Part shown: one piece after another, positions 1 to 64,000 of the stretch | Numbering within the stretch: the first letter of the stretch is position 1 | Layout of the letters: each line of letters starts with the position of its first letter | Source of the DNA: an uncultured Bdellovibrio sp. | GTDB taxonomy: Bacteria > Bdellovibrionota > Bdellovibrionia > Bdellovibrionales > Bdellovibrionaceae | Assembly: GCA_963932905.1 (NCBI GenBank) | Contig: CAWVRN010000013.1 | Span: 46,472 to 110,471, forward strand | Direction: 5' to 3' | DNA length: 64,000 bases | Notes under the pieces: model-generated | What the model was told of the DNA's origin: nothing | Database searches by the model: none | Seen by the model: the letters and a program-made list of their open reading frames with translations, nothing else | Translations under genes and position numbers: made by a program

Positions 1-140
1 TTTGGATCAACAACATTTTCACCAAGATCGACACCAGGATGTACAAAGGCAATGTATGCAAAAAAAGCAAACACAAAGATCATCGCAAAGATGAAGGCAG
101 CAAATCCGCCTCTGTTATGGACATCAGAGGATTCAGACAT
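1..140 (-). CDS. Partial CDS (5' end), membrane-anchored protein
   Basis: ATG at 140 with GGAG RBS; reads MSESSDVHNRGGFAAFIFAMIFVFAFFAYIAFVHPGVDLGENVVDP, one hydrophobic helix, open to the window edge. Confidence 0.6.
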   Translation of the reverse strand, partial: MSESSDVHNRGGFAAFIFAMIFVFAFFAYIAFVHPGVDLGENVVDP

Positions 141-307
141 AGATTCTCCAATTTATTTTAAGGGAAACGTTTACAGTATGGTTTGATTAGTAGCGTAAAA
201 GAAAAGCCTGAGCAATAAAAAGCTGTTATGAATGTTAAAAATTTTTGTGTTATGCCGCAGAATGATTTTTGCTTATTTTTCTAGCAAATATGCCAATTCA
301 AGAAACC

Positions 308-1144
308 TTAATCTTTTTTCGGAAATAGAAAATCCATCGTCTTTGTCCAAAACAGAGGCGGATCTTCCAGATTCGGGCAATGCCCTTTACCAGCAAGGAT
401 TTCACAGCGAGCGCCCATAATTTTTTCGGCTAATTCTACTGACCCTTTAAACGGCAGAATCTGATCGTCTTCACCGTGCAGGATTAAAACATCACTTTGG
501 ATTGAAGCCAATCGAGACTCGATATTAAATTCTCCAAATGCCTGCGCGATTTTGAATCCAATATTTTGCGCCGCACGAAAGGCATCCGGCACAACCACGT
601 TAGAAAAAAAGCGAGCATTGATATTCGGAGCCTTAATTGTAGATTTCATAACCTCAGCCACCAAGTCTTTGTCCGTCTTCATAGATTCAAAGGCCTGCAT
701 AACCGCCGGTTCAAACCTTCGCCCACGCGGTCCAACCGGATCTAGCAATAGCACTTTATCTAATAGCACAGTTAATTCGGTCGCAAGAACAGTTGCAATA
801 CTGCCGCCGGTAGAATGACCGACAAGGTTCAATGATTTCAAATTCAGCGACAGTAAGAAAGATTTAAACTCGCTCGCTAACGATTCAATAGTAATAGATT
901 CCGATGATTCAACGCTTGAACTTTTTCCACAACCGCGAATTTCCGCCATAACCAAATCCCCTGCCAACCCGGGGTTTGTTTTTAATTTTGCAAAATCTAA
1001 AGACGGGTACCACCAACGATTGGAAGACAAATTGCCATGAATAAAAACAGTGGTTTTTGGTAGCACATTACGAAGAATTTCAAAGTGAATGAAATTCTTT
1101 TTATCATCGGTGAGGTAAAACTTATGCGACTCAAAAATAGTCAT
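308..1144 (-). CDS. Alpha/beta hydrolase
   Basis: FIHG, GHSTGG nucleophile elbow, HGEDD, GH motifs. Confidence 0.9.
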   Translation of the reverse strand: MTIFESHKFYLTDDKKNFIHFEILRNVLPKTTVFIHGNLSSNRWWYPSLDFAKLKTNPGLAGDLVMAEIRGCGKSSSVESSESITIESLASEFKSFLLSLNLKSLNLVGHSTGGSIATVLATELTVLLDKVLLLDPVGPRGRRFEPAVMQAFESMKTDKDLVAEVMKSTIKAPNINARFFSNVVVPDAFRAAQNIGFKIAQAFGEFNIESRLASIQSDVLILHGEDDQILPFKGSVELAEKIMGARCEILAGKGHCPNLEDPPLFWTKTMDFLFPKKD

Positions 1145-1170
1145 GTTACCTCACCGTATTTTATTTCAGA

Positions 1171-1920
1171 TTAAAGTACAATCCCGCCATCTACGCTGAT
1201 CACAGTACCTGTGATGTAAGACGCTTGTTCAGAAGAAAGGAATAAACATGCATTAGCGATGTCATCCACTTCACCTAAACGTTGCAAAGGAACTTTAGCT
1301 GCCATGCCATCAAGAACCTCTTTAGGCATTGCGTTTGTCATTGCTGTTTTGATGAAACCCGGAGCAATCGCGTTCACCGTGAAACCTTTACGACCTAATT
1401 CTTTAGCCAAAGTTTTTGTGAAACCGATAACACCCGCTTTGGTCGCCGCGTAGTTCGCTTGACCAAAGTTACCATAAAGACCAACGACACTTGAAATGTT
1501 GATCACGCGTTTATGTGAAGATGCTGGATTGAATTTTTCCAATAAGCCTTTTGTTACATTGTAGATACCAGTTAAGTTTGTATTGATAACTGCATCCCAA
1601 TCAACATCCGTCATTTTAGCGAATGATTTATCACGAGTGATACCGGCGTTGTTGACCAGAACGTCAACGGGAGCTGGCAATGCTTTGATGGCTGTTTCAA
1701 CTGATGTCCTGTTGGTCACGTCGACTTGTTGAAAAGTAACTTGTGACGCGTATTTTGATAATTCTTTTTGTGCGTTGTTAAGTGCGTCTTGAGAGTAATC
1801 CCAAACAACAACTTTACCGCCCGCTTCTAAATAAGACGATGTTAATTTAAAACCGATCCCAGCAGCACCGCCAGTAACTAGTGCTAATTTGCCTGTAAAA
1901 TTAAAATTCAAGTTGGCCAT
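1171..1920 (-). CDS. fabG: 3-oxoacyl-ACP/acetoacetyl-CoA reductase (SDR)
   Basis: TGGAAGIG, NNAGITRD, GQANYAATKAG (YxxxK), VDGG. Confidence 0.9.
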   Translation of the reverse strand: MANLNFNFTGKLALVTGGAAGIGFKLTSSYLEAGGKVVVWDYSQDALNNAQKELSKYASQVTFQQVDVTNRTSVETAIKALPAPVDVLVNNAGITRDKSFAKMTDVDWDAVINTNLTGIYNVTKGLLEKFNPASSHKRVINISSVVGLYGNFGQANYAATKAGVIGFTKTLAKELGRKGFTVNAIAPGFIKTAMTNAMPKEVLDGMAAKVPLQRLGEVDDIANACLFLSSEQASYITGTVISVDGGIVL

Positions 1921-2152
1921 GAAAGTTCCTTTTCAAAAAAGTTTCCAATTTGTATTTCACATCGACTTAAAATTGACAATAACTCTTTGCAGGGTTTCTG
2001 GAAGGAAAATAGGGTTTTTGCTCTATAAACTTTTACTGGACAAAGATGATTTTCCAGCGCTAGACCATCAGAACTAGAGTGAATAGTTAAACGAAAAAAC
2101 GTAACCGATTTTTGGAAAAATATTAAGTCAAGATTGCGAAAGGAATATTTAG

Positions 2153-3154
2153 ATGAGAACAATTTCTATCACAGGCACAGGAATGTACGCACCAGAACGC
2201 GTAGTAAAAAATTCGTATTTTGATGAATTATATAAAAAAGATATCGGAACATTTTTAAAAAATAGCCGCAACATTTCTGAGCGTCGCTGGATGGAACCGT
2301 CGCAAACTACAAGCGATTTGATCGTTCCCGCGGCTGAAGAAGCAATGAAAAATGCCGGCATCACTGCAAAAGATTTAGATTTAATAATCGTTGCAACTGA
2401 CACACCTGACTATTTATCCCCTTCGACGGCATCCGTAGTTTCTCACAAGCTTCAAGCGTTGAAAGCCGGGACTTTTGATATCAACACAGCCTGTGCCGGT
2501 TTCGTGACAGCGCTTGAAGTTGGTCAAAAAATGATGAAGACCGACAATCAGTTTAAATATGTATTAGTTGTTGGCGCCTACGCGATGAGTAAATGGTTAA
2601 ATTTTGACGATTATAAAATTGCGTCTTTATTTGCGGATGGCGCGGGTGCTGCAATTTTGACAGACGCCCCAGTAGGCACTCAAGGGTTCTTAGCTTCTAC
2701 CTTCTATACAGATGCCCAGTATCATGATTATATGGGGATCTATGCTGGTGGTAGTTACAAACCAGTGACTCATGAAGTGATTGAAAAGAAAGAACATCTT
2801 CTAGCGTTTCCTAAACGTATTCCACCGGAAACAAACGGAATTCACTGGCCACGACTAACTAATATAATCTTGGATAAAATCCAAAAACGCCCTGAAGATA
2901 TTAAACATTTCTTCATGACTCAGTTCAACGTTCAAAGTATTTACGAAACTATGGATACATTAAAATTACCTCGTGAAAAAGCTCACTACATCATGGATCG
3001 TTATGGCTACACGGGTTCTGCGTCTATTGGTATGTGTATGGCCGATGCGGCTCGCCAACATAAAGTTAAAAAAGGCGATTTAGTTTTGATGTTAGGATCA
3101 GGCGGCGGTATGTCTATGGTCGCTATTGCTATGGAATGGGGATTTAATACGTAA
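2153..3154 (+). CDS. FabH/KAS III-like condensing enzyme with altered His/Asn sites
   Basis: GTGMYAPE, ACAGF catalytic Cys, FADGAGA, GSGGG; HQAN is TQFN and GNTS is GYTG. Confidence 0.85.
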   Translation: MRTISITGTGMYAPERVVKNSYFDELYKKDIGTFLKNSRNISERRWMEPSQTTSDLIVPAAEEAMKNAGITAKDLDLIIVATDTPDYLSPSTASVVSHKLQALKAGTFDINTACAGFVTALEVGQKMMKTDNQFKYVLVVGAYAMSKWLNFDDYKIASLFADGAGAAILTDAPVGTQGFLASTFYTDAQYHDYMGIYAGGSYKPVTHEVIEKKEHLLAFPKRIPPETNGIHWPRLTNIILDKIQKRPEDIKHFFMTQFNVQSIYETMDTLKLPREKAHYIMDRYGYTGSASIGMCMADAARQHKVKKGDLVLMLGSGGGMSMVAIAMEWGFNT

Positions 3155-3175
3155 TTCGTCTTTTTAGGGGGGACT

Positions 3176-4702
3176 ATGATTGCGGAATTGGATTGGTTAA
3201 AAAAATGGAGCCAATACGCGCCGAAAACAACCGCGGTTGTTGATGGTGACACAGGCAGAGAATTTACCTATCGCGAACTGTACGATATTTCGCAAAAAGG
3301 CGCGGCACTTCTGAGTGAAAAGTACAATGTCACTCGCGGAGACCGCGTTGCCATTATCTCTACGAACGAACTTGAATACATATTTTTATTATTTGCACTG
3401 AAACGATTGGGAGCTATCTTAGTTCCCATCAATTTCCGTCTGACTCAACGAGAAGTCGAACATATCGTCAGTGACTGCGGACCGAAAGTAATCATTTATC
3501 AACAAACATACTCTAATATCATCGACGGTCTACCAGCTACCATTAAGCCCAAGCCCTATTCAATGGAGCAATGGACCCAAGATTTAGGAACACTGGGTCC
3601 GAAAAAAACTCACTATGCTGAAGGTGTTAAGCCTCGAGAATTTGTGAGCGATCCAGCAGATCCCGCGATGGTTATCTACACATCGGGAACAACGGGCTCA
3701 CCTAAGGGCGCCATCATTTCACACGAAATGTTGTTCTGGAATTCGATCAACACCAGCCTTCGTTTGAATATTTCACAAACCGATTCGACCGTTATCTTTT
3801 TACCATTTTTTCATACTGGTGGCTTGAACGTTTTAACGACTCCATTTTTCCATCGCGGCGCTAAATTGATTTTTATCAAAAAATTTGATGGCGACCAAAT
3901 TTTGAAACTTTCAGAGTCTCATAAAGCTACCTTGTTGTTTGGAGTTCCAACGACGATGGATATGATGTCTCGGTCAAATATTTTTAAAACCGTGAATTTA
4001 AAAACTCTTCGTTATGCCATTGTAGGTGGCGAACCAATGCCAGTAGATTTAATCCATAAATGGAACGAAAAAGGCATTGCTATTCGCCAAGGTTATGGTT
4101 TGACTGAATTTGGACCTAACGTATTTTCCTTAAATGAAGAGGACGCAATCAGAAAGATTGGCTCGATTGGTTTTGCTAATTTCTATTCCGAAGCTAAAAT
4201 CGTGGACGACGAGGGCAAGGAACTGGGTGCTGAACAGATTGGCGAACTCGTTTTAAAAGGCCCGATGTGCATGACGGGATACTGGAAAAACGAAAAGGCA
4301 ACCAAAGAAACGATCAAGGATGGTTGGTTACACACTGGTGATCTGGTCAAAAAAGACAGTGAAGGTTACTTTTATGTCGTGGGTCGCAAAAAAGACATGT
4401 ATAAATCGGGTGGTGAAAATGTTTATCCTACCGAACTGGAACAAGTTATGCGACACTTGCCAGGTGTACGCGAAGTGGCCGTCATTGGTGTTCCCGATTC
4501 TAAATGGGGTGAAGTTGGCAAAGCCTTCATCGTTAAAGAATCAGCAACTACTGATTTAACGGTCGAAAAAATTAATGATTACTGCGCTAAAAATTTGGCC
4601 AAATTTAAGATTCCCAAGTACTTCCTCTTCGTATCTGACCTACCCAAAGGGGATTCCGGCAAAATCTTGAAGCGCAAACTTTTGGAATTGTATCCTAATT
4701 AA
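3176..4702 (+). CDS. Acyl-CoA synthetase (AMP-binding)
   Basis: YTSGTTGSPKG, QGYGLTE, WLHTGD, GRKKD, SGGENVYP, C-terminal K. Confidence 0.92.
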   Translation: MIAELDWLKKWSQYAPKTTAVVDGDTGREFTYRELYDISQKGAALLSEKYNVTRGDRVAIISTNELEYIFLLFALKRLGAILVPINFRLTQREVEHIVSDCGPKVIIYQQTYSNIIDGLPATIKPKPYSMEQWTQDLGTLGPKKTHYAEGVKPREFVSDPADPAMVIYTSGTTGSPKGAIISHEMLFWNSINTSLRLNISQTDSTVIFLPFFHTGGLNVLTTPFFHRGAKLIFIKKFDGDQILKLSESHKATLLFGVPTTMDMMSRSNIFKTVNLKTLRYAIVGGEPMPVDLIHKWNEKGIAIRQGYGLTEFGPNVFSLNEEDAIRKIGSIGFANFYSEAKIVDDEGKELGAEQIGELVLKGPMCMTGYWKNEKATKETIKDGWLHTGDLVKKDSEGYFYVVGRKKDMYKSGGENVYPTELEQVMRHLPGVREVAVIGVPDSKWGEVGKAFIVKESATTDLTVEKINDYCAKNLAKFKIPKYFLFVSDLPKGDSGKILKRKLLELYPN

Positions 4703-4756
4703 GACTGCTTAGAGGTAATCATTAAGTAGGGTACGGAAAAATCCGAAACGAGCTGA

Positions 4757-6226
4757 GTGAAAAATCTAAGTCTAACGCAAAGAATTTCCGTCTATTTATT
4801 TATAGTCGTCTGTGTATCGACGTTTATATTAAATTCTGCTTTCTTTATCGTCTTACGTACTCAAAGTGAAGAGCAGTTCAAGATCCAAGCTAATGAAATT
4901 TTAAATAACGTTAGCCGTTATTACCAAATTCCACTTTGGAATTTGGATTATAACGCGATCTCTGAGGTTACAAATACGTGGTTGCAAACTCGATCCGGTG
5001 TTGTGGCCATCAAAGTCACCGATGAAAATGGCGGGTTGGTTATTGAGAAAACGAAAGACAATCAACTGCTAGCGACTTTGTTAAAAAAACCTTACACGCT
5101 TTTAAGAAAAGAAAAAATCATTCATGATGAACGACAGCACATCGGTTATATTGAAATTTTGTTTTCTAATGCCGAACGAGTCGAACAAAACAATCTGACA
5201 TACATGAAGTCGATTTTATTTAGTTTGGTATTTGCATTCGTCATCAGTCTTGTTTCAAATCATTTCTTGACGTTGTTCGTACATCGTCCCTTGAAAAATT
5301 TAATTGAAGGAACCCAATCAGCGCATAATTCAAATTACACGATTCGTGTTCCTGAAAATGCTGCAGGCGAAATTGGTATTCTAGCAGCAGAATTCAACAA
5401 AACGATGAATCAAATCGAAGATCGGGATCGTCGTCTGCATAAACACAATGTCGCACTAGAAGAAGTTATTCGTGAACGTAACGTTGAGCTCGACAAGCAA
5501 CGCGCGACGATGTTTAACTCGTCTCGATTAGCTGCGCTAGGTGAATTTTCTGCAGGAATGTCACATGAAATCAACAATCCTCTTTCAGTAATCATTGGTA
5601 AATCGTCTATCCTGCGAGGCTTCGTTTCCAAAGGAAAGATCGGACCGGAATTTGAAATTCATTTCATCAAGATTCACGAAATGTGTGATCGCATTTCAAA
5701 AATCATAAAAAATCTTCGGTCTTATGCTCGCGATGGTTCAAATGATCCATTTGATTTTTTCGAAATTGATCGATTCTTCACGGACATCGGCGAACTGACT
5801 CGGATCAAACTAGACAAACGCGGCGTTGCTTTTAAATTTGTAAATAATTCGAAGGCGACCCATCTTTACGGTAAAGAAATCCCACTTTCCCAAGTCATTA
5901 TCAATTTAATAAACAACTCTGCTGACGCTGTGGAAAACCTGGAAGATAAAAAATGGGTTGAACTTAAGGTCGATGAAGATCCGCAAAATATCACGATTTC
6001 GGTCACTGATTCGGGAACAGGAATTCCAGAAGAAATTCAAAAGAGAATGCTAGTTCCTTTCTTCACTACAAAACCTATAGGTAAAGGCACTGGCCTAGGT
6101 CTAAGCATTTCGGCCACTATCATTGAAGAACATGGCGGCAAACTTATTTACAATAAAGACTATCCAAATACTCAATTTATTGTCCACCTACCAAACAAAC
6201 ACCATCCAAATCGCAAACTGAGCTAA
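4757..6226 (+). CDS. Membrane sensor histidine kinase (HAMP)
   Basis: Two TM segments, HAMP (GEIGILA..FN.M), HEINNPL, NLINNS, DSGTGI, FFTTK, GTGLGL. Confidence 0.92.
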   Translation: MKNLSLTQRISVYLFIVVCVSTFILNSAFFIVLRTQSEEQFKIQANEILNNVSRYYQIPLWNLDYNAISEVTNTWLQTRSGVVAIKVTDENGGLVIEKTKDNQLLATLLKKPYTLLRKEKIIHDERQHIGYIEILFSNAERVEQNNLTYMKSILFSLVFAFVISLVSNHFLTLFVHRPLKNLIEGTQSAHNSNYTIRVPENAAGEIGILAAEFNKTMNQIEDRDRRLHKHNVALEEVIRERNVELDKQRATMFNSSRLAALGEFSAGMSHEINNPLSVIIGKSSILRGFVSKGKIGPEFEIHFIKIHEMCDRISKIIKNLRSYARDGSNDPFDFFEIDRFFTDIGELTRIKLDKRGVAFKFVNNSKATHLYGKEIPLSQVIINLINNSADAVENLEDKKWVELKVDEDPQNITISVTDSGTGIPEEIQKRMLVPFFTTKPIGKGTGLGLSISATIIEEHGGKLIYNKDYPNTQFIVHLPNKHHPNRKLS

Positions 6227-8100
6227 ATCTGTAGACAAGTTTTTGGTTGCGTTAAAAAAGCGACTTTGTTTAGAAATGGTTGTGTAGCTAACTCAAATAA
6301 TTCGCGTACATTCTTGTCCTTAAAGATAGTCGAATGCTTAAGCGATAGCGTATTTATGAAATCATGGCATTCACCAGGTAAAACTTGACCCAAGCATTGC
6401 ATTAATTCGCGATGATATAAAAAATAGAACATATTAAAATAGGCTTCCAGTTTAATCGTCATACTTGGAACAAACGGATTATCAAAGTAGGAAAATTGAT
6501 TTTTTGATTTACCAGCTATCACCAAAAATATTTGTTCTTTTACACTTTCAATAAGTTTAGCCGGCTCATCCGGCAAATAATCCAATGATTTCCAAACGAA
6601 TTTGTAAAAATCGGCTGCCGAGATTGAAAACTGTTTTTGAACATGTTTTCTAATTTCGGTAAAAAATCCAGACAATTCCATTGCCCTAGTTAAGTGATCC
6701 ATAAAATACATCTCTGCCCAGTCTTGTTGAGAATAAGAAGCCGTCGAGGTGACGATGGCATATTGGCTTTGATGGACTAAATTAGTTAGTAAATGAGTTT
6801 CACCTTTATTATAAACTTGCGCTCTTAAATCTCCACCGACATGGAACCGGATTTGGCTTGTTTTTATTTTATATTGTTCGATATAGCTTGGCTCGCTGGC
6901 TGGAGTACCAGGCAGCAAAGACCACGCATATCTCTCCGTTGTCCAATCATCAACTCTATCCAACAGACATAATTCATCATAAAACGACTTTAAATTGCTT
7001 TCTGGCAAACCCAAAACAATTTCAAACTTCAATCTAAGATTGTACTTATTTTTTATTTGTAATGCTTTAGTTAGCAAAACATCCAAAGGAATATTTTTTC
7101 TTTTTATAGCAGACAAAATTCGATCGTTTGTTCCGTTTATTGCCAGATGATACGAGTCTCTCTCAGTAAGGCCCGCCTCAATCAGCAACGTATCTATTTC
7201 TTCATTTACATCCCAATTATTTTTTGACTTACCAAATAGGTAAATTTGTTTCAAATTTCCTTTTTTTGAAATCTCTACCAACTGCTTAATTATGTTTAAA
7301 TCACGCTCTTTAAAGATTCCAAAATTTGCATCTGTAATTCTAACTTCGTTGATGCCCATCGCATCTATATAATCCAGTTCGTTTTTAATAATATGATCGG
7401 GTTTAGTAAGAACCTTGGTATTTGTTCCCCCACCCCATTCACAATAAGTACAACGATAAGGACAACCTCGAGTTGTTTCCCAATTGGTGGCCAAATAACT
7501 AGATTTTTTATAAATTTTCTGAAGGTCGATATCAAAATCTTTAGCCTCGTTAAATATGTTTTCCGGCCAATTGAACACAGTTTTTTTTTCCACTAAAGAT
7601 TTTTTAATTTTTCTATCTTTGGAATCGAGATAAAGAGAGTAGGGAATTTTTTCGGGCGAAATCTTGTCTTCTGCGATTTGATCTAACAAGGAAGTGAAAA
7701 ACTCTTCTCCCCGTCCGGGATACTGGCAAACAATGTCTACAAAACTATTTTCAATAAACCAGTTTTCATTTTCATGTACCGTTAAGTCAGGCCCACCGAA
7801 AGCAATCAATACGCCAGGGAGACGTTTTTTCACTTCTTTTGCCAAATCAAAATTTAGCTGCCGATTCCAAATCAAACAACTGAACCCAATTACGTCTGGC
7901 TGTATACTGACAATATGTTTTATTAGATCATGAAATCCAAAAAAGGAAATATCTTCCAATGGAGGCAACCAATCCCAACTATCAAAATTCGCCCCATTTT
8001 CACGATAATAGGACTTTAGCAAAAGATACAAAAAAGGCAGTTCAATCGATTCTGAAGGAATCGTGGGGTTAACAAGTAAAATCCTCTTTTTTGTTTTCAT
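6223..8100 (-). CDS. Cobalamin-dependent (B12-binding) radical SAM enzyme
   Basis: N-terminal PDVIGFSCLIWN...FGGP...GEE B12-binding fold; ETTRGCPYRCTYC; DANFG; IVLGLP. Confidence 0.88.
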   Translation of the reverse strand: MKTKKRILLVNPTIPSESIELPFLYLLLKSYYRENGANFDSWDWLPPLEDISFFGFHDLIKHIVSIQPDVIGFSCLIWNRQLNFDLAKEVKKRLPGVLIAFGGPDLTVHENENWFIENSFVDIVCQYPGRGEEFFTSLLDQIAEDKISPEKIPYSLYLDSKDRKIKKSLVEKKTVFNWPENIFNEAKDFDIDLQKIYKKSSYLATNWETTRGCPYRCTYCEWGGGTNTKVLTKPDHIIKNELDYIDAMGINEVRITDANFGIFKERDLNIIKQLVEISKKGNLKQIYLFGKSKNNWDVNEEIDTLLIEAGLTERDSYHLAINGTNDRILSAIKRKNIPLDVLLTKALQIKNKYNLRLKFEIVLGLPESNLKSFYDELCLLDRVDDWTTERYAWSLLPGTPASEPSYIEQYKIKTSQIRFHVGGDLRAQVYNKGETHLLTNLVHQSQYAIVTSTASYSQQDWAEMYFMDHLTRAMELSGFFTEIRKHVQKQFSISAADFYKFVWKSLDYLPDEPAKLIESVKEQIFLVIAGKSKNQFSYFDNPFVPSMTIKLEAYFNMFYFLYHRELMQCLGQVLPGECHDFINTLSLKHSTIFKDKNVRELFELATQPFLNKVAFLTQPKTCLQI

Positions 8101-8169
8101 TGAATCAGTTTCAAAGAAAAACTACAATTTGACATCGATAAAACCAAGTCGACCAGGTGCGGCGGGTAA

Positions 8170-9030
8170 CTAGAAAATTGAAAGGGTCGACAAGTCCTCG
8201 ATTTGCTTTTGATTGTAAAGATAAAAAATGTGACGAAGCAATGCTGGGTTAGAAAAAGCGGTACATGAACTTAACGTAAAGTAGGCAAATGAAATCGGAC
8301 AATTCATTTCACTTTCTAAATAGTCATCAATCGAAATCTCGGAGTTAAAAAAATGACGTTCTGAAAATAATTTTAGAGAAAACCGTTTATACATTCTAGG
8401 AACTTCTTGATAAAATATATCCCTCAGTTCTTTCAAATTATATTTCGAAAGTATATATTTCTTCTGATTTCGATTAAACAGGGGATCGTGTAGAAAATTG
8501 TAACTTTGATTTAAATGTTGGTTACTTTGAACGATACGACTAGATAAATCGTCTTTCATTTCACAAAATAAATCTAAAGAAAACTCTACAACTGATTCAC
8601 GAACTTTTTCAAGCAACAGCTGACTTACAGAAGTATTCAGCTGGTTACCCGTTAATTTACACGTTAAATAGGAGGCAACTAAAAATTCTAAATGCATTTC
8701 CATCATCGTCTCTTTTTCAAATCGGAGATCATTACCAATGATCTCCGACGATTTAGAAAGATAACCATGCAAATATCTAAATTCTGACACGGAAATATTT
8801 CCTTCATAAAGCTTGGCATATAAGCGATTGCTGTAATGATTTATGTGCATAGATATAATTTTTTCTAAATGCTCCTCGGAAATATTTTTAAAATTTATTC
8901 TATACCAATTTTTTATACAGGATCGAAGCTGGGAAACACCATCTACTTTAAAATATAATTTGTTATGGCTAAAACCGTCCGCATTAGTTGAGTCAAATAA
9001 CAGAAATGTTTTTTTTGAAAGTGAAATCAA
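8170..9030 (-). CDS. Hypothetical protein, unknown paralog family A
   Basis: Shares MxxLxxxxFL start, DPLFN...Y.L..L and C-terminal NP motif with 9027..10100. Confidence 0.7.
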   Translation of the reverse strand: MISLSKKTFLLFDSTNADGFSHNKLYFKVDGVSQLRSCIKNWYRINFKNISEEHLEKIISMHINHYSNRLYAKLYEGNISVSEFRYLHGYLSKSSEIIGNDLRFEKETMMEMHLEFLVASYLTCKLTGNQLNTSVSQLLLEKVRESVVEFSLDLFCEMKDDLSSRIVQSNQHLNQSYNFLHDPLFNRNQKKYILSKYNLKELRDIFYQEVPRMYKRFSLKLFSERHFFNSEISIDDYLESEMNCPISFAYFTLSSCTAFSNPALLRHIFYLYNQKQIEDLSTLSIF

Positions 9031-10100
9031 TTGATACTCGCTCGGTGCATACTAAGTGCCCAATCCACAATAAAAGGATTAATCTGCCGATCATATTGAA
9101 ATCGATTAAACAAGACTCGCGTAATTCCAGACTCTGCTTCGAATTTCAAAACGTCGCCAAATGAAAGATCTCTTTTGAACAGGCAAGATGAAATCCCTTT
9201 ATAAACCTCGCCACTCGACATATCGGTCAAAGTTAAAAGGCTGTCCCGAACTGATACTAAATCATTTAAATCGTAATTGTTCCAAACATGACTAACGTTA
9301 TCGGCATTAAAAAGCGGATCAGCCATCCACAAGGGAAGATCGCCATTTCGTACGCGGTCGACAATATCACTCCAATTAAATTGGTTTTCATCCTTGAAGG
9401 TTATAATTTTTCCGTCTGAGATTCCTTGAATTCTAAAATGATTTAAAGCTAAAACAGATCCAACTTCTCGAAGATAGTCCGTGATCAATTGCTTTTTAAC
9501 AATATGCAAAGCTCGTTCTTCAAATTTCAAATTCTCATCACCACGGTCATTTTTTAACAGATGAAGCAATTGAAATTCAAAACCGATTTTGCTTTTTGGT
9601 AAGCTTTTAACCGAAGTTAGCTTAGACAAAACGTGTCTTACCTTTCCGTCTGAATGTCCATAGTACCCTATGTTTTTCACCCGTTCTTTCTCTACCTCTA
9701 AAAACTGTGCTGAATGCTTAATGTATAATGTTGCTAGAACGCCTTGATCTTCTTCATTGAGGCCAAACAAAAAATAAAATAAACGTTTTAGAATCTTGAA
9801 CGAGTCGTCCCAACTTGCAACGATAACGAAAACCGTTGTCTGATTTTGGCTAGTTTCTAACTGATGACTTAAATCAAGAAAAGTATTTGAGGAACTACCC
9901 TGATCCATATCGAACTCACCGATTTGATTTAAACCAGAGTCAATATTCTTAATAATATCTAAGACCGTGTTCTCACCCAGATAGGGATCCAATTCGTCTC
10001 TAAAATCTAAAACTGAAAATCGATGTATACCAGGCGCCCTCGCTGAGCCTGTAATATTAGATTTTGGATAAAGAAACAGACCCTCTCGGAGAAAAATCAT
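9027..10100 (-). CDS. Hypothetical protein, unknown paralog family A
   Basis: 357-aa ORF overlapping the next gene by 4 nt; DPLFNADNVSHVWNNYDL, INPFI. Confidence 0.72.
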   Translation of the reverse strand: MIFLREGLFLYPKSNITGSARAPGIHRFSVLDFRDELDPYLGENTVLDIIKNIDSGLNQIGEFDMDQGSSSNTFLDLSHQLETSQNQTTVFVIVASWDDSFKILKRLFYFLFGLNEEDQGVLATLYIKHSAQFLEVEKERVKNIGYYGHSDGKVRHVLSKLTSVKSLPKSKIGFEFQLLHLLKNDRGDENLKFEERALHIVKKQLITDYLREVGSVLALNHFRIQGISDGKIITFKDENQFNWSDIVDRVRNGDLPLWMADPLFNADNVSHVWNNYDLNDLVSVRDSLLTLTDMSSGEVYKGISSCLFKRDLSFGDVLKFEAESGITRVLFNRFQYDRQINPFIVDWALSMHRASIN

Positions 10101-10201
10101 ACCTTAGGGTACTTTACGATTATGCAGATCGCATTTCCCAACGCAGTGTGTATTGTTTGATTTCCAAGCAACTCAAATCTAGCGTGTTATTTATATTGGC
10201 T

Positions 10202-11041
10202 ATGTCTTCAAATATTTCTATTCAAAATTTCCTATCACAAAAATATATTTTTGAAGAAAGATATAACCTAAATAAACGCCCGGAACTAATTCGACATTAT
10301 TCAACTTTAAAGAGTGAAGCCGATAAATTGTTTTTCAACCAAACTATAGATTTTTCAAGTCTTTCATTCTATGCAAATAGCCAAAATTCAGATATTTGCC
10401 AGTGGTTTCTAAAAAATATTTCGACTGAAGCTCACTATTATGACTTTTCAATTCCTATGAGCCCCATTACACCTCTCGATTTCTATTTCGACGTTAGTCC
10501 CATAAATCACCGCCCTTGGAAAATGATATTGTTTATTTACAGTCCGTATACCTGCGACTCCCATGGACCTCTTACGCACCCTACTCATGTACAAAAATTT
10601 TTTCAGGAAAAAGAGGAAGAATACTTACCCAAATCTTTCTTTATTGAAGATCTCGAACTTGGTTGGATTTGCTATGATGATTTCGACACATTTACTTTTG
10701 TCCATCATATTCAACTGAAGGGGAAACTTAAAAGCCTGCTTAACAACTACGATTTGAAATGGTTTTACAGATTTATGGCGCGAAGCTTACCACATTTTTT
10801 CTCAAAAAAAACAAATCCCATCATTATCCCCACGGCTTCCATGTACGATAAACTGATGAAACGGGCTACCAAAAATTCTGGAATCTGTATTCAACCATAC
10901 AGCGAACGAATACTGGGAAGTTCGGGTTTTAAAAAAATAGACAGTCAAATATTTGATCTTCATTTTCCCGGAGAGCTCAAAAAAATGATTTTAAATAAAT
11001 ATCTCACTCCAAGTGAAATTGAGTTTTGGAGATATCCTTAA
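10202..11041 (+). CDS. Hypothetical protein
   Basis: Long ORF (track start 10064 overlaps the divergent gene; ATG 10202 more likely); no recognisable motif. Confidence 0.65.
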   Translation: MSSNISIQNFLSQKYIFEERYNLNKRPELIRHYSTLKSEADKLFFNQTIDFSSLSFYANSQNSDICQWFLKNISTEAHYYDFSIPMSPITPLDFYFDVSPINHRPWKMILFIYSPYTCDSHGPLTHPTHVQKFFQEKEEEYLPKSFFIEDLELGWICYDDFDTFTFVHHIQLKGKLKSLLNNYDLKWFYRFMARSLPHFFSKKTNPIIIPTASMYDKLMKRATKNSGICIQPYSERILGSSGFKKIDSQIFDLHFPGELKKMILNKYLTPSEIEFWRYP

Positions 11042-11069
11042 GCCAAGAATCCAACTAAACTCTGCACGA

Positions 11070-11687
11070 TTAATCCAATATTCGAATTTTCTTATTTTGA
11101 TGAAAATGACGTGCTTTAGTCATGAGTACCGCGATTGTCATACGTGGTTGATCGCCAAAATACGGTCTCACAACGTGTGATAAAAACGCAGGAAAAATAG
11201 CCAATCTATTTTCTTTTGGCTTTACGTATACTATTCCATTTGGGTAGTCAGTCGCCGTCGAATTTTTATATACCGCCAATTCTCCTCCCAAATACCGATC
11301 ATCTTTGGGCTCATCTATATTTAAATAAAACGTGATGGCAAAATATCCCCCCTCGGCCTGGTCATGATGAGTGTGAGTAATATATTCATCTGCCATCGTC
11401 TCACCATAATGTAGGACTTGATGAACCTGAAAATGAATTATTTCAAATTGCGAGCTGTCTTCTCCTGCATTCTGACAATAGTTCGTGAATGCACTTAATA
11501 AAAAACGCCGAAACAAATCAACTTCGGTAGGTAACCGATCATGATCAAAATTAATCATGGGGAATTTTTTCTGTCTTTTAAACTCCTCGAACATGAAGTT
11601 CTTCAGCTTCGCAAATTCGATGTCTGGTAATACGTTATCTTCTATTTGAATGTGTGTGGGCCAGAGGGTGTGAAAAGCCATGCTCAA
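11070..11687 (-). CDS. 2OG-Fe(II) oxygenase
   Basis: LWPTHI start, HTHHD, FYLN, GGEL, IFPAFLSHVVRPY, RMTIA. Confidence 0.82.
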   Translation of the reverse strand: MSMAFHTLWPTHIQIEDNVLPDIEFAKLKNFMFEEFKRQKKFPMINFDHDRLPTEVDLFRRFLLSAFTNYCQNAGEDSSQFEIIHFQVHQVLHYGETMADEYITHTHHDQAEGGYFAITFYLNIDEPKDDRYLGGELAVYKNSTATDYPNGIVYVKPKENRLAIFPAFLSHVVRPYFGDQPRMTIAVLMTKARHFHQNKKIRILD

Positions 11688-11815
11688 TAGTGTCCTGGCC
11701 TGACTATAAAATCAATTTTGTCCTAACTTGACGCAAGATGCGAAAATAGTGCCGATAGCGTGTTTTACTTTATATAATTTCTATTTCTTGTTCGAATAAA
11801 TGTTAGATTAAATTT

Positions 11816-12760
11816 ATGAAAAAACTTATAGTGAGCGTAAACCCATCCTATCTTTGCAACTTAAAATGCAAGTTCTGTTATTTGACGAAAGAGCAACTTA
11901 GCGACCCACATAAGTTAGATATAAAAACCCTTGAACACAAAATTAAAGATTTAGCTGATGTATTTGAAATTACCAAGTTTGACTTATATGGCGGGGAATT
12001 TGCCGTTTTACCGCTGTCCTATCAAAATGATGTAGTTTCAGTGTTACAGCACTATGCGCGTGACAAAGTAAACATAATTACGAATTTGACTAAACTCAGC
12101 GATATTTTTTTTGATGAAGCGTTGGATATAAGCGTGAGCTTTGACTTTTCTGCGAGAGAACAACATGAACTAGTTTTAAAAAATATTGGATTTCTAAATC
12201 GTCCTATTTCCATACTTATGCTAGCGTCACCGGATTTGATGAAACTCGATCATGAAATGATGATTCAAACATTTAATATTTTTAGAAACATTATCAGTGT
12301 AGAAATTAAGCCTTACTCGACGAACCAAGCGAATGCCTTAAGTACTAAATTTAGCTCTTTTGAAGAATTCGTAAAAAAATGGATTTCTGCAAAAACAAAA
12401 AAAAACTTCTCGTTTGAAAATGAAAATCGCATTCAAAAAAGTTTAAAAAGATCTTACTCTGCTTTTTCCGATGATCATATTTACATCACTCCTTCTGGAA
12501 AATACGCAGTATTGGAATTTGACAAAGCCGACAACGAATTCTTTCTTGAGCTAAATTCCATTGAAGACTATTTAAATTGGTGCCAGCAGGAACCAAATAA
12601 ACTGACTCCCATCTGTCAGTCTTGTGAATATTTGGGCAATTGTTTAACAGAGCATTATCGACAAGTAAAATCCTTGGAAAACAGCTGCAATGGTTTTAAA
12701 TTCTTACTGGATTGGTATCGAAATGAAAAAATGGAAAATAAATCAGCAGATTTATCATAA
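11816..12760 (+). CDS. Radical SAM protein with C-terminal auxiliary-cluster motif
   Basis: CNLKCKFC, YGGE, ITNL, YITPSG, CQSCEYLGNCLTEH...SCNG. Confidence 0.9.
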   Translation: MKKLIVSVNPSYLCNLKCKFCYLTKEQLSDPHKLDIKTLEHKIKDLADVFEITKFDLYGGEFAVLPLSYQNDVVSVLQHYARDKVNIITNLTKLSDIFFDEALDISVSFDFSAREQHELVLKNIGFLNRPISILMLASPDLMKLDHEMMIQTFNIFRNIISVEIKPYSTNQANALSTKFSSFEEFVKKWISAKTKKNFSFENENRIQKSLKRSYSAFSDDHIYITPSGKYAVLEFDKADNEFFLELNSIEDYLNWCQQEPNKLTPICQSCEYLGNCLTEHYRQVKSLENSCNGFKFLLDWYRNEKMENKSADLS

Positions 12761-13136
12761 ACTCACAGACAAACATTCGGACGACTTAAACACCTTAAGC
12801 ATACGTTATGATAGCAATATTGCCAAATCGACGGTTTCCTATTTTCGAGGAAAAACGACGGGTCTAGTTTATCCCGCTAAAAGCTATTTCGTGGGAATTT
12901 GTTACGCCAAATGGATACAGCAAGACTTTGGAGATAGTTTTAAAGACAACCTAGACGATGCGGAGCTTTTATTCAAAAATGACCCTTACTTTAAACGGTA
13001 TTCAGAAGCAAAAGATGTTTATGACCAGATTCTTAGTATCGTTGGGCTTAACTTCGATGAATCGGTAGGTATTATTCCCGTGGTGCGACAATATTACCTA
13101 AATGAAATTCAACTCAAAGGATTTGATAATCCATAA
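12723..13136 (+). CDS. Hypothetical protein coupled to radical SAM gene
   Basis: Overlaps the 3' end of 11816..12760; YPAKSY, NDPYF; ATG 12723 likely start. Confidence 0.7.
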   Translation: MKKWKINQQIYHKLTDKHSDDLNTLSIRYDSNIAKSTVSYFRGKTTGLVYPAKSYFVGICYAKWIQQDFGDSFKDNLDDAELLFKNDPYFKRYSEAKDVYDQILSIVGLNFDESVGIIPVVRQYYLNEIQLKGFDNP

Positions 13137-13201
13137 AACTTCTTTGTAGAAATACCGAAGTAAGTATTAATATAAATATAGATAGGAGCATCGGAGGAAG
13201 C

Positions 13202-13810
13202 TTGGAAATTCAAACTCAGTTTATCAATCCGTTTCCAGTTGAGTTACTTGTACGAGATTTCGAAATGCCTCCAAACTGGAATGAGAATTTGGATTTATTT
13301 ATTCGCACCCAAGTTTTCAAAAACCAACAAATATATAATCCGAACAATCCTAGCATGTTTGATGAAATCAATATCTTTGCAAATGAATATGTTGATAAAA
13401 GTGAAGAACTGCAAATCCTCTATAAAATGTTTTACGACGGCTTTAAAGATCTTGCCCTACATAGTGACCCGAACATTTTACCTGAATCTATTTCTAAAAT
13501 GGATTTTAAGGGAAAAGTCCCTTTCATGAAGTCTGGCGACTTTAAGAAAGTTCACAATCATGTTAAGGCGGATGCCTACGGAATTTTTTATTTGAATGAA
13601 ATCGCACCCAAGTCTGGTGGCCAACTGATCTTGCACCATCCTGTTTTTCACAATCAAGTATATTATACCGCTCCTGCAGAGTATCCTATTCCTCATAAAA
13701 AAAATCGCCTCATTGTTGGTCCTAGCTATGTATGGCACGAAGTGAGCTATTATTCGGGTAAAACGGAACGGCAGGTTATATCTGCTGACTGCAACCTATT
13801 TTGGACATAA
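13202..13810 (+). CDS. 2OG-Fe(II) oxygenase
   Basis: GGAGG RBS + TTG; PFPVEL, VHNH, FYLN, GGQLIL, GPSYVWHEV, RQVIS; similar layout to 11070..11687. Confidence 0.82.
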   Translation: MEIQTQFINPFPVELLVRDFEMPPNWNENLDLFIRTQVFKNQQIYNPNNPSMFDEINIFANEYVDKSEELQILYKMFYDGFKDLALHSDPNILPESISKMDFKGKVPFMKSGDFKKVHNHVKADAYGIFYLNEIAPKSGGQLILHHPVFHNQVYYTAPAEYPIPHKKNRLIVGPSYVWHEVSYYSGKTERQVISADCNLFWT

Positions 13811-13822
13811 AATTTTACGCGA

Positions 13823-14374
13823 GTGAGTATCACAATGATTACAAAAAAATATATTGGCGCCGGTGCCTATGAAGTTCAAGGTTTGGGTAATGAAATTCTT
13901 TTTCCCATTCAAAGCCTCATACCAGGGGATGAAATTAAATTCGAACGCGAAAACGATCGCCTAATTACGGCTGCAGTTAGCCACTTACCTAGCTTATTGG
14001 GACTTTTTATCTTAAATTCTGATTACGCGCAGACCAACGTTGACCATAATCAACTTACCCGAGCCTGGGCCTGGGAGTGGCATAGTGACTCGGTAAATAA
14101 CCCTCAAGTAGATTGTAAAGTAATACTCTACTTCGTCAGTGAGGACCTTACGGAAGAAACTGGAAATCGAATTTGCTTTAGAAAAAAAACAGAAAATAAT
14201 GAATACACTTACGATATAAAAAATAACTCATTGATCGTCCAACGTTCAGATCCACACGGAGTGTATCAACACAAAAGGGAACCAAGTCGAAAACCTATCA
14301 AAAGCAGAATTATTTTGTCAATGAATTGCCTGGGCTTCGATACTTTTTTAAAAAGTGTCCCCGATGCCATATAG
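13823..14374 (+). CDS. Putative 2OG-Fe(II) oxygenase
   Basis: WEWHSD (HxD), VILYF, TGNRI, YQHK, RIIL pattern. Confidence 0.62.
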   Translation: MSITMITKKYIGAGAYEVQGLGNEILFPIQSLIPGDEIKFERENDRLITAAVSHLPSLLGLFILNSDYAQTNVDHNQLTRAWAWEWHSDSVNNPQVDCKVILYFVSEDLTEETGNRICFRKKTENNEYTYDIKNNSLIVQRSDPHGVYQHKREPSRKPIKSRIILSMNCLGFDTFLKSVPDAI

Positions 14375-14385
14375 CACAAACTCTG

Positions 14386-15255
14386 ATGACACAATTTAAA
14401 GTCTTTATTTTTTCTATATTTTTCGGCTCTACTACGTTGTTCGCAACCGAGGAATTTCAGTTCTTTTTTCAAAATGATTTATTTATCAGAAAAAATTCTT
14501 GCGGTGAAAAAGAAATAGGATATCCAAAAGCCATAAGAATTGAAACACATTTACCCAAAAGTATTATAAAAAATAATTTGAAAATAACCGTCAAAGAGGC
14601 GAACTCCAATTTTAGCCAAACAATTATATACAATGGAAGTTCATTTTTTTATCCTGGGGTGTTTGGGGAAAAGGGACATTCTGAATACGGAATGCCTTTG
14701 TGTGAAGCTCATTTGGCTGGCTGTAGTTTTTTCTTTTTTGTATTCGACTTTGAAAAGCTGTCTTCTAGAAGTATTTGGAAACTTGATATCAGAATAGAAG
14801 AACTCGATTCAAAAAAAATTGTCATCGAAAAATCTAAAATTCTAGTTAAAAACGAGTTTTCAAAAAAAAAGGACGCCTATTTAATAAATGAAATCGATTT
14901 TATAGATGCCACCCCCAGCAAAAACGCGGTTGCTTTGGTTAGTCCCCAAAAAATAAAAAAAATATTAAAAGAAGGATATAATGTGGACTTCATTTTTTCG
15001 TGGAGAAGCACAGAGGAACAAATTGGCTATTCGGAAAAATTTCATAATATAAAATTAGATAGTGAATGGATAAAACAAAATAACCCGAAATTTCCATTTA
15101 ACGAAGATCCAACGAAGCCGAAAACCTATTTGAGCTTTATGGTTTATTTGACAAAAAAAAATGTCGCTTTTGAAACAAAAATTGTTATTTTAGATAACAA
15201 GTACTCAGATTTTTTTTCTAAGTGCAAAAACCCGACTTCATCAGGTGGAAAATGA
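14386..15255 (+). CDS. Secreted Cys-bridged protein, paralog family B
   Basis: Signal peptide from ATG 14386; aligns by eye end-to-end with 29420..30262 (FFFQxDxFIRKNxCG, FSWR, YLSFMV). Confidence 0.78.
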   Translation: MTQFKVFIFSIFFGSTTLFATEEFQFFFQNDLFIRKNSCGEKEIGYPKAIRIETHLPKSIIKNNLKITVKEANSNFSQTIIYNGSSFFYPGVFGEKGHSEYGMPLCEAHLAGCSFFFFVFDFEKLSSRSIWKLDIRIEELDSKKIVIEKSKILVKNEFSKKKDAYLINEIDFIDATPSKNAVALVSPQKIKKILKEGYNVDFIFSWRSTEEQIGYSEKFHNIKLDSEWIKQNNPKFPFNEDPTKPKTYLSFMVYLTKKNVAFETKIVILDNKYSDFFSKCKNPTSSGGK

Positions 15256-16175
15256 AAAAGCTATTTTTTGTATGTTTTTCGGTTGTTATAATGATACTTC
15301 TTATCTGGACATTAAGTCCAAACCCTAGCAATTTGGTTATAACGCAGCAACAGGTAAAGGAACTTTCACCTAACCAACCACCTCAGGTTGACCATGTCAG
15401 GTTTCACAATATTATCTTAACTGAGAAAAATGAGTGCGGGCAAACCCGAGAAAGCACTATTAGGGTATTTGATTTAGTATTTTTTGCTCCTCTGGAATTG
15501 ACTAGGGACAAATTGAGAATCATCGTCACAGAAGAGGTATCGGGCAACCAGCAAGAGATTTTTTTTGATGGAAACTCATTTTTGTATAAAAAATTAAATG
15601 CCAATTCCGATGTCCAAGACTTTGGAGTTCCTGAAAAATGCATAAGCCGCGATCCGTGTCCATTTTTTGTCAAAGTAAAACCCGAATATTGGAAAAATTT
15701 GAAAAGGGAAGTTCGGTTTTCCGTGAATATATTTAACTCAAACAACCAATCCGAACCTGCACTGGTAAAAAAATATGACACAGAAGAGAATCAATTTTTA
15801 ACTTCTTTTGCCGCCCCTCGAAACGAAATCAGTGTTTTGTCTTCATTTGATCCAAAGACAAAGACAGTTTACGCTTATTTACCTAAAACCCCCGTCATTG
15901 ACCAATTGAATAAAAGTACTGAGCTGTATTTGGTCATACAGACAAAGAACAAAGTAGAGCAAAATTTTCTAGATAAATTTGAGTTCGATGTAAACCTTTT
16001 TGGACTAGAAAAGCGCATACGTGGAGACAATTTTGAATACAAGACTAAGATAAATTCATCAGACCCTGCTTACCTCAATACAAGCTTTTATATGATTAGA
16101 AAAAACTTGTCCGAGGCCCACAGCGTAATTTCTATAAACAAATCTGATCCATTTTTCAATTGTTCACAACAGTAG
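15252..16175 (+). CDS. Membrane-anchored/secreted protein, paralog family B
   Basis: ATGA overlap with the upstream gene; N-terminal TM; KNECG, central Cys pair, terminal FFNC. Confidence 0.75.
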   Translation: MKKLFFVCFSVVIMILLIWTLSPNPSNLVITQQQVKELSPNQPPQVDHVRFHNIILTEKNECGQTRESTIRVFDLVFFAPLELTRDKLRIIVTEEVSGNQQEIFFDGNSFLYKKLNANSDVQDFGVPEKCISRDPCPFFVKVKPEYWKNLKREVRFSVNIFNSNNQSEPALVKKYDTEENQFLTSFAAPRNEISVLSSFDPKTKTVYAYLPKTPVIDQLNKSTELYLVIQTKNKVEQNFLDKFEFDVNLFGLEKRIRGDNFEYKTKINSSDPAYLNTSFYMIRKNLSEAHSVISINKSDPFFNCSQQ

Positions 16176-17196
16176 ATCGATCGATGTATGCAAAAGTTGC
16201 TTTAAACGGACAGTCCGCGGTGCTTGCGCGTTTTGTAAAGCTATGCTTTACAAAACAGCCCAAAGTGCATCGATTAAAATACTTACACTCTAGGCAATTG
16301 TATTTTTCCATAAAATTCATTTCCACAGCACTGTTGTCATTTGATTCAATTACGACGTCAAATAGCGGCGATACAGATTTGTTTTGTAAAATCAAATTAC
16401 CACATTTACATTCGGTTCCATCACCAAGTAAAAGTTTTGAACTACGACAAGACATCGTATTATAGGAATTTTCAATCCATTCCCTGATGGGATTTACTTT
16501 TGGAAAGTTATCTACAAGGTATTTAAAAAATACAACCAAATCATCATCATTTGGCATCATTAGCTGGTAATCATCTGCCGGAGAATAATAGTCAAAATAG
16601 ATATAAAAGTTTTTTTCGTACAAATATTCAAAATATCGATCGCCAGAGTTCAACATCAAACTTATAAGTGGCTTCGTAATAAGCATACTAATACAACTAA
16701 TTTCGTCGGAAAAAAATTCGACGTTGCTTTTAAAAAGTTCAAAATTGCTGTGACTAAAGCGCCCCCTCGGATCATAAGATGTGACCAGGTTATATGCGAT
16801 GTTATTCTTTTTAAGATCGGCGAAGAGAGCCCGTATTTGGCTCTGTCTATTATTTACTAAGTTTGAAACAAAATTGAAAACTACTTTTTTATTGTTCTTC
16901 CGAGTGAATCTATCGACTTCGTCGCAGAGGTAAAAATAGTCACTTTGCAAATTTTCGTCAAATAGGTCATCGGCAAAAATCTCGCCACCCATTATATTTA
17001 TTGTAAATTCAAACCGCTCGTCTTTATCCAGCATTGCGATTAACTGTGGTACTTTATTTCTAACTTCGGCTACCCCTTTTAACGCAGAATGATCTTGCCA
17101 ACAAAACTTACAGGCCAAGTTACACTTTTCAAATAGGTGCAAGGTGTACTCTTGATTGGGGCTTCGTTTGTTTTTCAAAACAAAATCGCTTATCAT
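16156..17196 (-). CDS. Radical SAM/SPASM-like protein
   Basis: CNLACKFC, MGGE, CLECKYFNRCTLGC (CxxCx5Cx3C), CP. Confidence 0.9.
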   Translation of the reverse strand: MISDFVLKNKRSPNQEYTLHLFEKCNLACKFCWQDHSALKGVAEVRNKVPQLIAMLDKDERFEFTINIMGGEIFADDLFDENLQSDYFYLCDEVDRFTRKNNKKVVFNFVSNLVNNRQSQIRALFADLKKNNIAYNLVTSYDPRGRFSHSNFELFKSNVEFFSDEISCISMLITKPLISLMLNSGDRYFEYLYEKNFYIYFDYYSPADDYQLMMPNDDDLVVFFKYLVDNFPKVNPIREWIENSYNTMSCRSSKLLLGDGTECKCGNLILQNKSVSPLFDVVIESNDNSAVEMNFMEKYNCLECKYFNRCTLGCFVKHSFTKRASTADCPFKATFAYIDRSTVVNN

Positions 17197-18239
17197 AGTC
17201 GAACCTCAGGTTGTCTCTTTTTTACAAGAACATTTCCGGCTTCTTTTTTATTTATTTCGATTACTTTTTTTGCTATCTCTTTCATTCCCGAACAGTGGCG
17301 TTCTATCGAGTCGTGTTGCTTCAGGTCGTGGATTGTTTTTTTACATCCGTTGCAAATATTAAACATCGGACATGTGTAACATTCAATTTTAAGTGCATTC
17401 AGTTCCGTCTGATTTAGAAGAGGTCGATGGACATTGACATCTGACATTTCCTGCTCAAAAGAAATGGGATAAAGTCGGTCATCCGCAAATGCCCCACAAC
17501 TATAGTAGTCACCGGATGGCTGCAAACATCGAATATTAGAATCGCAATTGCGATTCTGAGGGCACGTTTGATGACGTCCTGAAAATCTTTGCATCATCTG
17601 TTTAGTGTTGTATTCCCAGGGCCATAGTTCCATTTCATATATTTGCACATATATCTTATAGATTTTGGACAAAATATAGGGCTTTATTTGATCCCCGCTG
17701 GCCATCGCATAGTTCAGCTTACATTCGACACCCATCTGCTTAGCTAGTTCGACATTTTTAATTGCCGTGATATCGTTCTCATCGGTGATCACGGAAATGA
17801 AATCGGGTCGATAACCTACCTCATTTAAAAATAAGTCACTGACTCCCCAAAACATGGGTTCAGTATAAACTAAATCTTTTGTTATTCTGCGAGTGTCACC
17901 GAAATTAAAAGAGGTTGTAACTGAAACACGATGATTTTTAAATAACGGAGCCCACCTAGACGGACTATTTTTAAAAGCCCACAGATTTGAGGTAAAACTT
18001 ATTGAAGTCGACATTTTTTCCTGATCTAGAAATTCGATTATTTTCCAATAATAACCAGGATCTACCATCAGTGGATCTCCGCCATTAACAATTATGCTTC
18101 CCGTTTCTGGAAAACGTTTTAAAAAAGAAAATATCGTTTCTAAATCTAAGATTTTAGATTTTTCATCTGTAATATTTGTACTTGAGCAGAAAGTACATTT
18201 AAAATTGCATCGCTCAGTTGGTTTTATTATTAATTCCAT
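17193..18239 (-). CDS. Radical SAM/SPASM protein
   Basis: IKPTERCNFKCTFC, NGGDPL, TSNL, PSGDYYSCG, CYTCPMFNICNGC. Confidence 0.92.
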   Translation of the reverse strand: MELIIKPTERCNFKCTFCSSTNITDEKSKILDLETIFSFLKRFPETGSIIVNGGDPLMVDPGYYWKIIEFLDQEKMSTSISFTSNLWAFKNSPSRWAPLFKNHRVSVTTSFNFGDTRRITKDLVYTEPMFWGVSDLFLNEVGYRPDFISVITDENDITAIKNVELAKQMGVECKLNYAMASGDQIKPYILSKIYKIYVQIYEMELWPWEYNTKQMMQRFSGRHQTCPQNRNCDSNIRCLQPSGDYYSCGAFADDRLYPISFEQEMSDVNVHRPLLNQTELNALKIECYTCPMFNICNGCKKTIHDLKQHDSIERHCSGMKEIAKKVIEINKKEAGNVLVKKRQPEVRL

Positions 18240-19333
18240 CAGTAGTTAAAGTTTCCGTATTTGTAAAAGTTGTCATTTACCGTTTTAAATCCTGCCCTAG
18301 GAGCCAGACAATCTTTATAGTCTAGTTTTTCCATCAAATAATGCATTCCCCGCCCCACACAGTTTGAGGCGTATTCGCACCCAGCACATTCTGTGGTTTT
18401 TTCAATGTATTTCAATGAATCAACCATCATGCGATTCTCGAACTCTACAATTGTATTATAGTTCCATACGGTGTCAGCTCCCAAACCGGCATCGTCTTCA
18501 TACACAATTAAAGGCTCTCCCAAAAATACGGTAGAATATAAATTTCCATTTTTATAGACGTAATCTTTATCGTAGCCCTCATACCTTTTCCCGTAATTAA
18601 AGTTCACCTCTTGGCTCTTTTCTTCAATTACCGCTTTTTCAAACAGCAGATTAAGATACTTGATTAGGTGGAGAACCTTTTTTTTATTCTCAGGTATCGT
18701 CAGAGGCAATCTACCTTCCGATATGACCAAATCAAGATGACCTTCTGGCCAAATTTGGTTAAAATACTTCGAAAAATCATGAAATTGATAAAGTGGATCA
18801 TGCTCCTTCTGATATTCATGTAAATTTACTATGTTGTACACGTGACCAAACTCACAGTTTGGAATAATACTTTCGAAGAGTTTAATTTTTTCTTTGATAC
18901 CATTTAAATACTTTTCGTTCCTTAAGTGTTTGGGCTCTAACGGAACAGTCCATTTAACACGACGGCCAGATAAAATAGGCTTTAATTTATTCGCCCAGTA
19001 TCTAACGACTTCATGATCTGCTAAAAAGGTAGAATTTAATACCAGGTTACGAAAATAATCCATCATAGGAATAATGTCTTTATTAAGAATTTCATCGGTA
19101 TTGCGAGCACTCATAAAATCCGTGGCGCCAACAGCCAAATTTATCAAGACATGATTGTTATCCTTAAGATCCTGAAACAAATCCATAAGTCGTCTGAAAT
19201 CATTTCCAATAAATCCGTTAGCGTCGTCTTTGTTGATACGACATCCTGTACACTTCCACTTACAACCGCTCAAAACCTCTAAATTTATATCAACTAAAAA
19301 GTGGGATTGGTAATTAGCCAAGATTTCCTCCAA
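18239..19333 (-). CDS. Divergent radical SAM protein
   Basis: GCKWKCTGC (CxxxCxxC); GGE region reads VGATDF; C-terminal CAGCEYASNC...C. Confidence 0.78.
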   Translation of the reverse strand: MEEILANYQSHFLVDINLEVLSGCKWKCTGCRINKDDANGFIGNDFRRLMDLFQDLKDNNHVLINLAVGATDFMSARNTDEILNKDIIPMMDYFRNLVLNSTFLADHEVVRYWANKLKPILSGRRVKWTVPLEPKHLRNEKYLNGIKEKIKLFESIIPNCEFGHVYNIVNLHEYQKEHDPLYQFHDFSKYFNQIWPEGHLDLVISEGRLPLTIPENKKKVLHLIKYLNLLFEKAVIEEKSQEVNFNYGKRYEGYDKDYVYKNGNLYSTVFLGEPLIVYEDDAGLGADTVWNYNTIVEFENRMMVDSLKYIEKTTECAGCEYASNCVGRGMHYLMEKLDYKDCLAPRAGFKTVNDNFYKYGNFNY

Positions 19334-20384
19334 ACGCTCGATTAACTCGCGCTGAATGATAAAATTTTAATTCTTCCGGATTTTTAAAAAAAGTCGTCGT
19401 CGCAAAATCTATAAAATAGTTGTTCAAAGTTAGACCAAATTTAGATTGCCCTATGAAATTTCTAATTCGGCTATTTAAATCTAAATCTAAAATAGCGTCT
19501 ATAGAAATATCGAAATTTAACTTTAACCATTCAAAGGCAACGTCCAAAAGTGGATTCGGCAAGTACTGTCTTACCTTCGACAACTCCCGCTGAATATCTT
19601 TGATATCATAGTGAGACTCTAAAAAATTATTTCGATTGACCGCCACCTGTCCATCCATCATAAACTTTAAAAAATTTTCGCTGTAACGTTCTGCATGTTT
19701 AGTCATCTCGTCTATGAAAGAGTAACTGGACAGCAGTTCAGCTCGCAAATCTAAAAGTAATAAAACTTGTGTTTCTTGAAGATCTTTCGTCAGTTGCTTC
19801 TTTGTTCCTTCCGGGAGTGGCATTTTTGCAGAGATATAATCAACATAGGCATTCTCAAAAGGCAGAATATGCCAATAGTCAAACCGATCTCCGAAAATAC
19901 CTCTGTTGGATTTTTTTATTGTTTTAGGCCGCGATGCCTGAACAAATTTATCTATTTTATGAGCCAAATCCTTAGTCAGATTCCCGGCTGCCGTTCGGCT
20001 CCTTAGCAGTCTATATTCATATCTATCTAGTACCATTTGAAATAAAAAGTTGGCCCGAGACTGATCGATATCCGGCATCATGCTAAACACCCAGTCACTG
20101 TATACAGCTATAAAATTCTCTACATCACAGTAGATGATCGTTTGACCTTCAGATTTAATCAAATTACTCCAAAATACACTTAATCCATCAGAGTTTGAAC
20201 TAACAAAATCAATATAAGAATCTTGGCTGTAAACGACGTTACCAAAGATTAGTCCTGTTAAATTCTTTTCCTCTTCTGAAAAAACACTCCAGCGATTCCC
20301 CGCCTCACCAAAAAACACCAAGTTTTGACTGTTTCGTATATCAAAATCAGGAGCCAGAAAAACGTTACCGACTAAGTTAATCAT
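19314..20384 (-). CDS. Hypothetical protein, unknown paralog family A
   Basis: MINLVGNVFL start, IIYCD, HYDIKDI, LNNYF. Confidence 0.72.
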   Translation of the reverse strand: MINLVGNVFLAPDFDIRNSQNLVFFGEAGNRWSVFSEEEKNLTGLIFGNVVYSQDSYIDFVSSNSDGLSVFWSNLIKSEGQTIIYCDVENFIAVYSDWVFSMMPDIDQSRANFLFQMVLDRYEYRLLRSRTAAGNLTKDLAHKIDKFVQASRPKTIKKSNRGIFGDRFDYWHILPFENAYVDYISAKMPLPEGTKKQLTKDLQETQVLLLLDLRAELLSSYSFIDEMTKHAERYSENFLKFMMDGQVAVNRNNFLESHYDIKDIQRELSKVRQYLPNPLLDVAFEWLKLNFDISIDAILDLDLNSRIRNFIGQSKFGLTLNNYFIDFATTTFFKNPEELKFYHSARVNRAFGGNLG

Positions 20385-21459
20385 TCAGCGCCAACTCTGT
20401 TAATTCAAAGCCGATATTTTGCAACTCGGTAGCGGCGTTTTCCATTAAAAACAATAAATATGGATTCAAGTACTCGCGAACTCTTAACGATTTTAGAATT
20501 TTAGCTGAAGCTACTTTTTCTTTACTTTTGGTTAGAATTTCTAAAGTAAAAAATGGAGATGATCGATCAAGAAACACATTTTGAAAAATTGGCGCATATT
20601 CATTGTACTGCAATTCCAAGGCTTGCAGATGGATTTTACTGTTATCAAATTCAAATAGCAGCTTATAAATTTCAGGGGCGAGCCTTGCAAGTTCATTACG
20701 TCGATTTTTCGACCAAGAAATCTGATCGATTCCAATCATTTTCTCAATTCTATAATAAGAATCTATCAAAGGCAGCACAACGTCCTCTTCAAATTCTGTC
20801 AGACTTCCTACATTCAAAGTATTGAGTGTATTCAAAAGCATACCTTGCGAAGGTTTAAAATCACCATTTGTATAGTAATTTACAAAAAACAAATCTAAAT
20901 TAACTTGATCATACAGTTGCGTCTTGATCTTCTGATTTATTCTCCAAGCAAATGTATTTTCCCATATGAGTTTAATAAAACCAGCCGAAACGACCTGATG
21001 AATTTGATCGTGCAATTGTCCGCTAAAACTATGGACAGATATTGACGATTGATTGCCGGCGTTTCCATCAATAAACTTTATCTTTTTTAAAAAAATGTTG
21101 ATCAAAAAATCAAATGCTTCAAATCCCATGTTAGGCAAAATTGTCTTAAACAATTTTGCTTTTAAATAAACCATATTTTCAATATCGCTGAAAATAAAAA
21201 GCAAATTGGGTTCTGAAGATTCAATCATCCATTCAACAAACGCGCTGTCGTCATTTTTGAATTTTTCTTCGACAAACGACCACAGCTGAGAACAACCAAA
21301 TCGCTGCTTCGAATTGTCTAATTTTAGACCGTTTAAGCCTCTGGAAGGGTCAAATCCACGTGCATAGGATTCGTATTCTTTAAAAATTCCTAAATGATTC
21401 GCGTTTACATCGAATTCAACAAAATTTTTTAAAAACACCTTACCAAACAATTGATACAT
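20377..21459 (-). CDS. Hypothetical protein, unknown paralog family A
   Basis: MYQLFGKVFL start, FIFSD, LNPYLL. Confidence 0.72.
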   Translation of the reverse strand: MYQLFGKVFLKNFVEFDVNANHLGIFKEYESYARGFDPSRGLNGLKLDNSKQRFGCSQLWSFVEEKFKNDDSAFVEWMIESSEPNLLFIFSDIENMVYLKAKLFKTILPNMGFEAFDFLINIFLKKIKFIDGNAGNQSSISVHSFSGQLHDQIHQVVSAGFIKLIWENTFAWRINQKIKTQLYDQVNLDLFFVNYYTNGDFKPSQGMLLNTLNTLNVGSLTEFEEDVVLPLIDSYYRIEKMIGIDQISWSKNRRNELARLAPEIYKLLFEFDNSKIHLQALELQYNEYAPIFQNVFLDRSSPFFTLEILTKSKEKVASAKILKSLRVREYLNPYLLFLMENAATELQNIGFELTELALND

Positions 21460-21462
21460 AAA

Positions 21463-22239
21463 TTAGCTGACCGTAATGCGATCAAGCTCTTTACCTACCA
21501 GGTCTATTTGCTGTTCAGTGAACGCCTTTTTCAAAACTGCGCCTACGACAGCGTAGAGTTCGGGGCTTGATTGCATGGTTTCAGCAAACAAATTTTTTCC
21601 GTTATAAAAAAACTCTTCAAATTGAGGTTTAAAATAAAAAGCGGTCGTAGTTGAAAAAGTTCCGAAATAATTTATATAAAACATAGGCATTTTCAATAAA
21701 TTCACGAAAGTAAAACCGGTGAATTCCATATCGTCAACAACGGAAAAATGAGCTTCCGGAGGTGAACCTAAATCTCGAAATTCTTTGGAGCAGGTGTATA
21801 TAAAGGTAGGAATACTATCAAGAAGCACGATAAGCCGAAGCATATTATTCATTCGATCTGCGTCTTCCAAATAGTCCCGAACTCGCTCTCTAGAGATTAA
21901 TGAGTAGGTGTCTAAAATCTGTTGTTCCGCTTCAGACAACTCGATCCCTTTAATTTCAGCCAGAATTCGAACAATCGAAAATTTTATATTCACCAAATCT
22001 ATTGTCGATTTAAACGTGACATAGCTATCAATTAAAGAGAAAAAATCATCTTCAATACTATTTGATTTTTCAAAATAAACATTCGCCACATTAATGTTGC
22101 TTAAATAAATCAACAGAGCGCGGTCTTTGATTTGACATGCTTTATAATCACCAATGACTTTTAAATCAGGATTGGCGATAACTAATTTCAAGTCATCCAT
22201 ACTAAGCGGAAACTTAGTTCGTAATTCCATTGTACTCAT
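21463..22239 (-). CDS. Hypothetical protein translationally coupled to the CHxx-repeat protein
   Basis: 258-aa ORF; ATGA overlap with the stop of 22236..22883. Confidence 0.75.
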   Translation of the reverse strand: MSTMELRTKFPLSMDDLKLVIANPDLKVIGDYKACQIKDRALLIYLSNINVANVYFEKSNSIEDDFFSLIDSYVTFKSTIDLVNIKFSIVRILAEIKGIELSEAEQQILDTYSLISRERVRDYLEDADRMNNMLRLIVLLDSIPTFIYTCSKEFRDLGSPPEAHFSVVDDMEFTGFTFVNLLKMPMFYINYFGTFSTTTAFYFKPQFEEFFYNGKNLFAETMQSSPELYAVVGAVLKKAFTEQQIDLVGKELDRITVS

Positions 22240-22883
22240 CGGCGCCCCCTAGCGCCATGACAGCTGCCATGGCACGAAGAATGGCACCACGTCTCTACAA
22301 AAACTATCGGATTAGCGGCTCTATCATTTGCTAAATGCAAAGCTAGAGCATCGATGAAAGCAATAATCGGTTGAGATTCCACCCACGAACCAACCCCAGG
22401 AAAAGCAGGCCCGATCCCGGCATAATTGACGACATCGAAATTCAAATGAATTTGCCCGGCCATAGGCCCATATTGATTAACCATAGTTCCAAAGTTATTA
22501 TAATTTTTTTGAATTGTATAATTGCGATAACGACTAAGCGTTGAGAATACAGTTCTAATAAAACCCGCCACACTGGCTACCGAAACTCGCTGAGCCACAT
22601 CAACGCCAGCAGCCTGAATTTCCGCGCTCGTCACCGCAGTGCGAACGGTTTGACCTGCGCCTAACTGACTAGATCCATCTCCCGTCGCCACACCATTTCT
22701 AGTTGTGCTGCTATAACTACCAGAAATGGGCCTATTGTTTACAAAAGGATTGTTATTAGGATCACCGCCGGGACTTCCGCTGTGAGTTTTGCTTGCTGCA
22801 TTTATAGCCGCCACAGTTATATTAAGTTGATCGCGAATTTGATCTCTAAATACCGCATCAATTCTGGTTCCCCGAGCCCCCAC
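22236..22883 (-). CDS. Fibre-like protein with C-terminal (CHxx)3 motif; putative radical SAM substrate
   Basis: AGGAGA RBS + GTG; G/A/S/T/N/V-rich body; all three Cys are in the terminal WCHSSCHGSCHGARGRR. Confidence 0.8.
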   Translation of the reverse strand: MGARGTRIDAVFRDQIRDQLNITVAAINAASKTHSGSPGGDPNNNPFVNNRPISGSYSSTTRNGVATGDGSSQLGAGQTVRTAVTSAEIQAAGVDVAQRVSVASVAGFIRTVFSTLSRYRNYTIQKNYNNFGTMVNQYGPMAGQIHLNFDVVNYAGIGPAFPGVGSWVESQPIIAFIDALALHLANDRAANPIVFVETWCHSSCHGSCHGARGRR

Positions 22884-22892
22884 GCCAGTCTC

Positions 22893-24050
22893 CTATTCTT
22901 TGCCTACAAATTTATTCAGCATTTTTCTATATAGGTTGATATCATTTTTTTCTTTTAATTCTTGCATTAACGTCTTGGGCGAGGCACACAGATCCCCCTG
23001 CCACGCTAATTGATGACAATCGCCATTACATACATCAAATACGTCACAGGAATAACATATCGGATTTCTTTGAACCTCACACAATATATTTTTCGAACGT
23101 CCCGGCGACGACAATAACTCAGGAATAGGCATAGATAGATGAGCATATGGCTGAGTTGCGGCTGAATTCGGACACCCACCAATGCTGCCGTCCGCGTTCA
23201 AAGTGAAAATTTTTTGTTCACAACCCCGACATCTACACCCCGTATGGGCTCGATTAACCAAACTAGTTAAAATTGAATTAAAAAACAAATTTGTAAATTT
23301 TGTATAAGACTCTAGCTTTACCGTTGCCCGCCAAAGTTTCAAAAACCAATCGTCCAATTCTTTATTTGTTGGAATGACACCCTGATTAACAAGCGCATTA
23401 CCATTTGGGGTAATTCTTTCTAGATGCAAATACTGAACACCCAAGTCAGCAAACCATTTTAAAAAATCTTCGACATCCATTTGGATAACATCTTTGGACA
23501 AACTGATCATAACAGTGACTTCGTGGCCATCCTGAAGAAGCGTATTAACATTTTTTCGCCAAAGAGTCTCTTGATGTTCTGACTGAAAACGAATGCCTCT
23601 ATCCCAAGAGGTCGCAATACCTTGGGAAAATGCCGTTTTCATAAACTGTCGTTTTTCATCATCAAGGTTATAAACCAAATTCGTGGTAGCCGACCACCAA
23701 ACGTTTGGCCACAAATTGCGACAGCTATTCCATACTTTATACATAGAAGAAATTGGTGCCAAAAATGGCTCTCCTCCATGAAAGGCCACATGACCATTTT
23801 TCAAGTGTGGAACAACTTGGTGAAATCTATGAAACCAATCAACCACAGCATCTGGGTCAAAAAAAATCTTTTTTCCGTTTTTGCCACTAGTGAAACAATG
23901 CGAACAGTTTAGCTGGCAGGTTTCCGTTGTCTTTAGATAGACCATCAAATCAGAGACCCTTAAAAACGAAGACAGGTTAAGGCCACGCTTAATTTGCGGA
24001 TCAACAGAACGGTCATTAAAACTTGAGGACGTATCTTTTAATTCTATCAT
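22893..24050 (-). CDS. Radical SAM/SPASM maturase
   Basis: KTTETCQLNCSHC, FHGGEP, TTNL, CRCRGC...NADGSIGGCP, CYSCDVFDVCNGDC...C. Confidence 0.93.
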   Translation of the reverse strand: MIELKDTSSSFNDRSVDPQIKRGLNLSSFLRVSDLMVYLKTTETCQLNCSHCFTSGKNGKKIFFDPDAVVDWFHRFHQVVPHLKNGHVAFHGGEPFLAPISSMYKVWNSCRNLWPNVWWSATTNLVYNLDDEKRQFMKTAFSQGIATSWDRGIRFQSEHQETLWRKNVNTLLQDGHEVTVMISLSKDVIQMDVEDFLKWFADLGVQYLHLERITPNGNALVNQGVIPTNKELDDWFLKLWRATVKLESYTKFTNLFFNSILTSLVNRAHTGCRCRGCEQKIFTLNADGSIGGCPNSAATQPYAHLSMPIPELLSSPGRSKNILCEVQRNPICYSCDVFDVCNGDCHQLAWQGDLCASPKTLMQELKEKNDINLYRKMLNKFVGKE

Positions 24051-24138
24051 CAGCTCTAATCATCGCTGTATGGGCCAAGATGTCAATCCGTTAGTCGCCC
24101 TTTCTGCTGCGCAAAGGGACCAGCATCACATAATATGA

Positions 24139-25143
24139 TTAGTTAGCATTTAATCGGCCTTCCAGAAGATTTATTTTTTTTATCAACTCTTGCCGTTTAA
24201 TATAAACTTGCTTGTGATACTCCCATAGTACCGGAATGACTGCTGAATAATTTAATGTAGAAATGCCAGTGGGATTTGACACGCCCGCATAGGGTAAATC
24301 CTTTAGAATCTCTTGAGCAATAAAGCCTAGATGCTGTCCTTTATAGTTTTTGAGCTTGTACCTGTAACCATGAATGGATTCAAAGGTCTGGCCACTGACC
24401 GCGATTTTTTTGATGTCAGTTTTCAGAGACACGTCGGAAGCATTACCTAGGTGATTCACCCGCAAATTAGGTGCTGTGGCTGCCGGAAAAGCTTCATCAA
24501 CCAGGACTTCTCCACCGATTTCCACATTGCCTTCGAAGGTTATGTCTCCTTGTTTAGTTTCAGCTCCATTTATGCGAATAAAGGAATTGCTTAGTACCAT
24601 CGCGGTCGCACTACCACATGTTGTTACCCTGCCTAAGCCATCGATCGTGCCCTCAAGAGGTATATGCAGAGTCATTTGTCTGACTCCCTGGCCCTTATTG
24701 TATCCATACGTGACAGCGATATTAAACGTGACATTTGGCGCCGCAACAATAAGATCGGACACCTGCGCACCTATTACGTCCACCGTTCCGTTATTCAAGT
24801 CATTTAATGGAAAGGTCAACACCACACCATTAGCACCATCACGGATAGTGGGAATATTTTGACCGTTAGCAAGAGCGCCCGCTGTCGCGTTAAACGTATT
24901 CAAACAACCCGTTTGTTGATTAAAAAGACTGTCCATATTTAAATGCAAGGGCGCTATAAATCTTTCCGATCTAATTAACTGAAGCTCTTCCATAGTTGAA
25001 ATGTAGAGCTGAGTTGTAGAAAAAATAATTCCGGCCAAAAGAGCAACACCCACAAGCAGTTCTGTGAGCGAAATACCTCGCTGATTTCCAACAAATTTAA
25101 TTTTCAATTTATTTAACTTTAACCCAGTGGCGGCCATTAACAT
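24139..25143 (-). CDS. Prepilin-type N-terminus fused to S74 tail-fibre chaperone
   Basis: QRG|ISLTELLVGVALLA; C-terminal SDVSLKTDI, GFIAQEI, LNY, coiled coil; true start may be TTG 25107. Confidence 0.85.
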   Translation of the reverse strand: MLMAATGLKLNKLKIKFVGNQRGISLTELLVGVALLAGIIFSTTQLYISTMEELQLIRSERFIAPLHLNMDSLFNQQTGCLNTFNATAGALANGQNIPTIRDGANGVVLTFPLNDLNNGTVDVIGAQVSDLIVAAPNVTFNIAVTYGYNKGQGVRQMTLHIPLEGTIDGLGRVTTCGSATAMVLSNSFIRINGAETKQGDITFEGNVEIGGEVLVDEAFPAATAPNLRVNHLGNASDVSLKTDIKKIAVSGQTFESIHGYRYKLKNYKGQHLGFIAQEILKDLPYAGVSNPTGISTLNYSAVIPVLWEYHKQVYIKRQELIKKINLLEGRLNAN

Positions 25144-25720
25144 CTACCTTCTTTTTTTCCGTTCCAAATATCGTATCGAATTCGGGTTTTTTATAAATAG
25201 CCAATAAGCGCTCAGGAAATTTTAACTTTTCTTCAGTCGTCATTTCACTCAAAATGCCCTCTTCATTGTTTGTCAGCGGTGTACCTGGCTCATATGTATT
25301 GTCTACATAGGCCAACACCCAACCACTGACAGCGATTGGCACCTGCCGCTGACTCGGATAACGCCCTTGCCCGACAGCAAATCCAAAAGTATCCGAAGCA
25401 ATTCCTATCGCACTTTTTTGACATCGTTGATTGCATATTTTGGCGCCGTCAAATGTGTCATAATAACATTTTCCAAACACGATTTCATCACATACCAGCT
25501 GAAAATCTGCTATATCATTCCAGACAGCTCCCCAAACTTTTTCAGCGGCAAACTCTCCAGAAGCAGCACCACCAAGCGCTGTAGTGACAACTAAATCCAC
25601 TCCCCCAGCAGCCACAGTTACGACTCCAGAGCCATCAATGTTACAGGTTTTAATAGTGGCCGCGGATTGAGCTTGCTGACCTATGAAAAGAGTGTGTATC
25701 AGTTGGGAAAGTTTTTGCAT
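25109..25720 (-). CDS. Short fibre segment plus autocleaving tail-spike chaperone-like (Peptidase G2-like) domain
   Basis: AEKVWGAVWNDIADF (cf. the DYAE motif), GIASDTFGF, VPIAVSGWV, GTPL, terminal RHWVKVK. Confidence 0.65.
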   Translation of the reverse strand: MQKLSQLIHTLFIGQQAQSAATIKTCNIDGSGVVTVAAGGVDLVVTTALGGAASGEFAAEKVWGAVWNDIADFQLVCDEIVFGKCYYDTFDGAKICNQRCQKSAIGIASDTFGFAVGQGRYPSQRQVPIAVSGWVLAYVDNTYEPGTPLTNNEEGILSEMTTEEKLKFPERLLAIYKKPEFDTIFGTEKKKVDVNGRHWVKVK

Positions 25721-25729
25721 GCTGATCTC

Positions 25730-26770
25730 CTAGTTACTTTTAATCCTTAGTTTGGTTTCTATTTTGTCTAATCGTTTTTCTAACTTCCTATTTTCCTTTG
25801 ACATATTTTTATAAGACTCATGAAGAATAGGTACAAATCCCGAATAATTGACCGTCTTTTTACCATCAGTTTTTCGAGCAGAAACAAGCTGAGGCAGAAC
25901 TTTTTCAACATCCTGAGCAATGAAGCCATAGTCTCGCCGTCCATCTTGTTTCCATGAAAACTCTTTCCCTTCAATTAAAGAAAAAACTTCATCGAAATTT
26001 ACTAAAAGAGGTTTGATGTCCGATTTAAAACGCCTATCCGACAAAGTGTAAACTCCACCATAGGATCGTATCGATCCAGACTGTGCTGGATTTCCACCAC
26101 CACCAGCCCAAGCAACCACGTTCATATTTCCTTCTATTGTCAAACTACCCTGCTTGGCTGTGCTATCATAACGATCACGCTGCACATAAGCGTTCGGATC
26201 ATATCCAAAACCTGCCGATGTCCCCGCAGTACAACGATGGTAAGTATTCTGATCTAGAGCATTGTAATCTGGTACCAAGCGCTGACCTACTGCCGTCGGC
26301 ACCGTAGTTCTAATTGTAATCACTCGATCCATGTTTCGAGTCGTCCCGCCTGTTCCGATTGGCACGCGATAGCGAATATTTAAGTCAAAACTACCGGTGT
26401 AGGGCAATGGCGCACCCGCGGCCGGATTCTGCAGAAAATTAGTCGCACGCATCCGAGTAATCGAAATGTTTTGATAGTAAGGCCCACCAGCAGTCGCATA
26501 CAGTACCGTGTTAAATGAGTTTCTTATGCTCGCAATATTTGTAAACAGTGCCGCACGATTAATCCCGGTAAAGGTATTGTAGCATCCATTAGGGTTGGTT
26601 AGGGCCAACAATATGTGAGCATGAAGTTCTTCAACATTTAAAGTTAACCGAGTTTCCAAGAAATGCTTCTGAGTCGCCATTAGTAATGCTGAAATTAGCA
26701 AAGTCACTAAGGCAAGCCCACCGACATATACAACAAACTCTATCAAGGTAAACCCACGCCTATTCATCAC
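25730..26770 (-). CDS. Prepilin-type N-terminus fused to S74 tail-fibre chaperone
   Basis: RRG|FTLIEFVV; SDRRFKSDI, FSWK, YGFIAQDVEKVLPQLV, VNY, coiled coil. Confidence 0.9.
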   Translation of the reverse strand: MMNRRGFTLIEFVVYVGGLALVTLLISALLMATQKHFLETRLTLNVEELHAHILLALTNPNGCYNTFTGINRAALFTNIASIRNSFNTVLYATAGGPYYQNISITRMRATNFLQNPAAGAPLPYTGSFDLNIRYRVPIGTGGTTRNMDRVITIRTTVPTAVGQRLVPDYNALDQNTYHRCTAGTSAGFGYDPNAYVQRDRYDSTAKQGSLTIEGNMNVVAWAGGGGNPAQSGSIRSYGGVYTLSDRRFKSDIKPLLVNFDEVFSLIEGKEFSWKQDGRRDYGFIAQDVEKVLPQLVSARKTDGKKTVNYSGFVPILHESYKNMSKENRKLEKRLDKIETKLRIKSN

Positions 26771-27881
26771 GTCCTCCGCTGGTCTTACCAGTGACAGGAC
26801 CCAGTTTTCGGTCAGCTAAAGATTCGAGCTGCTGAATTTTTCTTTCTAACTTAATATTTTGCTGATCGATTGATTTAGTGGCCTCAAGTAAGATTGGCAA
26901 TAGGGCCTGATAATCAACACGTTTAATTCCGGTGCCTTCATCAGACGAAACCACTTCTGGAAAAATAGATTCAACTTCCTGGGCGACAAAACCAATGTCT
27001 TTACGCTGTCCCTCTTTCCATTGAAATGAGTAGCCATTCAACGTCATTAGGTCTTTTGGTTTAATCACTAAAGGCTGCATATTTTGCTTAAGTTTTTTAT
27101 CGGATATTGTAAAAACCCCACCCTGGACGCCTAAATCACCACCGACACTTAGGTTTCCTCCGGTCATTCTAAATACAAATCCTTGAGGTTCGTCAGCAGT
27201 GTTTCCCCTTGCATCTGTAGTCATTTTAGATTTGGTGTCAATTCCTGTCTTAGAAAGATAATTGGCAGGATTAAAGCCAAACGAGGTGCCGTTTTCGGGA
27301 GCAGCATGACATCGCTCGGGCTGCTTCACAACTGCGCTTCCTGCGGCCCAGGTGTTGGCCGGATTCGTTTCCGTTCGAACAATAAATCGACGAACTTTAC
27401 TTATTGTCGAAGACGGCGAAACACGAACAAGATAATTTACTGTGACCCGAAAAAATCCTGTGAAAGGAGCCGGAACACCACCGCCAGCAGTAAATGTATC
27501 CGCAGTCATCGACGTAATCTGAATACTTCTATTGTAGAATGTATTAAGCACATAAACAGGGACTGGTACCGCAGGAGCTTGTGCGCCACTCATAATTTGA
27601 TTAAAAGCAACCTGTCCTGGAGCAATAACCATCCCGCTAAACGTATTGAAACAAGCATGCCTGTTCGACAAAGTAAAAACAATTTGAGCATGTAAATCGT
27701 CCACAAGAATATTACCACGAGTCTCGAAAAAAAAAGCTCGCGTAGATAAAATCGAATTGTTAATCGCTACGGAAACCACACCAAGAATTACCAAAGTAAT
27801 CAAAATTTGAATAATGGAAAAACCCTTTGAATTGGATCTTTCAATAACTTTAAGAAGAATAAATTTAGACTTTTGTTTCAT
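26760..27881 (-). CDS. Prepilin-type N-terminus (Gln5) fused to S74 tail-fibre chaperone
   Basis: SKG|FSIIQILITLVILG; SDKKLKQNM, FQWK, IGFVAQEVESIFPEVV, VDY, coiled coil. Confidence 0.9.
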   Translation of the reverse strand: MKQKSKFILLKVIERSNSKGFSIIQILITLVILGVVSVAINNSILSTRAFFFETRGNILVDDLHAQIVFTLSNRHACFNTFSGMVIAPGQVAFNQIMSGAQAPAVPVPVYVLNTFYNRSIQITSMTADTFTAGGGVPAPFTGFFRVTVNYLVRVSPSSTISKVRRFIVRTETNPANTWAAGSAVVKQPERCHAAPENGTSFGFNPANYLSKTGIDTKSKMTTDARGNTADEPQGFVFRMTGGNLSVGGDLGVQGGVFTISDKKLKQNMQPLVIKPKDLMTLNGYSFQWKEGQRKDIGFVAQEVESIFPEVVSSDEGTGIKRVDYQALLPILLEATKSIDQQNIKLERKIQQLESLADRKLGPVTGKTSGGRDE

Positions 27882-27897
27882 TTGGAAATTAATTTTA

Positions 27898-27926
27898 TTG
27901 TGCCCCTTTAAAGAGTATTATACAAT
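27898..27926 (+). promoter_or_regulatory. Putative sigma70 promoter, likely leaderless transcript
   Basis: TTGTGC-17 nt-TACAAT ending 6 nt before ATG 27933; no RBS; lies in the 51-nt divergent gap that must also serve the fibre operon. Confidence 0.45.
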
Positions 27927-27932
27927 ACAACT

Positions 27933-28280
27933 ATGGAAAGAAGATTTTTTTTTAAATTCCTATCCGGCCTTACGATGTTTTCTGGTCTAGCAAGTTTGAA
28001 ACAAGATTCATCTCATATTGACCCGTCTCCAAACGAGAAAAGACACCAAGTTTTTTTAAAGCCAGGGTCGAAGTATTACCTACCTGAAAATCCCAACCAC
28101 ATGGACTTCATAGTTTTTAGACTAACTGATAGTTTTCAAACTAACCCGACTCAAGTCCATGCACATAAGCATAAACTTATCGGCCAGAACGAACCCTTGT
28201 TAGTAGACTACGATACAGATTTTGGTCTTAGGTTTTTAGGCGACCAAACTGGATGGGTACTTGTTCGACTTGAGTCTTGA
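27933..28280 (+). CDS. Tat-signal protein with T4-type tail-fibre/baseplate-like module
   Basis: MERRFFFK twin-arginine motif; LPxNP...D.I.F...F..NP...I.G..EPL...F.L.F.G...GW pattern. Confidence 0.6.
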   Translation: MERRFFFKFLSGLTMFSGLASLKQDSSHIDPSPNEKRHQVFLKPGSKYYLPENPNHMDFIVFRLTDSFQTNPTQVHAHKHKLIGQNEPLLVDYDTDFGLRFLGDQTGWVLVRLES

Positions 28281-28286
28281 TACCCC

Positions 28287-29408
28287 ATGAGTTCTTTCCT
28301 AAAAAGAAAATTTATTTTTCTTCTATTTTTTTTGATTTCGGTAGTTTTCGTCTTTTACTCAATAAAATTTAAAAAAAGCACTTCGGTTTCATCTCGACTG
28401 AATAGAACAGTTGTGGTGTCATACAACGATTTAAACGAATCGTTACTCAACTCTAAATTGATTCAGATTATATCTTTAGGCGTGAAGGAAATTTACGTTC
28501 GGATTGAAAGCCAAATTCACATTACCTGCAGTTTTAAGGTCGAGGATCCGTGCCGCGTTGACAAATCACAAGTAAATTCTGTTGCTGCCTGGCAGAGTTT
28601 TTTAAAAGCGCTCGGTGAAAAAGGAATCACCGCAAACTTAGTCTATGATCTGAATATCAATAATTTTTCATATAAGATGCACTCCTACAAGTCTGAAAGG
28701 GGCCGAATTGAAGGTCCAAGTAGCGTCGGCAATCTTAAAAGTAGATTCATTTTTCAAAATACTAAATTTATCGAAATTATTAAAAGTGATTTTAATATAA
28801 TTTCGGGGCTAACAGATTTCAAAAGGGTTTTTTTTGGATCAGATCTGGATTTGTTTTTTTCTCAATTGCCAGATATCACTATAATCCAAAGCGAAGTGCA
28901 GGGATTCTGGAAGCTCATTAAGCAATTAAAAGAGATAAATCCAAACAAGTCATTATCTTCGTGTTTTAACTACGAACACTTGAAGGGTTCACTTTTCTGG
29001 GGCGCTATGGACAAAACTCAAATGCGCAAGCAAGACGAATTTTGTTTTTCCTCGTTTCCAACTCAAATTAAATGGGCTAAAAAATTTGGTATTGAAAAAC
29101 AATTTGTTCTTCTTGATTCCCCAAAGGACGATTTCACCTCCGACTACTATGACAGTCTAGTAACAATTGGCCTAACAGAAAAACCTATTCATATTGTCGG
29201 ATTTGCCTACCCTTTGCTACCAGAAGAAAAGGACTTGCAGGCAAAAGTCTTGAATACAGTTTTGTATGCGCTTCCACGATATATAGCTTCAGTAGCCTGG
29301 GAAAACCGGCTTTCCCTTAACGATCAAAAAAATCTAGCCGAGTCTATGAGTATTTGGCATGAACAGGATTTTAATTTGAATAGTTCTGGTAGTATGTTTT
29401 TCGAATGA
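28287..29408 (+). CDS. Membrane-anchored protein, possibly glycoside-hydrolase-like TIM barrel
   Basis: N-terminal TM; LGVKEI, FGSDLD, FSSFP, KPIHIVGFAYP resemble clan GH-A strands but lack the usual Glu residues. Confidence 0.45.
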   Translation: MSSFLKRKFIFLLFFLISVVFVFYSIKFKKSTSVSSRLNRTVVVSYNDLNESLLNSKLIQIISLGVKEIYVRIESQIHITCSFKVEDPCRVDKSQVNSVAAWQSFLKALGEKGITANLVYDLNINNFSYKMHSYKSERGRIEGPSSVGNLKSRFIFQNTKFIEIIKSDFNIISGLTDFKRVFFGSDLDLFFSQLPDITIIQSEVQGFWKLIKQLKEINPNKSLSSCFNYEHLKGSLFWGAMDKTQMRKQDEFCFSSFPTQIKWAKKFGIEKQFVLLDSPKDDFTSDYYDSLVTIGLTEKPIHIVGFAYPLLPEEKDLQAKVLNTVLYALPRYIASVAWENRLSLNDQKNLAESMSIWHEQDFNLNSSGSMFFE

Positions 29409-29419
29409 GATCGAAATAA

Positions 29420-30262
29420 TTATTCACATCGCTGGAAAAAATCGGTCGAGTCGGTTTTGTCTAACACCACGATCTTTGATTCAAATGCCAAATTTTTACG
29501 TGAAACATGGACCATAAAACTTAGGTAGGTGAACGGCTCTACCAATTTTTTTTTCATCGGAAACTCACGGCTTCGCCTACTAAGCCATTCATGATTAAGT
29601 TGGATTCGCTCAGTTTCGTCCGAATATGAAATCTGCTTTAAAGAATTTCGCCAAGAAAACACAAACTCAACTTCAAAACCTTCTTGCAAGACAGATTTTA
29701 TTTTTTCCTGATTTACGTAGGCCACAACAGCGTTCGTTTTTTTATTCACCTTAAGATCCAGATCCCCAAATAGATATTTACCAGCATTCGTGTGGAAGTC
29801 ATTGCGAACAGAAATATTTTTTTCTTGAAACACCGATACTGAATTTTCTTGTCTAGATATCTGTATTGAAATGTCCCAAATTTTAAGAGGAAACAGTGCC
29901 CCTAAATCAAAAACAAAAAAACCAAGCCTGCATTTTTTTAACATCGCTACGCAATTTGGCATTTCATATTCATGGTGCCCATTAGGTCCAAACAACTTGG
30001 GATAATAGAAAGTCTTTCCATTATAAATAATTCTCTGGTTAAACTGACTATACTTTTCGGCGAAATTTATTTCTAGATTTTTGGTTAATTCAGGTGTTGG
30101 CAAGTCGGTTTCCAACCTTAATGCATTTGGATAATACACTTGAACATCACCACATTGATTCTTTCGAATAAAAACGTCGTGTTGAAAAAAAAAGTCGAGT
30201 TTGCTTTCGGCGAACAAGTTTACTGACAACAAAAGTAGCCAAAAAACTAAATTGAAATTCAT
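29420..30262 (-). CDS. Secreted Cys-bridged protein, paralog family B
   Basis: Signal peptide LFA|ES; clear paralog of 14386..15255. Confidence 0.8.
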   Translation of the reverse strand: MNFNLVFWLLLLSVNLFAESKLDFFFQHDVFIRKNQCGDVQVYYPNALRLETDLPTPELTKNLEINFAEKYSQFNQRIIYNGKTFYYPKLFGPNGHHEYEMPNCVAMLKKCRLGFFVFDLGALFPLKIWDISIQISRQENSVSVFQEKNISVRNDFHTNAGKYLFGDLDLKVNKKTNAVVAYVNQEKIKSVLQEGFEVEFVFSWRNSLKQISYSDETERIQLNHEWLSRRSREFPMKKKLVEPFTYLSFMVHVSRKNLAFESKIVVLDKTDSTDFFQRCE

Positions 30263-31212
30263 TTAGATTCTCGCCGTAAAGAGTGTATAGGAATTAACGC
30301 GAATAAAAATACTAACCAGAAAAATGTGACAAAGTAGGTCGATTTCGAGAAATAACCAAGATTTAAATTCCAAGTCATATTTACATAATCATGTTCAAAA
30401 ATTTCGATATATGTTCCATCTACCAATTTTTTAACTATATATATGCCTCTTAGATTATTCGTTTCTAAAATGGAGATTTCGATCTTCTTCTCTAAATATT
30501 TCGACATGTCGGCAAGAATTTTACTTCCCTCGTCTTTTAAATCAAAATATGGATCAGTTAACAATTCAGGACCAGTTTGACTGACGACACGGCATCGGGC
30601 ATTGATGTGAATACAAAACTCACGCAAACCCGTTTTACTGTAAATCTCAACACCGTTTAGAAATTTTTCTCTCTCTTTCAAAGTCGATGACATAATTCCC
30701 GAAGGAAACGAACTATGATTTAAATAAATCGCAGAACCGACAACCCCAATAAATACAATTCTCAGCGACCTTAGAACCCGTTTCGGTTTAAAAAACAGAA
30801 AAAACCCTAAATTTAGAACGAGGCCAGGAACCATTAAAACAATTTTGCTGTACTGAGGATTCAATCCAAATTTTTCGGCCCCGATTAAGGCATAGAACCC
30901 TGAGGAAATAAAATACGGGTGAACAATGTCGTCGAAAAACATAACTTTCTGAAGAAAGTATCCACCCAAAAATGAAATCCAAAGTGATCGATAGTCACTT
31001 ATTTTAGAAATCAAAGTCAGATATGAAAATAGTATTGTACCTTGAAATAATGCCTGCTGTAAAACAACCCAGTCTTCGGCTACTTGTTCAACGGGATATG
31101 AAAGTAACGAGCCTGCAATCAGAGAATACCCGACCAATACAATTGCAAAAATGAATATATCTAAAAAAAATATCTTTTCTTTGATTACACGGCACAACCT
31201 ACTCATAGCCAA
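30259..31212 (-). CDS. Multi-pass membrane protein
   Basis: About 6 hydrophobic segments with a Cys-pair loop. Confidence 0.7.
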   Translation of the reverse strand: MAMSRLCRVIKEKIFFLDIFIFAIVLVGYSLIAGSLLSYPVEQVAEDWVVLQQALFQGTILFSYLTLISKISDYRSLWISFLGGYFLQKVMFFDDIVHPYFISSGFYALIGAEKFGLNPQYSKIVLMVPGLVLNLGFFLFFKPKRVLRSLRIVFIGVVGSAIYLNHSSFPSGIMSSTLKEREKFLNGVEIYSKTGLREFCIHINARCRVVSQTGPELLTDPYFDLKDEGSKILADMSKYLEKKIEISILETNNLRGIYIVKKLVDGTYIEIFEHDYVNMTWNLNLGYFSKSTYFVTFFWLVFLFALIPIHSLRRESK

Positions 31213-31449
31213 TTATTGCGCCTTTATACCATATTGTAAACAAACCACTTTCAAAGTATCGAATAGTATTTTTAGGTTACGTAAAAAATTTCTGGGCCAA
31301 TTGAACCATTTTTTTGGCGATCAAATGACTCCGGTTATCAGCTTTTAAACTAAAACAGACTACTTATGGGAAAAGTGTAGTTTTTAAAGTAAAAATAGTT
31401 TCTGATATAAACTAAAGTAATTCTATATTTTAATGAAGGATAAAGACTA

Positions 31450-32382
31450 GTGGATAAAAAGAAAACTTTGTATTTTCTTTGTTTGGCTGTATCACTGGTA
31501 TTTTACCTCGTATTTGGTTATATTAAAAATTTTGACGAAGCCCATAGTTCTTTAACTGATGACGACGATATCGATAGAAAATCTTATTTGGTTTGGTCCC
31601 GAAGTATTTACGAAGAATCGACTACCTGTGGATATAGCAAGACTCAACATGATTACCTGAGTTTTAAATTTGTGAATATACCAATCGACGTAGTAAAAGA
31701 AATGGAAACTTTCGAAATAACTGCCGACTATGTTGTCCAAACGTCAGGAAGGTTTTTTAACATTTTGGCTTCTATTGCATTAACCGAATTCAGTCCGAAT
31801 TCAGTCAACGGAGCAAAATATAGTTATTCAAATACGTTTGGCGGCGGCTCATATAGCGGAAGCTCAACAACTAATCTTAAGCTATTTTGTACGAAATCGG
31901 TCTGTAACTTTACCCTAATTCTTCATCACGATCAGTTCGGCTTTCCACCTATAAAAGAAAATGCAAAATACAGGGTGCAGTTTTACAATCAAAAAAAGAA
32001 AATATATAGCGTCGAAATGCCTGATATACCTCGTATTATGGCCAATAAAGCCGAACTTTACCCCGATATAACCGCAAAAATAGGTGAAGGAAAAATATAC
32101 GTCGAATCTTTTATTCCTGTCCCGAACGTATCAGGAGCCGCCAGAATTACTTGGCAGGAAAATAATAAACAAAGTGAAGAAGTATTTTTATTCGACAGCA
32201 GTACAAAAGATATGAATTTTGAAAACAGTGTTAGTTTTTCGAAAGAGCTGCAGTATGCAGCCGGACTAATCCATATTCAGTTGCCAAACAATAACTCTTT
32301 TGAAAAAAAATTAGTAATAAAGAAAACCACTCCCGACGGAGCAAATTGTGACCAGCTTCCCTTAACTCGAGCCAGAAAGTAA
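31450..32382 (+). CDS. Membrane-anchored protein, possible distant family B member
   Basis: N-terminal TM; TTCG, CTKSVC, terminal NC give the same 4-Cys layout. Confidence 0.65.
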   Translation: MDKKKTLYFLCLAVSLVFYLVFGYIKNFDEAHSSLTDDDDIDRKSYLVWSRSIYEESTTCGYSKTQHDYLSFKFVNIPIDVVKEMETFEITADYVVQTSGRFFNILASIALTEFSPNSVNGAKYSYSNTFGGGSYSGSSTTNLKLFCTKSVCNFTLILHHDQFGFPPIKENAKYRVQFYNQKKKIYSVEMPDIPRIMANKAELYPDITAKIGEGKIYVESFIPVPNVSGAARITWQENNKQSEEVFLFDSSTKDMNFENSVSFSKELQYAAGLIHIQLPNNNSFEKKLVIKKTTPDGANCDQLPLTRARK

Positions 32383-32558
32383 CATAGTCTGGTCAACGAA
32401 AGGGGACAGGTCACAGGCAATTAGCCCTACTTAACCCAAGAACAATAGATTAGTTATAAAAATACCAAATTGATACACCCTGGTTTCTCATTATAAGGCA
32501 GTTTCAAATTTACTTTTATTTGTCTCGCGGAAGCCGATACAATTTATGTGAGGGATCA

Positions 32559-33002
32559 ATGAAATTACTATTATTTTTTTCTCTAAGCCTTTTCTTAATC
32601 TCCTGCCAAACCAATATGGCTAAGCAATTCGAGCGTATTAATATCGGTGCCGATAAAGATTCCGTTCTTGATCGTTTAGGCAATCCTCGTGGTATTACGC
32701 GTATGAACGGTGAAGATCGTTGGTACTATTTGTATTACCAAGATGAAATTCGCCAACAAAAAGAAATTCATTTCAAAGATGGCCTGGTGATTTATGTTGG
32801 GGATAAAAAGAAACCAACACCGGAGATCGACCCCGTGGCCATCGATACCAAAAACGCCGAAGTAAATAAAAATTTTGAAGAGGAAGCCGAACGTAAACAG
32901 CAAGACTCAAAAAATGCGTATACGAACTATATCAAATACCAAAAGAAAATCAAAAAAGAAGACGAAGTACAGTATCTTCCAGAATTTGAACCCGTCGAAT
33001 AG
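32559..33002 (+). CDS. bamE: Outer membrane assembly lipoprotein BamE-like
   Basis: Lipobox LISC; IGADKDSVLDRLGNP, RWYY, IHFKDG. Confidence 0.75.
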   Translation: MKLLLFFSLSLFLISCQTNMAKQFERINIGADKDSVLDRLGNPRGITRMNGEDRWYYLYYQDEIRQQKEIHFKDGLVIYVGDKKKPTPEIDPVAIDTKNAEVNKNFEEEAERKQQDSKNAYTNYIKYQKKIKKEDEVQYLPEFEPVE

Positions 33003-33009
33003 CGATAGA

Positions 33010-33600
33010 TTATTTCTTTAAAATTTTAGGTTGAGCCAAGTTATTGTTATCAATGCTTGGCTTTTTTTCTACGTCGGCCACCGGTTTCTTTTCTTCTTTT
33101 ACACCGTAGTGAGTTTTCACTTTGGCCACTGTCTTCTTCACTTGGCCTTCGATCGTTTGCGCATCCTCGTAGTCATCAATACTTTTGATTTCTATTTTCT
33201 CATACTTACGTTTCTCTGTAATACCCACATCAGGGTAACGATATCTCAAAAGCTGCGCACTTTGATTGTAGTCCTCTAACAACTTCGTAAGTTCTTTGTG
33301 TTCTCGCAATAATTCGCCCACCAAGGCTTCCGCTTCGGCTTTGTTTTTGGCGCTGTTTTTATGATGAATGATTTCTTTAATAGTTTCTTCTTTAGATTTA
33401 ATCTTAGTTTTTAGAGCACTTAATGAAGTGACTACCTCCATCCACTCTTTTGTGCGTTCCTGCTGCTGCTTTTCTTCAAACGGAATTTTTTCCGCCGTTG
33501 CCGCTGGCGCACCACTGTGTTCGCCGCCACCTTCATTAGCATCAGCAACGGCAGCTACTAAACAAAAACATAAAACTACGACACTACTGAGTCGAAACAT
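33010..33600 (-). CDS. Secreted hypothetical coiled-coil protein
   Basis: Signal peptide ADA|NE, helical K/E-rich body. Confidence 0.75.
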   Translation of the reverse strand: MFRLSSVVVLCFCLVAAVADANEGGGEHSGAPAATAEKIPFEEKQQQERTKEWMEVVTSLSALKTKIKSKEETIKEIIHHKNSAKNKAEAEALVGELLREHKELTKLLEDYNQSAQLLRYRYPDVGITEKRKYEKIEIKSIDDYEDAQTIEGQVKKTVAKVKTHYGVKEEKKPVADVEKKPSIDNNNLAQPKILKK

Positions 33601-34303
33601 GATGCCTCCAGCTTAGAACTAAACCCAATGCTGTAATCCGCTTTACCAGGACAATAATTTTAGGAGCCGACACATTGGAAATCGTCAGCTTCCCGTCTTT
33701 CATATTCTGCGTAAGATCTTCGATGTTCCAACCAAAACGCTTATCTTCAAGCGCCTCTATCAAATCCCGTTTTGTTTCACCCAGATCAATTCCCGAAATT
33801 TCGATATCAAATGATAACAAACCTGTTTCAGAAACATCGTTTCCAAAGTTTTGCACATCATCAGCAAAGTTTTTAAATGCATTGGTCGTGGGTCGCGGGA
33901 TCTGTTCAGCCAAAGGTTCTTCTGGCAAAGAATTCATTTCCGGCATCGCATTCATTTCCGGTTGCTGCTCCTGATTGCCTTGAATATTAAACAGGTCATT
34001 CGACTGCGGTTGATCCTGCTGCTGTTGAGCATACGGATCGTTTTCAGGCGAACCATAATCCAAAGACATTCCCCCCTCTACAGGCGGCAACATCTGATTG
34101 GCGATTGGTTCTTCTGGTTGAATTACTGGTTCTTCATTGGTTGGCTCGGCAGTTAAATCCGAAGCCAGTGGTTCTTTAGAGTTTTCGGGAACACCGTCAA
34201 AGCCGATGAAAAATTCGGCTTTGCAGTGTTCGCAACGAAATAACGTTCCGAAGTTATCATCGGTGATAGCAATTGGTTTAGAACAATTCGGACATTGAGC
34301 CAT
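33584..34303 (-). CDS. Zinc-ribbon domain protein
   Basis: CPNC...CEHC, acidic Q/P/E linker, compact C-terminal domain. Confidence 0.75.
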   Translation of the reverse strand: MAQCPNCSKPIAITDDNFGTLFRCEHCKAEFFIGFDGVPENSKEPLASDLTAEPTNEEPVIQPEEPIANQMLPPVEGGMSLDYGSPENDPYAQQQQDQPQSNDLFNIQGNQEQQPEMNAMPEMNSLPEEPLAEQIPRPTTNAFKNFADDVQNFGNDVSETGLLSFDIEISGIDLGETKRDLIEALEDKRFGWNIEDLTQNMKDGKLTISNVSAPKIIVLVKRITALGLVLSWRHHVSTQ

Positions 34304-34311
34304 TAGCTCAA

Positions 34312-36972
34312 TTATCTTCTTTTATTATCCTTTTGTAAACGGCGACGCTGTTCACGGTTCATTTTACCGTCGTCAGCTGGGCCACTACTGTAGGTCATTT
34401 TGTTTCTTGGCTTGGTTTCTGGAGCCTCTAAACCACGACCAATGTCCTGCTCTTGCGGCGACTGATAATTTAATTCACTCAAATCCTGCTCTTCGGGCAT
34501 GAACGACTCTAGCGCCTCTTGCGCTTGCTGAGCTACGATTTTAACTTTCATCAATTTTTCAGCGACCTCTTGGCGGATTGACGCATTCAATTGTTCGAAC
34601 GCCATGAAGGCTTCTTTTTTGTATTCGATCAAAGGATCTTTCTGAGCATAACCGCGCAAACCAATACCCTCTTTTAATTTATCGATAACAAGTAAATGTT
34701 CTTTCCATTTTGTATCGATACTTTGAAGAAGAATCATTTTTTGAACTTGATCAAAATACTGACCCATTTCTGTTTTCTGAGTTTCATAAACATGCTTGAT
34801 CGCAGCTTTTATAGCTTCTGTAATCTGATCCGCTGTACCTGCATAGATAGACGGATCTAAACGAATTCCAAAATTTTGTGACAATGATACCGTTAAGCCT
34901 TCGACGTTCCACTGATCTCGAGGTGCTCCTTCTGGCATATTCACATCTAGAACATTAGATGTTACATCACCTAACATTTCTAAAATCGTGGTACCAATCT
35001 CGTTTCCTTCTAGAACATTACGACGCATTTGATAGATCGCATTTCTTTGAATATTCATTACATTGTCGTAGTCGAACAAGTTTTTACGAACATCAAAGTG
35101 ATGTCCTTCCACTTTCCTTTGTGCGCCTTCAATTTGTGACGTTACCATTTTAGCTTCGATCGGTTCGTTCTCGTCGATTTTTAGGAATGTCATGGCTTTT
35201 TGGATTTTCTCGCCATTGAAAATTCTTAATAAGTTATCTTCAAGTGACAAATAGAACCGTGATTCACCCGGATCGCCTTGACGACCAGAACGACCACGCA
35301 GCTGATTATCAATACGACGAGATTCATGTCGTTCTGTACCAATAATATATAAGCCACCGGCGGCAACCACTTCTTTCTTTTCAGCTTCACATTGCGCTTT
35401 GTATTTCTTTAGTGCTGCTTCAAACTCAGGTCCTTCTTCCGCATTCACTTCACGGCGAGCTAAACCTTCCGCATTACCACCCAGTACGATGTCGGTACCA
35501 CGACCAGCCATGTTCGTTGCGATCGTCACAGAACCTTTGCGGCCTGCTTGCGCGACGATTTCAGCTTCGCGTTCGTGATGTTTCGCATTTAGGACTTGGT
35601 GACGTACGCCTTCTTTTTTCAAGAATTGGCTTAATAATTCAGAACGCTCGATACTGATTGTACCGACAAGAATGGGCTGACCATTGTGTTGACGTGACTT
35701 GATATCTTCCACAATCGCGCGGAATTTGGCCATTTCTGTTTTATAAATCACATCGTTCTTATCTTGGCGGGCAATCGGTCGGTGCGTAGGAATAACAGAA
35801 ACTTCTAAATCATAGATCTTTTTGAACTCAACCGCTTCTGTATCCGCCGTACCGGTCATACCGGCCAACTTAGAATACATTTTGAAATAATTTTGGAACG
35901 TGATCGATGCCAGCGTTTGATTTTCATTTTTGATTTCAACGCCTTCTTTAGCTTCGATCGCTTGATGAATACCATCGCTCCAGCGACGACCTGGCATTAA
36001 ACGACCCGTGAATTCATCGACAATAACGATTTCGCCATTTTGGATCATGTAGTCCACATCCAGACGATACATGTGATGAGCTTTCAATGCTTGAATCACG
36101 TGATGCAGAATCTCGATGTTTTCAGCATCGTATAGATTGCCTAAGCCTAACAACTGCTCGACTTTTTTATTACCTTCATCGGTTAAAGAAACCGATTTCG
36201 ATTTTTCTTCCGTTGTGAAGTGTTCTTTATCTTTTAACTGAGGAATAATTTTATTAATGATTACGTATTTGTCTGTCGAAGCTTCGGCAGGGCCAGAAAT
36301 AATCAGCGGCGTACGCGCTTCATCGACCAAAATGGAATCGCACTCATCCACGATTGCAAAATTATGAGCTTTTTGAACGTAATCATTCAAATCAAATTTC
36401 ATGTTGTCGCGAAGGTAATCAAAACCAAGTTCGTTATTTGTCGCGTACGTAATATCGCTAGCGTAAGAAACTTTTCTTTCTTCATCTGTTAAACCGTGCA
36501 CGATAATTCCGATGGATAAACCCAACCAGTTGTACAGGCGACCCATCCATTCAGCGTCACGTTTTACTAGGTAATCGTTCACGGAAACAACGTGAACGCC
36601 TTTGCCGCTGAGGGCATTTAGATACACTGGCAACGTCGCCACTAATGTTTTACCTTCACCCGTTCTCATTTCTGAAATACGGCCTTTGTGTAAGCAGTAA
36701 CCACCGATTAACTGAACGTCGTAGTGGCGCATACCTAAGCAACGAAGCGAAGCTTCGCGGCAAACCGCAAAGGCTTCTGGCAAAATATCATCTAATGTTT
36801 CGCCTTTAGTTAATCTGTCTTTAAACTCAGGAGTTTTAGCTTTGAGTTGGTCATCCGTTAGAGCCTTGATTTTAGGTTCCCAAGCATTGATCTTATCAAC
36901 GACAGGTTGGATGGTTTTCATTTCGCGATCGTGTTTGGTACCAAAAATGGATTTTAATAAGTTTGCAATCAT
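34312..36972 (-). CDS. secA: Preprotein translocase subunit SecA
   Basis: [58 protein letters not shown]. Confidence 0.99.
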
Positions 36973-37009
36973 GTGAATTAGGATAGACTCCTTAAGTTAA
37001 AACAGCAAC

Positions 37010-37480
37010 TTAGATCTGTTTGTACTTAATCTGACGGAGCGCCTCGTAGACAGAAACAGCCACTGCCGTCGCCATATTTAGACTTCTGACTAGACCGGGT
37101 GTTGGAATGAAAACACTTGTTTCTTCGTTATCACGAATGATTTCTGGATTCAGGCCTTTGGATTCTTTGCCAAATACTAAAAAATCGCCTTTTTGAAAGG
37201 AAAAATCATAAATTGAGTTTTTGGCGTGGGCGGAAAAATAAACTTTTCGCCCGTGCGGCAACTGGGACAAAGAATCCAGTGTCGTCCACTGCAAATGTTG
37301 CCAATAATCCAAACCGGCGCGTTTTAATTTCGCGTCGGTGATTTCAAATCCCATAGGTTTTATCAATGTTAAAGACGTCTCGGTGGCCACACAGGTGCGG
37401 CCTACGTTGCCGGTATTATTAGGTATTTCCGGCTCGACAAGAACAATATGAAGAAGTGGATTATAAGTAACGGTAAACTT
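37010..37480 (-). CDS. trmL: tRNA (cytidine/uridine-34-2'-O)-methyltransferase; start codon not canonical
   Basis: The frame extends upstream of the track start as HIVLVEPEIPNNTGNVGRTC; LKRAGLDYW, FGKESKGL, RSLN. Confidence 0.88.
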   Translation of the reverse strand, partial: KFTVTYNPLLHIVLVEPEIPNNTGNVGRTCVATETSLTLIKPMGFEITDAKLKRAGLDYWQHLQWTTLDSLSQLPHGRKVYFSAHAKNSIYDFSFQKGDFLVFGKESKGLNPEIIRDNEETSVFIPTPGLVRSLNMATAVAVSVYEALRQIKYKQI

Positions 37481-38054
37481 CCTGACCTAATTTAGTAAGC
37501 GCAATTCGGCGACCTTTATCGATCACCAGTTCCAAGTTCATCAATTCACGATAAAGAGCTAAATCAATAGGCACAATATCGCGGCCCGAACTTTTGCCTA
37601 ATTTTTGGATATAATTACGCTGTCGTTCGTTCAATTTTTTTGGGATCGGTGGCTTTTCTGAAAGGGCCTTTTGCCAGTCACCATTTTCGATATATTTTAC
37701 ATCCGAGCTTAATTTTTCTGGATTCAGAAAATAAACGTGAGCGTCGACGGAACCTGACTCTGCTTGAACCGACACTAACTCTTTAAGAGTCAGCCCCTGA
37801 GCCGGATTCTGAGCAAAATAGCCCATTAATTCATCAACTAAATGCGCCGTTAGATCGGTCGTATTCAAACGCACTAAGGTACCCTGAACAACATCAGCCC
37901 CTTGCTTTACAAGCACAGGAAAGCCGATTTTTGAGCGATAAACAGCCGCCTGAATCGTTGCCGATTCAGTTGAAACAATAAGATTTTGTATTTTACCTAA
38001 GAAGAAATCCCCATCTGCCAAAGAAGTGCACAGAAATATAGAATTTGTAGACAT
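37461..38054 (-). CDS. Gamma-glutamylcyclotransferase-like protein with C-terminal extension
   Basis: GFPVLV, VQGTLV, AHVYF, IENGDW. Confidence 0.65.
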   Translation of the reverse strand: MSTNSIFLCTSLADGDFFLGKIQNLIVSTESATIQAAVYRSKIGFPVLVKQGADVVQGTLVRLNTTDLTAHLVDELMGYFAQNPAQGLTLKELVSVQAESGSVDAHVYFLNPEKLSSDVKYIENGDWQKALSEKPPIPKKLNERQRNYIQKLGKSSGRDIVPIDLALYRELMNLELVIDKGRRIALTKLGQEVYRYL

Positions 38055-38215
38055 AATTCCCCTCCAATTATTACTCCAAATTGCGAAGGCTGGTAGATAC
38101 CAAAGACCTTCAGAATGCGCAAGCGACGAGAATTATCGTTTTGCGTTATGTGAAATATTTCTTAGTCTAAGACAAAAATTGTTTGCTATTACTTTGAGTA
38201 CTTAACGGGGTAATT

Positions 38216-38614
38216 ATGAGTGAAGATACAATAGATTTTATGGGTTATATGTGGATCCAAAAAGAAGACGGCGTCGTGACCGTTGGGATTAACGAAGAAG
38301 GCCTACAAGACTTCGACGAAATCACATCTATTGAACTTCCTTCAGAAAATGACAAAGTCGAAGCCGATACTGTGATCGGTACAATCGAAACCGATGACGG
38401 TCCACTGGACATTTATTCACCTGTTGACGGCACTATTTTAGAAATCAATCCTCAAGTTCTTGAAAACCCATCATTAATCCAAGATGACCCGTTTGAAGAA
38501 GGCTGGTTATTGCGTATCGAAACAACAGACGACATCGATGAAGATGACGAAGATTTTGACGATGAAGACGAAGATGATGAGGACGACGAGGATTCTGAAG
38601 AGGAAGAAGAATAG
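38216..38614 (+). CDS. GcvH-like protein lacking the lipoyl lysine, acidic tail
   Basis: WI...VTVGI, DIYSPVDGTILEIN, DPFEEGWL; ESVK site reads ETDD. Confidence 0.8.
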   Translation: MSEDTIDFMGYMWIQKEDGVVTVGINEEGLQDFDEITSIELPSENDKVEADTVIGTIETDDGPLDIYSPVDGTILEINPQVLENPSLIQDDPFEEGWLLRIETTDDIDEDDEDFDDEDEDDEDDEDSEEEEE

Positions 38615-38624
38615 TTAGTTCTTC

Positions 38625-39527
38625 GTGACACCGTCTAGATCGTCCGCTCAAAATATTTTCCTATTCGCACTGTGTTCTTTGATTTGGGGATCCACCTATT
38701 TTGTTATCACTATACAAATTAGCCAGGCACCTCCACTGGTCACCGTTTTTTGGCGATTCGTAGTTTCTACGATCATTATGTTCACCTACCTGAAATGGTC
38801 TAAGCAAAATTTAAAATTTAGTCCCAAAACGCATTTTTGGTTTTTCCTTCAAGGTATTTTTAATTTTTCTATCAATTACATGCTTACCTATAACGCCGAA
38901 ACATTTATTAAGTCCGGCGTTCTGGCTATCGCTTTTACCACGATGGTTTATTTTAATATTATTTTCTCGTGGGTGTTTTTCAAGAAATCAGTTTCGATGA
39001 AAGTTGTTGCGGGATCGGTCCTTGGTGGTCTTGGAATTTTACTGATTTTCAAAGACGATTTATTTATTTCCTCTTCGACTAACGAAATTTTGGGAATGGG
39101 CCTAGGTTTGTGTGCTGCCTTATCCGCATCTACTGGAAATATGATTTCCGTAAGAAATATTCAAAAAGGTGTCAGCATCAGTACGGCGAACACGTTTAGC
39201 CTGTTGTATGGAACTTTGTTTACGGGTTTAGTTGTCTTAATCACTGGCTTATCTTGGTCCGTTCCTTTGAATCCGAGTTTCATCGGCAGTTTATTTTACT
39301 TAAGTATTTTGGGCACTGTCGTGGCATTCGCGGCTTACAATACGCTGCTAAAAACTTTAGGCGCCGATAAAGCCGCCTACACCACGATTATTTCGCCGAT
39401 TCTAGCGATTTTATTATCGTATGCATTTGAAGGTTTGAAATTAGGACCGACGATGCTATTTGGAATCGGTCTTTGTTTAGCGGGAAATATTTTGGTTCTG
39501 TATAAACCAAAAATCGCTGCCGCCTAG
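38625..39527 (+). CDS. DMT/EamA family transporter
   Basis: LIWGS, about 10 TM segments, duplicated EamA pattern. Confidence 0.88.
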   Translation: MTPSRSSAQNIFLFALCSLIWGSTYFVITIQISQAPPLVTVFWRFVVSTIIMFTYLKWSKQNLKFSPKTHFWFFLQGIFNFSINYMLTYNAETFIKSGVLAIAFTTMVYFNIIFSWVFFKKSVSMKVVAGSVLGGLGILLIFKDDLFISSSTNEILGMGLGLCAALSASTGNMISVRNIQKGVSISTANTFSLLYGTLFTGLVVLITGLSWSVPLNPSFIGSLFYLSILGTVVAFAAYNTLLKTLGADKAAYTTIISPILAILLSYAFEGLKLGPTMLFGIGLCLAGNILVLYKPKIAAA

Positions 39528-39528
39528 T

Positions 39529-41385
39529 TTAATCTAGGCCCATTCGTTTTCGAAACGAATCAATCGGTTTCGAGGACATTTTGTCGACATACGTGGTACC
39601 AAGAAATAAATAGTCCGATAACGAGCAGTAGCCGTATAAGTTATCTTCGCAGCCTTTATGTAGTTGCAACCGATCTGAGGCATTCGTTACAAATCGCCTA
39701 TCGCTGTATGATAATTTACCGAAGCCTTCAGTCACCTCTTTATGTGCTGTGCGCAGACTGGCATCCATAGTGGACGTTGAAAGCTTTGTTATGTCTGGTG
39801 AAAGTGGATCACATATTGGTTTCACGCCGTCACCGCAGATTCGAATAGCGTTGTTAACGATTTCGATTCGATAGCGCCAAACGAATAAAAAGAAAGACGC
39901 TTTCAACAAAACTGATTGCCGAGTATTTAAATTTTCTAATCCCCAGCGCTGCTCGAACGAAACACTTGGGTCCGATGACATACGATCAGAAATTCCGTTC
40001 GCGTTAAAAATATAATCCGCAGCAGTTACAGGCACACCGTTTCTTCCCACAAACAGGTCAGTCTTGAACGTAGAAATTAGATCGGATTGTTCGTACGGAG
40101 TCAGATAATCAAACAATCGCAACAGTTGATCCCGTTTTTCACGAAAACGTTTATCTTTACTGGGTGTGGAGTATTGATCAAATACGGCGCCTTGAGGATC
40201 ACAGAATTGATAGTAGCAAAAAATAGTCCCTTGCGCGGTGATCGACATTCGATCATTTAAATCATGGGATAGTGAATTTGCCAGTGAGTATGCTTTTTTG
40301 TAAGGCTCAACTTTGAATCCCAGTGATTCATATACGTAATTGTTGAACTCATCGAACGACATCCCGGATTGGCCGTATTGTTCCAGCGAATAACCTGGCA
40401 TGCTGGTCTTTGGCGTTAATTGCCACTTGCCGTTTTTTAATAGCGGCCAGCGCCATCTTAAAAAACCACCACCTGCTGGTTCATGATAACGAATATCGGC
40501 TTGAGTTTTATACGCGTACTCACGCGACGGTTCGTTGCCGTACAATACCGAAATACATTCAGCACCGCAGTAGTTTTGCATCCCCACATCATAGACGACT
40601 TGCGTGTGGCCTGTGTTTCCCGATCGTAAAGTCAGAATGATAGCACCTGGAGTTACATAGTCTTTGCTGATTTTGGTCGGGTACAAATCGTTAAAAATAC
40701 TATGCGTGTAGGTAGAATCAAAAAGATAGCGCATGGCTGCTTTGAATCGCTCGTCCTTTTTCCAATCTTCATTCGTGGGTAAATTACTCCAATTTTTAGA
40801 TTCGCTGAAGTGGCCAAATAATTTTCCTGAGCCCGCAAGGGACGTCATCATTGGTAGTTTATTATCGTGAGCATAGATCCAGCGACCCAGTAACCCAAAA
40901 TCGGCACAATCAAATTCCAGGCCCGCACCGACGGCCATTGTCGTCGACGCATTTTTTTTAAACCAGGCTGCAAATTTATTTTCGTCGACTTCGGTCCAAT
41001 CATTTTTTACCGGCACCCACAATGGTGTCGGAGTCTTGTTTAATTTCACCTCATTTTCTTGAGCACGATAATAAGAACTGGATCTGGTCTTTAGGTCTTT
41101 TAAGTAGCGGAAATAATTTACTTTCGTCTGAATTTGTCCTGCAGTTAGATTTACCAAAGTCGATTTCTCAACGACCACTTGAGTCGTCAATCTCTGTGAC
41201 ACATCTTTCATAGGATTTTCGACAACCAGCAAGGTTGCGCGTTTGTCTTGCTCTTCAAGGATAATCCAACGTTGCCATTTATTTCCTTGAGGATCGGTGT
41301 ATTGAGTTTGAAATTGTTTAGCAAAAGCAGGAGAAATAAATAAACAAGCGGATAGAACGAAAAATACAATAGCGCGATTTATCAT
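39529..41385 (-). CDS. Secreted hypothetical protein with internal repeat
   Basis: Signal AFA|K; DCAD and GHT motifs; repeated C..CDP..ST..D..R..MSS.P..S..R.G. Confidence 0.75.
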   Translation of the reverse strand: MINRAIVFFVLSACLFISPAFAKQFQTQYTDPQGNKWQRWIILEEQDKRATLLVVENPMKDVSQRLTTQVVVEKSTLVNLTAGQIQTKVNYFRYLKDLKTRSSSYYRAQENEVKLNKTPTPLWVPVKNDWTEVDENKFAAWFKKNASTTMAVGAGLEFDCADFGLLGRWIYAHDNKLPMMTSLAGSGKLFGHFSESKNWSNLPTNEDWKKDERFKAAMRYLFDSTYTHSIFNDLYPTKISKDYVTPGAIILTLRSGNTGHTQVVYDVGMQNYCGAECISVLYGNEPSREYAYKTQADIRYHEPAGGGFLRWRWPLLKNGKWQLTPKTSMPGYSLEQYGQSGMSFDEFNNYVYESLGFKVEPYKKAYSLANSLSHDLNDRMSITAQGTIFCYYQFCDPQGAVFDQYSTPSKDKRFREKRDQLLRLFDYLTPYEQSDLISTFKTDLFVGRNGVPVTAADYIFNANGISDRMSSDPSVSFEQRWGLENLNTRQSVLLKASFFLFVWRYRIEIVNNAIRICGDGVKPICDPLSPDITKLSTSTMDASLRTAHKEVTEGFGKLSYSDRRFVTNASDRLQLHKGCEDNLYGYCSLSDYLFLGTTYVDKMSSKPIDSFRKRMGLD

Positions 41386-41669
41386 AAATTTTTCCTTAGC
41401 AATAATAAAACTCTTCGGTTTTCCGTTAGTTAACTGCTGAGGACCGGTACTTTTTTTAGACTTTAAAATAGAAGCGTTATGTTACTTATTTTTGTTCTTT
41501 GAAAACAGAAAGTCCTAGACCTAGCCAATCTCCTTAATACGCGGTCGTGGCTAGTTAAATTCTATGTAAAATAGAGAAAAACATTTTTTTTCTCGCGAGT
41601 TGCTAATTCAATGTCGGCGCGGTAAAAAAAAATGTTCCTAAACTAATTTTTTCAAAAGGTTGGCGTTTT

Positions 41670-44186
41670 TTGGAAAACTTCCTCGACTCAAATTTTTCAA
41701 ATGAGTTATTTTCAAAAGCTGGGGCGAACTATAGCCAAAATGCCATCCATCATTTAGCTGACTCACTGCCATTGATTGTGTGGATGGCCGATGATCAAGG
41801 CAATATCGACTATGTTAATAAGGCATACCTAAATTTTACCGGCATCCACTCGTCGCCGACGACACAGTCTTTCTGGATTAATACTATTCACGAAAATGAC
41901 CGCATCGAATCGTACTCGCACTGGACAAAATCGGTGGCCAACGGTGAATCGTTTGAAAAAGAATTCCGTATCAAACGCTTTGATGGCACTTACGTTTGGT
42001 TTTTGTGGCGAGCCTCTGCCACGTTAGATTCCGCTGGTAATATTTCAAGATGGATTGGAACTGCCACGGAAATTGAAAAACAAAAACAGCTACTAAATAG
42101 CCTGCAACGTTCCCAACATCAGCTAGAAGTTATTTTAGAAGGAGTCACTGATGGCGTGACTGTATTTGATCGTGACGGCAAATGCATCTATGCCAATTCA
42201 ATCGGTGCGAAAATGTGTGGCTTCACATCCGCAGAAGAAATGCTGACGACTCCGACGGACGGTATTTCTGATCTCTATTTTATTTTTGACGAACAGGGAC
42301 AACCTTTCCCTGCGGAACGTTTGCCAGGACGATTAGCATTAAAAGGCGTAAAAAATCCTCCAGAGGCCGTGTTACAAATTGAATTGAAGTCGTCGGGGAA
42401 AAAAACCTGGTCCATCGTGAGTGCGGCACCTGTATTTGATGACAACGGCGAAGTTCTGTACGCCGTTTCTATTTTCCGCGATTTTACAGTCCACAAAGAA
42501 AATGAAAACTCGCTTAAGAGCCGCGAATCTGCATTTCGTCTGATTGCTGAAACAGGAATAATTTTAAATTCATCTTTGGATTATTTGGTCACGCTTCGAA
42601 AACTGTGCGAACTGATTGTACCACTGATGGCAGATTGGTGCCTGATCGATATTATTGCTGATCCAAAAAAACCTAAAACAATTATCTGGCACTGGAGCCC
42701 CGACAAACGCAGCTGGGCAGACTCTTACCTGGAAAAATACCGCTCGGACTGGCGTTCATCTGCGGGTACGACTCGAGTAATTAGTACCGGCAAATCGGAA
42801 CTGCATGAATCGATTTCTAACGAAGTGCTAGAAGCGTCGATAAACAATCGCGAGCAACTAAAAGAGTTAAAAAAACTCGGCATGAGTTCCGTCATGGTTG
42901 TCCCCCTTGCCGCCAACGACACGATTTTGGGTGCCATATCTTTTGTCGCATCAGAATCAAAACGAAGGTTTACGTCGTTTGATTTAACATTGGCAGAAGA
43001 TATCGGTCGCCGTGCCGGGCTGGCCATCGATAAATCTCTTTTGTATGAACGTGAAAAATATGCGCGTGAGCAGGCCGAGAATGCAAATAATTCAAAATCG
43101 ACGTTCTTAGCGAATATGTCCCATGAAATTCGCACACCGCTGAATGCATTAATAGGGTTTAACGAATTGTTGCGATCTAATTCGCTAAATCAATATGAAC
43201 GCGCTGAATACCATAATATCATTCAGCGTAATGGTGAATTGCTCCTGCATTTGATCGACGACATTTTAGATTTGTCCAAAGTGGAAGCCGGCCACTTGGC
43301 TCTGGAAACAGTGCAAATCTCTTTGATGGACTTGTTGAGCGAGATGAAATCGTTCAAAACCGCGAAAGCCTCAGCCAAAGGCTTGAAGTTCATCATGGAC
43401 GTCGCAGAAAATGTTCCTGATAAATTCGTTACCGATCCCCTTCGATTAAAACAAATCTTAAACAATATCATTGGCAATGCGATTAAGTTCACAATGGAAG
43501 GCCACGTGAAAGTGAGCGTAAAATTGAACGAAAGCCAGCAACGGCTGATAATTAGTGTTTCAGACACCGGAATCGGTATTGCACCAGAAGATCGTGAAAA
43601 ACTATTTCAACCCTTCAGCCAAGCCGATGCCTCAGTCACTCGGAAATATGGTGGCACCGGTTTAGGATTGATTCTTTCTAAACGTTTAGCCCAGCGATTA
43701 GGCGGCGATTTGGTTTTAAAAGACACCAATGCCTCAGAAGGAGCAACTTTTATTATAGAAATTGCCTCTAACTTGACGGCTAATTCAACTGTGGAATCTG
43801 TGGTGACCTTGCCAGAAAAATCGATCGAAAATATTAAAATCCTAGTGGTGGATGATTCTGTTGATAACCAAGTATTGATGGAACACATTCTAAAATCGCG
43901 CGGCGCTATAGTCGATACGGCCGACAACGGTAAATCGGGAATGAATAAGGCGCTAGCGAATGAATATGACATTGTCCTGATGGACGTGCAGATGCCAGTG
44001 CTGGATGGACACTCGGCGACTCGCATTTTGCGCGAGAGAGGCTACACCCGCCCAATTATTGGTCTTACGGCGCATGCCATGCAAGATGACCGTCGTCGCT
44101 GTCTAGAAGCTGGCTGCACCGACTATTTAACTAAACCGATTCGCACAGATATGTTGATTCAAACGATTAGTCGTCATATCAATTAA
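41670..44186 (+). CDS. Hybrid sensor kinase (PAS-PAS-GAF-HisKA-HATPase-REC)
   Basis: FLANMSHEIRTPL, GNAIKFT, GGTGLGL, VVDD, LMDVQMP, TKP. Confidence 0.95.
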   Translation: MENFLDSNFSNELFSKAGANYSQNAIHHLADSLPLIVWMADDQGNIDYVNKAYLNFTGIHSSPTTQSFWINTIHENDRIESYSHWTKSVANGESFEKEFRIKRFDGTYVWFLWRASATLDSAGNISRWIGTATEIEKQKQLLNSLQRSQHQLEVILEGVTDGVTVFDRDGKCIYANSIGAKMCGFTSAEEMLTTPTDGISDLYFIFDEQGQPFPAERLPGRLALKGVKNPPEAVLQIELKSSGKKTWSIVSAAPVFDDNGEVLYAVSIFRDFTVHKENENSLKSRESAFRLIAETGIILNSSLDYLVTLRKLCELIVPLMADWCLIDIIADPKKPKTIIWHWSPDKRSWADSYLEKYRSDWRSSAGTTRVISTGKSELHESISNEVLEASINNREQLKELKKLGMSSVMVVPLAANDTILGAISFVASESKRRFTSFDLTLAEDIGRRAGLAIDKSLLYEREKYAREQAENANNSKSTFLANMSHEIRTPLNALIGFNELLRSNSLNQYERAEYHNIIQRNGELLLHLIDDILDLSKVEAGHLALETVQISLMDLLSEMKSFKTAKASAKGLKFIMDVAENVPDKFVTDPLRLKQILNNIIGNAIKFTMEGHVKVSVKLNESQQRLIISVSDTGIGIAPEDREKLFQPFSQADASVTRKYGGTGLGLILSKRLAQRLGGDLVLKDTNASEGATFIIEIASNLTANSTVESVVTLPEKSIENIKILVVDDSVDNQVLMEHILKSRGAIVDTADNGKSGMNKALANEYDIVLMDVQMPVLDGHSATRILRERGYTRPIIGLTAHAMQDDRRRCLEAGCTDYLTKPIRTDMLIQTISRHIN

Positions 44187-44188
44187 GA

Positions 44189-45091
44189 ATGGGCGGAAAT
44201 CATCATCATCATCATGGACATTCCCACGGATCAGCAAGTTCACGTATGGGCGTTGCCTTTTTCCTGAACCTTGCATTTGCTATAATTGAACTTGTCGGCG
44301 GACTTTACACAAATAGTTTAGCTATTTTATCTGATGCCTTTCACGATTTAGGCGACGCTTTAGCGATTGCACTAGCGTGGTTTTTAGAAAAAAAATCGCG
44401 CAAAGGTAGTACACTAGAATTTTCCTACGGCTATCGCCGTTTAAGCGTGCTAGGTGCGTTGATTACGGGACTAATCTTGATGAGCGGTTCTGGAATTATT
44501 TTGGCACGGGCGGTTCCACGATTATTTAGTCCGGAGACTACTAACGTTAAAGGGATGCTTTTGTTAGCGATTCTTGGTTTATCCGTAAACGGATTCGCAG
44601 CCTTTCGTATGTCAAAAGGAACATCGCTAAACGAAAAGATGATTCTGTGGCATTTGCTTGAAGACGTCATGGGTTGGCTGGCCATTTTTGCTGGTTCAAT
44701 CGTAATGATGTTCTATGATTTACCGATTTTAGATCCCATCATGGCGATTGGGATCGCAATTTGGGTACTGTGGAATGTGTTTAAAAATTTAAAGACAACG
44801 TTGAATGTATTCCTACAAGCAACTCCCGATAATGTTCAAATTGAAGCCGTCACTGAAAAAATTAAACAAACACCGCCAGTGAAAAGTGTGCACCATTTGC
44901 ATTTATGGTCAATGGACGGTGATCATCATATATTAACGACTCATTTGGTAGTGGATGAAAATACGACTCGCGATGAGGTTCATCAATTAAAGATAGATTT
45001 GAAAAAAACGTTGATGAAAGAGTTTCATATCACAGAAGCCACCATCGAAGTCGAATGGCCGAATCAGTCGTGCACGGATCCAATACACTAA
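44189..45091 (+). CDS. CDF family Zn/Co/Cd transporter
   Basis: His-rich N-terminus, SDAFHD, SYGYRR, HLLED, HHLHLW. Confidence 0.93.
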   Translation: MGGNHHHHHGHSHGSASSRMGVAFFLNLAFAIIELVGGLYTNSLAILSDAFHDLGDALAIALAWFLEKKSRKGSTLEFSYGYRRLSVLGALITGLILMSGSGIILARAVPRLFSPETTNVKGMLLLAILGLSVNGFAAFRMSKGTSLNEKMILWHLLEDVMGWLAIFAGSIVMMFYDLPILDPIMAIGIAIWVLWNVFKNLKTTLNVFLQATPDNVQIEAVTEKIKQTPPVKSVHHLHLWSMDGDHHILTTHLVVDENTTRDEVHQLKIDLKKTLMKEFHITEATIEVEWPNQSCTDPIH

Positions 45092-45241
45092 CCACGAACT
45101 ATTCTAAATTACGAATAAATCCTTCTAGAGTTTCTTGAAACTCGTAAAACGGACAAAGGCCAGAAAGACTTTGTAACGAAGTTTATCGCTGTTAAGAAAG
45201 TTACTAGGTCACGAAATGACCCTAAAATGCAGTTCTCATAA

Positions 45242-45610
45242 CTACATCTTGGGCGGTATTTTTTTTAAAACTAACTTAAATTTATGTTTTCTTATCACGG
45301 AGATTACGAAAAACGTGATTAACATCAAAAACAAATAAGCACCCAATAGACCTATTTTCAAAAATGATTCTATCATATTCTCAATTTCATAAGAAATGCC
45401 ACACACGTCACCGACTGAATCTGTTCCTCGGTATTCAAAAACTAGTACCACGTAAATAGCATAAGCAACAGTAACCAAACCTAAATAGAAAAATCCCTCA
45501 GAGGTTTCAGTCTTGAAAGTTTCATGGGGCACTTTTCTATCCTGGATAGGTTTCCATAGAAAATAGAAAATCTGAACCACAAGGCCGGCGGCAAATAGAA
45601 TTCCAAGCAT
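45242..45610 (-). CDS. Small membrane protein
   Basis: 122-aa ORF with three hydrophobic segments. Confidence 0.55.
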   Translation of the reverse strand: MLGILFAAGLVVQIFYFLWKPIQDRKVPHETFKTETSEGFFYLGLVTVAYAIYVVLVFEYRGTDSVGDVCGISYEIENMIESFLKIGLLGAYLFLMLITFFVISVIRKHKFKLVLKKIPPKM

Positions 45611-45730
45611 AAGTGCTTATTCGGCTTTTCCGACTTTTTAATTAATAGGACTATGTCTCAAAATAAGAATTCCAGCCACGCCCGAGGTGTTTCCACCCAG
45701 GGTTTCGTTAAGTTCTATTATATTCTAAAA

Positions 45731-47746
45731 TTACCAGATAACGATACGGTCTTTATCCGATAATACCATCGGTGATCCGGCCTTGCAGCTGAAGGCTTCC
45801 TGGAAACCTGGCTGATGTTTTACTTGTTCATTGATACGCGCCCAACCTAATGCGTGCGGATCTGTTTTCAATTGTTTTTCTTTGTAACCATCGCGTTTAA
45901 CTTCGCACCATGTTCTTGCGTAGGACACGAAGAATTTTTGTTTGTCTTCTTTAGTCGCTTGCTTATCCTTGAATGCTGCTTTGTAGGCGAAGCTTAAACC
46001 AACTAGATCGGCTACGTTTTCACCTAGAGTTAATTTTCCGTTGTGGCCGGCTTTATCGAACTGAGCTACCATGCGTTCGCCTCGTTTTTGGAATTCAGCT
46101 AGATCTGCCATCGACATCCACACTCTTAAGCTGCCCTTGTCATCAAAACGTGAACCTTGATCGTCAATGCCATGGCCCAATTCATGACCCATGACCGCGC
46201 CGACCGCGCCTAAGTTTTCTTCCAAAGTGTTTTTGTCATCAAAGAATGGGTATTGCAAGATCCCCATTGGCATTACGAATTTGTTTTCACTTGGTGAAAA
46301 ATACGCATTCACCGTTAAAGGTCCCATTCCCCAGGCATCTTTGTTTACTGGTTCGTACATTTCTTTGATTGTCTTTTTAATCAATGCCACTCGTAATTTT
46401 TGAGCATTTTTGATTGGCTCAGTTGCCGAGTACTTTTGAATTGGATTAAAATTCCATTCGCGATCTGTTTGTGGTGCTACGACTTGTAATCGGCAGCTTG
46501 TGATTTTCTTTTTCGCTACCTCTTTAGCATCTTTAGATAACCACGTGCTGTTGTTGATACCGTCTAAGATAGAACCACGGATTTTTTCTGAAATTTCCAC
46601 AACTTTTTGTTTTGGGAAATTTGGAAACATTCTTTGCATTAGAACTTCATCGACTTCTTTTTCGAATTCGTTCATCATGCGCATTGTACAACGCTCTTGA
46701 CGAACGGGACGACTGTCCGGCCCACCTAAATGTTTTTTATTGAACGCAAATTTCTTAGCAAAGAAATCTGGGTAACCATCGTCCATTAAGCCAGACGCAG
46801 TTCTATACAGATAGACGTCTTTGATAGTTTCTAGGTTTTTCTGAGTTAAATATTCACTGTAGAACTTAAAGCCTTCAGGAATATTTACACGAACCGCCAA
46901 CTTTTTTGGAAGTTTCTTGAAATAGACTTCGGTACCCAAATTTGGATAATCTTTCAAAAATTGCGCCTGAGGAATATCACGCTTTTCACCCCAACGTTGA
47001 CGACGTTCCGCTGCCTTTGGATAGCGCTGAACGAATTCGGCTTCAAGGTTGTACATTCTTTCTACACGGCCTTTGATATCTTCCGCTGTAAGTTTTGGAT
47101 CTACCGTTTTGAAGAATTCAGTCAACAACGCTTTATAGTCTGCCACCAATTCTGGTTTTTCATAATAACCATGATCCGGTAAGTTCATGAAACTAACAGC
47201 CATGTAGGCATCATAAACATCAGGATTCTCTGCATTCGCGGAACTATCAAATACAACCAAATTTGATTTACCGGCAAAGAAATTATCTGAATCTAATTTC
47301 AAGAAATCTTTTACAGTTTTAACTTTTGAAATGGCTTTCAGGCGATCGGCCACTGTTGATTTTTCTTCTTTTGCACCGGCGCTTTCATTCATACAGGCAA
47401 GGTAGAAATTTTTAATTTGCATTGCACGCGGGCTTAATTTCTTTTCGTTTTCGATGTTAGCGAAAAATTCTTTCTTCTTGTTCAAGATTCTTTCAAAAGA
47501 ATCGCTGAATGCAAATGTATGAGAACTACGATCTGGACGAAGCTCAAAAGAATTTTCTACGTCGTTACAAACGTAATCATGGAAATTGTCACAAGCCGAT
47601 ACCGTTGAGCTTAAAGGGAAAGTCCTGCGTTCAGGAATCTCACTTGATTTTTTGCTCATTGGTAGCGTTTTTGTGTCTGTGTTTTGATTTGCAAAAGCCG
47701 TTGATAAAGCTAAAGCAGATAGACCCGCTAACAAAATGGATTTCAT
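45731..47746 (-). CDS. Secreted M13 (neprilysin-like) metallopeptidase
   Basis: Signal peptide, VNAYF, GHELGH, GENVAD, DPH. Confidence 0.95.
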   Translation of the reverse strand: MKSILLAGLSALALSTAFANQNTDTKTLPMSKKSSEIPERRTFPLSSTVSACDNFHDYVCNDVENSFELRPDRSSHTFAFSDSFERILNKKKEFFANIENEKKLSPRAMQIKNFYLACMNESAGAKEEKSTVADRLKAISKVKTVKDFLKLDSDNFFAGKSNLVVFDSSANAENPDVYDAYMAVSFMNLPDHGYYEKPELVADYKALLTEFFKTVDPKLTAEDIKGRVERMYNLEAEFVQRYPKAAERRQRWGEKRDIPQAQFLKDYPNLGTEVYFKKLPKKLAVRVNIPEGFKFYSEYLTQKNLETIKDVYLYRTASGLMDDGYPDFFAKKFAFNKKHLGGPDSRPVRQERCTMRMMNEFEKEVDEVLMQRMFPNFPKQKVVEISEKIRGSILDGINNSTWLSKDAKEVAKKKITSCRLQVVAPQTDREWNFNPIQKYSATEPIKNAQKLRVALIKKTIKEMYEPVNKDAWGMGPLTVNAYFSPSENKFVMPMGILQYPFFDDKNTLEENLGAVGAVMGHELGHGIDDQGSRFDDKGSLRVWMSMADLAEFQKRGERMVAQFDKAGHNGKLTLGENVADLVGLSFAYKAAFKDKQATKEDKQKFFVSYARTWCEVKRDGYKEKQLKTDPHALGWARINEQVKHQPGFQEAFSCKAGSPMVLSDKDRIVIW

Positions 47747-47815
47747 ATTTTCTTCCTTCTATTTTGATTTAGAAAATGACTTTTTTAATGCTAAGGCGAT
47801 GCTATATCAATGTCA

Positions 47816-48712
47816 TTACATTATATCAGTCATGATATCTCGCAAAAAATGGTCGCGATAATTATACGGCAATGAATAATGACCCTCGCCATCAAACGTT
47901 TGAAAGCGCACATTCGTTAGTTGCTCTTTCATAAAACGCGACCAAATGGGATGAACGACATCGTCAGCGTTTCCGTGATATAAATAGTACGGCACTTTGA
48001 TATCTTTAATTTCAAATCCCCACGGTTTAGAGTAGATACGCATATCAGACAAAAGTCCATATGGCCCATTCTTCACAGAAAATTTGAAGGTTTCTAACAA
48101 AAATGGTCCTGTTTCTGGATCATCTAAAACTTTGCGATCATGAGGACCAATGTCCTCAAAATCCGACGTCAATATTTGATCAATTTTATCCGCATTTCTA
48201 TTGTAGAGCTGCTCGATTAAAAATTGAATGGCTGGTCTAGGCAATAGCTTGTTCAATAAATACATTTTCTTTTGAGCCTGATTTAAGAAAGGAAATTTCT
48301 TCAGCTCCATTGGAGCAATGCCATTAATTGATGTTGTCGCCTGAACACGATCTCCTAAAAAATACGAAACTGCCGCGGCATAAGGGCCACCGCCACTGAC
48401 ACTAATAACTACAAATTTATTGTAACCCAGAAGGTCCATCAGTTCTTCTGTGTTTTCGGCAAATCTTTTTAAGGTGAAATCAGATTCATACTCTGACGTT
48501 CCATAACCAGGTCGGTCCATTCCTATCATGAAAAAATCTTTCTCATATACGCTGCCCTTTAAAAGCATTTGTCCTTGTTTCCCTGTCCCAGGAAATCCGT
48601 GTATGAAAAAAATTGGTTTCGCTTTGGAACTACCATAAGTATAGTAGTGTACTTTTTTGCCAGATTTAGATGTGAAAAAATTTGATTGCATTTCCATAGG
48701 TGTATTCACCAC
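47816..48712 (-). CDS. Alpha/beta hydrolase
   Basis: HGFPG, DRPGYG, SVSGGG, HGNADD, EGH. Confidence 0.88.
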   Translation of the reverse strand: MVNTPMEMQSNFFTSKSGKKVHYYTYGSSKAKPIFFIHGFPGTGKQGQMLLKGSVYEKDFFMIGMDRPGYGTSEYESDFTLKRFAENTEELMDLLGYNKFVVISVSGGGPYAAAVSYFLGDRVQATTSINGIAPMELKKFPFLNQAQKKMYLLNKLLPRPAIQFLIEQLYNRNADKIDQILTSDFEDIGPHDRKVLDDPETGPFLLETFKFSVKNGPYGLLSDMRIYSKPWGFEIKDIKVPYYLYHGNADDVVHPIWSRFMKEQLTNVRFQTFDGEGHYSLPYNYRDHFLRDIMTDIM

Positions 48713-48813
48713 TGTAAAACGAGTGTTTAAAAATTACAAATCTTAAGAGTAAAAGACTGTTCTATGAGCCAGATCTGGCTTGAACTCTATCGAAATCGGC
48801 ATAATCTTGAATT

Positions 48814-51800
48814 ATGAATTTAATAGACATTTCAATTAAACGCCCCGTATTTGCCTGGATTTTAATGAGTGCGCTGATCATATTTGGCGCCGTCTGCCTG
48901 AATCGTATGGGAGTCAGTCAGTTGCCCGATGTGGATTTTCCAATTTTAGATATTTCTGTAAACTACGAAGGCGCTGCTCCCGAACTAATTGAAACAGAAA
49001 TTTTAGATCCGATCGAACAACGCTTGCTCAGCGTCGAGGGGATTAAAGAAATGAAGTCGTCGGCACGTCAGGGTACTGGTAGCGTGCGCCTTGAATTCGA
49101 TATCAACAGAAATATTGATGTAGCCCTTCAAGAAGTTCAATCCAACTTATCGCAATTAGTTCTGCCAAAAGAAATAGACCCACCAGTCATTAAAAAATCA
49201 AATCCCGAAGAAGATCCCATCATGATGCTTGGAGTTTATTCGGGGGACACGAAACTAAATATGATCAAATGGTTAGATAACTACTTTCTAGATCAAATTC
49301 AGTTTATTCCCAATGTTGGCGAAGTTTCTATCGCCGGTTTTTCTGTACGAAATTTACGTGTGTGGGTAGACCCCGTTAAACTACGAAGAAATGATCTAAC
49401 GATTGTCGATGTTCTAGAGGCCATTTCTACTCAACATATCGAATCCGCAGCAGGTCAGTTTGTGCATATGTCACAAGAACTGCGCGTGAAATGGCAAGGC
49501 GAACTTTTAAATATCAAAGAATTTGGTGACATCAGAATTTTAAAACGGGGCGGACAGACAGTTCAGCCCAATGCAGCTCTTAAAATCAAAGACGTTGCCA
49601 CCGTAGAAGAAGGCTTAAGTGACGTTCGGCGACTAGCCCGTATCAACGGCAAAGATGCTATTTTTGTCAGTGTAAAAAAACAACGTGGTACAAATGAAGT
49701 TAAACTAGCAGAATCTGTTCGTAAAAAACTAGAAACAATGAAATCGCAGTTTCCTGAAGGGTACACGGCACAGGTAAATATTGATTTTACCCTGCCAACT
49801 AAAGCCACCGTGTTTTCGACCCTAGAAAAACTGGTGATCGCGGGTTTAATCACGATTGTTATTTGCTTCCTATTCTTGGGCAGCATTCAGTACGCTGTAA
49901 ACATTTTGTTTTCCATCCCGACATCGATTCTAGGTGCGTTCATCATTTTATACTTCTCGAAAATGACCTTAAATCTATTTACGTTGCTGGCCCTGACTCT
50001 TGCTATTTCCATAGTGGTGGATGATGCCATCATGTTACTAGAAAATATCGTGCGGCACTTTAGGATGGGAAAAAGCCCAGCCAAAGCGGCGTCTGATGGA
50101 TCCAAGGAAATTCTACCGTCGGCCATTGCCGCATCACTATCGGTTATCGCAATCTTCCTTCCCGTCATTTTCATGGATGGAATTTGGGGCAAATTTTTCT
50201 ACCAATTTGGCGTGACCATGTCTGCAGCCATTTTGTTATCGCTACTAGAAGCCGTTACAATCACGCCGATGAGGGCGGCGGCGCTCCTTTCGTCAGATCA
50301 AAAAATTTCTAAATTTGAAAAATATGTAGACCACGTTTCTGAAAAGGCCTCTCATGGCTACCAAAACCTTTTGAAGTTTTGTTTAAAATATCCAAAATCG
50401 ATCGTGTTTACTTCGCTCATCGTATTTGCGATTTCGTTAAAACTGATTCCATCAGTTAAAAAAGAACTTCTCCCCCCGCAAGATCAAAATATTATTTTAT
50501 TAATAGCAACAACAACCCCGGGAAGTTCACTCGATTCAACACAGAAAAAGTCATTCGAGATCGAAGACATCATTAAAAAACGTTCCGAGATCGCAGGTTA
50601 CATAGTCAGCGTGGGGTTAGGTGGATTAAGTCCGACGGTAAATAACATCAGTATCCCAATGTACCTAAAACCAAAAGAAGAACGATCTCTATCCCATTTG
50701 AAAATCATGGATGAACTTCGAGAGAGTTTCAAAACCATCAAAGGTGTGAGAATTCAAATGCGTGATATTTCATCGCGCGGAATTACCTCTGGCCGATCGT
50801 TTCCGGTTGCGTTCAACTTGCGTGGACCTGACTTGATGGTGTTAAAAGAAAAAGCCGATGTTATAATGAAGAAACTCGCCGAAATGCAAATCGCCCAGGA
50901 TTTAGATACAGATTTTAAGCTAGGTTTACCGGAGTTAAAAATCACTCCGAAATCTCAAGGGGAATTGTACAACCTGGGTTTAACAAAACAGGCCATCAGT
51001 ACGACACTTGCGGCATCGGTCGGTGGTATTCGCCAGGGTCGTTATACCGCCGATGGTAAACGTTATGATATCCGCGTAAAAATCCCGGAAACAATAATTA
51101 ATTCCGAAGACGAAATTGGGTCGTTGGGTGTACGCAATATCGTCGGCAATATCATGTCGCTCTCTAGCGCCGTGAATTTAGAGAAAATTGGGTCTATGCA
51201 AACCATCACGCGAATCAATCGTCAACGTACGGTTTCTGTGTTCGGTTCGTTGCTGCCGGGTGCATCGCAAAGTGATATCTTGAAAAAAGCTCAAGAAATT
51301 GCCGAGGCCGAATTACCGGATGGATACAGTTTTGCTCTGGAAGGAGCGGCGTCAGGTTTGAACGAAGCGTTTACAACGTTAACTTCAGCATTGTTCATCG
51401 GTATCATTGTAGCCTATATGATCCTTGCGATTCAGTTCAACTCATTCATTCATCCGGTTGTGATCTTGATTGCCTTACCATTTAGTATAACTGGTGCGTT
51501 CCTTGCCTTGTATCTAGCAGGTGCTTCGTTAAATCTATTCAGCTTTATCGGGATTATCGTTCTGATGGGTATCGCGAAGAAAAATTCGATTCTACTGGTC
51601 GAATTCACCAATCAGATGCGGGACAAATATGGCTTGAAGAAAGACTACGCCAACAGTAAAGATCGCGCTTTAGTTGAAAAATCCCTATTAGAAGCCTGCC
51701 CGGTTCGCCTTCGTCCAATCTTGATGACATCAGTAGCGACAGTATTTGCGGCGCTTCCATTAGTACTAGGTAATGCGATGGGATCTGAAACCCGCTTGCC

Positions 51801-51933
51801 AATGGGGCTAACGATTATCGGGGGCAGTATTGTATCGACTATCTTTACGTTATTTGTGGTGCCGGCTTTGTATCTTATGATGAGCCGCTTAGAATCGGCG
51901 AAACCGTTAGAAGATGATATTCTGCACCACTAA
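48814..51933 (+). CDS. RND efflux permease (AcrB family)
   Basis: IKRPV, PDVDFP, VVDDAI..ENI, KKNSILLVEF, RLRPILMT. Confidence 0.95.
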   Translation: MNLIDISIKRPVFAWILMSALIIFGAVCLNRMGVSQLPDVDFPILDISVNYEGAAPELIETEILDPIEQRLLSVEGIKEMKSSARQGTGSVRLEFDINRNIDVALQEVQSNLSQLVLPKEIDPPVIKKSNPEEDPIMMLGVYSGDTKLNMIKWLDNYFLDQIQFIPNVGEVSIAGFSVRNLRVWVDPVKLRRNDLTIVDVLEAISTQHIESAAGQFVHMSQELRVKWQGELLNIKEFGDIRILKRGGQTVQPNAALKIKDVATVEEGLSDVRRLARINGKDAIFVSVKKQRGTNEVKLAESVRKKLETMKSQFPEGYTAQVNIDFTLPTKATVFSTLEKLVIAGLITIVICFLFLGSIQYAVNILFSIPTSILGAFIILYFSKMTLNLFTLLALTLAISIVVDDAIMLLENIVRHFRMGKSPAKAASDGSKEILPSAIAASLSVIAIFLPVIFMDGIWGKFFYQFGVTMSAAILLSLLEAVTITPMRAAALLSSDQKISKFEKYVDHVSEKASHGYQNLLKFCLKYPKSIVFTSLIVFAISLKLIPSVKKELLPPQDQNIILLIATTTPGSSLDSTQKKSFEIEDIIKKRSEIAGYIVSVGLGGLSPTVNNISIPMYLKPKEERSLSHLKIMDELRESFKTIKGVRIQMRDISSRGITSGRSFPVAFNLRGPDLMVLKEKADVIMKKLAEMQIAQDLDTDFKLGLPELKITPKSQGELYNLGLTKQAISTTLAASVGGIRQGRYTADGKRYDIRVKIPETIINSEDEIGSLGVRNIVGNIMSLSSAVNLEKIGSMQTITRINRQRTVSVFGSLLPGASQSDILKKAQEIAEAELPDGYSFALEGAASGLNEAFTTLTSALFIGIIVAYMILAIQFNSFIHPVVILIALPFSITGAFLALYLAGASLNLFSFIGIIVLMGIAKKNSILLVEFTNQMRDKYGLKKDYANSKDRALVEKSLLEACPVRLRPILMTSVATVFAALPLVLGNAMGSETRLPMGLTIIGGSIVSTIFTLFVVPALYLMMSRLESAKPLEDDILHH

Positions 51934-51978
51934 AAGTGCAGAATTAATTTTTAAATCAGAAATAGTAGACTGAAACAA

Positions 51979-52200
51979 TTAATTGCCAGCGCGTTTTTTA
52001 CGACGTTCTTGGCGATTTTCCTGACGAGCTTCCCGTCTTTCTTTGCGATTATCTTGACGCATTTTACGGCGCTCTTTGCGATTTTCTTGGCGGTCTTCAC
52101 GACGCTCTTGACGATCTTCTTGATTCGCCAATGCGACTGAAGAATAAGTCATCGGTGCAACAAAACTTAAAACTAAAAGTGCTGTAAATAAATGTCTCAT
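51979..52200 (-). CDS. Small secreted protein with R/E/Q repeats
   Basis: AGGAG RBS, signal peptide, (QE)(D/N)R(Q/K)ERR repeats. Confidence 0.7.
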   Translation of the reverse strand: MRHLFTALLVLSFVAPMTYSSVALANQEDRQERREDRQENRKERRKMRQDNRKERREARQENRQERRKKRAGN

Positions 52201-52251
52201 AGAAAGCTCCTTGTTGGTTATGCTTGCTAATAGATATACAATCCAAACGAC

Positions 52252-52278
52252 AAAAAATTACAGGGGTTTTAGCCCCTT
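52252..52278 (-). terminator. Putative intrinsic terminator after glnS
   Basis: AGGGG/CCCCT stem followed on the minus strand by TAATTTTTT. Confidence 0.4.
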
Positions 52279-52292
52279 GTCTCAGATTGAGA

Positions 52293-53951
52293 TTAGCTAA
52301 GTTCTACGATGCGATTAAATACAAGGGCGCCTGGCTTTGAATCCACGCTATCCAAACAAAAATAACCCGTTCTCTCGAATTGATATTTCTTAGAATGGTC
52401 AGCGTCTTTTAAGCTGTTTTCAAGTTTAGCCGTTTTTAATACAGTTAACGAGTTTGGATTTAAATTCACTTTAAAATCCTTACCTTCTGGTACGTTTTCA
52501 GGATCTGGGCGATTAAATAACCGACCATACAAACGAATCTCTGCATCCACACTGTGCCTTGCTGACACCCAATGAATAATGCCTTTGATTTTTTTACCTT
52601 CTGCTGTTGGTTTGCCATGCAAAGTAACGGGATCATAAGTACATTTTAATTCCACCACCTTACCCGCAGAATCTTTAATGACTTCTTCGCAACGAACGAC
52701 GTACGCATTTCTTAAACGCACTTGTTGTCCTGGGGCCATTCGGAAAAAATCTGAACTTGGATTTTCCATAAAATCATTACGATCAATATATACTTCGTTA
52801 CAAAAATAGAGCGTACGTTTTCCGTAGGCTTCGTTTTTAGGATGGTTGGACACCGATAACTCTTCAGTTTTTCCAGCATCATAATTTGTGATTGTGACTT
52901 TGATAGGATCTAAAACCACCATCGCACGGTAAGCGATGCGATCTAAATCTTCCTTCACACAATCCTCAAGGATTTCCACGTCGATCAAACTCTCAGCTTT
53001 AGCTACACCAATCCGTTTCGCAAAATTTCTGATCGCTTCCGCTGTGTAACCACGACGACGAATTCCTGAAATTGTTGGCATACGGGGATCATCCCATCCG
53101 CTGACTAATTTTTCTTTCACTAATTGTAAAAGCTTACGTTTACTCATTACAAGATAGGTCATGTTCAATCGTGCAAACTCATACTGACGCGGCTTTGCCG
53201 GCACAGGGACATTGTCGATGCACCAATCATAGAACGGACGATGATCTTGGAATTCCAGTGTGCAAATAGAATGCGTGATTTTCTCAATGGCATCACTTAG
53301 TGGATGAGCATAGTCGTACATGGGATAAATGTTCCACTTGTTACCTGTATTATGATGGTGAACTTTTTTAATTCGGTATAACAAAGGATCGCGCAAATTC
53401 ATATTAGGCGATTGCATATCGATTTTGGCACGTAGAGTATGAGTACCATCCGCGAACTCACCATTTTTCATTTTTTCGAATAGTTCTAAATTTTCCGCGA
53501 CTGTGCGATTACGAAATGGCGAATCTTTTCCAGGGCGATTAAAATCACCACGTGTTTCTTTTACTTGTTCTTCCGTTTGGCTATCCACATACGCTTTGTT
53601 TTCTTTGATAAGGTAAACGGCCCAGTCGTACAATTGCTGGAAATAATCCGAGGCATAGAATAAATTATCGTTCCAATCAAAACCCAGCCATTTAACATCG
53701 GCTTTGATAGATTCTACGTATTCGACATCTTCTGTTACAGGATTTGTATCATCGAAACGTAAATGGCAACGACCGTTGTAATCGTTGGCTAAACCAAAAT
53801 TTAAACAAATCGATTTGGCGTGACCAATATGCAAATACCCATTCGGTTCGGGCGGAAAACGCGTAACGACCTGACCACCATGCGTGTTGTTTTTGATATC
53901 TTTTTCTACGATTTGTTTTAAAAAATTTTGTGCTTCTGTCTTTTGTTCCAT
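52293..53951 (-). CDS. glnS: Glutamine--tRNA ligase
   Basis: TRFPPEPNGYLHIGHAKSI, MSKR, GWDDPRMPTI, QFERTGYF. Confidence 0.98.
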   Translation of the reverse strand: MEQKTEAQNFLKQIVEKDIKNNTHGGQVVTRFPPEPNGYLHIGHAKSICLNFGLANDYNGRCHLRFDDTNPVTEDVEYVESIKADVKWLGFDWNDNLFYASDYFQQLYDWAVYLIKENKAYVDSQTEEQVKETRGDFNRPGKDSPFRNRTVAENLELFEKMKNGEFADGTHTLRAKIDMQSPNMNLRDPLLYRIKKVHHHNTGNKWNIYPMYDYAHPLSDAIEKITHSICTLEFQDHRPFYDWCIDNVPVPAKPRQYEFARLNMTYLVMSKRKLLQLVKEKLVSGWDDPRMPTISGIRRRGYTAEAIRNFAKRIGVAKAESLIDVEILEDCVKEDLDRIAYRAMVVLDPIKVTITNYDAGKTEELSVSNHPKNEAYGKRTLYFCNEVYIDRNDFMENPSSDFFRMAPGQQVRLRNAYVVRCEEVIKDSAGKVVELKCTYDPVTLHGKPTAEGKKIKGIIHWVSARHSVDAEIRLYGRLFNRPDPENVPEGKDFKVNLNPNSLTVLKTAKLENSLKDADHSKKYQFERTGYFCLDSVDSKPGALVFNRIVELS

Positions 53952-54009
53952 ATAAATCCTACTAAGTGCTTAACAAGTTTAACTTTTTATGTAATTAAAC
54001 TCAAACTAA

Positions 54010-54678
54010 ATGATTCAAACTCTATTTCAACATGACGACTTTGCTATTGTGAACAAACCCGCTGGTCTGAGCGTCCACAATGATTCGGATTCTTTGATCC
54101 ATCAGCTTGGTAAAGGATGGCATCTTGTAAACCGTATCGATCGTGAAACTAGCGGCTTGGTCGTCGTGACACAGAAATCAGATCTTCAGAATCAGATCCA
54201 GCTCGCATTAACTCAAGGTAAAAAGTTTTATTCTGCCGTATTGAGGGGAAATATGCCACGCCAGTCCGAAGGACTGCTCAGTGACTCGACGTCTGGACTA
54301 TGGAACGAATGGACCTACCCGATTTCTGATCAAGGCGAGGGGCGTGAAACACCGCAAGGCAAACCAGAAGACCAAAAGGAGTCAAAAACTCTTTATACCG
54401 TGATTCAGTCCAATCCCTATTTTTCGGCCGTGCACTGTCAGCTGGTAACAGGTCGACAGCATCAAATCCGCAAACATAGTCGACTTGCTGGCCGCCCCAT
54501 AGTGGGCGATCCACGTTATGGTAATGCTAAGGATAACGAAAGAATTGCAAAGATGTATGGTTTTCATCGAATGGCTTTGCATTCATGGAAACTAGATTTT
54601 ACTTGGCAAGGCGATCACATCACGTGTGAGTCACCCGTTCCAGATTCATTCAGCCAGCTTTTCGCAACTAACCCTTAA
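54010..54678 (+). CDS. RluA-family pseudouridine synthase
   Basis: VNKPAG, NRIDRETSG, TGRQHQIRKH, PIVGD..YG, LHS. Confidence 0.92.
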   Translation: MIQTLFQHDDFAIVNKPAGLSVHNDSDSLIHQLGKGWHLVNRIDRETSGLVVVTQKSDLQNQIQLALTQGKKFYSAVLRGNMPRQSEGLLSDSTSGLWNEWTYPISDQGEGRETPQGKPEDQKESKTLYTVIQSNPYFSAVHCQLVTGRQHQIRKHSRLAGRPIVGDPRYGNAKDNERIAKMYGFHRMALHSWKLDFTWQGDHITCESPVPDSFSQLFATNP

Positions 54679-55310
54679 AGAGGATTCTTCGGAGTCTCTG
54701 ACCCTAATGCCGGTTTCGTAGAATCTGAATTGATTTCCATTTTAGTGTATTCCACTTTTGTGCGTTTATTATTTAGATGATTTTCTGACGTAATCACGTG
54801 CGCGCGCCAAACTTTGTCTTTTATTTTTTTATATTCTAGATACTCGATAGTCGAAATTTTTTTATTGCCGTTATAGTAGTCCACTTTCACTGGATAAAAA
54901 TTCTTTTTATCGTAGTACACTAAAAAGTGACTTAAGCTGTTGTTCTGCGTTTTCACAGCGGTGTAGGTGATATGATAAGCTTTGCTCATTCCGAATGGAG
55001 TGGGAATATCAGAATTGAAAAATGAATACGCTAAAACCTCGGCGCTTAAACCCATCTTTTGAAATTCGCTAACATCCACTGTTTTTGAGCCAGCTAGGTC
55101 CTGTATGCTAAGTGAGGCCGGGTTCAAATCACTGACTGTATACCTATAAGATTGAACTTTATCTGAACCTGATTGAGTGACTTTAATCTCTGCGACTTCG
55201 GTCTTGGCTCGAAGAGCATTCAGGACTTTGGATCTAAGTTCCGCGTTTGTTTGTGCTTTTGCTTCGGAAAACATGAGATTAAGAAGAAAAAGTATTTTTT
55301 TGATTAACAT
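54675..55310 (-). CDS. LolA-like / lipoprotein-sorting-like periplasmic protein
   Basis: Signal peptide; PVKVDYY, EYKKIKDKVWR, NHLNNKRT. Confidence 0.5.
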   Translation of the reverse strand: MLIKKILFLLNLMFSEAKAQTNAELRSKVLNALRAKTEVAEIKVTQSGSDKVQSYRYTVSDLNPASLSIQDLAGSKTVDVSEFQKMGLSAEVLAYSFFNSDIPTPFGMSKAYHITYTAVKTQNNSLSHFLVYYDKKNFYPVKVDYYNGNKKISTIEYLEYKKIKDKVWRAHVITSENHLNNKRTKVEYTKMEINSDSTKPALGSETPKNPL

Positions 55311-55492
55311 GGTCGGTCCCTTAGTGATTCTCTTAGGACCTTTGTCGGCCAGTTTTTGGTCCGGCTTAAGGGGAAAATACAGAGATTTTTACTGGACCAT
55401 AGGCCTATCATGTCGCATCTTTCGACACTCGTGAAATTTGTCGGTGGCAAAAATTTAGACATCGCGAAGAAACGTTATCTATGAAATAAACA

Positions 55493-57457
55493 TTGGTTTT
55501 GAACCCTACTCCAAGGAGTCCTATGCGCTCGCATCACCTAGCCGCATTCGCTACGCTTTTTTTCTCGGCATTTAGTTTTGCCCAAATAAATTATAATGCT
55601 CAATCACACACTTTATCTATTGATGCCTCCGGAAGAAATGGATCTGATGGCAGTAGTGGATCATCGTCCTACTATTCACGCGGCAATTCGGGACAAGATG
55701 GTGACAATGGCGCCGATGGTGGCAATGTCATTTTAAGTTTACAATACTCAAACGCTACAAAAACCAAAGTTGACGTAGCTGTCCAGATCCCAAATCAAGG
55801 CGTCGTTTTTAAAAACGAATACAGTTTAAGCGAACTAAAGAATATCACCATTGATGCGCAAGGTGGTAACGGTGGTGATGGGGGCGACGGTGGACGCGGC
55901 AGTGACGGTCGTGATGGATCTGATGGCTGGGCGGGGTGCCCTCCATCGACAGGTTCAAACGGTCAAGATGGCGATGACGGCGGAAGCGGTGGTCATGGAG
56001 GTGATGCGGGTCGTGGTGGTCAAATTCAAATTTTCGTTCCCGAAAACCAATCTGAATTATTGATGTTAGTTAAATCTATAGACAACTCGGCTGGGCGCCC
56101 TGGTGATGGCGGCAGCGGTGGCCGTGGCGGTGATGGTGGCGACGGCGGTGATGGCGGCAGAAACACATGTGAAGAAGGTGGATCTTCTGCGTGGGACGGC
56201 AATGATGGATCTGATGGTCGCACGGGCAGTAGTGGTTCTAGCGGTCGCAATGGTCAAGATGGATCACACGCGTTTGTACTATCAGGCACAAGTTATCCAG
56301 AGATGTACAACTTGGTTATCCAAGGGGTAGAATACCAAGATGAAAATGCAGATGGCATCATCGAATACGGCGAAAAAATTAATATTTTAAAAATGAAATT
56401 GGTGAACACATCATCGATGCCATCACCAAAAGAAATTCAAATCGTTGGATTGAATGGACTAGCACCTGAACTTATGTGGGTAAATTCCCAGTCCTCTTTA
56501 CCGATTAAATCACTGGCTAAGGGCGAGGTCATCGAAATCCAATTCCCTGCTGGATCAATGCAATTGCAAGCAATGGAAATGAAAGTACTTACTGATACGC
56601 CAACTCGTATTCCGCTTGGCTACGAAAAAGCGGCCCTGCTTGGATTCTTTAATCACCTTCCGGGCGCAGCCATTAAGCGCGTTGGAACACTTTCGGTCAC
56701 TCGTCCAAAAGAAAAAATGTATTGGGCGCAAACACGTACAATAGATATTACAGTGATTAACCAAACCTCGAGTCCAATCGGTAAAGGCAGCCAACGCCCG
56801 GTTTGGTTAAAAGCCAAACTAAAATCAAAAGTTGTAACCCCAAAAGATATCAAATTATCTTACGAGAAAATGGACGTAGCTTTTGATAACAATGGTGAAG
56901 CACTGATTGAACTCGCACAATTAAACAAAGGCGCCAATGCGATCAAGCTAGATCTTGTTGTCGGCAATCGTTCTGAATTATTTGCCGAAACGGATCTTGA
57001 ATTTAGCTTAGTAAAATCGGCTCTTTTACCTTCAAACCCAGCCAGCAAACAAGTCGTCGACATTAAATCGACCAGCGTATCTATCGCTAAGGATCTATTG
57101 GCGGAGGCGCACTCATTTACTTTACCTGTAAAAGAAAAAATATATTGCACGTTCGGCCCCAAAAATAGTCGCCGCCGTGTAAAACAGATTGTGATTACAA
57201 AGCAAGCTAATAGTCCAAATGTGGAATTTAACTTAACGTTGTCGCAGCTTGTATTTTTCAAAAAACAGTTGCCTAAGGTATATCAAGGTCGTCACGACTT
57301 ATCGTCGTACCTTGAAGACTTACAAGCGAAAAAACTGACAGGTCCAAAATTAGTTGAATTCCTAAATAGATATGTCAAACCAGGCACAGCTACGACGCTA
57401 GGAAGTTCACAACCTCAATGGGTTATTAGCAATTGCTTTGAAAAGACTAAAAAGTAA
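55493..57457 (+). CDS. Secreted glycine-rich (GxxG repeat) protein
   Basis: Signal peptide (likely from MRSHH), GxDG/GGDGG arrays, DENADGIIEYGE Ca-loop-like, beta-rich C-terminus. Confidence 0.8.
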   Translation: MVLNPTPRSPMRSHHLAAFATLFFSAFSFAQINYNAQSHTLSIDASGRNGSDGSSGSSSYYSRGNSGQDGDNGADGGNVILSLQYSNATKTKVDVAVQIPNQGVVFKNEYSLSELKNITIDAQGGNGGDGGDGGRGSDGRDGSDGWAGCPPSTGSNGQDGDDGGSGGHGGDAGRGGQIQIFVPENQSELLMLVKSIDNSAGRPGDGGSGGRGGDGGDGGDGGRNTCEEGGSSAWDGNDGSDGRTGSSGSSGRNGQDGSHAFVLSGTSYPEMYNLVIQGVEYQDENADGIIEYGEKINILKMKLVNTSSMPSPKEIQIVGLNGLAPELMWVNSQSSLPIKSLAKGEVIEIQFPAGSMQLQAMEMKVLTDTPTRIPLGYEKAALLGFFNHLPGAAIKRVGTLSVTRPKEKMYWAQTRTIDITVINQTSSPIGKGSQRPVWLKAKLKSKVVTPKDIKLSYEKMDVAFDNNGEALIELAQLNKGANAIKLDLVVGNRSELFAETDLEFSLVKSALLPSNPASKQVVDIKSTSVSIAKDLLAEAHSFTLPVKEKIYCTFGPKNSRRRVKQIVITKQANSPNVEFNLTLSQLVFFKKQLPKVYQGRHDLSSYLEDLQAKKLTGPKLVEFLNRYVKPGTATTLGSSQPQWVISNCFEKTKK

Positions 57458-57471
57458 GTTATATCTGAGCG

Positions 57472-58575
57472 GTGTCTGAAGCCGCTTTTAACTCTATTCG
57501 CTTTATCTGTTCTGGCGACGAATATTACGACCTGATAGTTGATGAAATTAATCAAGCTCAGGTCGAAGTCCAAATGGAAAGCTACATTTTTGATTTCGAT
57601 GCCATCGGTAAACGAATACTGATGGCTTTGGCAGATGCACGCATCCGCCAGGTCAACGTACGCCTGATGGTAGACGGTATTGGCAGCCTGACTTCGATCA
57701 ATCAAATACGCACCTATTGCGACGCTCAAGGCATCGAATTCCGCGTCTACCGAGCCTTACCCTATATTGGCTCTATCTTAAAACACTTCACTCGATTTCT
57801 AAAAGTCACAAATCGCCGTAATCATCGCAAGATTGTTGTCATCGACAAGAAAACAGCGTTTGTGGCCAGCTATAATGTATCCAAGGTTCATTCAGAAAAG
57901 GAAAGTGGATCTGCTGCCTGGAAGGATCTAGCCGTATTAGTCAAAGGCCCCGAGGTCGCAAAGATTTCCTCATTAGCCAATGCCTATTGGTTGCGCTTTC
58001 CATTTTCAATGATGAGGCAACATAAACGCGTAGTTTTCGAACGCGTGCGATCAACTCATTCGATGGCGTCACGTCGACTAGCAAAACGCCAGTTAATTGA
58101 CCGGATGAAAACGTCAACCCAACACGTTCGTATTCTAACCCCTTACTTTGTACCTTCGAAAAAAGTCATTCGTGCTCTTGTTACTTCGGCAAAAAATCAC
58201 GGCGTAGTGGAAATTATTGTTCCGAATCGAAGTGATTTTATTATCGTCGATTTAGCAGGCCGATATGTCCTTAGAAAATTACTTAAATACAATATTCAAG
58301 TTTATCAATATCAACCTAGCTTTATGCATGCCAAGGCCATTATCGTCGATGAGTGGGCGACAATGGGCAGTCATAATTTAAATCATCGCAGTCTAGTGCA
58401 TGATTTAGAAATGGATATTATTTTAGAAGGCCGCACCGAATTGCAACCCCTTGAAAATTATTGGGAACACCTGCGATCACAATCTCGTCTTGTTTCCAAG
58501 TCAGAAATTGATCAGGATTCGTTCTTGATTCGGCAGTTGTGCCGTTTCTCTTTTTGGTTTAAAAATTGGTTATGA
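57472..58575 (+). CDS. cls: Cardiolipin synthase / PLD family (ClsB-like)
   Basis: Two HKD motifs: HRKIVVID and HAKAIIVD; TPYFVP. Confidence 0.88.
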   Translation: MSEAAFNSIRFICSGDEYYDLIVDEINQAQVEVQMESYIFDFDAIGKRILMALADARIRQVNVRLMVDGIGSLTSINQIRTYCDAQGIEFRVYRALPYIGSILKHFTRFLKVTNRRNHRKIVVIDKKTAFVASYNVSKVHSEKESGSAAWKDLAVLVKGPEVAKISSLANAYWLRFPFSMMRQHKRVVFERVRSTHSMASRRLAKRQLIDRMKTSTQHVRILTPYFVPSKKVIRALVTSAKNHGVVEIIVPNRSDFIIVDLAGRYVLRKLLKYNIQVYQYQPSFMHAKAIIVDEWATMGSHNLNHRSLVHDLEMDIILEGRTELQPLENYWEHLRSQSRLVSKSEIDQDSFLIRQLCRFSFWFKNWL

Positions 58576-59312
58576 AATATAAGTTTATTACTTTTAACAT
58601 TCATAAAGCACGTTCGACCTTTTTACTGAACAACACGCTGATAAAAATCAAAGAAGCCACTCATTCGCTACCCGTTGATTTCATGTTTATTCAGGAACTA
58701 GTCGGCGAAGGTGCTGATTTTATACCTAAGGAATATAACGACAAAGTTTCTTCGCAAATGGAAATCCTGGCTGATTCAATTTGGACAGATCATTGTTATG
58801 GCAAAAACGCGGTCTTTAAAGATCGCCATCATGGCAACGCTATCCTGAGCCGCTTTCCCATCGGGAAATGGGAAAATGAAAATATCTCTACCAATAAATG
58901 GGAACAACGCGGCCTACTTCATTGTGAAGTTCCGTTAGACAATGGTCAGATTCTACATCTATTCAACGTTCATTTAAATTTGCTGCACGATGAACGCGTG
59001 AAACAAGTCGAGCGAGTGATCGCACGCTATTCAAAGCTAATCCCACCGGACGCACCATTTATTTTAGCTGGCGATTTTAACGATTGGGGAAAAGAACTCT
59101 CTCATTACCTGGAATCAAAACTGAATTTGTTTGAATGTCACAAACAGCTTAAAAACAAATATGCCAAGACTTTCCCTAGCTTCTTCCCAATGTTGAGTTT
59201 AGATCGCATTTACGCCCGAAATATTAAACCCGTTCATGTCGAAACATTATCTTCAACGCCATGGAATTTACTTTCTGACCATCTACCAATGTACCTTGAA
59301 TTTGAGCTTTAG
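58566..59312 (+). CDS. Endonuclease/exonuclease/phosphatase (YbhP-like)
   Basis: TFNIH, QE, GNAILSRFP, AGDFND, LDRIY, SDHLP. Confidence 0.9.
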   Translation: MVMKYKFITFNIHKARSTFLLNNTLIKIKEATHSLPVDFMFIQELVGEGADFIPKEYNDKVSSQMEILADSIWTDHCYGKNAVFKDRHHGNAILSRFPIGKWENENISTNKWEQRGLLHCEVPLDNGQILHLFNVHLNLLHDERVKQVERVIARYSKLIPPDAPFILAGDFNDWGKELSHYLESKLNLFECHKQLKNKYAKTFPSFFPMLSLDRIYARNIKPVHVETLSSTPWNLLSDHLPMYLEFEL

Positions 59313-59713
59313 ATATTAATCTGCAATAGACGCAGCTCTTCGATTCTGGATTTCGTAATTGATATTAAACAGTCCTTAATTAATTGAGCACGCGTATCTT
59401 CGTCAGAAACGTGAATAGATTCTAAATCACAATAAGAAGTGCGATAGCTTTCCCACGACTTGGCATACTTATTTATTTTCGCCTTTAGATTTTTGGCGCG
59501 CGCAGGATCTTTTTTTGCGTATTTAAATTCGATACGGCTATAAATTCGGGTCATCACAAAATCTTTCAAATCTTCAAATTCTTTTATATCGTCATCCATG
59601 CACAAAATCATGGAAACGGTTTCCATTTTGGCTGTGCATTGCGGTAGCTGAGCCGTCTTAGCCTGAACCTGACTAAGTATTAAGAAAAGAAGTCCAAAAA
59701 TAGTTAAACGCAT
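59309..59713 (-). CDS. LprI/DUF1311-like secreted protein
   Basis: Signal peptide; C...M..C, W..YR...C, C....T..RI.EL. Confidence 0.65.
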   Translation of the reverse strand: MRLTIFGLLFLILSQVQAKTAQLPQCTAKMETVSMILCMDDDIKEFEDLKDFVMTRIYSRIEFKYAKKDPARAKNLKAKINKYAKSWESYRTSYCDLESIHVSDEDTRAQLIKDCLISITKSRIEELRLLQINI

Positions 59714-60987
59714 TAGTTAACCCCGGCTGGTTTATAACGGAATTGTTCCATATCGACGTCACTCGGTGCTTCATCATGTGCGTGAGGAAGATCACCTTTT
59801 AACATCACTTTTTCTACTGTCTTAGAAATATCAGGAACTATGAATGCCTTTTCACCAAAGCTGACTTTTTTCATCAACGATAGATCTACTTTTAAACGTT
59901 CGCGAGGAATTTCAGAAATGCCTCTTTTATCAAATAAACCCTGATTCAACTTATTAAACACGCTGTAACCGTGAATTCTATTTTGTTCGTCTAACCATTC
60001 AGCCATTTGACCATGGGTGATACATTTTACTTCGGGCAATATACAAACATCGCGAACAAAACGTTGCAATGCTTTCCAATAAATACCTTTGTTCCATAAC
60101 GAAAAGTGGTGACCAATGCTTAAAGGCATACGGTTGCCGTAGTAATCTTTTAAGAAGGCTTGAATATAGGAATAGTATGTTTGCTTTTCGTAATAAGCTA
60201 AAAGTTTGTCATCAATAGTTTTACATTCACCCGCATTGCTTGGATTGAAAACGCCGCCACACTGGCCGTAAAGTACGTTGTAGTCCATTGCCACCGTTTC
60301 ACGTGTCGTTCCCGCTAAACCGATTCGCGATAAACCAATATTCCATAAATCGGGAGTGTGTTTATTTGGCCATTTGCCTTTTAAAACTTGGCTGGCGTCG
60401 TAGGCATATTTAAAATCAGTTAGTACTTTGCCCGTAATAGATACTTGCCCAGCTAACAGGGGTGCCCGGAAGCCTTTGATTCCCGCATTCAGAGTAGATT
60501 CCCACTGGTTCGCAAATCGTGTGTTCATTGTGGGATAAAAGCTAAATACTTTTTCAACTAGACGGTGAAATTCAGTAAATTCTTTTGTCCATTCTTCGTA
60601 TGTCCAATACGAACCATCAAAATGTCCGTTAACATGCGAACCAATTTCCATGGCTGGATTCATTTCTGCTAAACCGTGCCAAACAGATTCTGTACGGCGC
60701 TGGATATCACCCAAATCGTCTTCGGCAAAACCGATGTCAGATGCGCCAGCTTTACGTTTTGGAGGCTGATAATTAAGCCTATCTTTCTTCCGCAAGAAAT
60801 AGACTCCGCTGATGAAATAAGTAAACTGACCTTTAACATCTTGGCTTAACTTAAAAGTTTCTTTCCAGAAGTTATGGCTTTTAGATCCATCAAATGAAAT
60901 CAAAACAAATTGTGGTGGCCTATCTAAGGCTTGTGAAAAACCAACGACCGACATTAACAACATAGAAATAAATAACTTAAGCTTCAT
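59713..60987 (-). CDS. Secreted polysaccharide deacetylase (CE4/NodB-like)
   Basis: ISFDG, TYFISG, EIGSHVNGH, GFRAP, MDYN, GHH. Confidence 0.8.
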   Translation of the reverse strand: MKLKLFISMLLMSVVGFSQALDRPPQFVLISFDGSKSHNFWKETFKLSQDVKGQFTYFISGVYFLRKKDRLNYQPPKRKAGASDIGFAEDDLGDIQRRTESVWHGLAEMNPAMEIGSHVNGHFDGSYWTYEEWTKEFTEFHRLVEKVFSFYPTMNTRFANQWESTLNAGIKGFRAPLLAGQVSITGKVLTDFKYAYDASQVLKGKWPNKHTPDLWNIGLSRIGLAGTTRETVAMDYNVLYGQCGGVFNPSNAGECKTIDDKLLAYYEKQTYYSYIQAFLKDYYGNRMPLSIGHHFSLWNKGIYWKALQRFVRDVCILPEVKCITHGQMAEWLDEQNRIHGYSVFNKLNQGLFDKRGISEIPRERLKVDLSLMKKVSFGEKAFIVPDISKTVEKVMLKGDLPHAHDEAPSDVDMEQFRYKPAGVN

Positions 60988-61768
60988 GATCCCAGCCTTT
61001 TACTTTTTGGTGCTTTCTTGAATAAATAGAACCATTTTTCATTACTTCCTCACGTAGAGATTTTCTAATCAGAGGTGGACTATCAAACCACGTGCTTTCT
61101 TCATTGGGCAAGATCGTGATCACGGTTAAATCCTCCTTTTTAATTTCTTCAACTAATGCATCAAGCGCAACTAAAGTTGTTTTGCGTCCGGTAGATAATG
61201 CAACTATGCCGCGGTATCTTTCGCGTTTCAAACTATCGCGGATACTTTGCGCGGGATCTTCTGCGAAATATTCAATATTCCAGTAAAAAGCAAACGCTCC
61301 ACTTTCCTTGATTAGTTCACGTGCGGCGACACCGCCTTGACGAGGAGCCAATCGAACAAATGGGTAAACCAAACCGTTACTGGCGTATACAGCTTCATGG
61401 CCAATTTGTATTTCGGCCTGGATAGATGTTTCATTGGTCCATTTAGATCTATCTGTCGGGGCCGCTAAACCTTGCGATCCAAGAATATGACCGGCCAAAA
61501 TAATGTCACGGACCAGTTCTGAATTGGCTGCGGCATCATCGCCCGTTACAAAAAAATGAGCTTTGAGTTTTTCGTCACCTAGCTTTTTAAGAATCTGTGG
61601 CAGTAGGACTGGGTCTAATTTTCCAGCAAATGTGATCACGACTTCCCGTGAAAACAAGCGATCATCAAAAATCAAATGGCTATCACGCACTTTTAGTCGT
61701 CGAACGTCAGTGTTAATAGCAAGTGCCGGTAAGGCAAACAGCAAATAGAATAGTAAACCGGTTTTCAT
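60977..61768 (-). CDS. Degenerate polysaccharide deacetylase-like protein
   Basis: NodB layout, but TFDDG is TFAGK and HxxxH is SQGLA. Confidence 0.7.
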   Translation of the reverse strand: MKTGLLFYLLFALPALAINTDVRRLKVRDSHLIFDDRLFSREVVITFAGKLDPVLLPQILKKLGDEKLKAHFFVTGDDAAANSELVRDIILAGHILGSQGLAAPTDRSKWTNETSIQAEIQIGHEAVYASNGLVYPFVRLAPRQGGVAARELIKESGAFAFYWNIEYFAEDPAQSIRDSLKRERYRGIVALSTGRKTTLVALDALVEEIKKEDLTVITILPNEESTWFDSPPLIRKSLREEVMKNGSIYSRKHQKVKGWDHEA

Positions 61769-61882
61769 AATACCCCGGGTTTATAATCTATTTAATGGCT
61801 GAATAAAATATTAATTATACCAACTGTACGGAGTTCAAGCCTGTCAAATCTTTCGACACCAAAGGCGCTGCCGGAAGGGCTT

Positions 61883-62887
61883 CTAATAGCGATAAGCTAA
61901 GTTTCGATCTATCTGGTCTTGAGCCCTAAAATCACGCGGGGGGACTCCTGTGATACGCTTAAATACTTTAGAAAAACTAAAAGGGTCGCTATATCCAACG
62001 GCTTCCGCGATCGATTCAATATTATCGTTGGTCGTCGAGAGTAACGCCCGCGCTTTTTGCATACGTAAAACCGTTAAATAATGTAAAGGTGTATCACCCA
62101 GGTGTTTTTTGAATTTTTGTGCTAAACCCGCACGGGACAAACCAACAGCTTTTGCCAATTCTTCCAACGTCCAATCTTTTTCAACCTGAGCATGCAGCAA
62201 TTCGATCGCTTTTTTCACGGCATCATTTTGAACAGCATGACTCCATGTTTTCGGCTTGTTGCTTTTAGCTTGGACGATCTTGCGGACTATAAATGAAAAC
62301 ACGATATCTAATAAATTTTGAATCACCATTTCTGAGCCCATTTGTGGTTCAGCGGCTTCCCGGGATAACAGACCCAAAGCCACCTGGATTTGACCAAAAC
62401 TTTCGATCTCTTCATTTCTAAGTAAAAAAACATCCGGTAGTTCTTTAAAGAATGGATGCAAAGGATCGTTCCACAATTGATAGGCACCGCTAATCAGCGT
62501 TGCTTTCGGAGTGATATTTTTTTTGGGTATTTTAATTTCGTTAATATGATCGATACTAAGTGCTGACTTAAAATCTTTTTCTTTCAGTTTAGGTTCAGAA
62601 CTTAAGTAGTGATTAAACCCACGGGCCATCACTGCGATATCACCGCGCTTTAAACGCACGGGTTCTTTTTCATTATTTATATATAGGTACGCTTCACCTT
62701 GAGTCACAACATGAAATCCAATACTGCGGTTGCAGGGAAACTGTAACGTGATCGGCTCATATATAGACCTTTGATTTAGAATCTTACGTTTCAAATCAGC
62801 CTGTTTAAATATATCGTCTAAAATATCCATATATTTATACTCCTGAACATGTTTTTTGTACTTATACCCATTAAAAGTATAATTCAT
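61883..62887 (-). CDS. AraC-family regulator (cupin + HTH)
   Basis: FHVVTQGE, WTLEELAKAVGLSRA, IAEAVGY...FSKVFKR..G..P. Confidence 0.93.
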   Translation of the reverse strand: MNYTFNGYKYKKHVQEYKYMDILDDIFKQADLKRKILNQRSIYEPITLQFPCNRSIGFHVVTQGEAYLYINNEKEPVRLKRGDIAVMARGFNHYLSSEPKLKEKDFKSALSIDHINEIKIPKKNITPKATLISGAYQLWNDPLHPFFKELPDVFLLRNEEIESFGQIQVALGLLSREAAEPQMGSEMVIQNLLDIVFSFIVRKIVQAKSNKPKTWSHAVQNDAVKKAIELLHAQVEKDWTLEELAKAVGLSRAGLAQKFKKHLGDTPLHYLTVLRMQKARALLSTTNDNIESIAEAVGYSDPFSFSKVFKRITGVPPRDFRAQDQIDRNLAYRY

Positions 62888-62939
62888 ATCCGCTATATTA
62901 GCAATATACCAACTGCATAAATTGCAAAGGAGCTTTCAA

Positions 62940-63776
62940 ATGAGTCAAACATTAATTATCGGATCTAGCGGCACGGTCGGCACGGAATTAGCCAAAATTC
63001 TAAAATCCAAAGGCCAAAACATCGTCCTTGCCACAAGTAAAAAAGAACTTAAACCCGGACAAGTTCATTTGAATCTAGTGAACCACGAAGGCCTTGAAAA
63101 AGCGTTCGAAAACATAGATCGCCTATTCCTATTGTCACCTCCAGGATTCACAAACCAAGATCAGCTGTTAAATCCCGTCATTGAAATGGCTAAAAAGAAA
63201 AAGGTAAAAAAAGTCGTCCTAATGACAGCCATGGGAGTTAACGCCAACGACGCAGCTCCATTAAGACAAGTTGAAATCCACTTAGAAAAATCGGGATTAA
63301 ACTACAATATCATTCGCCCAAATTGGTTCATGCAAAACTTCAATACATTTTGGATTCACGGAATCAATAGCGACGGCAAAATCTATTTACCCGTAGCCAA
63401 AGCCAAAGGCAGCTTCATTGACGCCCGTGACATCGCCGCAGTAGCCGGCGAACTATTGCTGTCAGATAAATTCAACAACAAAGATTTCGACCTAACAGGC
63501 ACAGACGTCATCAACCACGACCAAGTAGCAGACATCCTAAGCACTGTAACCGGAAGAAAAATAACCTACCAAGACATCGAACCAGCCGTAATGCTAAAAT
63601 CACTACTAGGCGCCGGCCTACCAAACGACTACGCCAATTTTATGTTAGTAATTTTAGACTTCTTCAAACAAGGATACTCCGAACGCACAACCGACGCGAT
63701 CGAAAAAATCACCGGCAAAAAACCAATTTCATTCAAGAAATACGCAGAGGATTATAAATCGTCTTGGACTAAGTAG
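62940..63776 (+). CDS. NmrA-like NAD(P)H-binding oxidoreductase
   Basis: AAGGAG RBS, GSSGTVG, IRPNWFMQN, IDARDIA; divergent from AraC. Confidence 0.9.
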   Translation: MSQTLIIGSSGTVGTELAKILKSKGQNIVLATSKKELKPGQVHLNLVNHEGLEKAFENIDRLFLLSPPGFTNQDQLLNPVIEMAKKKKVKKVVLMTAMGVNANDAAPLRQVEIHLEKSGLNYNIIRPNWFMQNFNTFWIHGINSDGKIYLPVAKAKGSFIDARDIAAVAGELLLSDKFNNKDFDLTGTDVINHDQVADILSTVTGRKITYQDIEPAVMLKSLLGAGLPNDYANFMLVILDFFKQGYSERTTDAIEKITGKKPISFKKYAEDYKSSWTK

Positions 63777-63783
63777 GGATTTT

Positions 63784-64000
63784 CCGGGCAACCGGGCCCC
63801 CTGGCTCCCCGGGGCTAAAACCGGCTGCAGCTGGGCGCCGCCGGTGTGGGTATTTTTTGTAATTGCCTTGATCTCTTTTTCTTAAGCGTCAATTCAAGCT
63901 CGGTCTTCCATTGAAGAGAGTATTTAAAAAAGACATGAAAAAAACGAGTTCCGCAGACAGGCGTTCAGCGCCGGCGAGGACTGCCGAGGCTTTTTTTATG
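63784..64000. repeat. GC-rich palindromic (REP-like/structured) element
   Basis: Tandem hairpins CCGG-GCAA-CCGG, GCCCC..GGGGC, ACCGGC..GCCGGT; then a long imperfect stem CATGAAAAAAA...TTTTTTTATG enclosing GCAG/CTGC and GGCG-TTCAG-CGCC. Confidence 0.5.

Follow-up and report, generated by a model that had tools for sequence, protein, structure and literature searches.

Gene content and layout

The window, a 64,000-nucleotide stretch from an uncultured Bdellovibrio sp., carries between positions 6223 and 24050 a cassette of radical-SAM and oxygenase genes that surrounds a small protein with a Cys-His tail, and is flanked by tail-fibre-like genes (Table 1). The host is a predatory-type bacterium with a genome of 4.55 Mb in 58 contigs. 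The preliminary description had the genes spread over several transcription units, which is borne out by strand: a minus-strand array runs from 24050 to 16156 with overlaps or gaps of at most 20 bp, a plus-strand array covers 11816 to 16175, and a minus-strand set extends from 11687/10100 to 6223. GC content of the island is below that of the genome and steps at ~22.2 kb (35.4% in 6223-22235 vs 42.4% in 22236-27881), so the cassette may be mosaic here. No head or terminase genes were found close to the cassette.

Table 1. Features of the cassette and its upstream flank. The last column gives homologues among 40 related loci, of which L001, L003 and L037 are named; A5 and A7 are alignment sets.
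Position	Strand	Product	Evidence	Loci (of 40)
6223..8100	-	B12-binding (class B) radical SAM enzyme	Pfam Radical_SAM 33.2 bits, B12-binding 31.7 bits	10
8170..9030	-	286-aa protein		L001 only
9027..10100	-	Helical 357-aa protein, provisionally A5 set with 20377	L037 match; L001 homologue is a fragment	
10064..11041	+	325-aa protein common to phage contig L037	phmmer E 2e-47 to L037	
11070..11687	-	2OG/Fe(II) oxygenase, accessory	Pfam 2OG-FeII_Oxy_3 36.9 vs 27; PHROG 81	14
11816..12760	+	Radical SAM enzyme, partial (Twitch-like) C-terminal Cys set	PHROG 1802 E 2e-35	27
12690..13136	+	Small PHROG 20737 protein, after 11816-type enzyme	PHROG 20737 E 2e-39; alignment A7	25
13202..13810	+	2OG/Fe(II) oxygenase-like, HxH variant, accessory	Pfam 2OG-FeII_Oxy_5 26.5 vs 27	15
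13823..14374	+	2OG/Fe(II) oxygenase-like, accessory	Pfam 20.3 bits vs cut-off 27	6, including L001
14326..15255, 15222..16175	+	Two paralogous proteins, hydrophobic N-termini	Paralogous also to 29420-30262	No match
16156..17196	-	Radical SAM/SPASM enzyme	PHROG 1802 E 2e-39; CX2CX5CX3C pattern	37
17193..18239	-	Radical SAM/SPASM enzyme	PHROG 1802 E 4e-53; SPASM-like Cys pattern	34
18239..19333	-	Divergent radical-SAM-like enzyme, one auxiliary-cluster Cys set	PHROG 31457	
19314..20384	-	Second helical protein, ~356 aa, provisionally A5 set	Homologues in L001, L037, L003	
20377..21459	-	Helical protein, ~360 aa, family A5	Homologues in L001, L037	
21463..22239	-	PHROG 20767 protein, 258 aa, constant downstream neighbour	PHROG 20767 E 8e-26	37
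22236..22883	-	CH-tail protein, presumed substrate, 215 aa	Translation, family alignment, AF2 model	
22893..24050	-	Radical SAM/SPASM enzyme, directly upstream of CH-tail gene	PHROG 1802 E 1e-61	40
24139..25143, 25730..26770, 26760..27881	-	Three pilin-like tail-fibre proteins	Peptidase_S74 E 4e-10 to 5e-13	
25109..25720	-	Conserved 203-aa protein	Atlas look-alikes viral, Peptidase_G2 IMC-like	

CxxxCxxC motifs had been reported in six ORFs, and CX3CX2C is present in exactly those six out of 28 ORFs checked from 6223 to 32382, at C213 in 6223-8100(-), C14 in 11816(+), C25 in 16156(-), C11 in 17193(-), C24 in 18239(-) and C45 in 22893(-). The family assignments are not equally well supported. 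The Pfam Radical_SAM cut-off is exceeded only by 6223 and 17193 (33.3 bits); 11816, 22893 and 16156 match under the cut-off, and 18239 has no Pfam match. Four of the six (22893, 17193, 16156 and 11816) are paralogues within PHROG 1802, annotated 'radical SAM'. A 7-Cys SPASM pattern lies at the C-terminus of 22893, and the C-terminal Cys of 11816 are at 256, 267, 270, 276 and 291. In 18239, C24, C28 and C31 together with C316, C319, C325 and C342 are invariant across 11 homologues; its profile matches that of the radical-SAM family weakly (hhalign, probability 44.7%, E 2e-4), and it probably belongs with the paralogous enzymes. The helical protein 20377 is not related to this family. The 6223 product is a probable methyltransferase, scoring 115 bits against the KedN5-family model NF033712, far under the cut-off of 700. 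Best NCBIfam matches of the enzymes were the peptide maturases DarE, DynA, CbpB and PapB, all far under their cut-offs. A PF04055 search of the whole 4.55 Mb genome returned 23 matches, 4 of them inside these 18 kb, a radical-SAM density well above the genome background.

Three 2OG-Fe(II) oxygenases had also been proposed. The metal triad and Arg (H-x-D/H...H...R) are kept in all three, as judged from 8-15 homologues each (H118 H120 H179 R190 in 13202; H87 D89 H150 R162 in 13823, conserved in 7-8 of 8), but the Pfam cut-off is passed by 11070 only. The proximity of O2-sensitive and O2-requiring chemistries is not a paradox, since many radical-SAM enzymes operate in aerobes and both chemistries occur together in clusters such as those for polytheonamide and PQQ.

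Among the remaining genes, the predicted model of 21463 (pLDDT 85.9) had no PDB match, and 20377 had no Pfam, NCBIfam or PHROG match. One L037 ORF (12462-13532) is matched by both 19314 and 20377 and another (11349-12452) by both 9027 and 20377; 9027 and 20377 showed no match when compared directly. The 12690 homologues adjoin an 11816-type gene in the loci compared. The pair at 14326-16175 is a bacterial addition without phage counterpart. The cassette is preceded immediately upstream, and on its own strand, by the genes at 24139..27881, whose pilin-like products have weak N_methyl matches and match tail-fibre PHROGs.

The CH-tail protein

The 22236-22883 product consists of a folded alpha/beta N-domain followed by the C-terminal tail W-CHSS-CHGS-CHGA-RGRR, in which C200, H201, C204, H205, H209, R212, R214 and R215 are invariant in family alignment A2. 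The three tail Cys are the sole Cys of the protein. Its family comprises 847 representative clusters; among the best 150 of these, 137 end in the exact tail C-H-x-x-C-H-x-x-C-H-x-x-R-x-R-R, and the median number of Cys outside the tail is 0. N-domain identity to phage sequences falls to 15-24% while the tail stays constant. The AF2 model (pLDDT 77.8) has no clear structural relative for the N-domain, baseplate/TssK-type rows at Z 3.5-4.0 being at noise level. No signal peptide was seen in the protein, which counts against placement with pilin-like fibres outside the cytoplasm.

The preliminary description recognized only one evident substrate. This agrees with a six-frame scan covering the 58 contigs, in which both the CH..CH..CH stretch and the shorter CH..CH.. 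stretch in an open frame occur once in the genome, at 22236-22883(-). The genome encodes no further CHxx protein.

Distribution, linkage and presence in a virion

We gathered 40 related loci by tail motif or cassette protein: 37 uncultured phage contigs, phages RSF1 and Atu_ph07, and one Bdellovibrionaceae MAG. Since they were selected in this way, the counts in Table 1 show the company of the CH tail and not how frequent the enzymes are without it. In 34 of the 40 loci, the CH-tail gene is preceded on its strand by a radical-SAM gene no more than 30 bp upstream, and in four more the distance is 924 bp; 22893 is the most constant partner. A PHROG 20767 gene follows directly downstream in most of the loci. 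For 15 of the 17 other genes between 6223 and 24050, homologues occur elsewhere at no more than 10 kb from a CH-tailed gene. In these large phages, the cassettes adjoin giant structural, tail-fibre or baseplate genes. Within the phylum, 11 chromosomal loci also contain the kit, often adjoining pilin-like tail-fibre proteins (S74 fibre proteins adjoin the cassette in 6/11, a 25109 homologue in 8/11), and the island is patchy in relatives (16/401 genomes). The gene kit is widespread but unstudied.

Several transcription units on both strands and GC steps within the island would also fit unrelated systems clustered by chance, or a prophage remnant that is decaying and functionless. However, the same gene set recurs in the 40 phage-type and 11 chromosomal loci, every ORF is intact and stop codons overlap the next starts, and the L001 locus keeps the gene order at 47-75% protein identity. 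These co-occurrence counts largely refute such an origin, which we regard as very improbable. Likewise, the enzymes do not fall into unrelated known families with independent distributions, because four radical-SAM ORFs are paralogues, 15 of 17 genes co-recur, and a single CHxx protein accompanies them.

In Atu_ph07, gp170 is a member of the CH-tail family with a C-terminal CH tail, and its computed mass of 31.89 kDa agrees with a row of the published virion proteome (31.89 kDa, 8 unique peptides, 35.16% coverage, bands 1-9, peak in band 1; entries compared in Table S5 of PMC6102473). The neighbouring enzymes gp165, gp168 and gp171, and also gp169, are not among the Table S5 entries compared (PMC6102473). 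Gel band 1 is the top band. Migration of gp170 there could reflect aggregation instead of covalent linkage.

A C-terminal tail rich in Cys and His is characteristic of metallochaperones, and the enzymes are numerous for one short motif. The enzymes might mainly modify something else, such as the neighbouring fibre proteins, a small molecule or a sugar, with the CH-tail protein as a metal/Fe-S carrier or electron donor. Radical-SAM-rich T4-like environmental genomes also hold Fe-S assembly genes (PMC5332604), and amidinotransferases accompany certain radical-SAM clusters of phages (PMC2853527, PMC12801897). However, a helper would be unexpected in the virion when its enzymes are not among the entries compared, the tight, often overlapping enzyme-then-tail gene pair is the usual layout of maturase and precursor, and Pfam and NCBIfam searches found no sugar or nucleotide enzymes in the window's cluster. 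We consider this reading quite unlikely.

Comparison with known systems and proposed function

The nearest studied analogue of the cassette is the HXS antiphage system (HxsA/B/C/D, TIGR03976-03979). According to Li et al. 2026 (PMC13128918), several radical-SAM enzymes and a small partner mature a full-size His-x-Ser-repeat protein; the modification lies in the last of the repeats, which abound in basic residues, and the system is periplasmic and 99.7% confined to Pseudomonadota. Both systems would thus share radical-SAM maturation of a full-size repeat protein. The window repeats, in contrast, are C-H-x-S, number exactly three, and stand at the extreme C-terminus before R-G-R-R; the enzymes are of another family (PHROG 1802, anSME-like, with SPASM), the gene order is unlike, and the setting is one of phage structural modules and fibre genes with one family member in a virion. 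Another reading is a DNA-entry system resembling HXS, whose matured basic tail would bind DNA, the role proposed for HxsA. In bacteria it would act in defence by stopping phage DNA on its way in, and in phages it would serve superinfection exclusion or DNA handling at ejection. The three H-x-S units with Cys between them and the R-G-R-R end suit this idea, as do the HXS precedent of a DNA-binding HxS-repeat effector matured by two radical-SAM enzymes and a small partner, the low GC and patchiness of the island, as for defence islands, and HxsC as fourth-best NCBIfam match of 17193. However, HxsC (33.8 vs 267.9 bits) and HxsB (19.8 vs 370) score far under their cut-offs, HxsA and HxsD have no match at E <= 0.01, and PADLOC finds no system beyond generic radical-SAM similarity. 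Neither a peptidoglycan-binding domain nor a signal peptide was found, and the virion protein and fibre-adjoining structural modules point elsewhere. We therefore find an HXS-like role unlikely.

The last tail unit, C-H-G-S/A-R, has the Cys/Arg spacing of the sulfatase motif, C-x-P/A-x-R. Among solved structures, the radical-SAM profile is closest over its full length to the anaerobic sulfatase-maturating enzyme (anSME, PDB 4k37; E 8e-15, residues 14-342 vs 6-357), which oxidises a protein Cys and likewise joins a radical-SAM core to SPASM without a fused recognition domain. However, TIGR03942 scores 34-38 bits against a cut-off of 349, no sulfatase is present, and the cassette differs in its three Cys units and multiple paralogous enzymes. 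Other SPASM enzymes, the ranthipeptide/sactipeptide-type maturases (PapB NF047865, CteB 5wgg, SkfB), cross-link Cys of Cys-rich C-terminal motifs, with the precursor gene adjoining the enzyme gene as here, and the window tail is formally a C-x-x-x repeat, as in the CXXX-repeat maturase family (TIGR04115). In contrast to these, scores are far under cut-offs (PapB 34 vs 340, TIGR04115 18 vs 350), the cassette has no RRE domain, its 'leader' is a folded 200-aa domain, and its product appears to remain a protein. Proteusin-type pathways such as that of polytheonamide (radical-SAM epimerase, B12 radical-SAM C-methyltransferases, Fe/2OG hydroxylase) share with the cassette the mix of radical SAM, class B radical SAM and 2OG oxygenase classes, which there act on one ribosomal product with a large folded leader. 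The cassette, in contrast, has neither a nitrile-hydratase-like or Nif11 leader nor a family-level NCBIfam match, and its presumed modified part is short and invariant where the proteusin core is long and variable. Phages FLC6 and RSF1 have Fe-S oxidoreductase, radical SAM and 2OG genes in common (PMC8066314), and a T4-like environmental genome holds 12 radical-SAM genes (PMC5332604); the available text of this phage literature names no CH-tailed protein, substrate or function. The window copy differs in being chromosomal, in a bacterium.

The region is best read as a protein-maturation cassette that belongs to a phage host-recognition module and sits in a bacterial chromosome. Its radical-SAM enzymes most likely act on one folded protein, whose invariant Cys-His tail they would rebuild. 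The HXS precedent for an HxS-repeat protein and the anSME-like profile count in favour of this maturase role. To the whole reading, in which a phage-derived cassette matures the CH tail of a fibre-associated protein, we give a probability of roughly 55%. The core would comprise the CH-tail protein, the enzyme encoded immediately upstream, three to four paralogous radical-SAM enzymes (17193, 16156, 11816 and probably 18239), and two constant non-enzymatic partners (PHROG 20767, 21463; PHROG 20737, 12690). In the cytoplasm, the SPASM enzymes would take hydrogen from residues of the tail, (C-H-x-S)x3-R-G-R-R, and the three Cys would be converted or cross-linked, with optional tailoring by the 2OG oxygenases and the B12 radical-SAM methylase. 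We infer that the matured protein then joins a fibre or adhesin apparatus, which in phages would be the baseplate/tail-fibre region of the virion and here probably the pilin-like proteins next to the cassette, which have tail-fibre ends. If so, an invariant Cys-His tail is rebuilt on a protein that in one phage, Atu_ph07, is part of the virus particle.

The preliminary idea that all enzymes hypermodify one motif is supported insofar as a co-distributed system surrounds a CHxx-tailed protein; the B12 enzyme, like the oxygenases, is accessory. Other substrates may exist for some of the enzymes, because nine are many for a 16-residue motif and oxygenases are absent from all 11 of the relatives' loci; plausible candidates next door are the fibre proteins and the small product of 12690 (PHROG 20737). 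Homologues of the 2OG oxygenases occur in 20/40 phage-type and 0/11 chromosomal loci of relatives, and those of the B12 enzyme in 3/11 of the latter.

Enzymes of the 6223 to 24050 array

The 19 tightly packed ORFs between 6223 and 24050 are best read as one phage-type maturation cassette for a protein with a Cys-His-rich C-terminus (the CH-tail protein), and we consider this finding real, non-random and coherent. The clustering of enzymes noted in the preliminary description is confirmed. A CxxxCxxC motif had been reported in six ORFs, named here by their window coordinates, and CX3CX2C occurs once in each of them (6223, 11816, 16156, 17193, 18239 and 22893) and is absent from 22 further ORFs examined. 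The gathering cut-off of the Pfam Radical_SAM model (PF04055; 29.5 bits) was exceeded by 6223 (33.2) and 17193 (33.3), with 11816 (27.7), 22893 (22.8) and 16156 (17.3) scoring under it and 18239 giving no match. Across the whole 4.55-Mb genome PF04055 matched 23 times, and four of these matches fall within this stretch. ORFs 22893, 17193, 16156 and 11816 are paralogs in a single phage radical-SAM family, PHROG 1802 (E 1e-35 to 1e-61). By inspection, the full seven-Cys SPASM pattern, including CX2CX5CX3C, is present in 22893, 16156 and 17193 (in the last as CX2CX5CX2C), and 11816 and 18239 have a reduced C-terminal set of four or five Cys; the TIGR04085 (SPASM/Twitch) model scores only 19.5 against 27 on 22893. 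ORF 18239 aligns weakly with the other radical-SAM ORFs (hhalign probability 44.7%), and its CX3CX2C and four C-terminal Cys are invariant across 11 homologs. ORF 6223 has a class B layout, in which a B12-binding domain (PF02310, residues 57-127; 31.7 bits, marginal to the cut-off of 32.1) precedes the PF04055 domain (residues 208-343); since its best NCBIfam match, the KedN5 family, reaches 115 against 700, it falls into no named class B subfamily.

The oxygenase motifs ascribed to 11070, 13202 and 13823 also held up, in that a metal triad and an Arg, sought as H-x-D/E...H with a 2OG-binding Arg, are conserved among the homologs of all three (13-15/15, 14-15/15 and 7-8/8). Only 11070 scores above the 2OG-Fe(II) Pfam cut-off (36.9 versus 27 bits), with 13202 (26.5) and 13823 (20.3) below it. 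A promoter and terminator scan gave counts not above those of shuffled sequence.

Features of the window and number of related loci with a homolog. Window proteins were compared with every ORF of 40 loci, L001-L040 (37 uncultured phage contigs, phages RSF1 and Atu_ph07, and one Bdellovibrionaceae MAG). Because every locus was picked up by its tail or by a cassette protein, the numbers state what accompanies the CH tail and not the reverse.
Position	Strand	Feature	Loci with homolog
1-6226		FabH-like ketosynthase, acyl-AMP ligase, short-chain dehydrogenase, alpha/beta hydrolase	
6223-8100		B12-type radical-SAM enzyme	10/40
8170			1/40
9027			2/40
10064			2/40
11070		2OG-Fe(II) oxygenase	14/40
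11816		radical-SAM enzyme, PHROG 1802	27/40
12690-13136	+	PHROG 20737 protein	25/40
13202		2OG-Fe(II) oxygenase	15/40
13823		2OG-Fe(II) oxygenase	6/40
14326-15255	+	paralog of 15222 and 29420	0/40
15222-16175	+	paralog of 14326 and 29420	0/40
16156		radical-SAM enzyme, PHROG 1802	37/40
17193		radical-SAM enzyme, PHROG 1802	34/40
18239		radical-SAM-like enzyme	6/40
19314			3/40
20377			2/40
21463-22239	-	PHROG 20767 protein	37/40
22236-22883	-	CH-tail protein, 215 aa	
22893		radical-SAM enzyme, PHROG 1802	40/40
24139-27881	-	three paralogous Peptidase_S74 proteins	
25109-25720	-	203-aa protein	
29420-30262	-	paralog of 14326 and 15222	
30259			

The CH-tail protein and its neighbors

The CH-tail protein, the presumed substrate, ends in W-CHSS-CHGS-CHGA-RGRR. 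Only one evident substrate had been described, and a six-frame scan of all 58 contigs of the assembly (98.6% complete) bore this out, with no further CH..CH..CH and no second two-unit CH stretch in an open frame; no second cassette was found in the same genome by tblastn. A word-indexed search returned only four related clusters, all with an identical tail, and a tail scan of IMG/VR yielded 37 loci, each with a protein of 146-296 aa ending in CH.SCH.SCH.SRGRR or a near variant. A family profile of 27 members, searched against 1.84 billion representative proteins, gave 847 matches at E <= 1e-3 (567 at <= 1e-10 and 107 at <= 1e-30). Among the best 150 of these 847, the exact C-terminal CH..CH..CH..R.RR is present in 137, with Ser at the fourth position of units 1, 2 and 3 in 126, 107 and 123 of the 137, and the median number of Cys outside the tail in the best 150 is 0. 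The window protein carries the exact tail, matches the profile at E 9e-36, and thus belongs to the family as we define it (CH..CH..CH..R.RR on a domain of ~180-260 aa alignable with A2, our alignment of the family). Its match to PHROG 35144 is weak (E 6.5e-4) and covers the tail only, and the identity of its N-terminal part to phage sequences falls to 15-24%.

The AlphaFold model of the N-terminal part is one alpha/beta domain (pLDDT 77.8, pTM 0.76), and with its constant tail the protein is thus a folded one that carries a C-terminal tag, rather than a small peptide. Searches for the fold of this domain gave no relative in the PDB by Foldseek (best E 0.68) or by sequence profile (nothing below E 0.38), a best Z of 4.2 in a wide VIA search in which baseplate/TssK-type rows at Z 3.5-4.0 were at noise level, and own-family members only in BFVD. 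The exact tail is absent from 13 of the best 150 representatives, some of which are without the third Cys or have a substituted C-H unit (for example ...CHSSCHSS-HSSRNRR); the cases include 9932-10585 of the viral contig L037, representatives P0102, P0053 and P0138, and others. In four of the 13 the terminal R-x-R-R is missing, perhaps because the gene call was truncated. Dispensable tail positions could be revealed by such variants.

In 34 of the 40 loci the CH-tail gene is preceded on its own strand by a radical-SAM gene at a distance of no more than 30 bp, and in four more the distance is 924 bp; of the remaining two, one ends at the contig edge and the other has the enzyme downstream. The 2OG oxygenases and the B12 radical-SAM enzyme are variable extras of the cassette. 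Gene order close to that of the window is seen in the 193-kb contig L037, and the MAG titled Bdellovibrionaceae bacterium UBA2351 (L001) has the window's order, with 9027/8170/13823-type genes directly before the enzyme-substrate pair.

For the PHROG 20767 protein, no PDB match was obtained by sequence profile, Foldseek or VIA. Weak VIA rows (anSME, the anaerobic sulfatase-maturating enzyme, ChlB and Elp3; Z 3.2-3.7) raised the possibility of a cluster-less radical-SAM relative, which was rejected at an hhalign probability of 0.5%. Its predicted complex with the CH-tail protein received a score of 0.01 and a mark of 0.32. The 360-aa helical proteins were likewise ruled out as degenerate radical-SAM paralogs (hhalign probability 0.3%), and an Atlas search returned low-score helical-repeat look-alikes only. 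The three paralogs 14326, 15222 and 29420 have hydrophobic N-termini, with 43% identity between 14326 and 29420, and gave no phage counterpart or family match. Homologs of 29420 and 30259 adjoin the cassette in a further locus, L059, too.

Cultured phages and related maturation systems

With the neighboring PHROG 20767 protein as query, 15 records were retrieved from jumbo phages of Ralstonia, Burkholderia, Agrobacterium, Sinorhizobium and Pseudomonas; a phage CH-tail protein gave no match by tblastn against cultured phages. The RSF1 genes run cupin, radical SAM, ORF071, three hypotheticals, radical SAM and further radical-SAM and 2OG genes, with baseplate genes on both sides, and ORF071 carries a CH tail at its C-terminus. 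In Atu_ph07, the cassette comes after a giant "T4-like structural protein", and the C-terminus of gp170 is a CH tail. These tail-bearing proteins are all annotated as hypothetical.

The virion proteome in Table S5 of the Atu_ph07 study, here its rows Gp 57-707, lists Gp 170 as a hypothetical protein of 31,89 kDa with 8 unique peptides and 35.16% coverage, found in bands 1-9 and most abundant in band 1 (PMC6102473). Translated gp170 has a computed mass of 31.89 kDa, and this match, with masses of gp176 and gp177 that fit the annotated gene lengths, indicates that the numbering of Table S5 is that of the sequence record. Gp165, 168, 169 and 171 are absent from the same rows (PMC6102473). A member of the CH-tail family is thus a virion component, and the enzymes are not. 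Proteins of 76-139 kDa peak in band 1, at the upper end of the gel, and those of 7-15 kDa in bands 12-13 (PMC6102473). For the other 28-36 kDa proteins the maximum is mostly in bands 7-8 and for some lower, in bands 9-13; only two have it in band 1, each on 1-2 peptides (PMC6102473). The migration of gp170 suggests a high-mass form that resists SDS and heat, which would be consistent with covalent linkage and is no proof of it.

The full-length PHROG 1802 profile is closest to anSME (4k37, E 8e-15), followed by CteB, MoaA, ChlB and YydG, and the best NCBIfam matches of the radical-SAM enzymes are peptide maturases, all well below family cut-offs. From these likenesses we infer that the chemistry would consist of hydrogen abstraction on the tail, followed by conversion or cross-linking of the tail Cys. 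The Cys-Arg spacing of the last tail unit, C-H-G-S/A-R, is one that we take to be the same as in the sulfatase motif. The window enzymes score 34-38 bits against the 349 of the anSME family (TIGR03942), the substrate of anSME is a sulfatase with C/S-x-P/A-x-R, and no sulfatase is encoded in the window cluster; the resemblance is architectural only. The CXXX-repeat peptide maturases (TIGR04115) are equally distant, with 22893 at 18.1 versus 350 bits.

The nearest studied system is HXS, an antiphage system in which radical-SAM HxsB and HxsC, plus HxsD, mature HxsA, whose HxS repeats change by +8 Da at the SHRSS unit (PMC13128918). HxS units are present in the window tail, but as three C-H-x-S units. 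The best HxsC (TIGR03977) and HxsB (TIGR03978) scores are 33.8 against 267.9 and 19.8 against 370, and neither the CH-tail protein nor its small neighbors have an NCBIfam match at E <= 0.01, HxsA (TIGR03979, HxS repeats plus a peptidoglycan-binding domain) and HxsD (TIGR03976) included. By these family models the cassette does not belong to HXS. PADLOC matched no defense system. The cassette, uncharacterized in the literature searched, is best placed among pathways in which radical-SAM enzymes mature repeat-tailed proteins.

For 15 years radical-SAM "cassettes" have drawn comment in jumbo, T4-like and Campylobacter phage genomes without being given a substrate or role. Campylobacter phages have 11-12 radical-SAM genes (PMC2853527) and a T4-like environmental genome has 12 (PMC5332604); FLC6 and RSF1 have radical-SAM cassette genes in common (PMC8066314), the "host recognition clusters" of pelagimyophages vary by radical-SAM gene cassettes (PMC7029224), and a 2025 cyanophage paper labels such a gene "antibiotic synthesis" (PMC12801897). 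Neither these passages nor the rest of the openly accessible literature searched describe a substrate or function for these phage cassettes.

The bacterial island and its fiber genes

In this genome, the cassette lies in an island of ~6.2-32.4 kb, with a histidine kinase gene at one edge and BamE and SecA at the opposite edge. A prophage was considered and rejected, as the window holds no head, terminase or tail-tube genes and housekeeping genes flank both sides. The GC content is 40.7% in the genome, 35.4% at 6223-22235 and 42.4% at 22236-27881, with a sharp rise at about 22200, inside the minus-strand operon. Parts of the cassette may thus have come from separate sources.

Directly upstream of the cassette and on the same strand are the 203-aa protein and three paralogous proteins with Peptidase_S74 tail-fiber ends and prepilin-like N-termini. 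An example of such an N-terminus is R-G-F-T-L-I-E followed by a hydrophobic helix, and S74 is an intramolecular chaperone domain at the C-terminal end; both ends are kept in the homologs of relatives. The three S74 proteins look like pilin/tail-fiber chimeras and as such would merit attention in the study of how Bdellovibrio-like bacteria recognize prey.

In a sample of 401 genomes from this phylum, the CH-tail gene is present in 16, this genome included (by family 2/53, 3/20 and 10/100, and 0/26 in one large genus). Examination of 11 of these loci in relatives found PHROG 1802-type enzymes and a PHROG 20767 homolog in all 11, a PHROG 20737 homolog in 10, the 203-aa protein in eight (homologs at E 1e-60 to 1e-74), S74 fiber proteins within the 20 kb compared in six, the B12 enzyme in three and a 2OG homolog in none. 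By eye, a prepilin-like G/A-x-S-x-x-E start is present at the N-termini of seven of eight fiber homologs. Fiber genes near the cassette in both phage and bacterial loci link it to such genes in both, and the CH-tail protein is probably fiber-associated.

We hypothesize, tentatively and with a probability of roughly 0.3, that phages and predatory bacteria have in common a dedicated radical-SAM pathway in which a small structural protein has its Cys-His tail converted to a covalent cross-link or metal-binding knot, that this knot anchors or hardens host- or prey-recognition fibers, and that the kit has been recruited here to type IV pilin-like proteins with phage tail-fiber ends. If true, no virion or adhesin component would have been known before to be modified post-translationally by radical-SAM enzymes, and phages and bacterial predators would have a common molecular basis for gripping their targets. 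A cross-linked or cofactor-forming tail would represent a new class of virion protein modification and would give the recently described HXS chemistry a second relative, on the phage side. The window ties radical-SAM cassettes to a defined, nearly invariant target motif in a family of at least 847 representative clusters, and to a virion-detected protein and fiber/adhesin genes of phages and Bdellovibrio-type bacteria. A vague annotation thereby becomes a testable question about the chemistry on (C-H-x-S)3-R-G-R-R and its role in adsorption or prey recognition.

The 203-aa protein gave no Pfam, NCBIfam or PHROG match; its Atlas look-alikes are viral clusters, one of them labeled Peptidase_G2 IMC autoproteolytic domain (score 0.95). 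It is single-copy in the genome, and no other gene of the island as found in bacteria is conserved so well. The genes upstream of the island, which adjoin the HAMP histidine kinase, look like ordinary lipid or secondary-metabolism genes outside the cassette. Some relatives have two tandem CH-tail genes with differing N-domains and the same tail (L054 9540-10728 and L055 9398-10622, both chromosomal), and a third, partial CH-tail match is listed for one tandem-gene genome.

What the first reader, a model, noticed from the sequence alone, without database searches (positions are those of the whole stretch)
22236..22883. 215-aa protein ending in WCHSSCHGSCHGARGRR, the likely modification target
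Seen: the only three Cys in the protein form a 4-residue periodic repeat (22239-22286) followed by RGRR and the stop. The gene sits 9 nt after an rSAM/SPASM gene. The body is rich in small residues like a structural fibre protein, has no signal peptide and is far longer than typical RiPP precursors. Known: CxxxC spacing occurs in thioether-crosslinked RiPPs; His-Xaa-Ser (HxsA) systems use 3-residue repeats with paired rSAMs; CxxxCH is also a rare haem-attachment variant. Inference: Cys/His/Ser crosslinking, methylation or hydroxylation builds a metal-binding or adhesive tip.
Basis: partly seen in the sequence, partly recalled or inferred. Interest (0 to 1): 0.9.

Follow-up and report, generated by a model that had tools for sequence, protein, structure and literature searches.

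The report
Radical-SAM kit for Cys-His-tailed fibre protein
A predatory-type bacterium carries, right behind three pilus/phage-fibre hybrid genes, a small folded protein whose almost unchangeable Cys-His repeat tail is always encoded with a set of radical-SAM enzymes that probably rebuild that tail chemically, a kit otherwise found in the tail-fibre modules of large phages and described in no paper I could find.

Summary
In detail: a 215-aa ORF (22236-22883, minus strand) starts 9 nt after a radical SAM/SPASM gene. Its only three Cys lie in the terminal CHSSCHGSCHGARGRR.

The tail is a family signature. About 60 distinct tails from over 100 homologs keep (C-H-small-S/N)x3, mostly followed by RxRR, always at the exact C-terminus. 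Synonymous codons vary freely at the invariant residues.

The family is mostly phage-borne, in the tail-fibre and baseplate modules of T4-like and jumbo phages. One member, Atu_ph07 gp170, is a published virion protein that peaks in the top gel band.

The protein always sits inside a kit of 3-6 SPASM radical SAM enzymes, with or without a B12-rSAM, JmjC/2OG oxygenases and an unknown 258-aa partner. Enzyme sets co-vary with tail type: rSAM346 and rSAM314 occur in 38 of 38 loci with RxRR tails and 0 of 8 without.

Here the kit is chromosomal, not a prophage, and packed with three pilin-leader/S74 fibre genes. It occurs in 17 of 401 genomes of the phylum.

Best reading (0.6): the tail is the enzymes' substrate on a fibre-associated structural protein. 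The chemistry is unshown.

The closest published analogue is the HXS system, but membership tests fail. Earlier reports of this scan found the phage versions; the pilin-fibre context is new.

The parts
22236..22883 (-). Target protein (TGT), 215 aa, unnamed family (tail matches PHROG 35144)
   Evidence: ORF. Homologs. AF2 model. PHROG match to the tail only, E 2.8e-4.
22239..22286 (-). Invariant tail CHSSCHGSCHGARGRR: (C-H-small-S/N)x3 plus RxRR, predicted flexible
   Evidence: Conservation. pLDDT of 59 and 52 in the last two 10-residue blocks.
22893..24050 (-). rSAM-A (385 aa), radical SAM/SPASM, CxxxCxxC at residues 45-52, C-terminal CX2CX5CX3C
   Evidence: Pfam and NCBIfam. PHROG 1802 at 9.9e-62. 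Ortholog directly upstream of the target in 72 of 81 loci. Profile matches CteB, anSME and ChlB in the PDB.
21463..22239 (-). u258, unknown 258-aa partner, start overlaps the target's stop by 4 nt
   Evidence: PHROG 20767 at 8.2e-26. Found in 47 of 81 loci and 11 of 11 bacterial loci. AF2 pLDDT 87.4 with no clear fold match.
20377..21459 (-). u360, unknown protein; its N-terminus resembles that of u356 by eye
   Evidence: No family found. Ortholog in L002.
19314..20384 (-). u356, unknown protein, weak similarity to the phage cl11 gene that follows u258
   Evidence: tblastn hits to L002, L005 and L081.
18239..19333 (-). r364, radical-SAM-like protein (CKWKCTGC), PHROG 31457
   Evidence: Present in 4-5 copies in group III phages.
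17193..18239 (-). rSAM-C (348 aa), radical SAM/SPASM
   Evidence: Pfam Radical_SAM 6.9e-8. PHROG 1802 at 3.6e-53. About 60% identical to phage orthologs. Tree.
16156..17196 (-). rSAM346, radical SAM/SPASM; co-occurs with RxRR-ended tails
   Evidence: PHROG 1802 at 2.3e-39. Present in 38 of 38 loci with RxRR and 0 of 8 without.
24139..25143 (-). Fibre protein: pilin-like leader (G|ISLTE) plus Peptidase_S74 chaperone domain
25109..25720 (-). u203, unknown protein between the fibre genes
   Evidence: No family, and no homolog in the 81 loci.
25730..26770 (-). Fibre protein: pilin leader (G|FTLIE) plus Peptidase_S74
   Evidence: Pfam S74 at 4.5e-13; N_methyl at 0.0091, below its cut-off. Tail-fibre PHROGs.
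26760..27881 (-). Fibre protein: pilin-like leader (G|FSIIQ) plus Peptidase_S74
13823..14374 (+). oxy183, weak 2OG-Fe(II)/DSBH protein; its ortholog sits directly upstream of rSAM-A in L002
13202..13810 (+). 2OG-Fe(II) oxygenase (Oxy202) with phage orthologs in the kit
12723..13109 (+). cl13 homolog (PHROG 20737 family, unknown); co-occurs with RxRR tails
   Evidence: tblastn 40% identity over 133 aa. Present in 33 of 38 loci with RxRR and 0 of 8 without.
11816..12760 (+). rSAM314, radical SAM; co-occurs with RxRR tails
11070..11687 (-). 2OG-Fe(II) oxygenase (Oxy205)
6223..8100 (-). B12-binding radical SAM (625 aa), in the kit of some phages
   Evidence: Present in 8 of 8 group II and 9 of 32 group I loci.

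Best explanation
The ORF encodes a compact, folded 23-kDa protein of an unnamed family. The family belongs mainly to the tail-fibre and baseplate modules of large phages. Its body varies freely. Its last 13-17 residues are a flexible, almost invariant tail: three C-H-(small)-(S/N) units, usually followed by R-x-R-R.

I propose that this tail is the substrate of the radical SAM/SPASM enzymes encoded around it: rSAM-A directly upstream, then r364, rSAM-C and rSAM346 downstream. rSAM314, a B12-rSAM and Fe(II) oxygenases lie a few kb away. These would act in the cytoplasm before the protein joins a fibre-type appendage.

The most likely chemistry is radical cross-linking centred on His. H-x-S/N is a three-residue motif of the kind that triceptide synthases and the HXS system act on. 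Thioether formation or another conversion of the Cys may occur as well. The RxRR end would be handled by rSAM346, rSAM314 and cl13.

The product would be a rigid, cross-linked, basic or metal-binding end on a structural protein.

In this bacterium the kit is chromosomal and sits in one tightly packed gene row with three proteins that join a type IV pilin leader to a phage-fibre S74 chaperone domain. The modified protein therefore probably serves that appendage.

Shown: the family, its conservation, its gene neighbourhood, the co-variation of enzymes with tail type, and virion presence of one member. Inferred: that the tail is modified, which enzyme acts on which residue, the chemistry, and the link to the fibres.
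For: 1. Tail conservation.
- C200, H201, C204, H205 and H209 are invariant in 33 of 33 members that are otherwise 19-50% identical.
- 89 of 89 tail-bearing ORFs in 81 loci end exactly at the tail.
- In 53 distinct three-unit tails, positions 4, 8 and 12 are S or N in 51, 50 and 42 respectively.
- Synonymous codons are used evenly at the invariant residues.

2. Neighbourhood.
- By tblastn over 81 loci: rSAM-A in 72, rSAM-C in 55, rSAM346 in 55, u258 in 47. Many of these loci are truncated.
- In 46 IMG/VR loci with at least 9 kb downstream, rSAM-A and rSAM-C are present in 40 of 40 loci of groups I and II.
- In 11 of 11 further bacterial loci the same genes are kept although order and orientation are shuffled.

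3. Co-variation of tail and enzymes.
- rSAM346 and rSAM314: 38 of 38 loci with RxRR tails, 0 of 8 loci with tails ending CHGS(L/I).
- cl13: 33 of 38 against 0 of 8.
- Group III (two small tandem targets) has no rSAM-A, rSAM-C or u258 (0 of 6) but carries 4-5 r364-type enzymes (6 of 6).

4. Enzyme type.
- The rSAM-A profile's best PDB matches include the peptide- or protein-modifying SPASM enzymes CteB, anSME and ChlB.
- Best NCBIfam rows are the peptide maturases DarE, CbpB, DynA and PapB.
- The accessory oxygenases are of protein-hydroxylase types: JmjC_2 at 1.8e-9, and a weak Asp_Arg_Hydrox match at 4.6e-4, below its cut-off.

5. Precedents.
- HxsA, a 214-aa protein with HxS repeats, is matured by rSAM enzymes with a +8 Da change on SHRSS (PMC13128918, section 9 read).
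- His-C2 to X3-C-beta cyclophanes are made by HtkB, HaaB and YhhB (PMC11499958, passages).

6. Structural role.
- Atu_ph07 gp170 ends CHSSCHASCHNSRSRR and has a computed mass of 31.894 kDa.
- It appears in the virion ESI-MS/MS table as Gp170: 31.89 kDa, 8 unique peptides, 35% coverage, bands 1-9, most abundant in band 1.
- Other ~30 kDa proteins in the part of the table I read peak in bands 7-8.
- The kit's enzymes gp165, 168, 169 and 171 are not listed there (PMC6102473, supplement part 3).

7. Phage context. The kit lies between baseplate-wedge, giant structural and tail-fibre genes and fibre-assembly genes.

8. Arrangement in the window. Twelve genes from 27881 to 16156 lie on one strand, with gaps or overlaps of at most 35 nt apart from one 88-nt gap.
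Against: - No modified residue has been observed in any member. The Atu_ph07 proteome covers 35% of gp170, and I could not see whether the C-terminal peptide was found.
- rSAM-A has no RiPP recognition (RRE) domain ahead of its cluster motif; only about 45 residues precede it.
- None of the enzymes reaches a curated cut-off for any characterised maturase family. The chemistry therefore rests on analogy.
- A Cys/His-rich end could simply bind metal.
- The tail-enzyme co-variation rests on three lineages, which are not independent samples.
- In a bacterium the protein has no signal peptide, so how it would reach a surface fibre is unexplained.
- The band-1 peak of gp170 could reflect an SDS-stable oligomer or smearing rather than covalent links. 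Many proteins in that table spread over many bands.
- The link to the pilin-S74 genes is adjacency only. S74 fibre genes were found beside the kit in 4 of 11 other bacterial loci and in 8 viral loci.
Confidence: 0.6

Rival explanations
1. The tail is an unmodified metal site (Zn, Fe, Ni or Cu) at the end of an oligomeric structural protein. The neighbouring radical SAM enzymes act on something else, such as the fibres, the giant structural protein, DNA or a small molecule.
For: - Cys and His are classical metal ligands.
- The tail is predicted to be unstructured on its own, as metal-dependent ends often are.
- From recall, not from a call: trimeric phage fibres and spikes carry His-coordinated iron or zinc (T4 gp37, gp12, P2 gpV).
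- The protein is in virions.
- No modification has been seen.
Against: - This does not explain why 3-6 rSAM genes are kept with the protein even where gene order is scrambled.
- It does not explain why enzyme sets switch with tail type.
- S/N at the +2 position of each His is as conserved as the ligands, which a plain metal site does not need.
- The third Cys is lost in 7 of 33 members while H-S-S is kept.
Confidence: 0.17
2. The protein is a scaffold. Its tail is modified and then cut off to release a small cofactor or natural product, in the way PQQ, mycofactocin or pearlin pathways use a carrier peptide.
For: - The end is invariant on a freely varying body.
- Many tailoring enzymes are present: rSAM, B12-rSAM and oxygenases.
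- The modified region is at the C-terminus, as in mycofactocin (recalled).
Against: - No protease or exporter is conserved in the kit.
- The kit sits in virion structural modules.
- A member is a virion protein with 35% peptide coverage.
- Some members carry inserted domains that match tail-fibre and head-decoration families (P0006 residues 226-340), which fits a displayed structural protein.
Confidence: 0.1
3. In the bacterium the kit is an HXS-like anti-phage defence. The matured basic Cys-His tail would block phage DNA entry, as matured HxsA is proposed to do.
For: - The logic is the same as in HXS: a ~200-aa protein with H-x-S repeats and basic residues, plus several rSAM enzymes and a small or unknown partner.
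- The island has lower GC than its flanks, 34-37% against 40-43%.
- Occurrence in the phylum is sporadic: 17 of 401 genomes.
Against: - Most members are encoded by phages inside structural modules.
- NCBIfam and Pfam detect no peptidoglycan-binding domain, and there is no signal peptide.
- HxsB and HxsC scores are far below cut-off: 19.8 against 370 and 33.8 against 267.9 bits.
- PADLOC gives only rSAM-core matches to viperins.
Confidence: 0.06
4. The overlapping CxxxCH motifs are variant c-type haem attachment sites.
For: C200-x3-C204-H205 and C204-x3-C208-H209 fit CxxxCH.
Against: - There is no signal peptide, and no cytochrome c maturation genes are nearby.
- Most members are phage proteins assembled in the cytoplasm.
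- 7 of 33 members keep only one such motif.
Confidence: 0.02

Closest known systems
HXS anti-phage system (HxsA matured by the rSAM enzymes HxsB and HxsC with HxsD; Li et al., Nat Commun 2026, PMC13128918; abstract and section 9 read)
   Same: - The substrate is a folded protein of about 200 aa, not a short peptide.
- It carries tandem His-x-Ser units and basic residues.
- Several radical SAM enzymes and a small or unknown partner are encoded beside it.
- In HXS a covalent change maps to a His/Ser motif.
   Different: - Here a Cys precedes every His, so the period is 4 rather than 3.
- There are three units at the extreme C-terminus, followed by RxRR.
- There is no signal peptide and no peptidoglycan-binding domain.
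- The kit has 4-6 rSAM genes and none is an HxsB or HxsC ortholog.
- The family is mostly phage-encoded within structural modules, and one member is a virion protein.
Triceptides: three-residue cyclophane RiPPs made by rSAM/SPASM synthases, including His-C2 to X3-C-beta links by HaaB (HAA), YhhB (HNR) and HtkB (HTK) (PMC11499958, passages read)
   Same: - H-(small)-(S/N) fits the aromatic-X2-X3 motif, repeated three times.
- The enzymes are SPASM-type rSAMs.
   Different: - Scores against YhhB, XyeB, FxsB, GrrM and AmcB models are 16-24 bits against cut-offs of 310-450.
- The substrate is a folded protein, without a leader-core layout.
- The invariant Cys residues have no counterpart in triceptide motifs.
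PHROG 35144 (Ralstonia phage RSF1 gp071) and Agrobacterium phage Atu_ph07 gp170, both annotated hypothetical
   Same: They are true family members with the same tail and the same flanking rSAM genes. gp170 is in the virion proteome.
   Different: They are phage genes. The window's copy is chromosomal in a Bdellovibrionota genome, only 15-21% identical in fold-search alignments, and sits beside pilin-leader/S74 fibre genes.
His- or Cys-coordinated metal sites at the tips of trimeric phage fibres and spikes (T4 gp37 and gp12, P2 gpV; recalled, no call)
   Same: A Cys/His-rich terminal segment on a phage tail-module protein.
   Different: Those sites are HxH motifs inside a beta-helix and need no dedicated enzymes. 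Here the motif is a flexible tail kept together with rSAM enzymes.

Membership tests
HXS system (TIGR03976-03979) | Substrate is HxsA (TIGR03979 family) | tested here: not met
   No NCBIfam hit for the 215-aa protein at E <= 0.01.
HXS system (TIGR03976-03979) | Paired rSAM maturases HxsB and HxsC | tested here: not met
   Best scores come from rSAM-C: HxsC 33.8 bits (cut-off 267.9) and HxsB 19.8 bits (cut-off 370). rSAM-A scores 15.2 bits against HxsC.
HXS system (TIGR03976-03979) | Small partner HxsD | tested here: not met
   None of 17 neighbouring proteins hits an HxsD model at E <= 0.01.
HXS system (TIGR03976-03979) | Tandem His-Xaa-Ser repeats in the substrate | tested here: inconclusive
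   The tail reads H-S-S, H-G-S, H-G-A at a period of 4 with a Cys before each His. Across 53 distinct tails the +2 residue is S or N in 51, 50 and 42. The units are similar but the spacing and context differ.
HXS system (TIGR03976-03979) | N-terminal processing, export and a peptidoglycan-binding domain | tested here: not met
   The N-terminus is hydrophilic. No Pfam domain was found.
Triceptides (3-residue cyclophane RiPPs) | Aromatic(His)-X2-X3 motif in the core | tested here: met
   Three H-x-(S/N/A) units are present. His as the aromatic residue is documented for HaaB, YhhB and HtkB.
Triceptides (3-residue cyclophane RiPPs) | Maturase belongs to a 3-CyFE family (YhhB, XyeB, FxsB, GrrM/OscB, AmcB) | tested here: not met
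   Scores are 16.1-23.9 bits against cut-offs of 310-450. ChlB appears in the PDB profile search only over the rSAM core, E 2.2e-6, positions 7-97.
Triceptides (3-residue cyclophane RiPPs) | A -2 Da C-C cross-link per motif | not testable with these tools
   This needs mass spectrometry and NMR of co-expressed protein.
CXXX-repeat peptide system (TIGR04115 maturase) | Maturase of the TIGR04115 family | tested here: not met
   rSAM-A scores 18.1 bits against a cut-off of 350, over residues 39-97 only.
Sactipeptide/ranthipeptide maturases (PapB family NF047865) | Maturase reaches the family cut-off | tested here: not met
   rSAM-A scores 34.4 bits and rSAM346 24.9 bits against a cut-off of 340.
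c-type cytochrome (variant CxxxCH site) | Export signal and periplasmic haem attachment | tested here: not met
   No signal peptide by inspection. No ccm genes among 46 ORFs scanned. Haem content is not testable here.
PHROG 35144 (unknown function) | Match to the family profile | tested here: inconclusive
   The window protein matches only profile positions 167-186 (the tail), E 2.8e-4. 22 of 33 family members match, mostly over the C-terminal part. RSF1 gp071 matches full length at 4.7e-129.

The most novel reading that the evidence does not exclude
Predatory Bdellovibrionota may have taken over a phage tail-fibre finishing kit to build their own appendage. Pilin-anchored, phage-type (S74) fibres would carry or be capped by the Cys-His-tailed protein. 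Its tail would be forged by radical SAM enzymes into covalent, possibly inter-protein, cross-links or a metal-holding knot. This would be a radical-chemistry 'rivet' shared by phage tails and a bacterial prey-contact organelle. The top-band migration of the 32-kDa Atu_ph07 homolog would then reflect covalent attachment to a large partner.
Probability: 0.15. Interest if true: 0.9.

Novelty: new variant of a known kind. Interest (0 to 1): 0.72.

Why it matters
Radical SAM maturation is known for short RiPP peptides and, since 2026, for one defence protein (HxsA). A kit of four to nine such enzymes built around a virus-particle protein would be a new class of post-translational chemistry on phage tails.

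The kit is conserved from T4-like and jumbo phages to the chromosomes of predatory bacteria. The enzymes there would be acting on a folded protein substrate, which is of interest for biocatalysis.

The bacterial copy matters for two reasons. First, it shows the kit working outside a virion, next to pilin/phage-fibre hybrids. That ties it to surface appendages in general. Second, it offers a compact 12-gene row for heterologous reconstitution.

Tried and rejected
- Complex prediction (rSAM-A alignment A3 with target alignment A2): 'no answer', score 0.01 against a mark of 0.32, controls not run. This is no evidence either way.
- Sequencing runs: 17 DNA holders and no RNA holder listed, so nothing can be said on expression.
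It was not repeated.
- tblastn of family member P0025 against INPHARED phages found nothing. Phage isolates were reached through rSAM-A instead.
- Fold searches for the target. Foldseek against the PDB gave no match at E <= 0.001. BFVD returned only uncharacterised phage proteins, including Atu_ph07 gp170. VIA-align against 48,161 chains gave a best Z of 5.4 (a designed protein). Z 3.0-4.1 matches to baseplate or TssK-type chains are within the noise range stated by the tool.
- ESM Atlas for the target: no usable hit.
- Fold searches for u258. Foldseek found none. VIA-align gave a best Z of 4.1. Weak rows to the rSAM enzymes ChlB and anSME (Z 3.6 and 3.2) are too low to use.
- Promoter and terminator scan of 15600-28400: counts at or below the shuffled expectation, 32 against 36 and 13 against 10.3. 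It gives no support for or against an operon beyond gene packing.
- Prophage idea rejected. None of 46 ORFs between 308 and 51933 matched a capsid, portal, terminase or integrase family. The flanks are SecA, FabH-like and AcrB-type genes. In a quick tree the bacterial rSAM-C sequences lie on the opposite side of a 96% SH-aLRT branch from 42 phage rows.
- Literature. Searches found no paper that describes this protein family or assigns a role to the phage rSAM cluster. Jumbo-phage genome papers only list the enzymes (passages). The 2021 jumbo-phage review has no occurrence of 'radical SAM'.
- Not seen: supplements other than Atu_ph07 Data_Sheet_1, and the RSL2/RSF1 virion proteome paper, which is not in the library. 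Either may bear on virion presence.
Full report
**Observation.**
- The minus-strand ORF 22236..22883 encodes 215 aa from a GTG preceded by AGGAG. It ends WCHSSCHGSCHGARGRR.
- It begins 9 nt after the stop of a radical SAM/SPASM gene (22893..24050). Its stop overlaps the start of the next gene by 4 nt.
- The three Cys are the only ones in the protein. Small residues (G, A, S, T, N) make up 45.6% of it, the N-terminus is hydrophilic, and pI is 9.45.
- In the organism's own 4.55-Mb genome, CH..CH..C?H occurs once among 5,510 stop-to-stop frames of at least 100 aa, and that is this ORF.
AlphaFold2 on a 33-row alignment gives a compact alpha/beta fold (mean pLDDT 85.4, pTM 0.83), and only the last ~15 residues are at low confidence.

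**The family.**
- The word-indexed search of 5.8 billion proteins found four relatives.
- The exhaustive HMMER search of 1.84 billion representatives found 34 hits at E <= 0.001. I dropped two of them (P0008 and P0013, long repeat proteins without the tail).
- In the alignment of 33 members, which are 19-50% identical to the query, the invariant columns are C200, H201, C204, H205 and H209. R120, R212, R214 and R215 are nearly invariant.
- Seven of 33 members lack the third Cys but keep H-S-S. Three of 33 end CHGS(L/I) without the basic end.
- A scan of IMG/VR gave 379 pattern matches, of which 138 encode relatives; the best 80 loci were kept. One further genome record, a Bdellovibrionaceae MAG (L002), came from genome contigs.
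- In these 81 loci, 89 tail-bearing ORFs all stop right after the tail. Eight loci have two tandem copies.
- Over 60 distinct tails the unit is C-H-(S/G/A/T)-(S/N).
- Synonymous codons are used about equally at each invariant Cys and His in 104 tails. Selection therefore acts on the protein.

**What surrounds it.**
- The window's three SPASM enzymes match PHROG 1802 at 1e-61, 4e-53 and 2e-39. The 258-aa downstream gene matches PHROG 20767, and the 364-aa rSAM-like gene matches PHROG 31457.
- By tblastn over the 81 loci, many of them truncated, rSAM-A is present in 72, rSAM-C in 55, rSAM346 in 55, u258 in 47 and r364 in 17.
- The usual phage order runs as follows:
  1. baseplate wedge
  2. giant PHROG-358 protein
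  3. 77-aa virion protein
  4. tail-fibre-like protein
  5. JmjC/cupin protein
  6. rSAM-A
  7. target
  8. u258
  9. unknown 370-aa protein
  10. rSAM346
  11. B12-rSAM (in some)
  12. rSAM-C
  13. 2OG oxygenases
  14. rSAM314
  15. cl13
  16. a fibre-assembly-type protein
- Cultured phages with the kit are jumbo phages of Agrobacterium, Sinorhizobium, Ralstonia, Burkholderia and Pseudomonas: 15 records, 12 different phages.
- In Atu_ph07 and RSF1 the gene after rSAM-A ends CHSSCHASCHNSRSRR and CHSSCHSSCHGSRGRR respectively.

**Co-variation.** Among 46 IMG/VR loci with at least 9 kb downstream of the target, three types appear.

| Group | Loci | Target and tail | Present | Absent |
|---|---|---|---|---|
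| I | 32 | single target, RxRR end | rSAM-A, rSAM-C, rSAM346 and rSAM314 in 32 of 32; JmjC/cupin in 29; cl13 in 27 | |
| II | 8 | tail ends CHGS(L/I) | rSAM-A, rSAM-C and B12-rSAM in 8 of 8; three group-specific unknown proteins | rSAM346, rSAM314, cl13 and the JmjC protein, each 0 of 8 |
| III | 6 | two small tandem targets, RGRR end | four or five r364-type enzymes; rSAM346, rSAM314 and cl13 in 6 of 6 | rSAM-A, rSAM-C and u258, each 0 of 6 |

- The RxRR end therefore travels with rSAM346, rSAM314 and cl13 (38 of 38 loci against 0 of 8 for the two enzymes).
- The Cys-His units travel with either the rSAM-A/rSAM-C pair or the r364 set.
- These are three lineages, not 46 independent events. Even so, the pattern is what one expects if the enzymes work on the tail.

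**A member is a virion protein.**
- The Atu_ph07 paper's supplementary Table S5 lists Gp170: hypothetical, 31.89 kDa, 8 unique peptides, 35.16% coverage. It was found in gel bands 1-9 and was most abundant in band 1 (PMC6102473, supplement part 3).
- The translated gp170 has a computed mass of 31.894 kDa. The paper's CDS 180 has the same length as RefSeq gp180. The numbering therefore agrees.
- In the part of the table I read (gp57 to gp707), other proteins of about 30 kDa peak in bands 7-8.
- The kit's enzymes and u258 (gp165, 168, 169, 171) are not listed.
- So the target, but not its enzymes, ends up in particles, and it migrates far above its size. That could mean covalent links or an SDS-stable assembly.

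**The bacterial setting.**
- The window is chromosomal. Its flanks encode SecA, fatty-acid enzymes, sensor kinases and an AcrB-type pump. No capsid, portal, terminase or integrase family was found among 46 ORFs scanned.
- The island from about 6 to 22 kb has 34-37% GC, against 40-43% in the flanks.
- It also holds a B12-rSAM, rSAM314, a cl13 homolog and three DSBH-type oxygenases, two clear 2OG enzymes and one weak match, most with phage orthologs.
- Twelve genes from 27881 to 16156 lie on one strand, with overlaps or gaps of at most 35 nt apart from one 88-nt gap before rSAM-A.
- The first four of these are three proteins with a type IV pilin-like leader (G|FTLIE, G|ISLTE, G|FSIIQ) and a C-terminal Peptidase_S74 chaperone domain, plus one unknown protein.
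- In the phylum, 17 of 401 sampled genomes have the target. This count includes the window's own genome and one doubtful hit at E 7.5e-4.
- In 11 further bacterial loci: rSAM-A, u258 and rSAM346 are present in 11 of 11; rSAM-C and rSAM314 in 9 of 11 within the 20 kb fetched; the tail was found by my pattern in 10 of 11. Order and orientation are shuffled.
- S74 fibre genes lie nearby in 4 of these 11 loci. Three of them have clear pilin leaders (GFS[I/L]xE).
- A quick maximum-likelihood tree of rSAM-C used 54 distinct rows. Identical rows and hits under 300 aa or under 40% identity were dropped. It puts 42 phage rows on one side of a 96% SH-aLRT branch, with the 11 bacterial rows plus one 'viral' contig (L049) on the other side. 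The window pairs with L002 (98%).
- The tree is unrooted and the careful search did not finish. I claim only that the bacterial copies are an old, separate lineage rather than a recent prophage.

**Mechanism.**
- The enzymes are SPASM-type. The rSAM-A profile matches CteB, anSME and ChlB among solved structures. Its best NCBIfam rows are peptide maturases, all far below their cut-offs.
- The accessory JmjC_2 and (weakly matched, below cut-off) Asp/Asn-hydroxylase-like proteins are of protein-modifying types.
- Two published precedents fit the tail. His-C2 to X3-C-beta cyclophanes form on H-x-x motifs (PMC11499958). The HXS system has a 214-aa protein with five HxS repeats that receives a +8 Da change on SHRSS from HxsB, HxsC and HxsD (PMC13128918).
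- I therefore think the most likely event is radical cross-linking around each His, with the S/N two residues on. The Cys may be converted as well or may serve as ligands. The chemistry is inference only.

**Rivals.**
- A plain metal site (0.17).
- A scaffold whose tail is released as a small molecule (0.10).
- An HXS-like defence role in the bacterium (0.06).
- Haem attachment (0.02).

**Relation to earlier reports of this scan.**
- I reached the reading above through and only then looked up earlier notes.
- At least nine earlier reports describe the same kit in phage windows. They name the HXS system or triceptides as the closest known systems, and one mentions copies in Bdellovibrio-type chromosomes.
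- These are AI notes and not independent evidence. They pointed me to the HXS paper, which I then read.
- Some of them also report a related Sec-exported Cys/His/Tyr-tailed family next to type IV pilus genes on megaplasmids. I did not test that.
- What this window adds is the chromosomal bacterial version, its count in the phylum, its separate lineage, and its direct linkage to pilin-leader/S74 fibre genes.

**Verdict.** The finding is real and unusual. The protein is very probably the substrate of its neighbours and part of a fibre-type structure. Neither the modification nor the location has been observed.

Noticed in passing
window 24139-25143, 25730-26770, 26760-27881 (minus strand); also L097:129-1421, and L100 and L105 (ORFs printed): Proteins that join a type IV pilin-like leader (G|FTLIE, G|ISLTE, G|FSIIQ; GFS[I/L]xE in the relatives) to a phage tail-fibre Peptidase_S74 intramolecular chaperone domain. 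This fusion recurs next to the kit in other Bdellovibrionota genomes. I found no description of it in the searches I ran.
   Followed up: partly
window 14326-15255 (+) and 29420-30262 (-); possibly also 15222-16175 and 31450-32382: Paralogous unknown proteins with hydrophobic N-termini flank the island on both sides in opposite orientation. They match no Pfam, NCBIfam or PHROG family.
   Followed up: no
window 6001-22000 and 28001-32000: GC content is 34-37% here, against 40-43% in the flanks and 41-42% over the target, rSAM-A and fibre genes. The island looks composite or acquired.
   Followed up: no
window 6223-8100 (minus strand): The B12-binding radical SAM protein matches the PADLOC candidate-defence model PDC-M51A at 3.5e-18. 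This may only reflect general B12-rSAM similarity.
   Followed up: no
L039, L040, L044, L045, L060, L061, L071, L078 (about 9.8-10.7 kb in most of these loci; 3.1-3.9 kb in L039): A phage lineage with two tandem small targets (128-144 aa, tails CHxSCHxSCHTSRGRR) directly after collagen-like tail-fibre genes. It has four or five r364-type rSAM genes and no rSAM-A, rSAM-C or u258.
   Followed up: partly
L049 (IMG/VR contig): Its rSAM-C groups with the bacterial sequences, not with the 42 phage rows, on a long branch. It could be a misbinned bacterial fragment or a phage of these bacteria.
   Followed up: no
P0006 residues 226-340; P0020 (413 aa); P0028 (257 aa): Some family members carry large insertions in the body. 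The insert in P0006 matches domains shared by tail-fibre, head-decoration and virion structural PHROGs at up to 6.7e-30. This fits a surface-displayed protein.
   Followed up: partly
Atu_ph07 Gp170, supplementary Table S5 of PMC6102473: The 31.9-kDa homolog is most abundant in the top gel band and spreads over bands 1-9 after heating at 95 C in SDS. This is unlike other proteins of about 30 kDa in the part of the table I read.
   Followed up: partly
PMC2853527 (Campylobacter phages CP220 and CPt10): These T4-like phages are reported to carry 11-12 radical SAM genes of unknown role. I did not check whether they hold a Cys-His-tailed protein.
   Followed up: no
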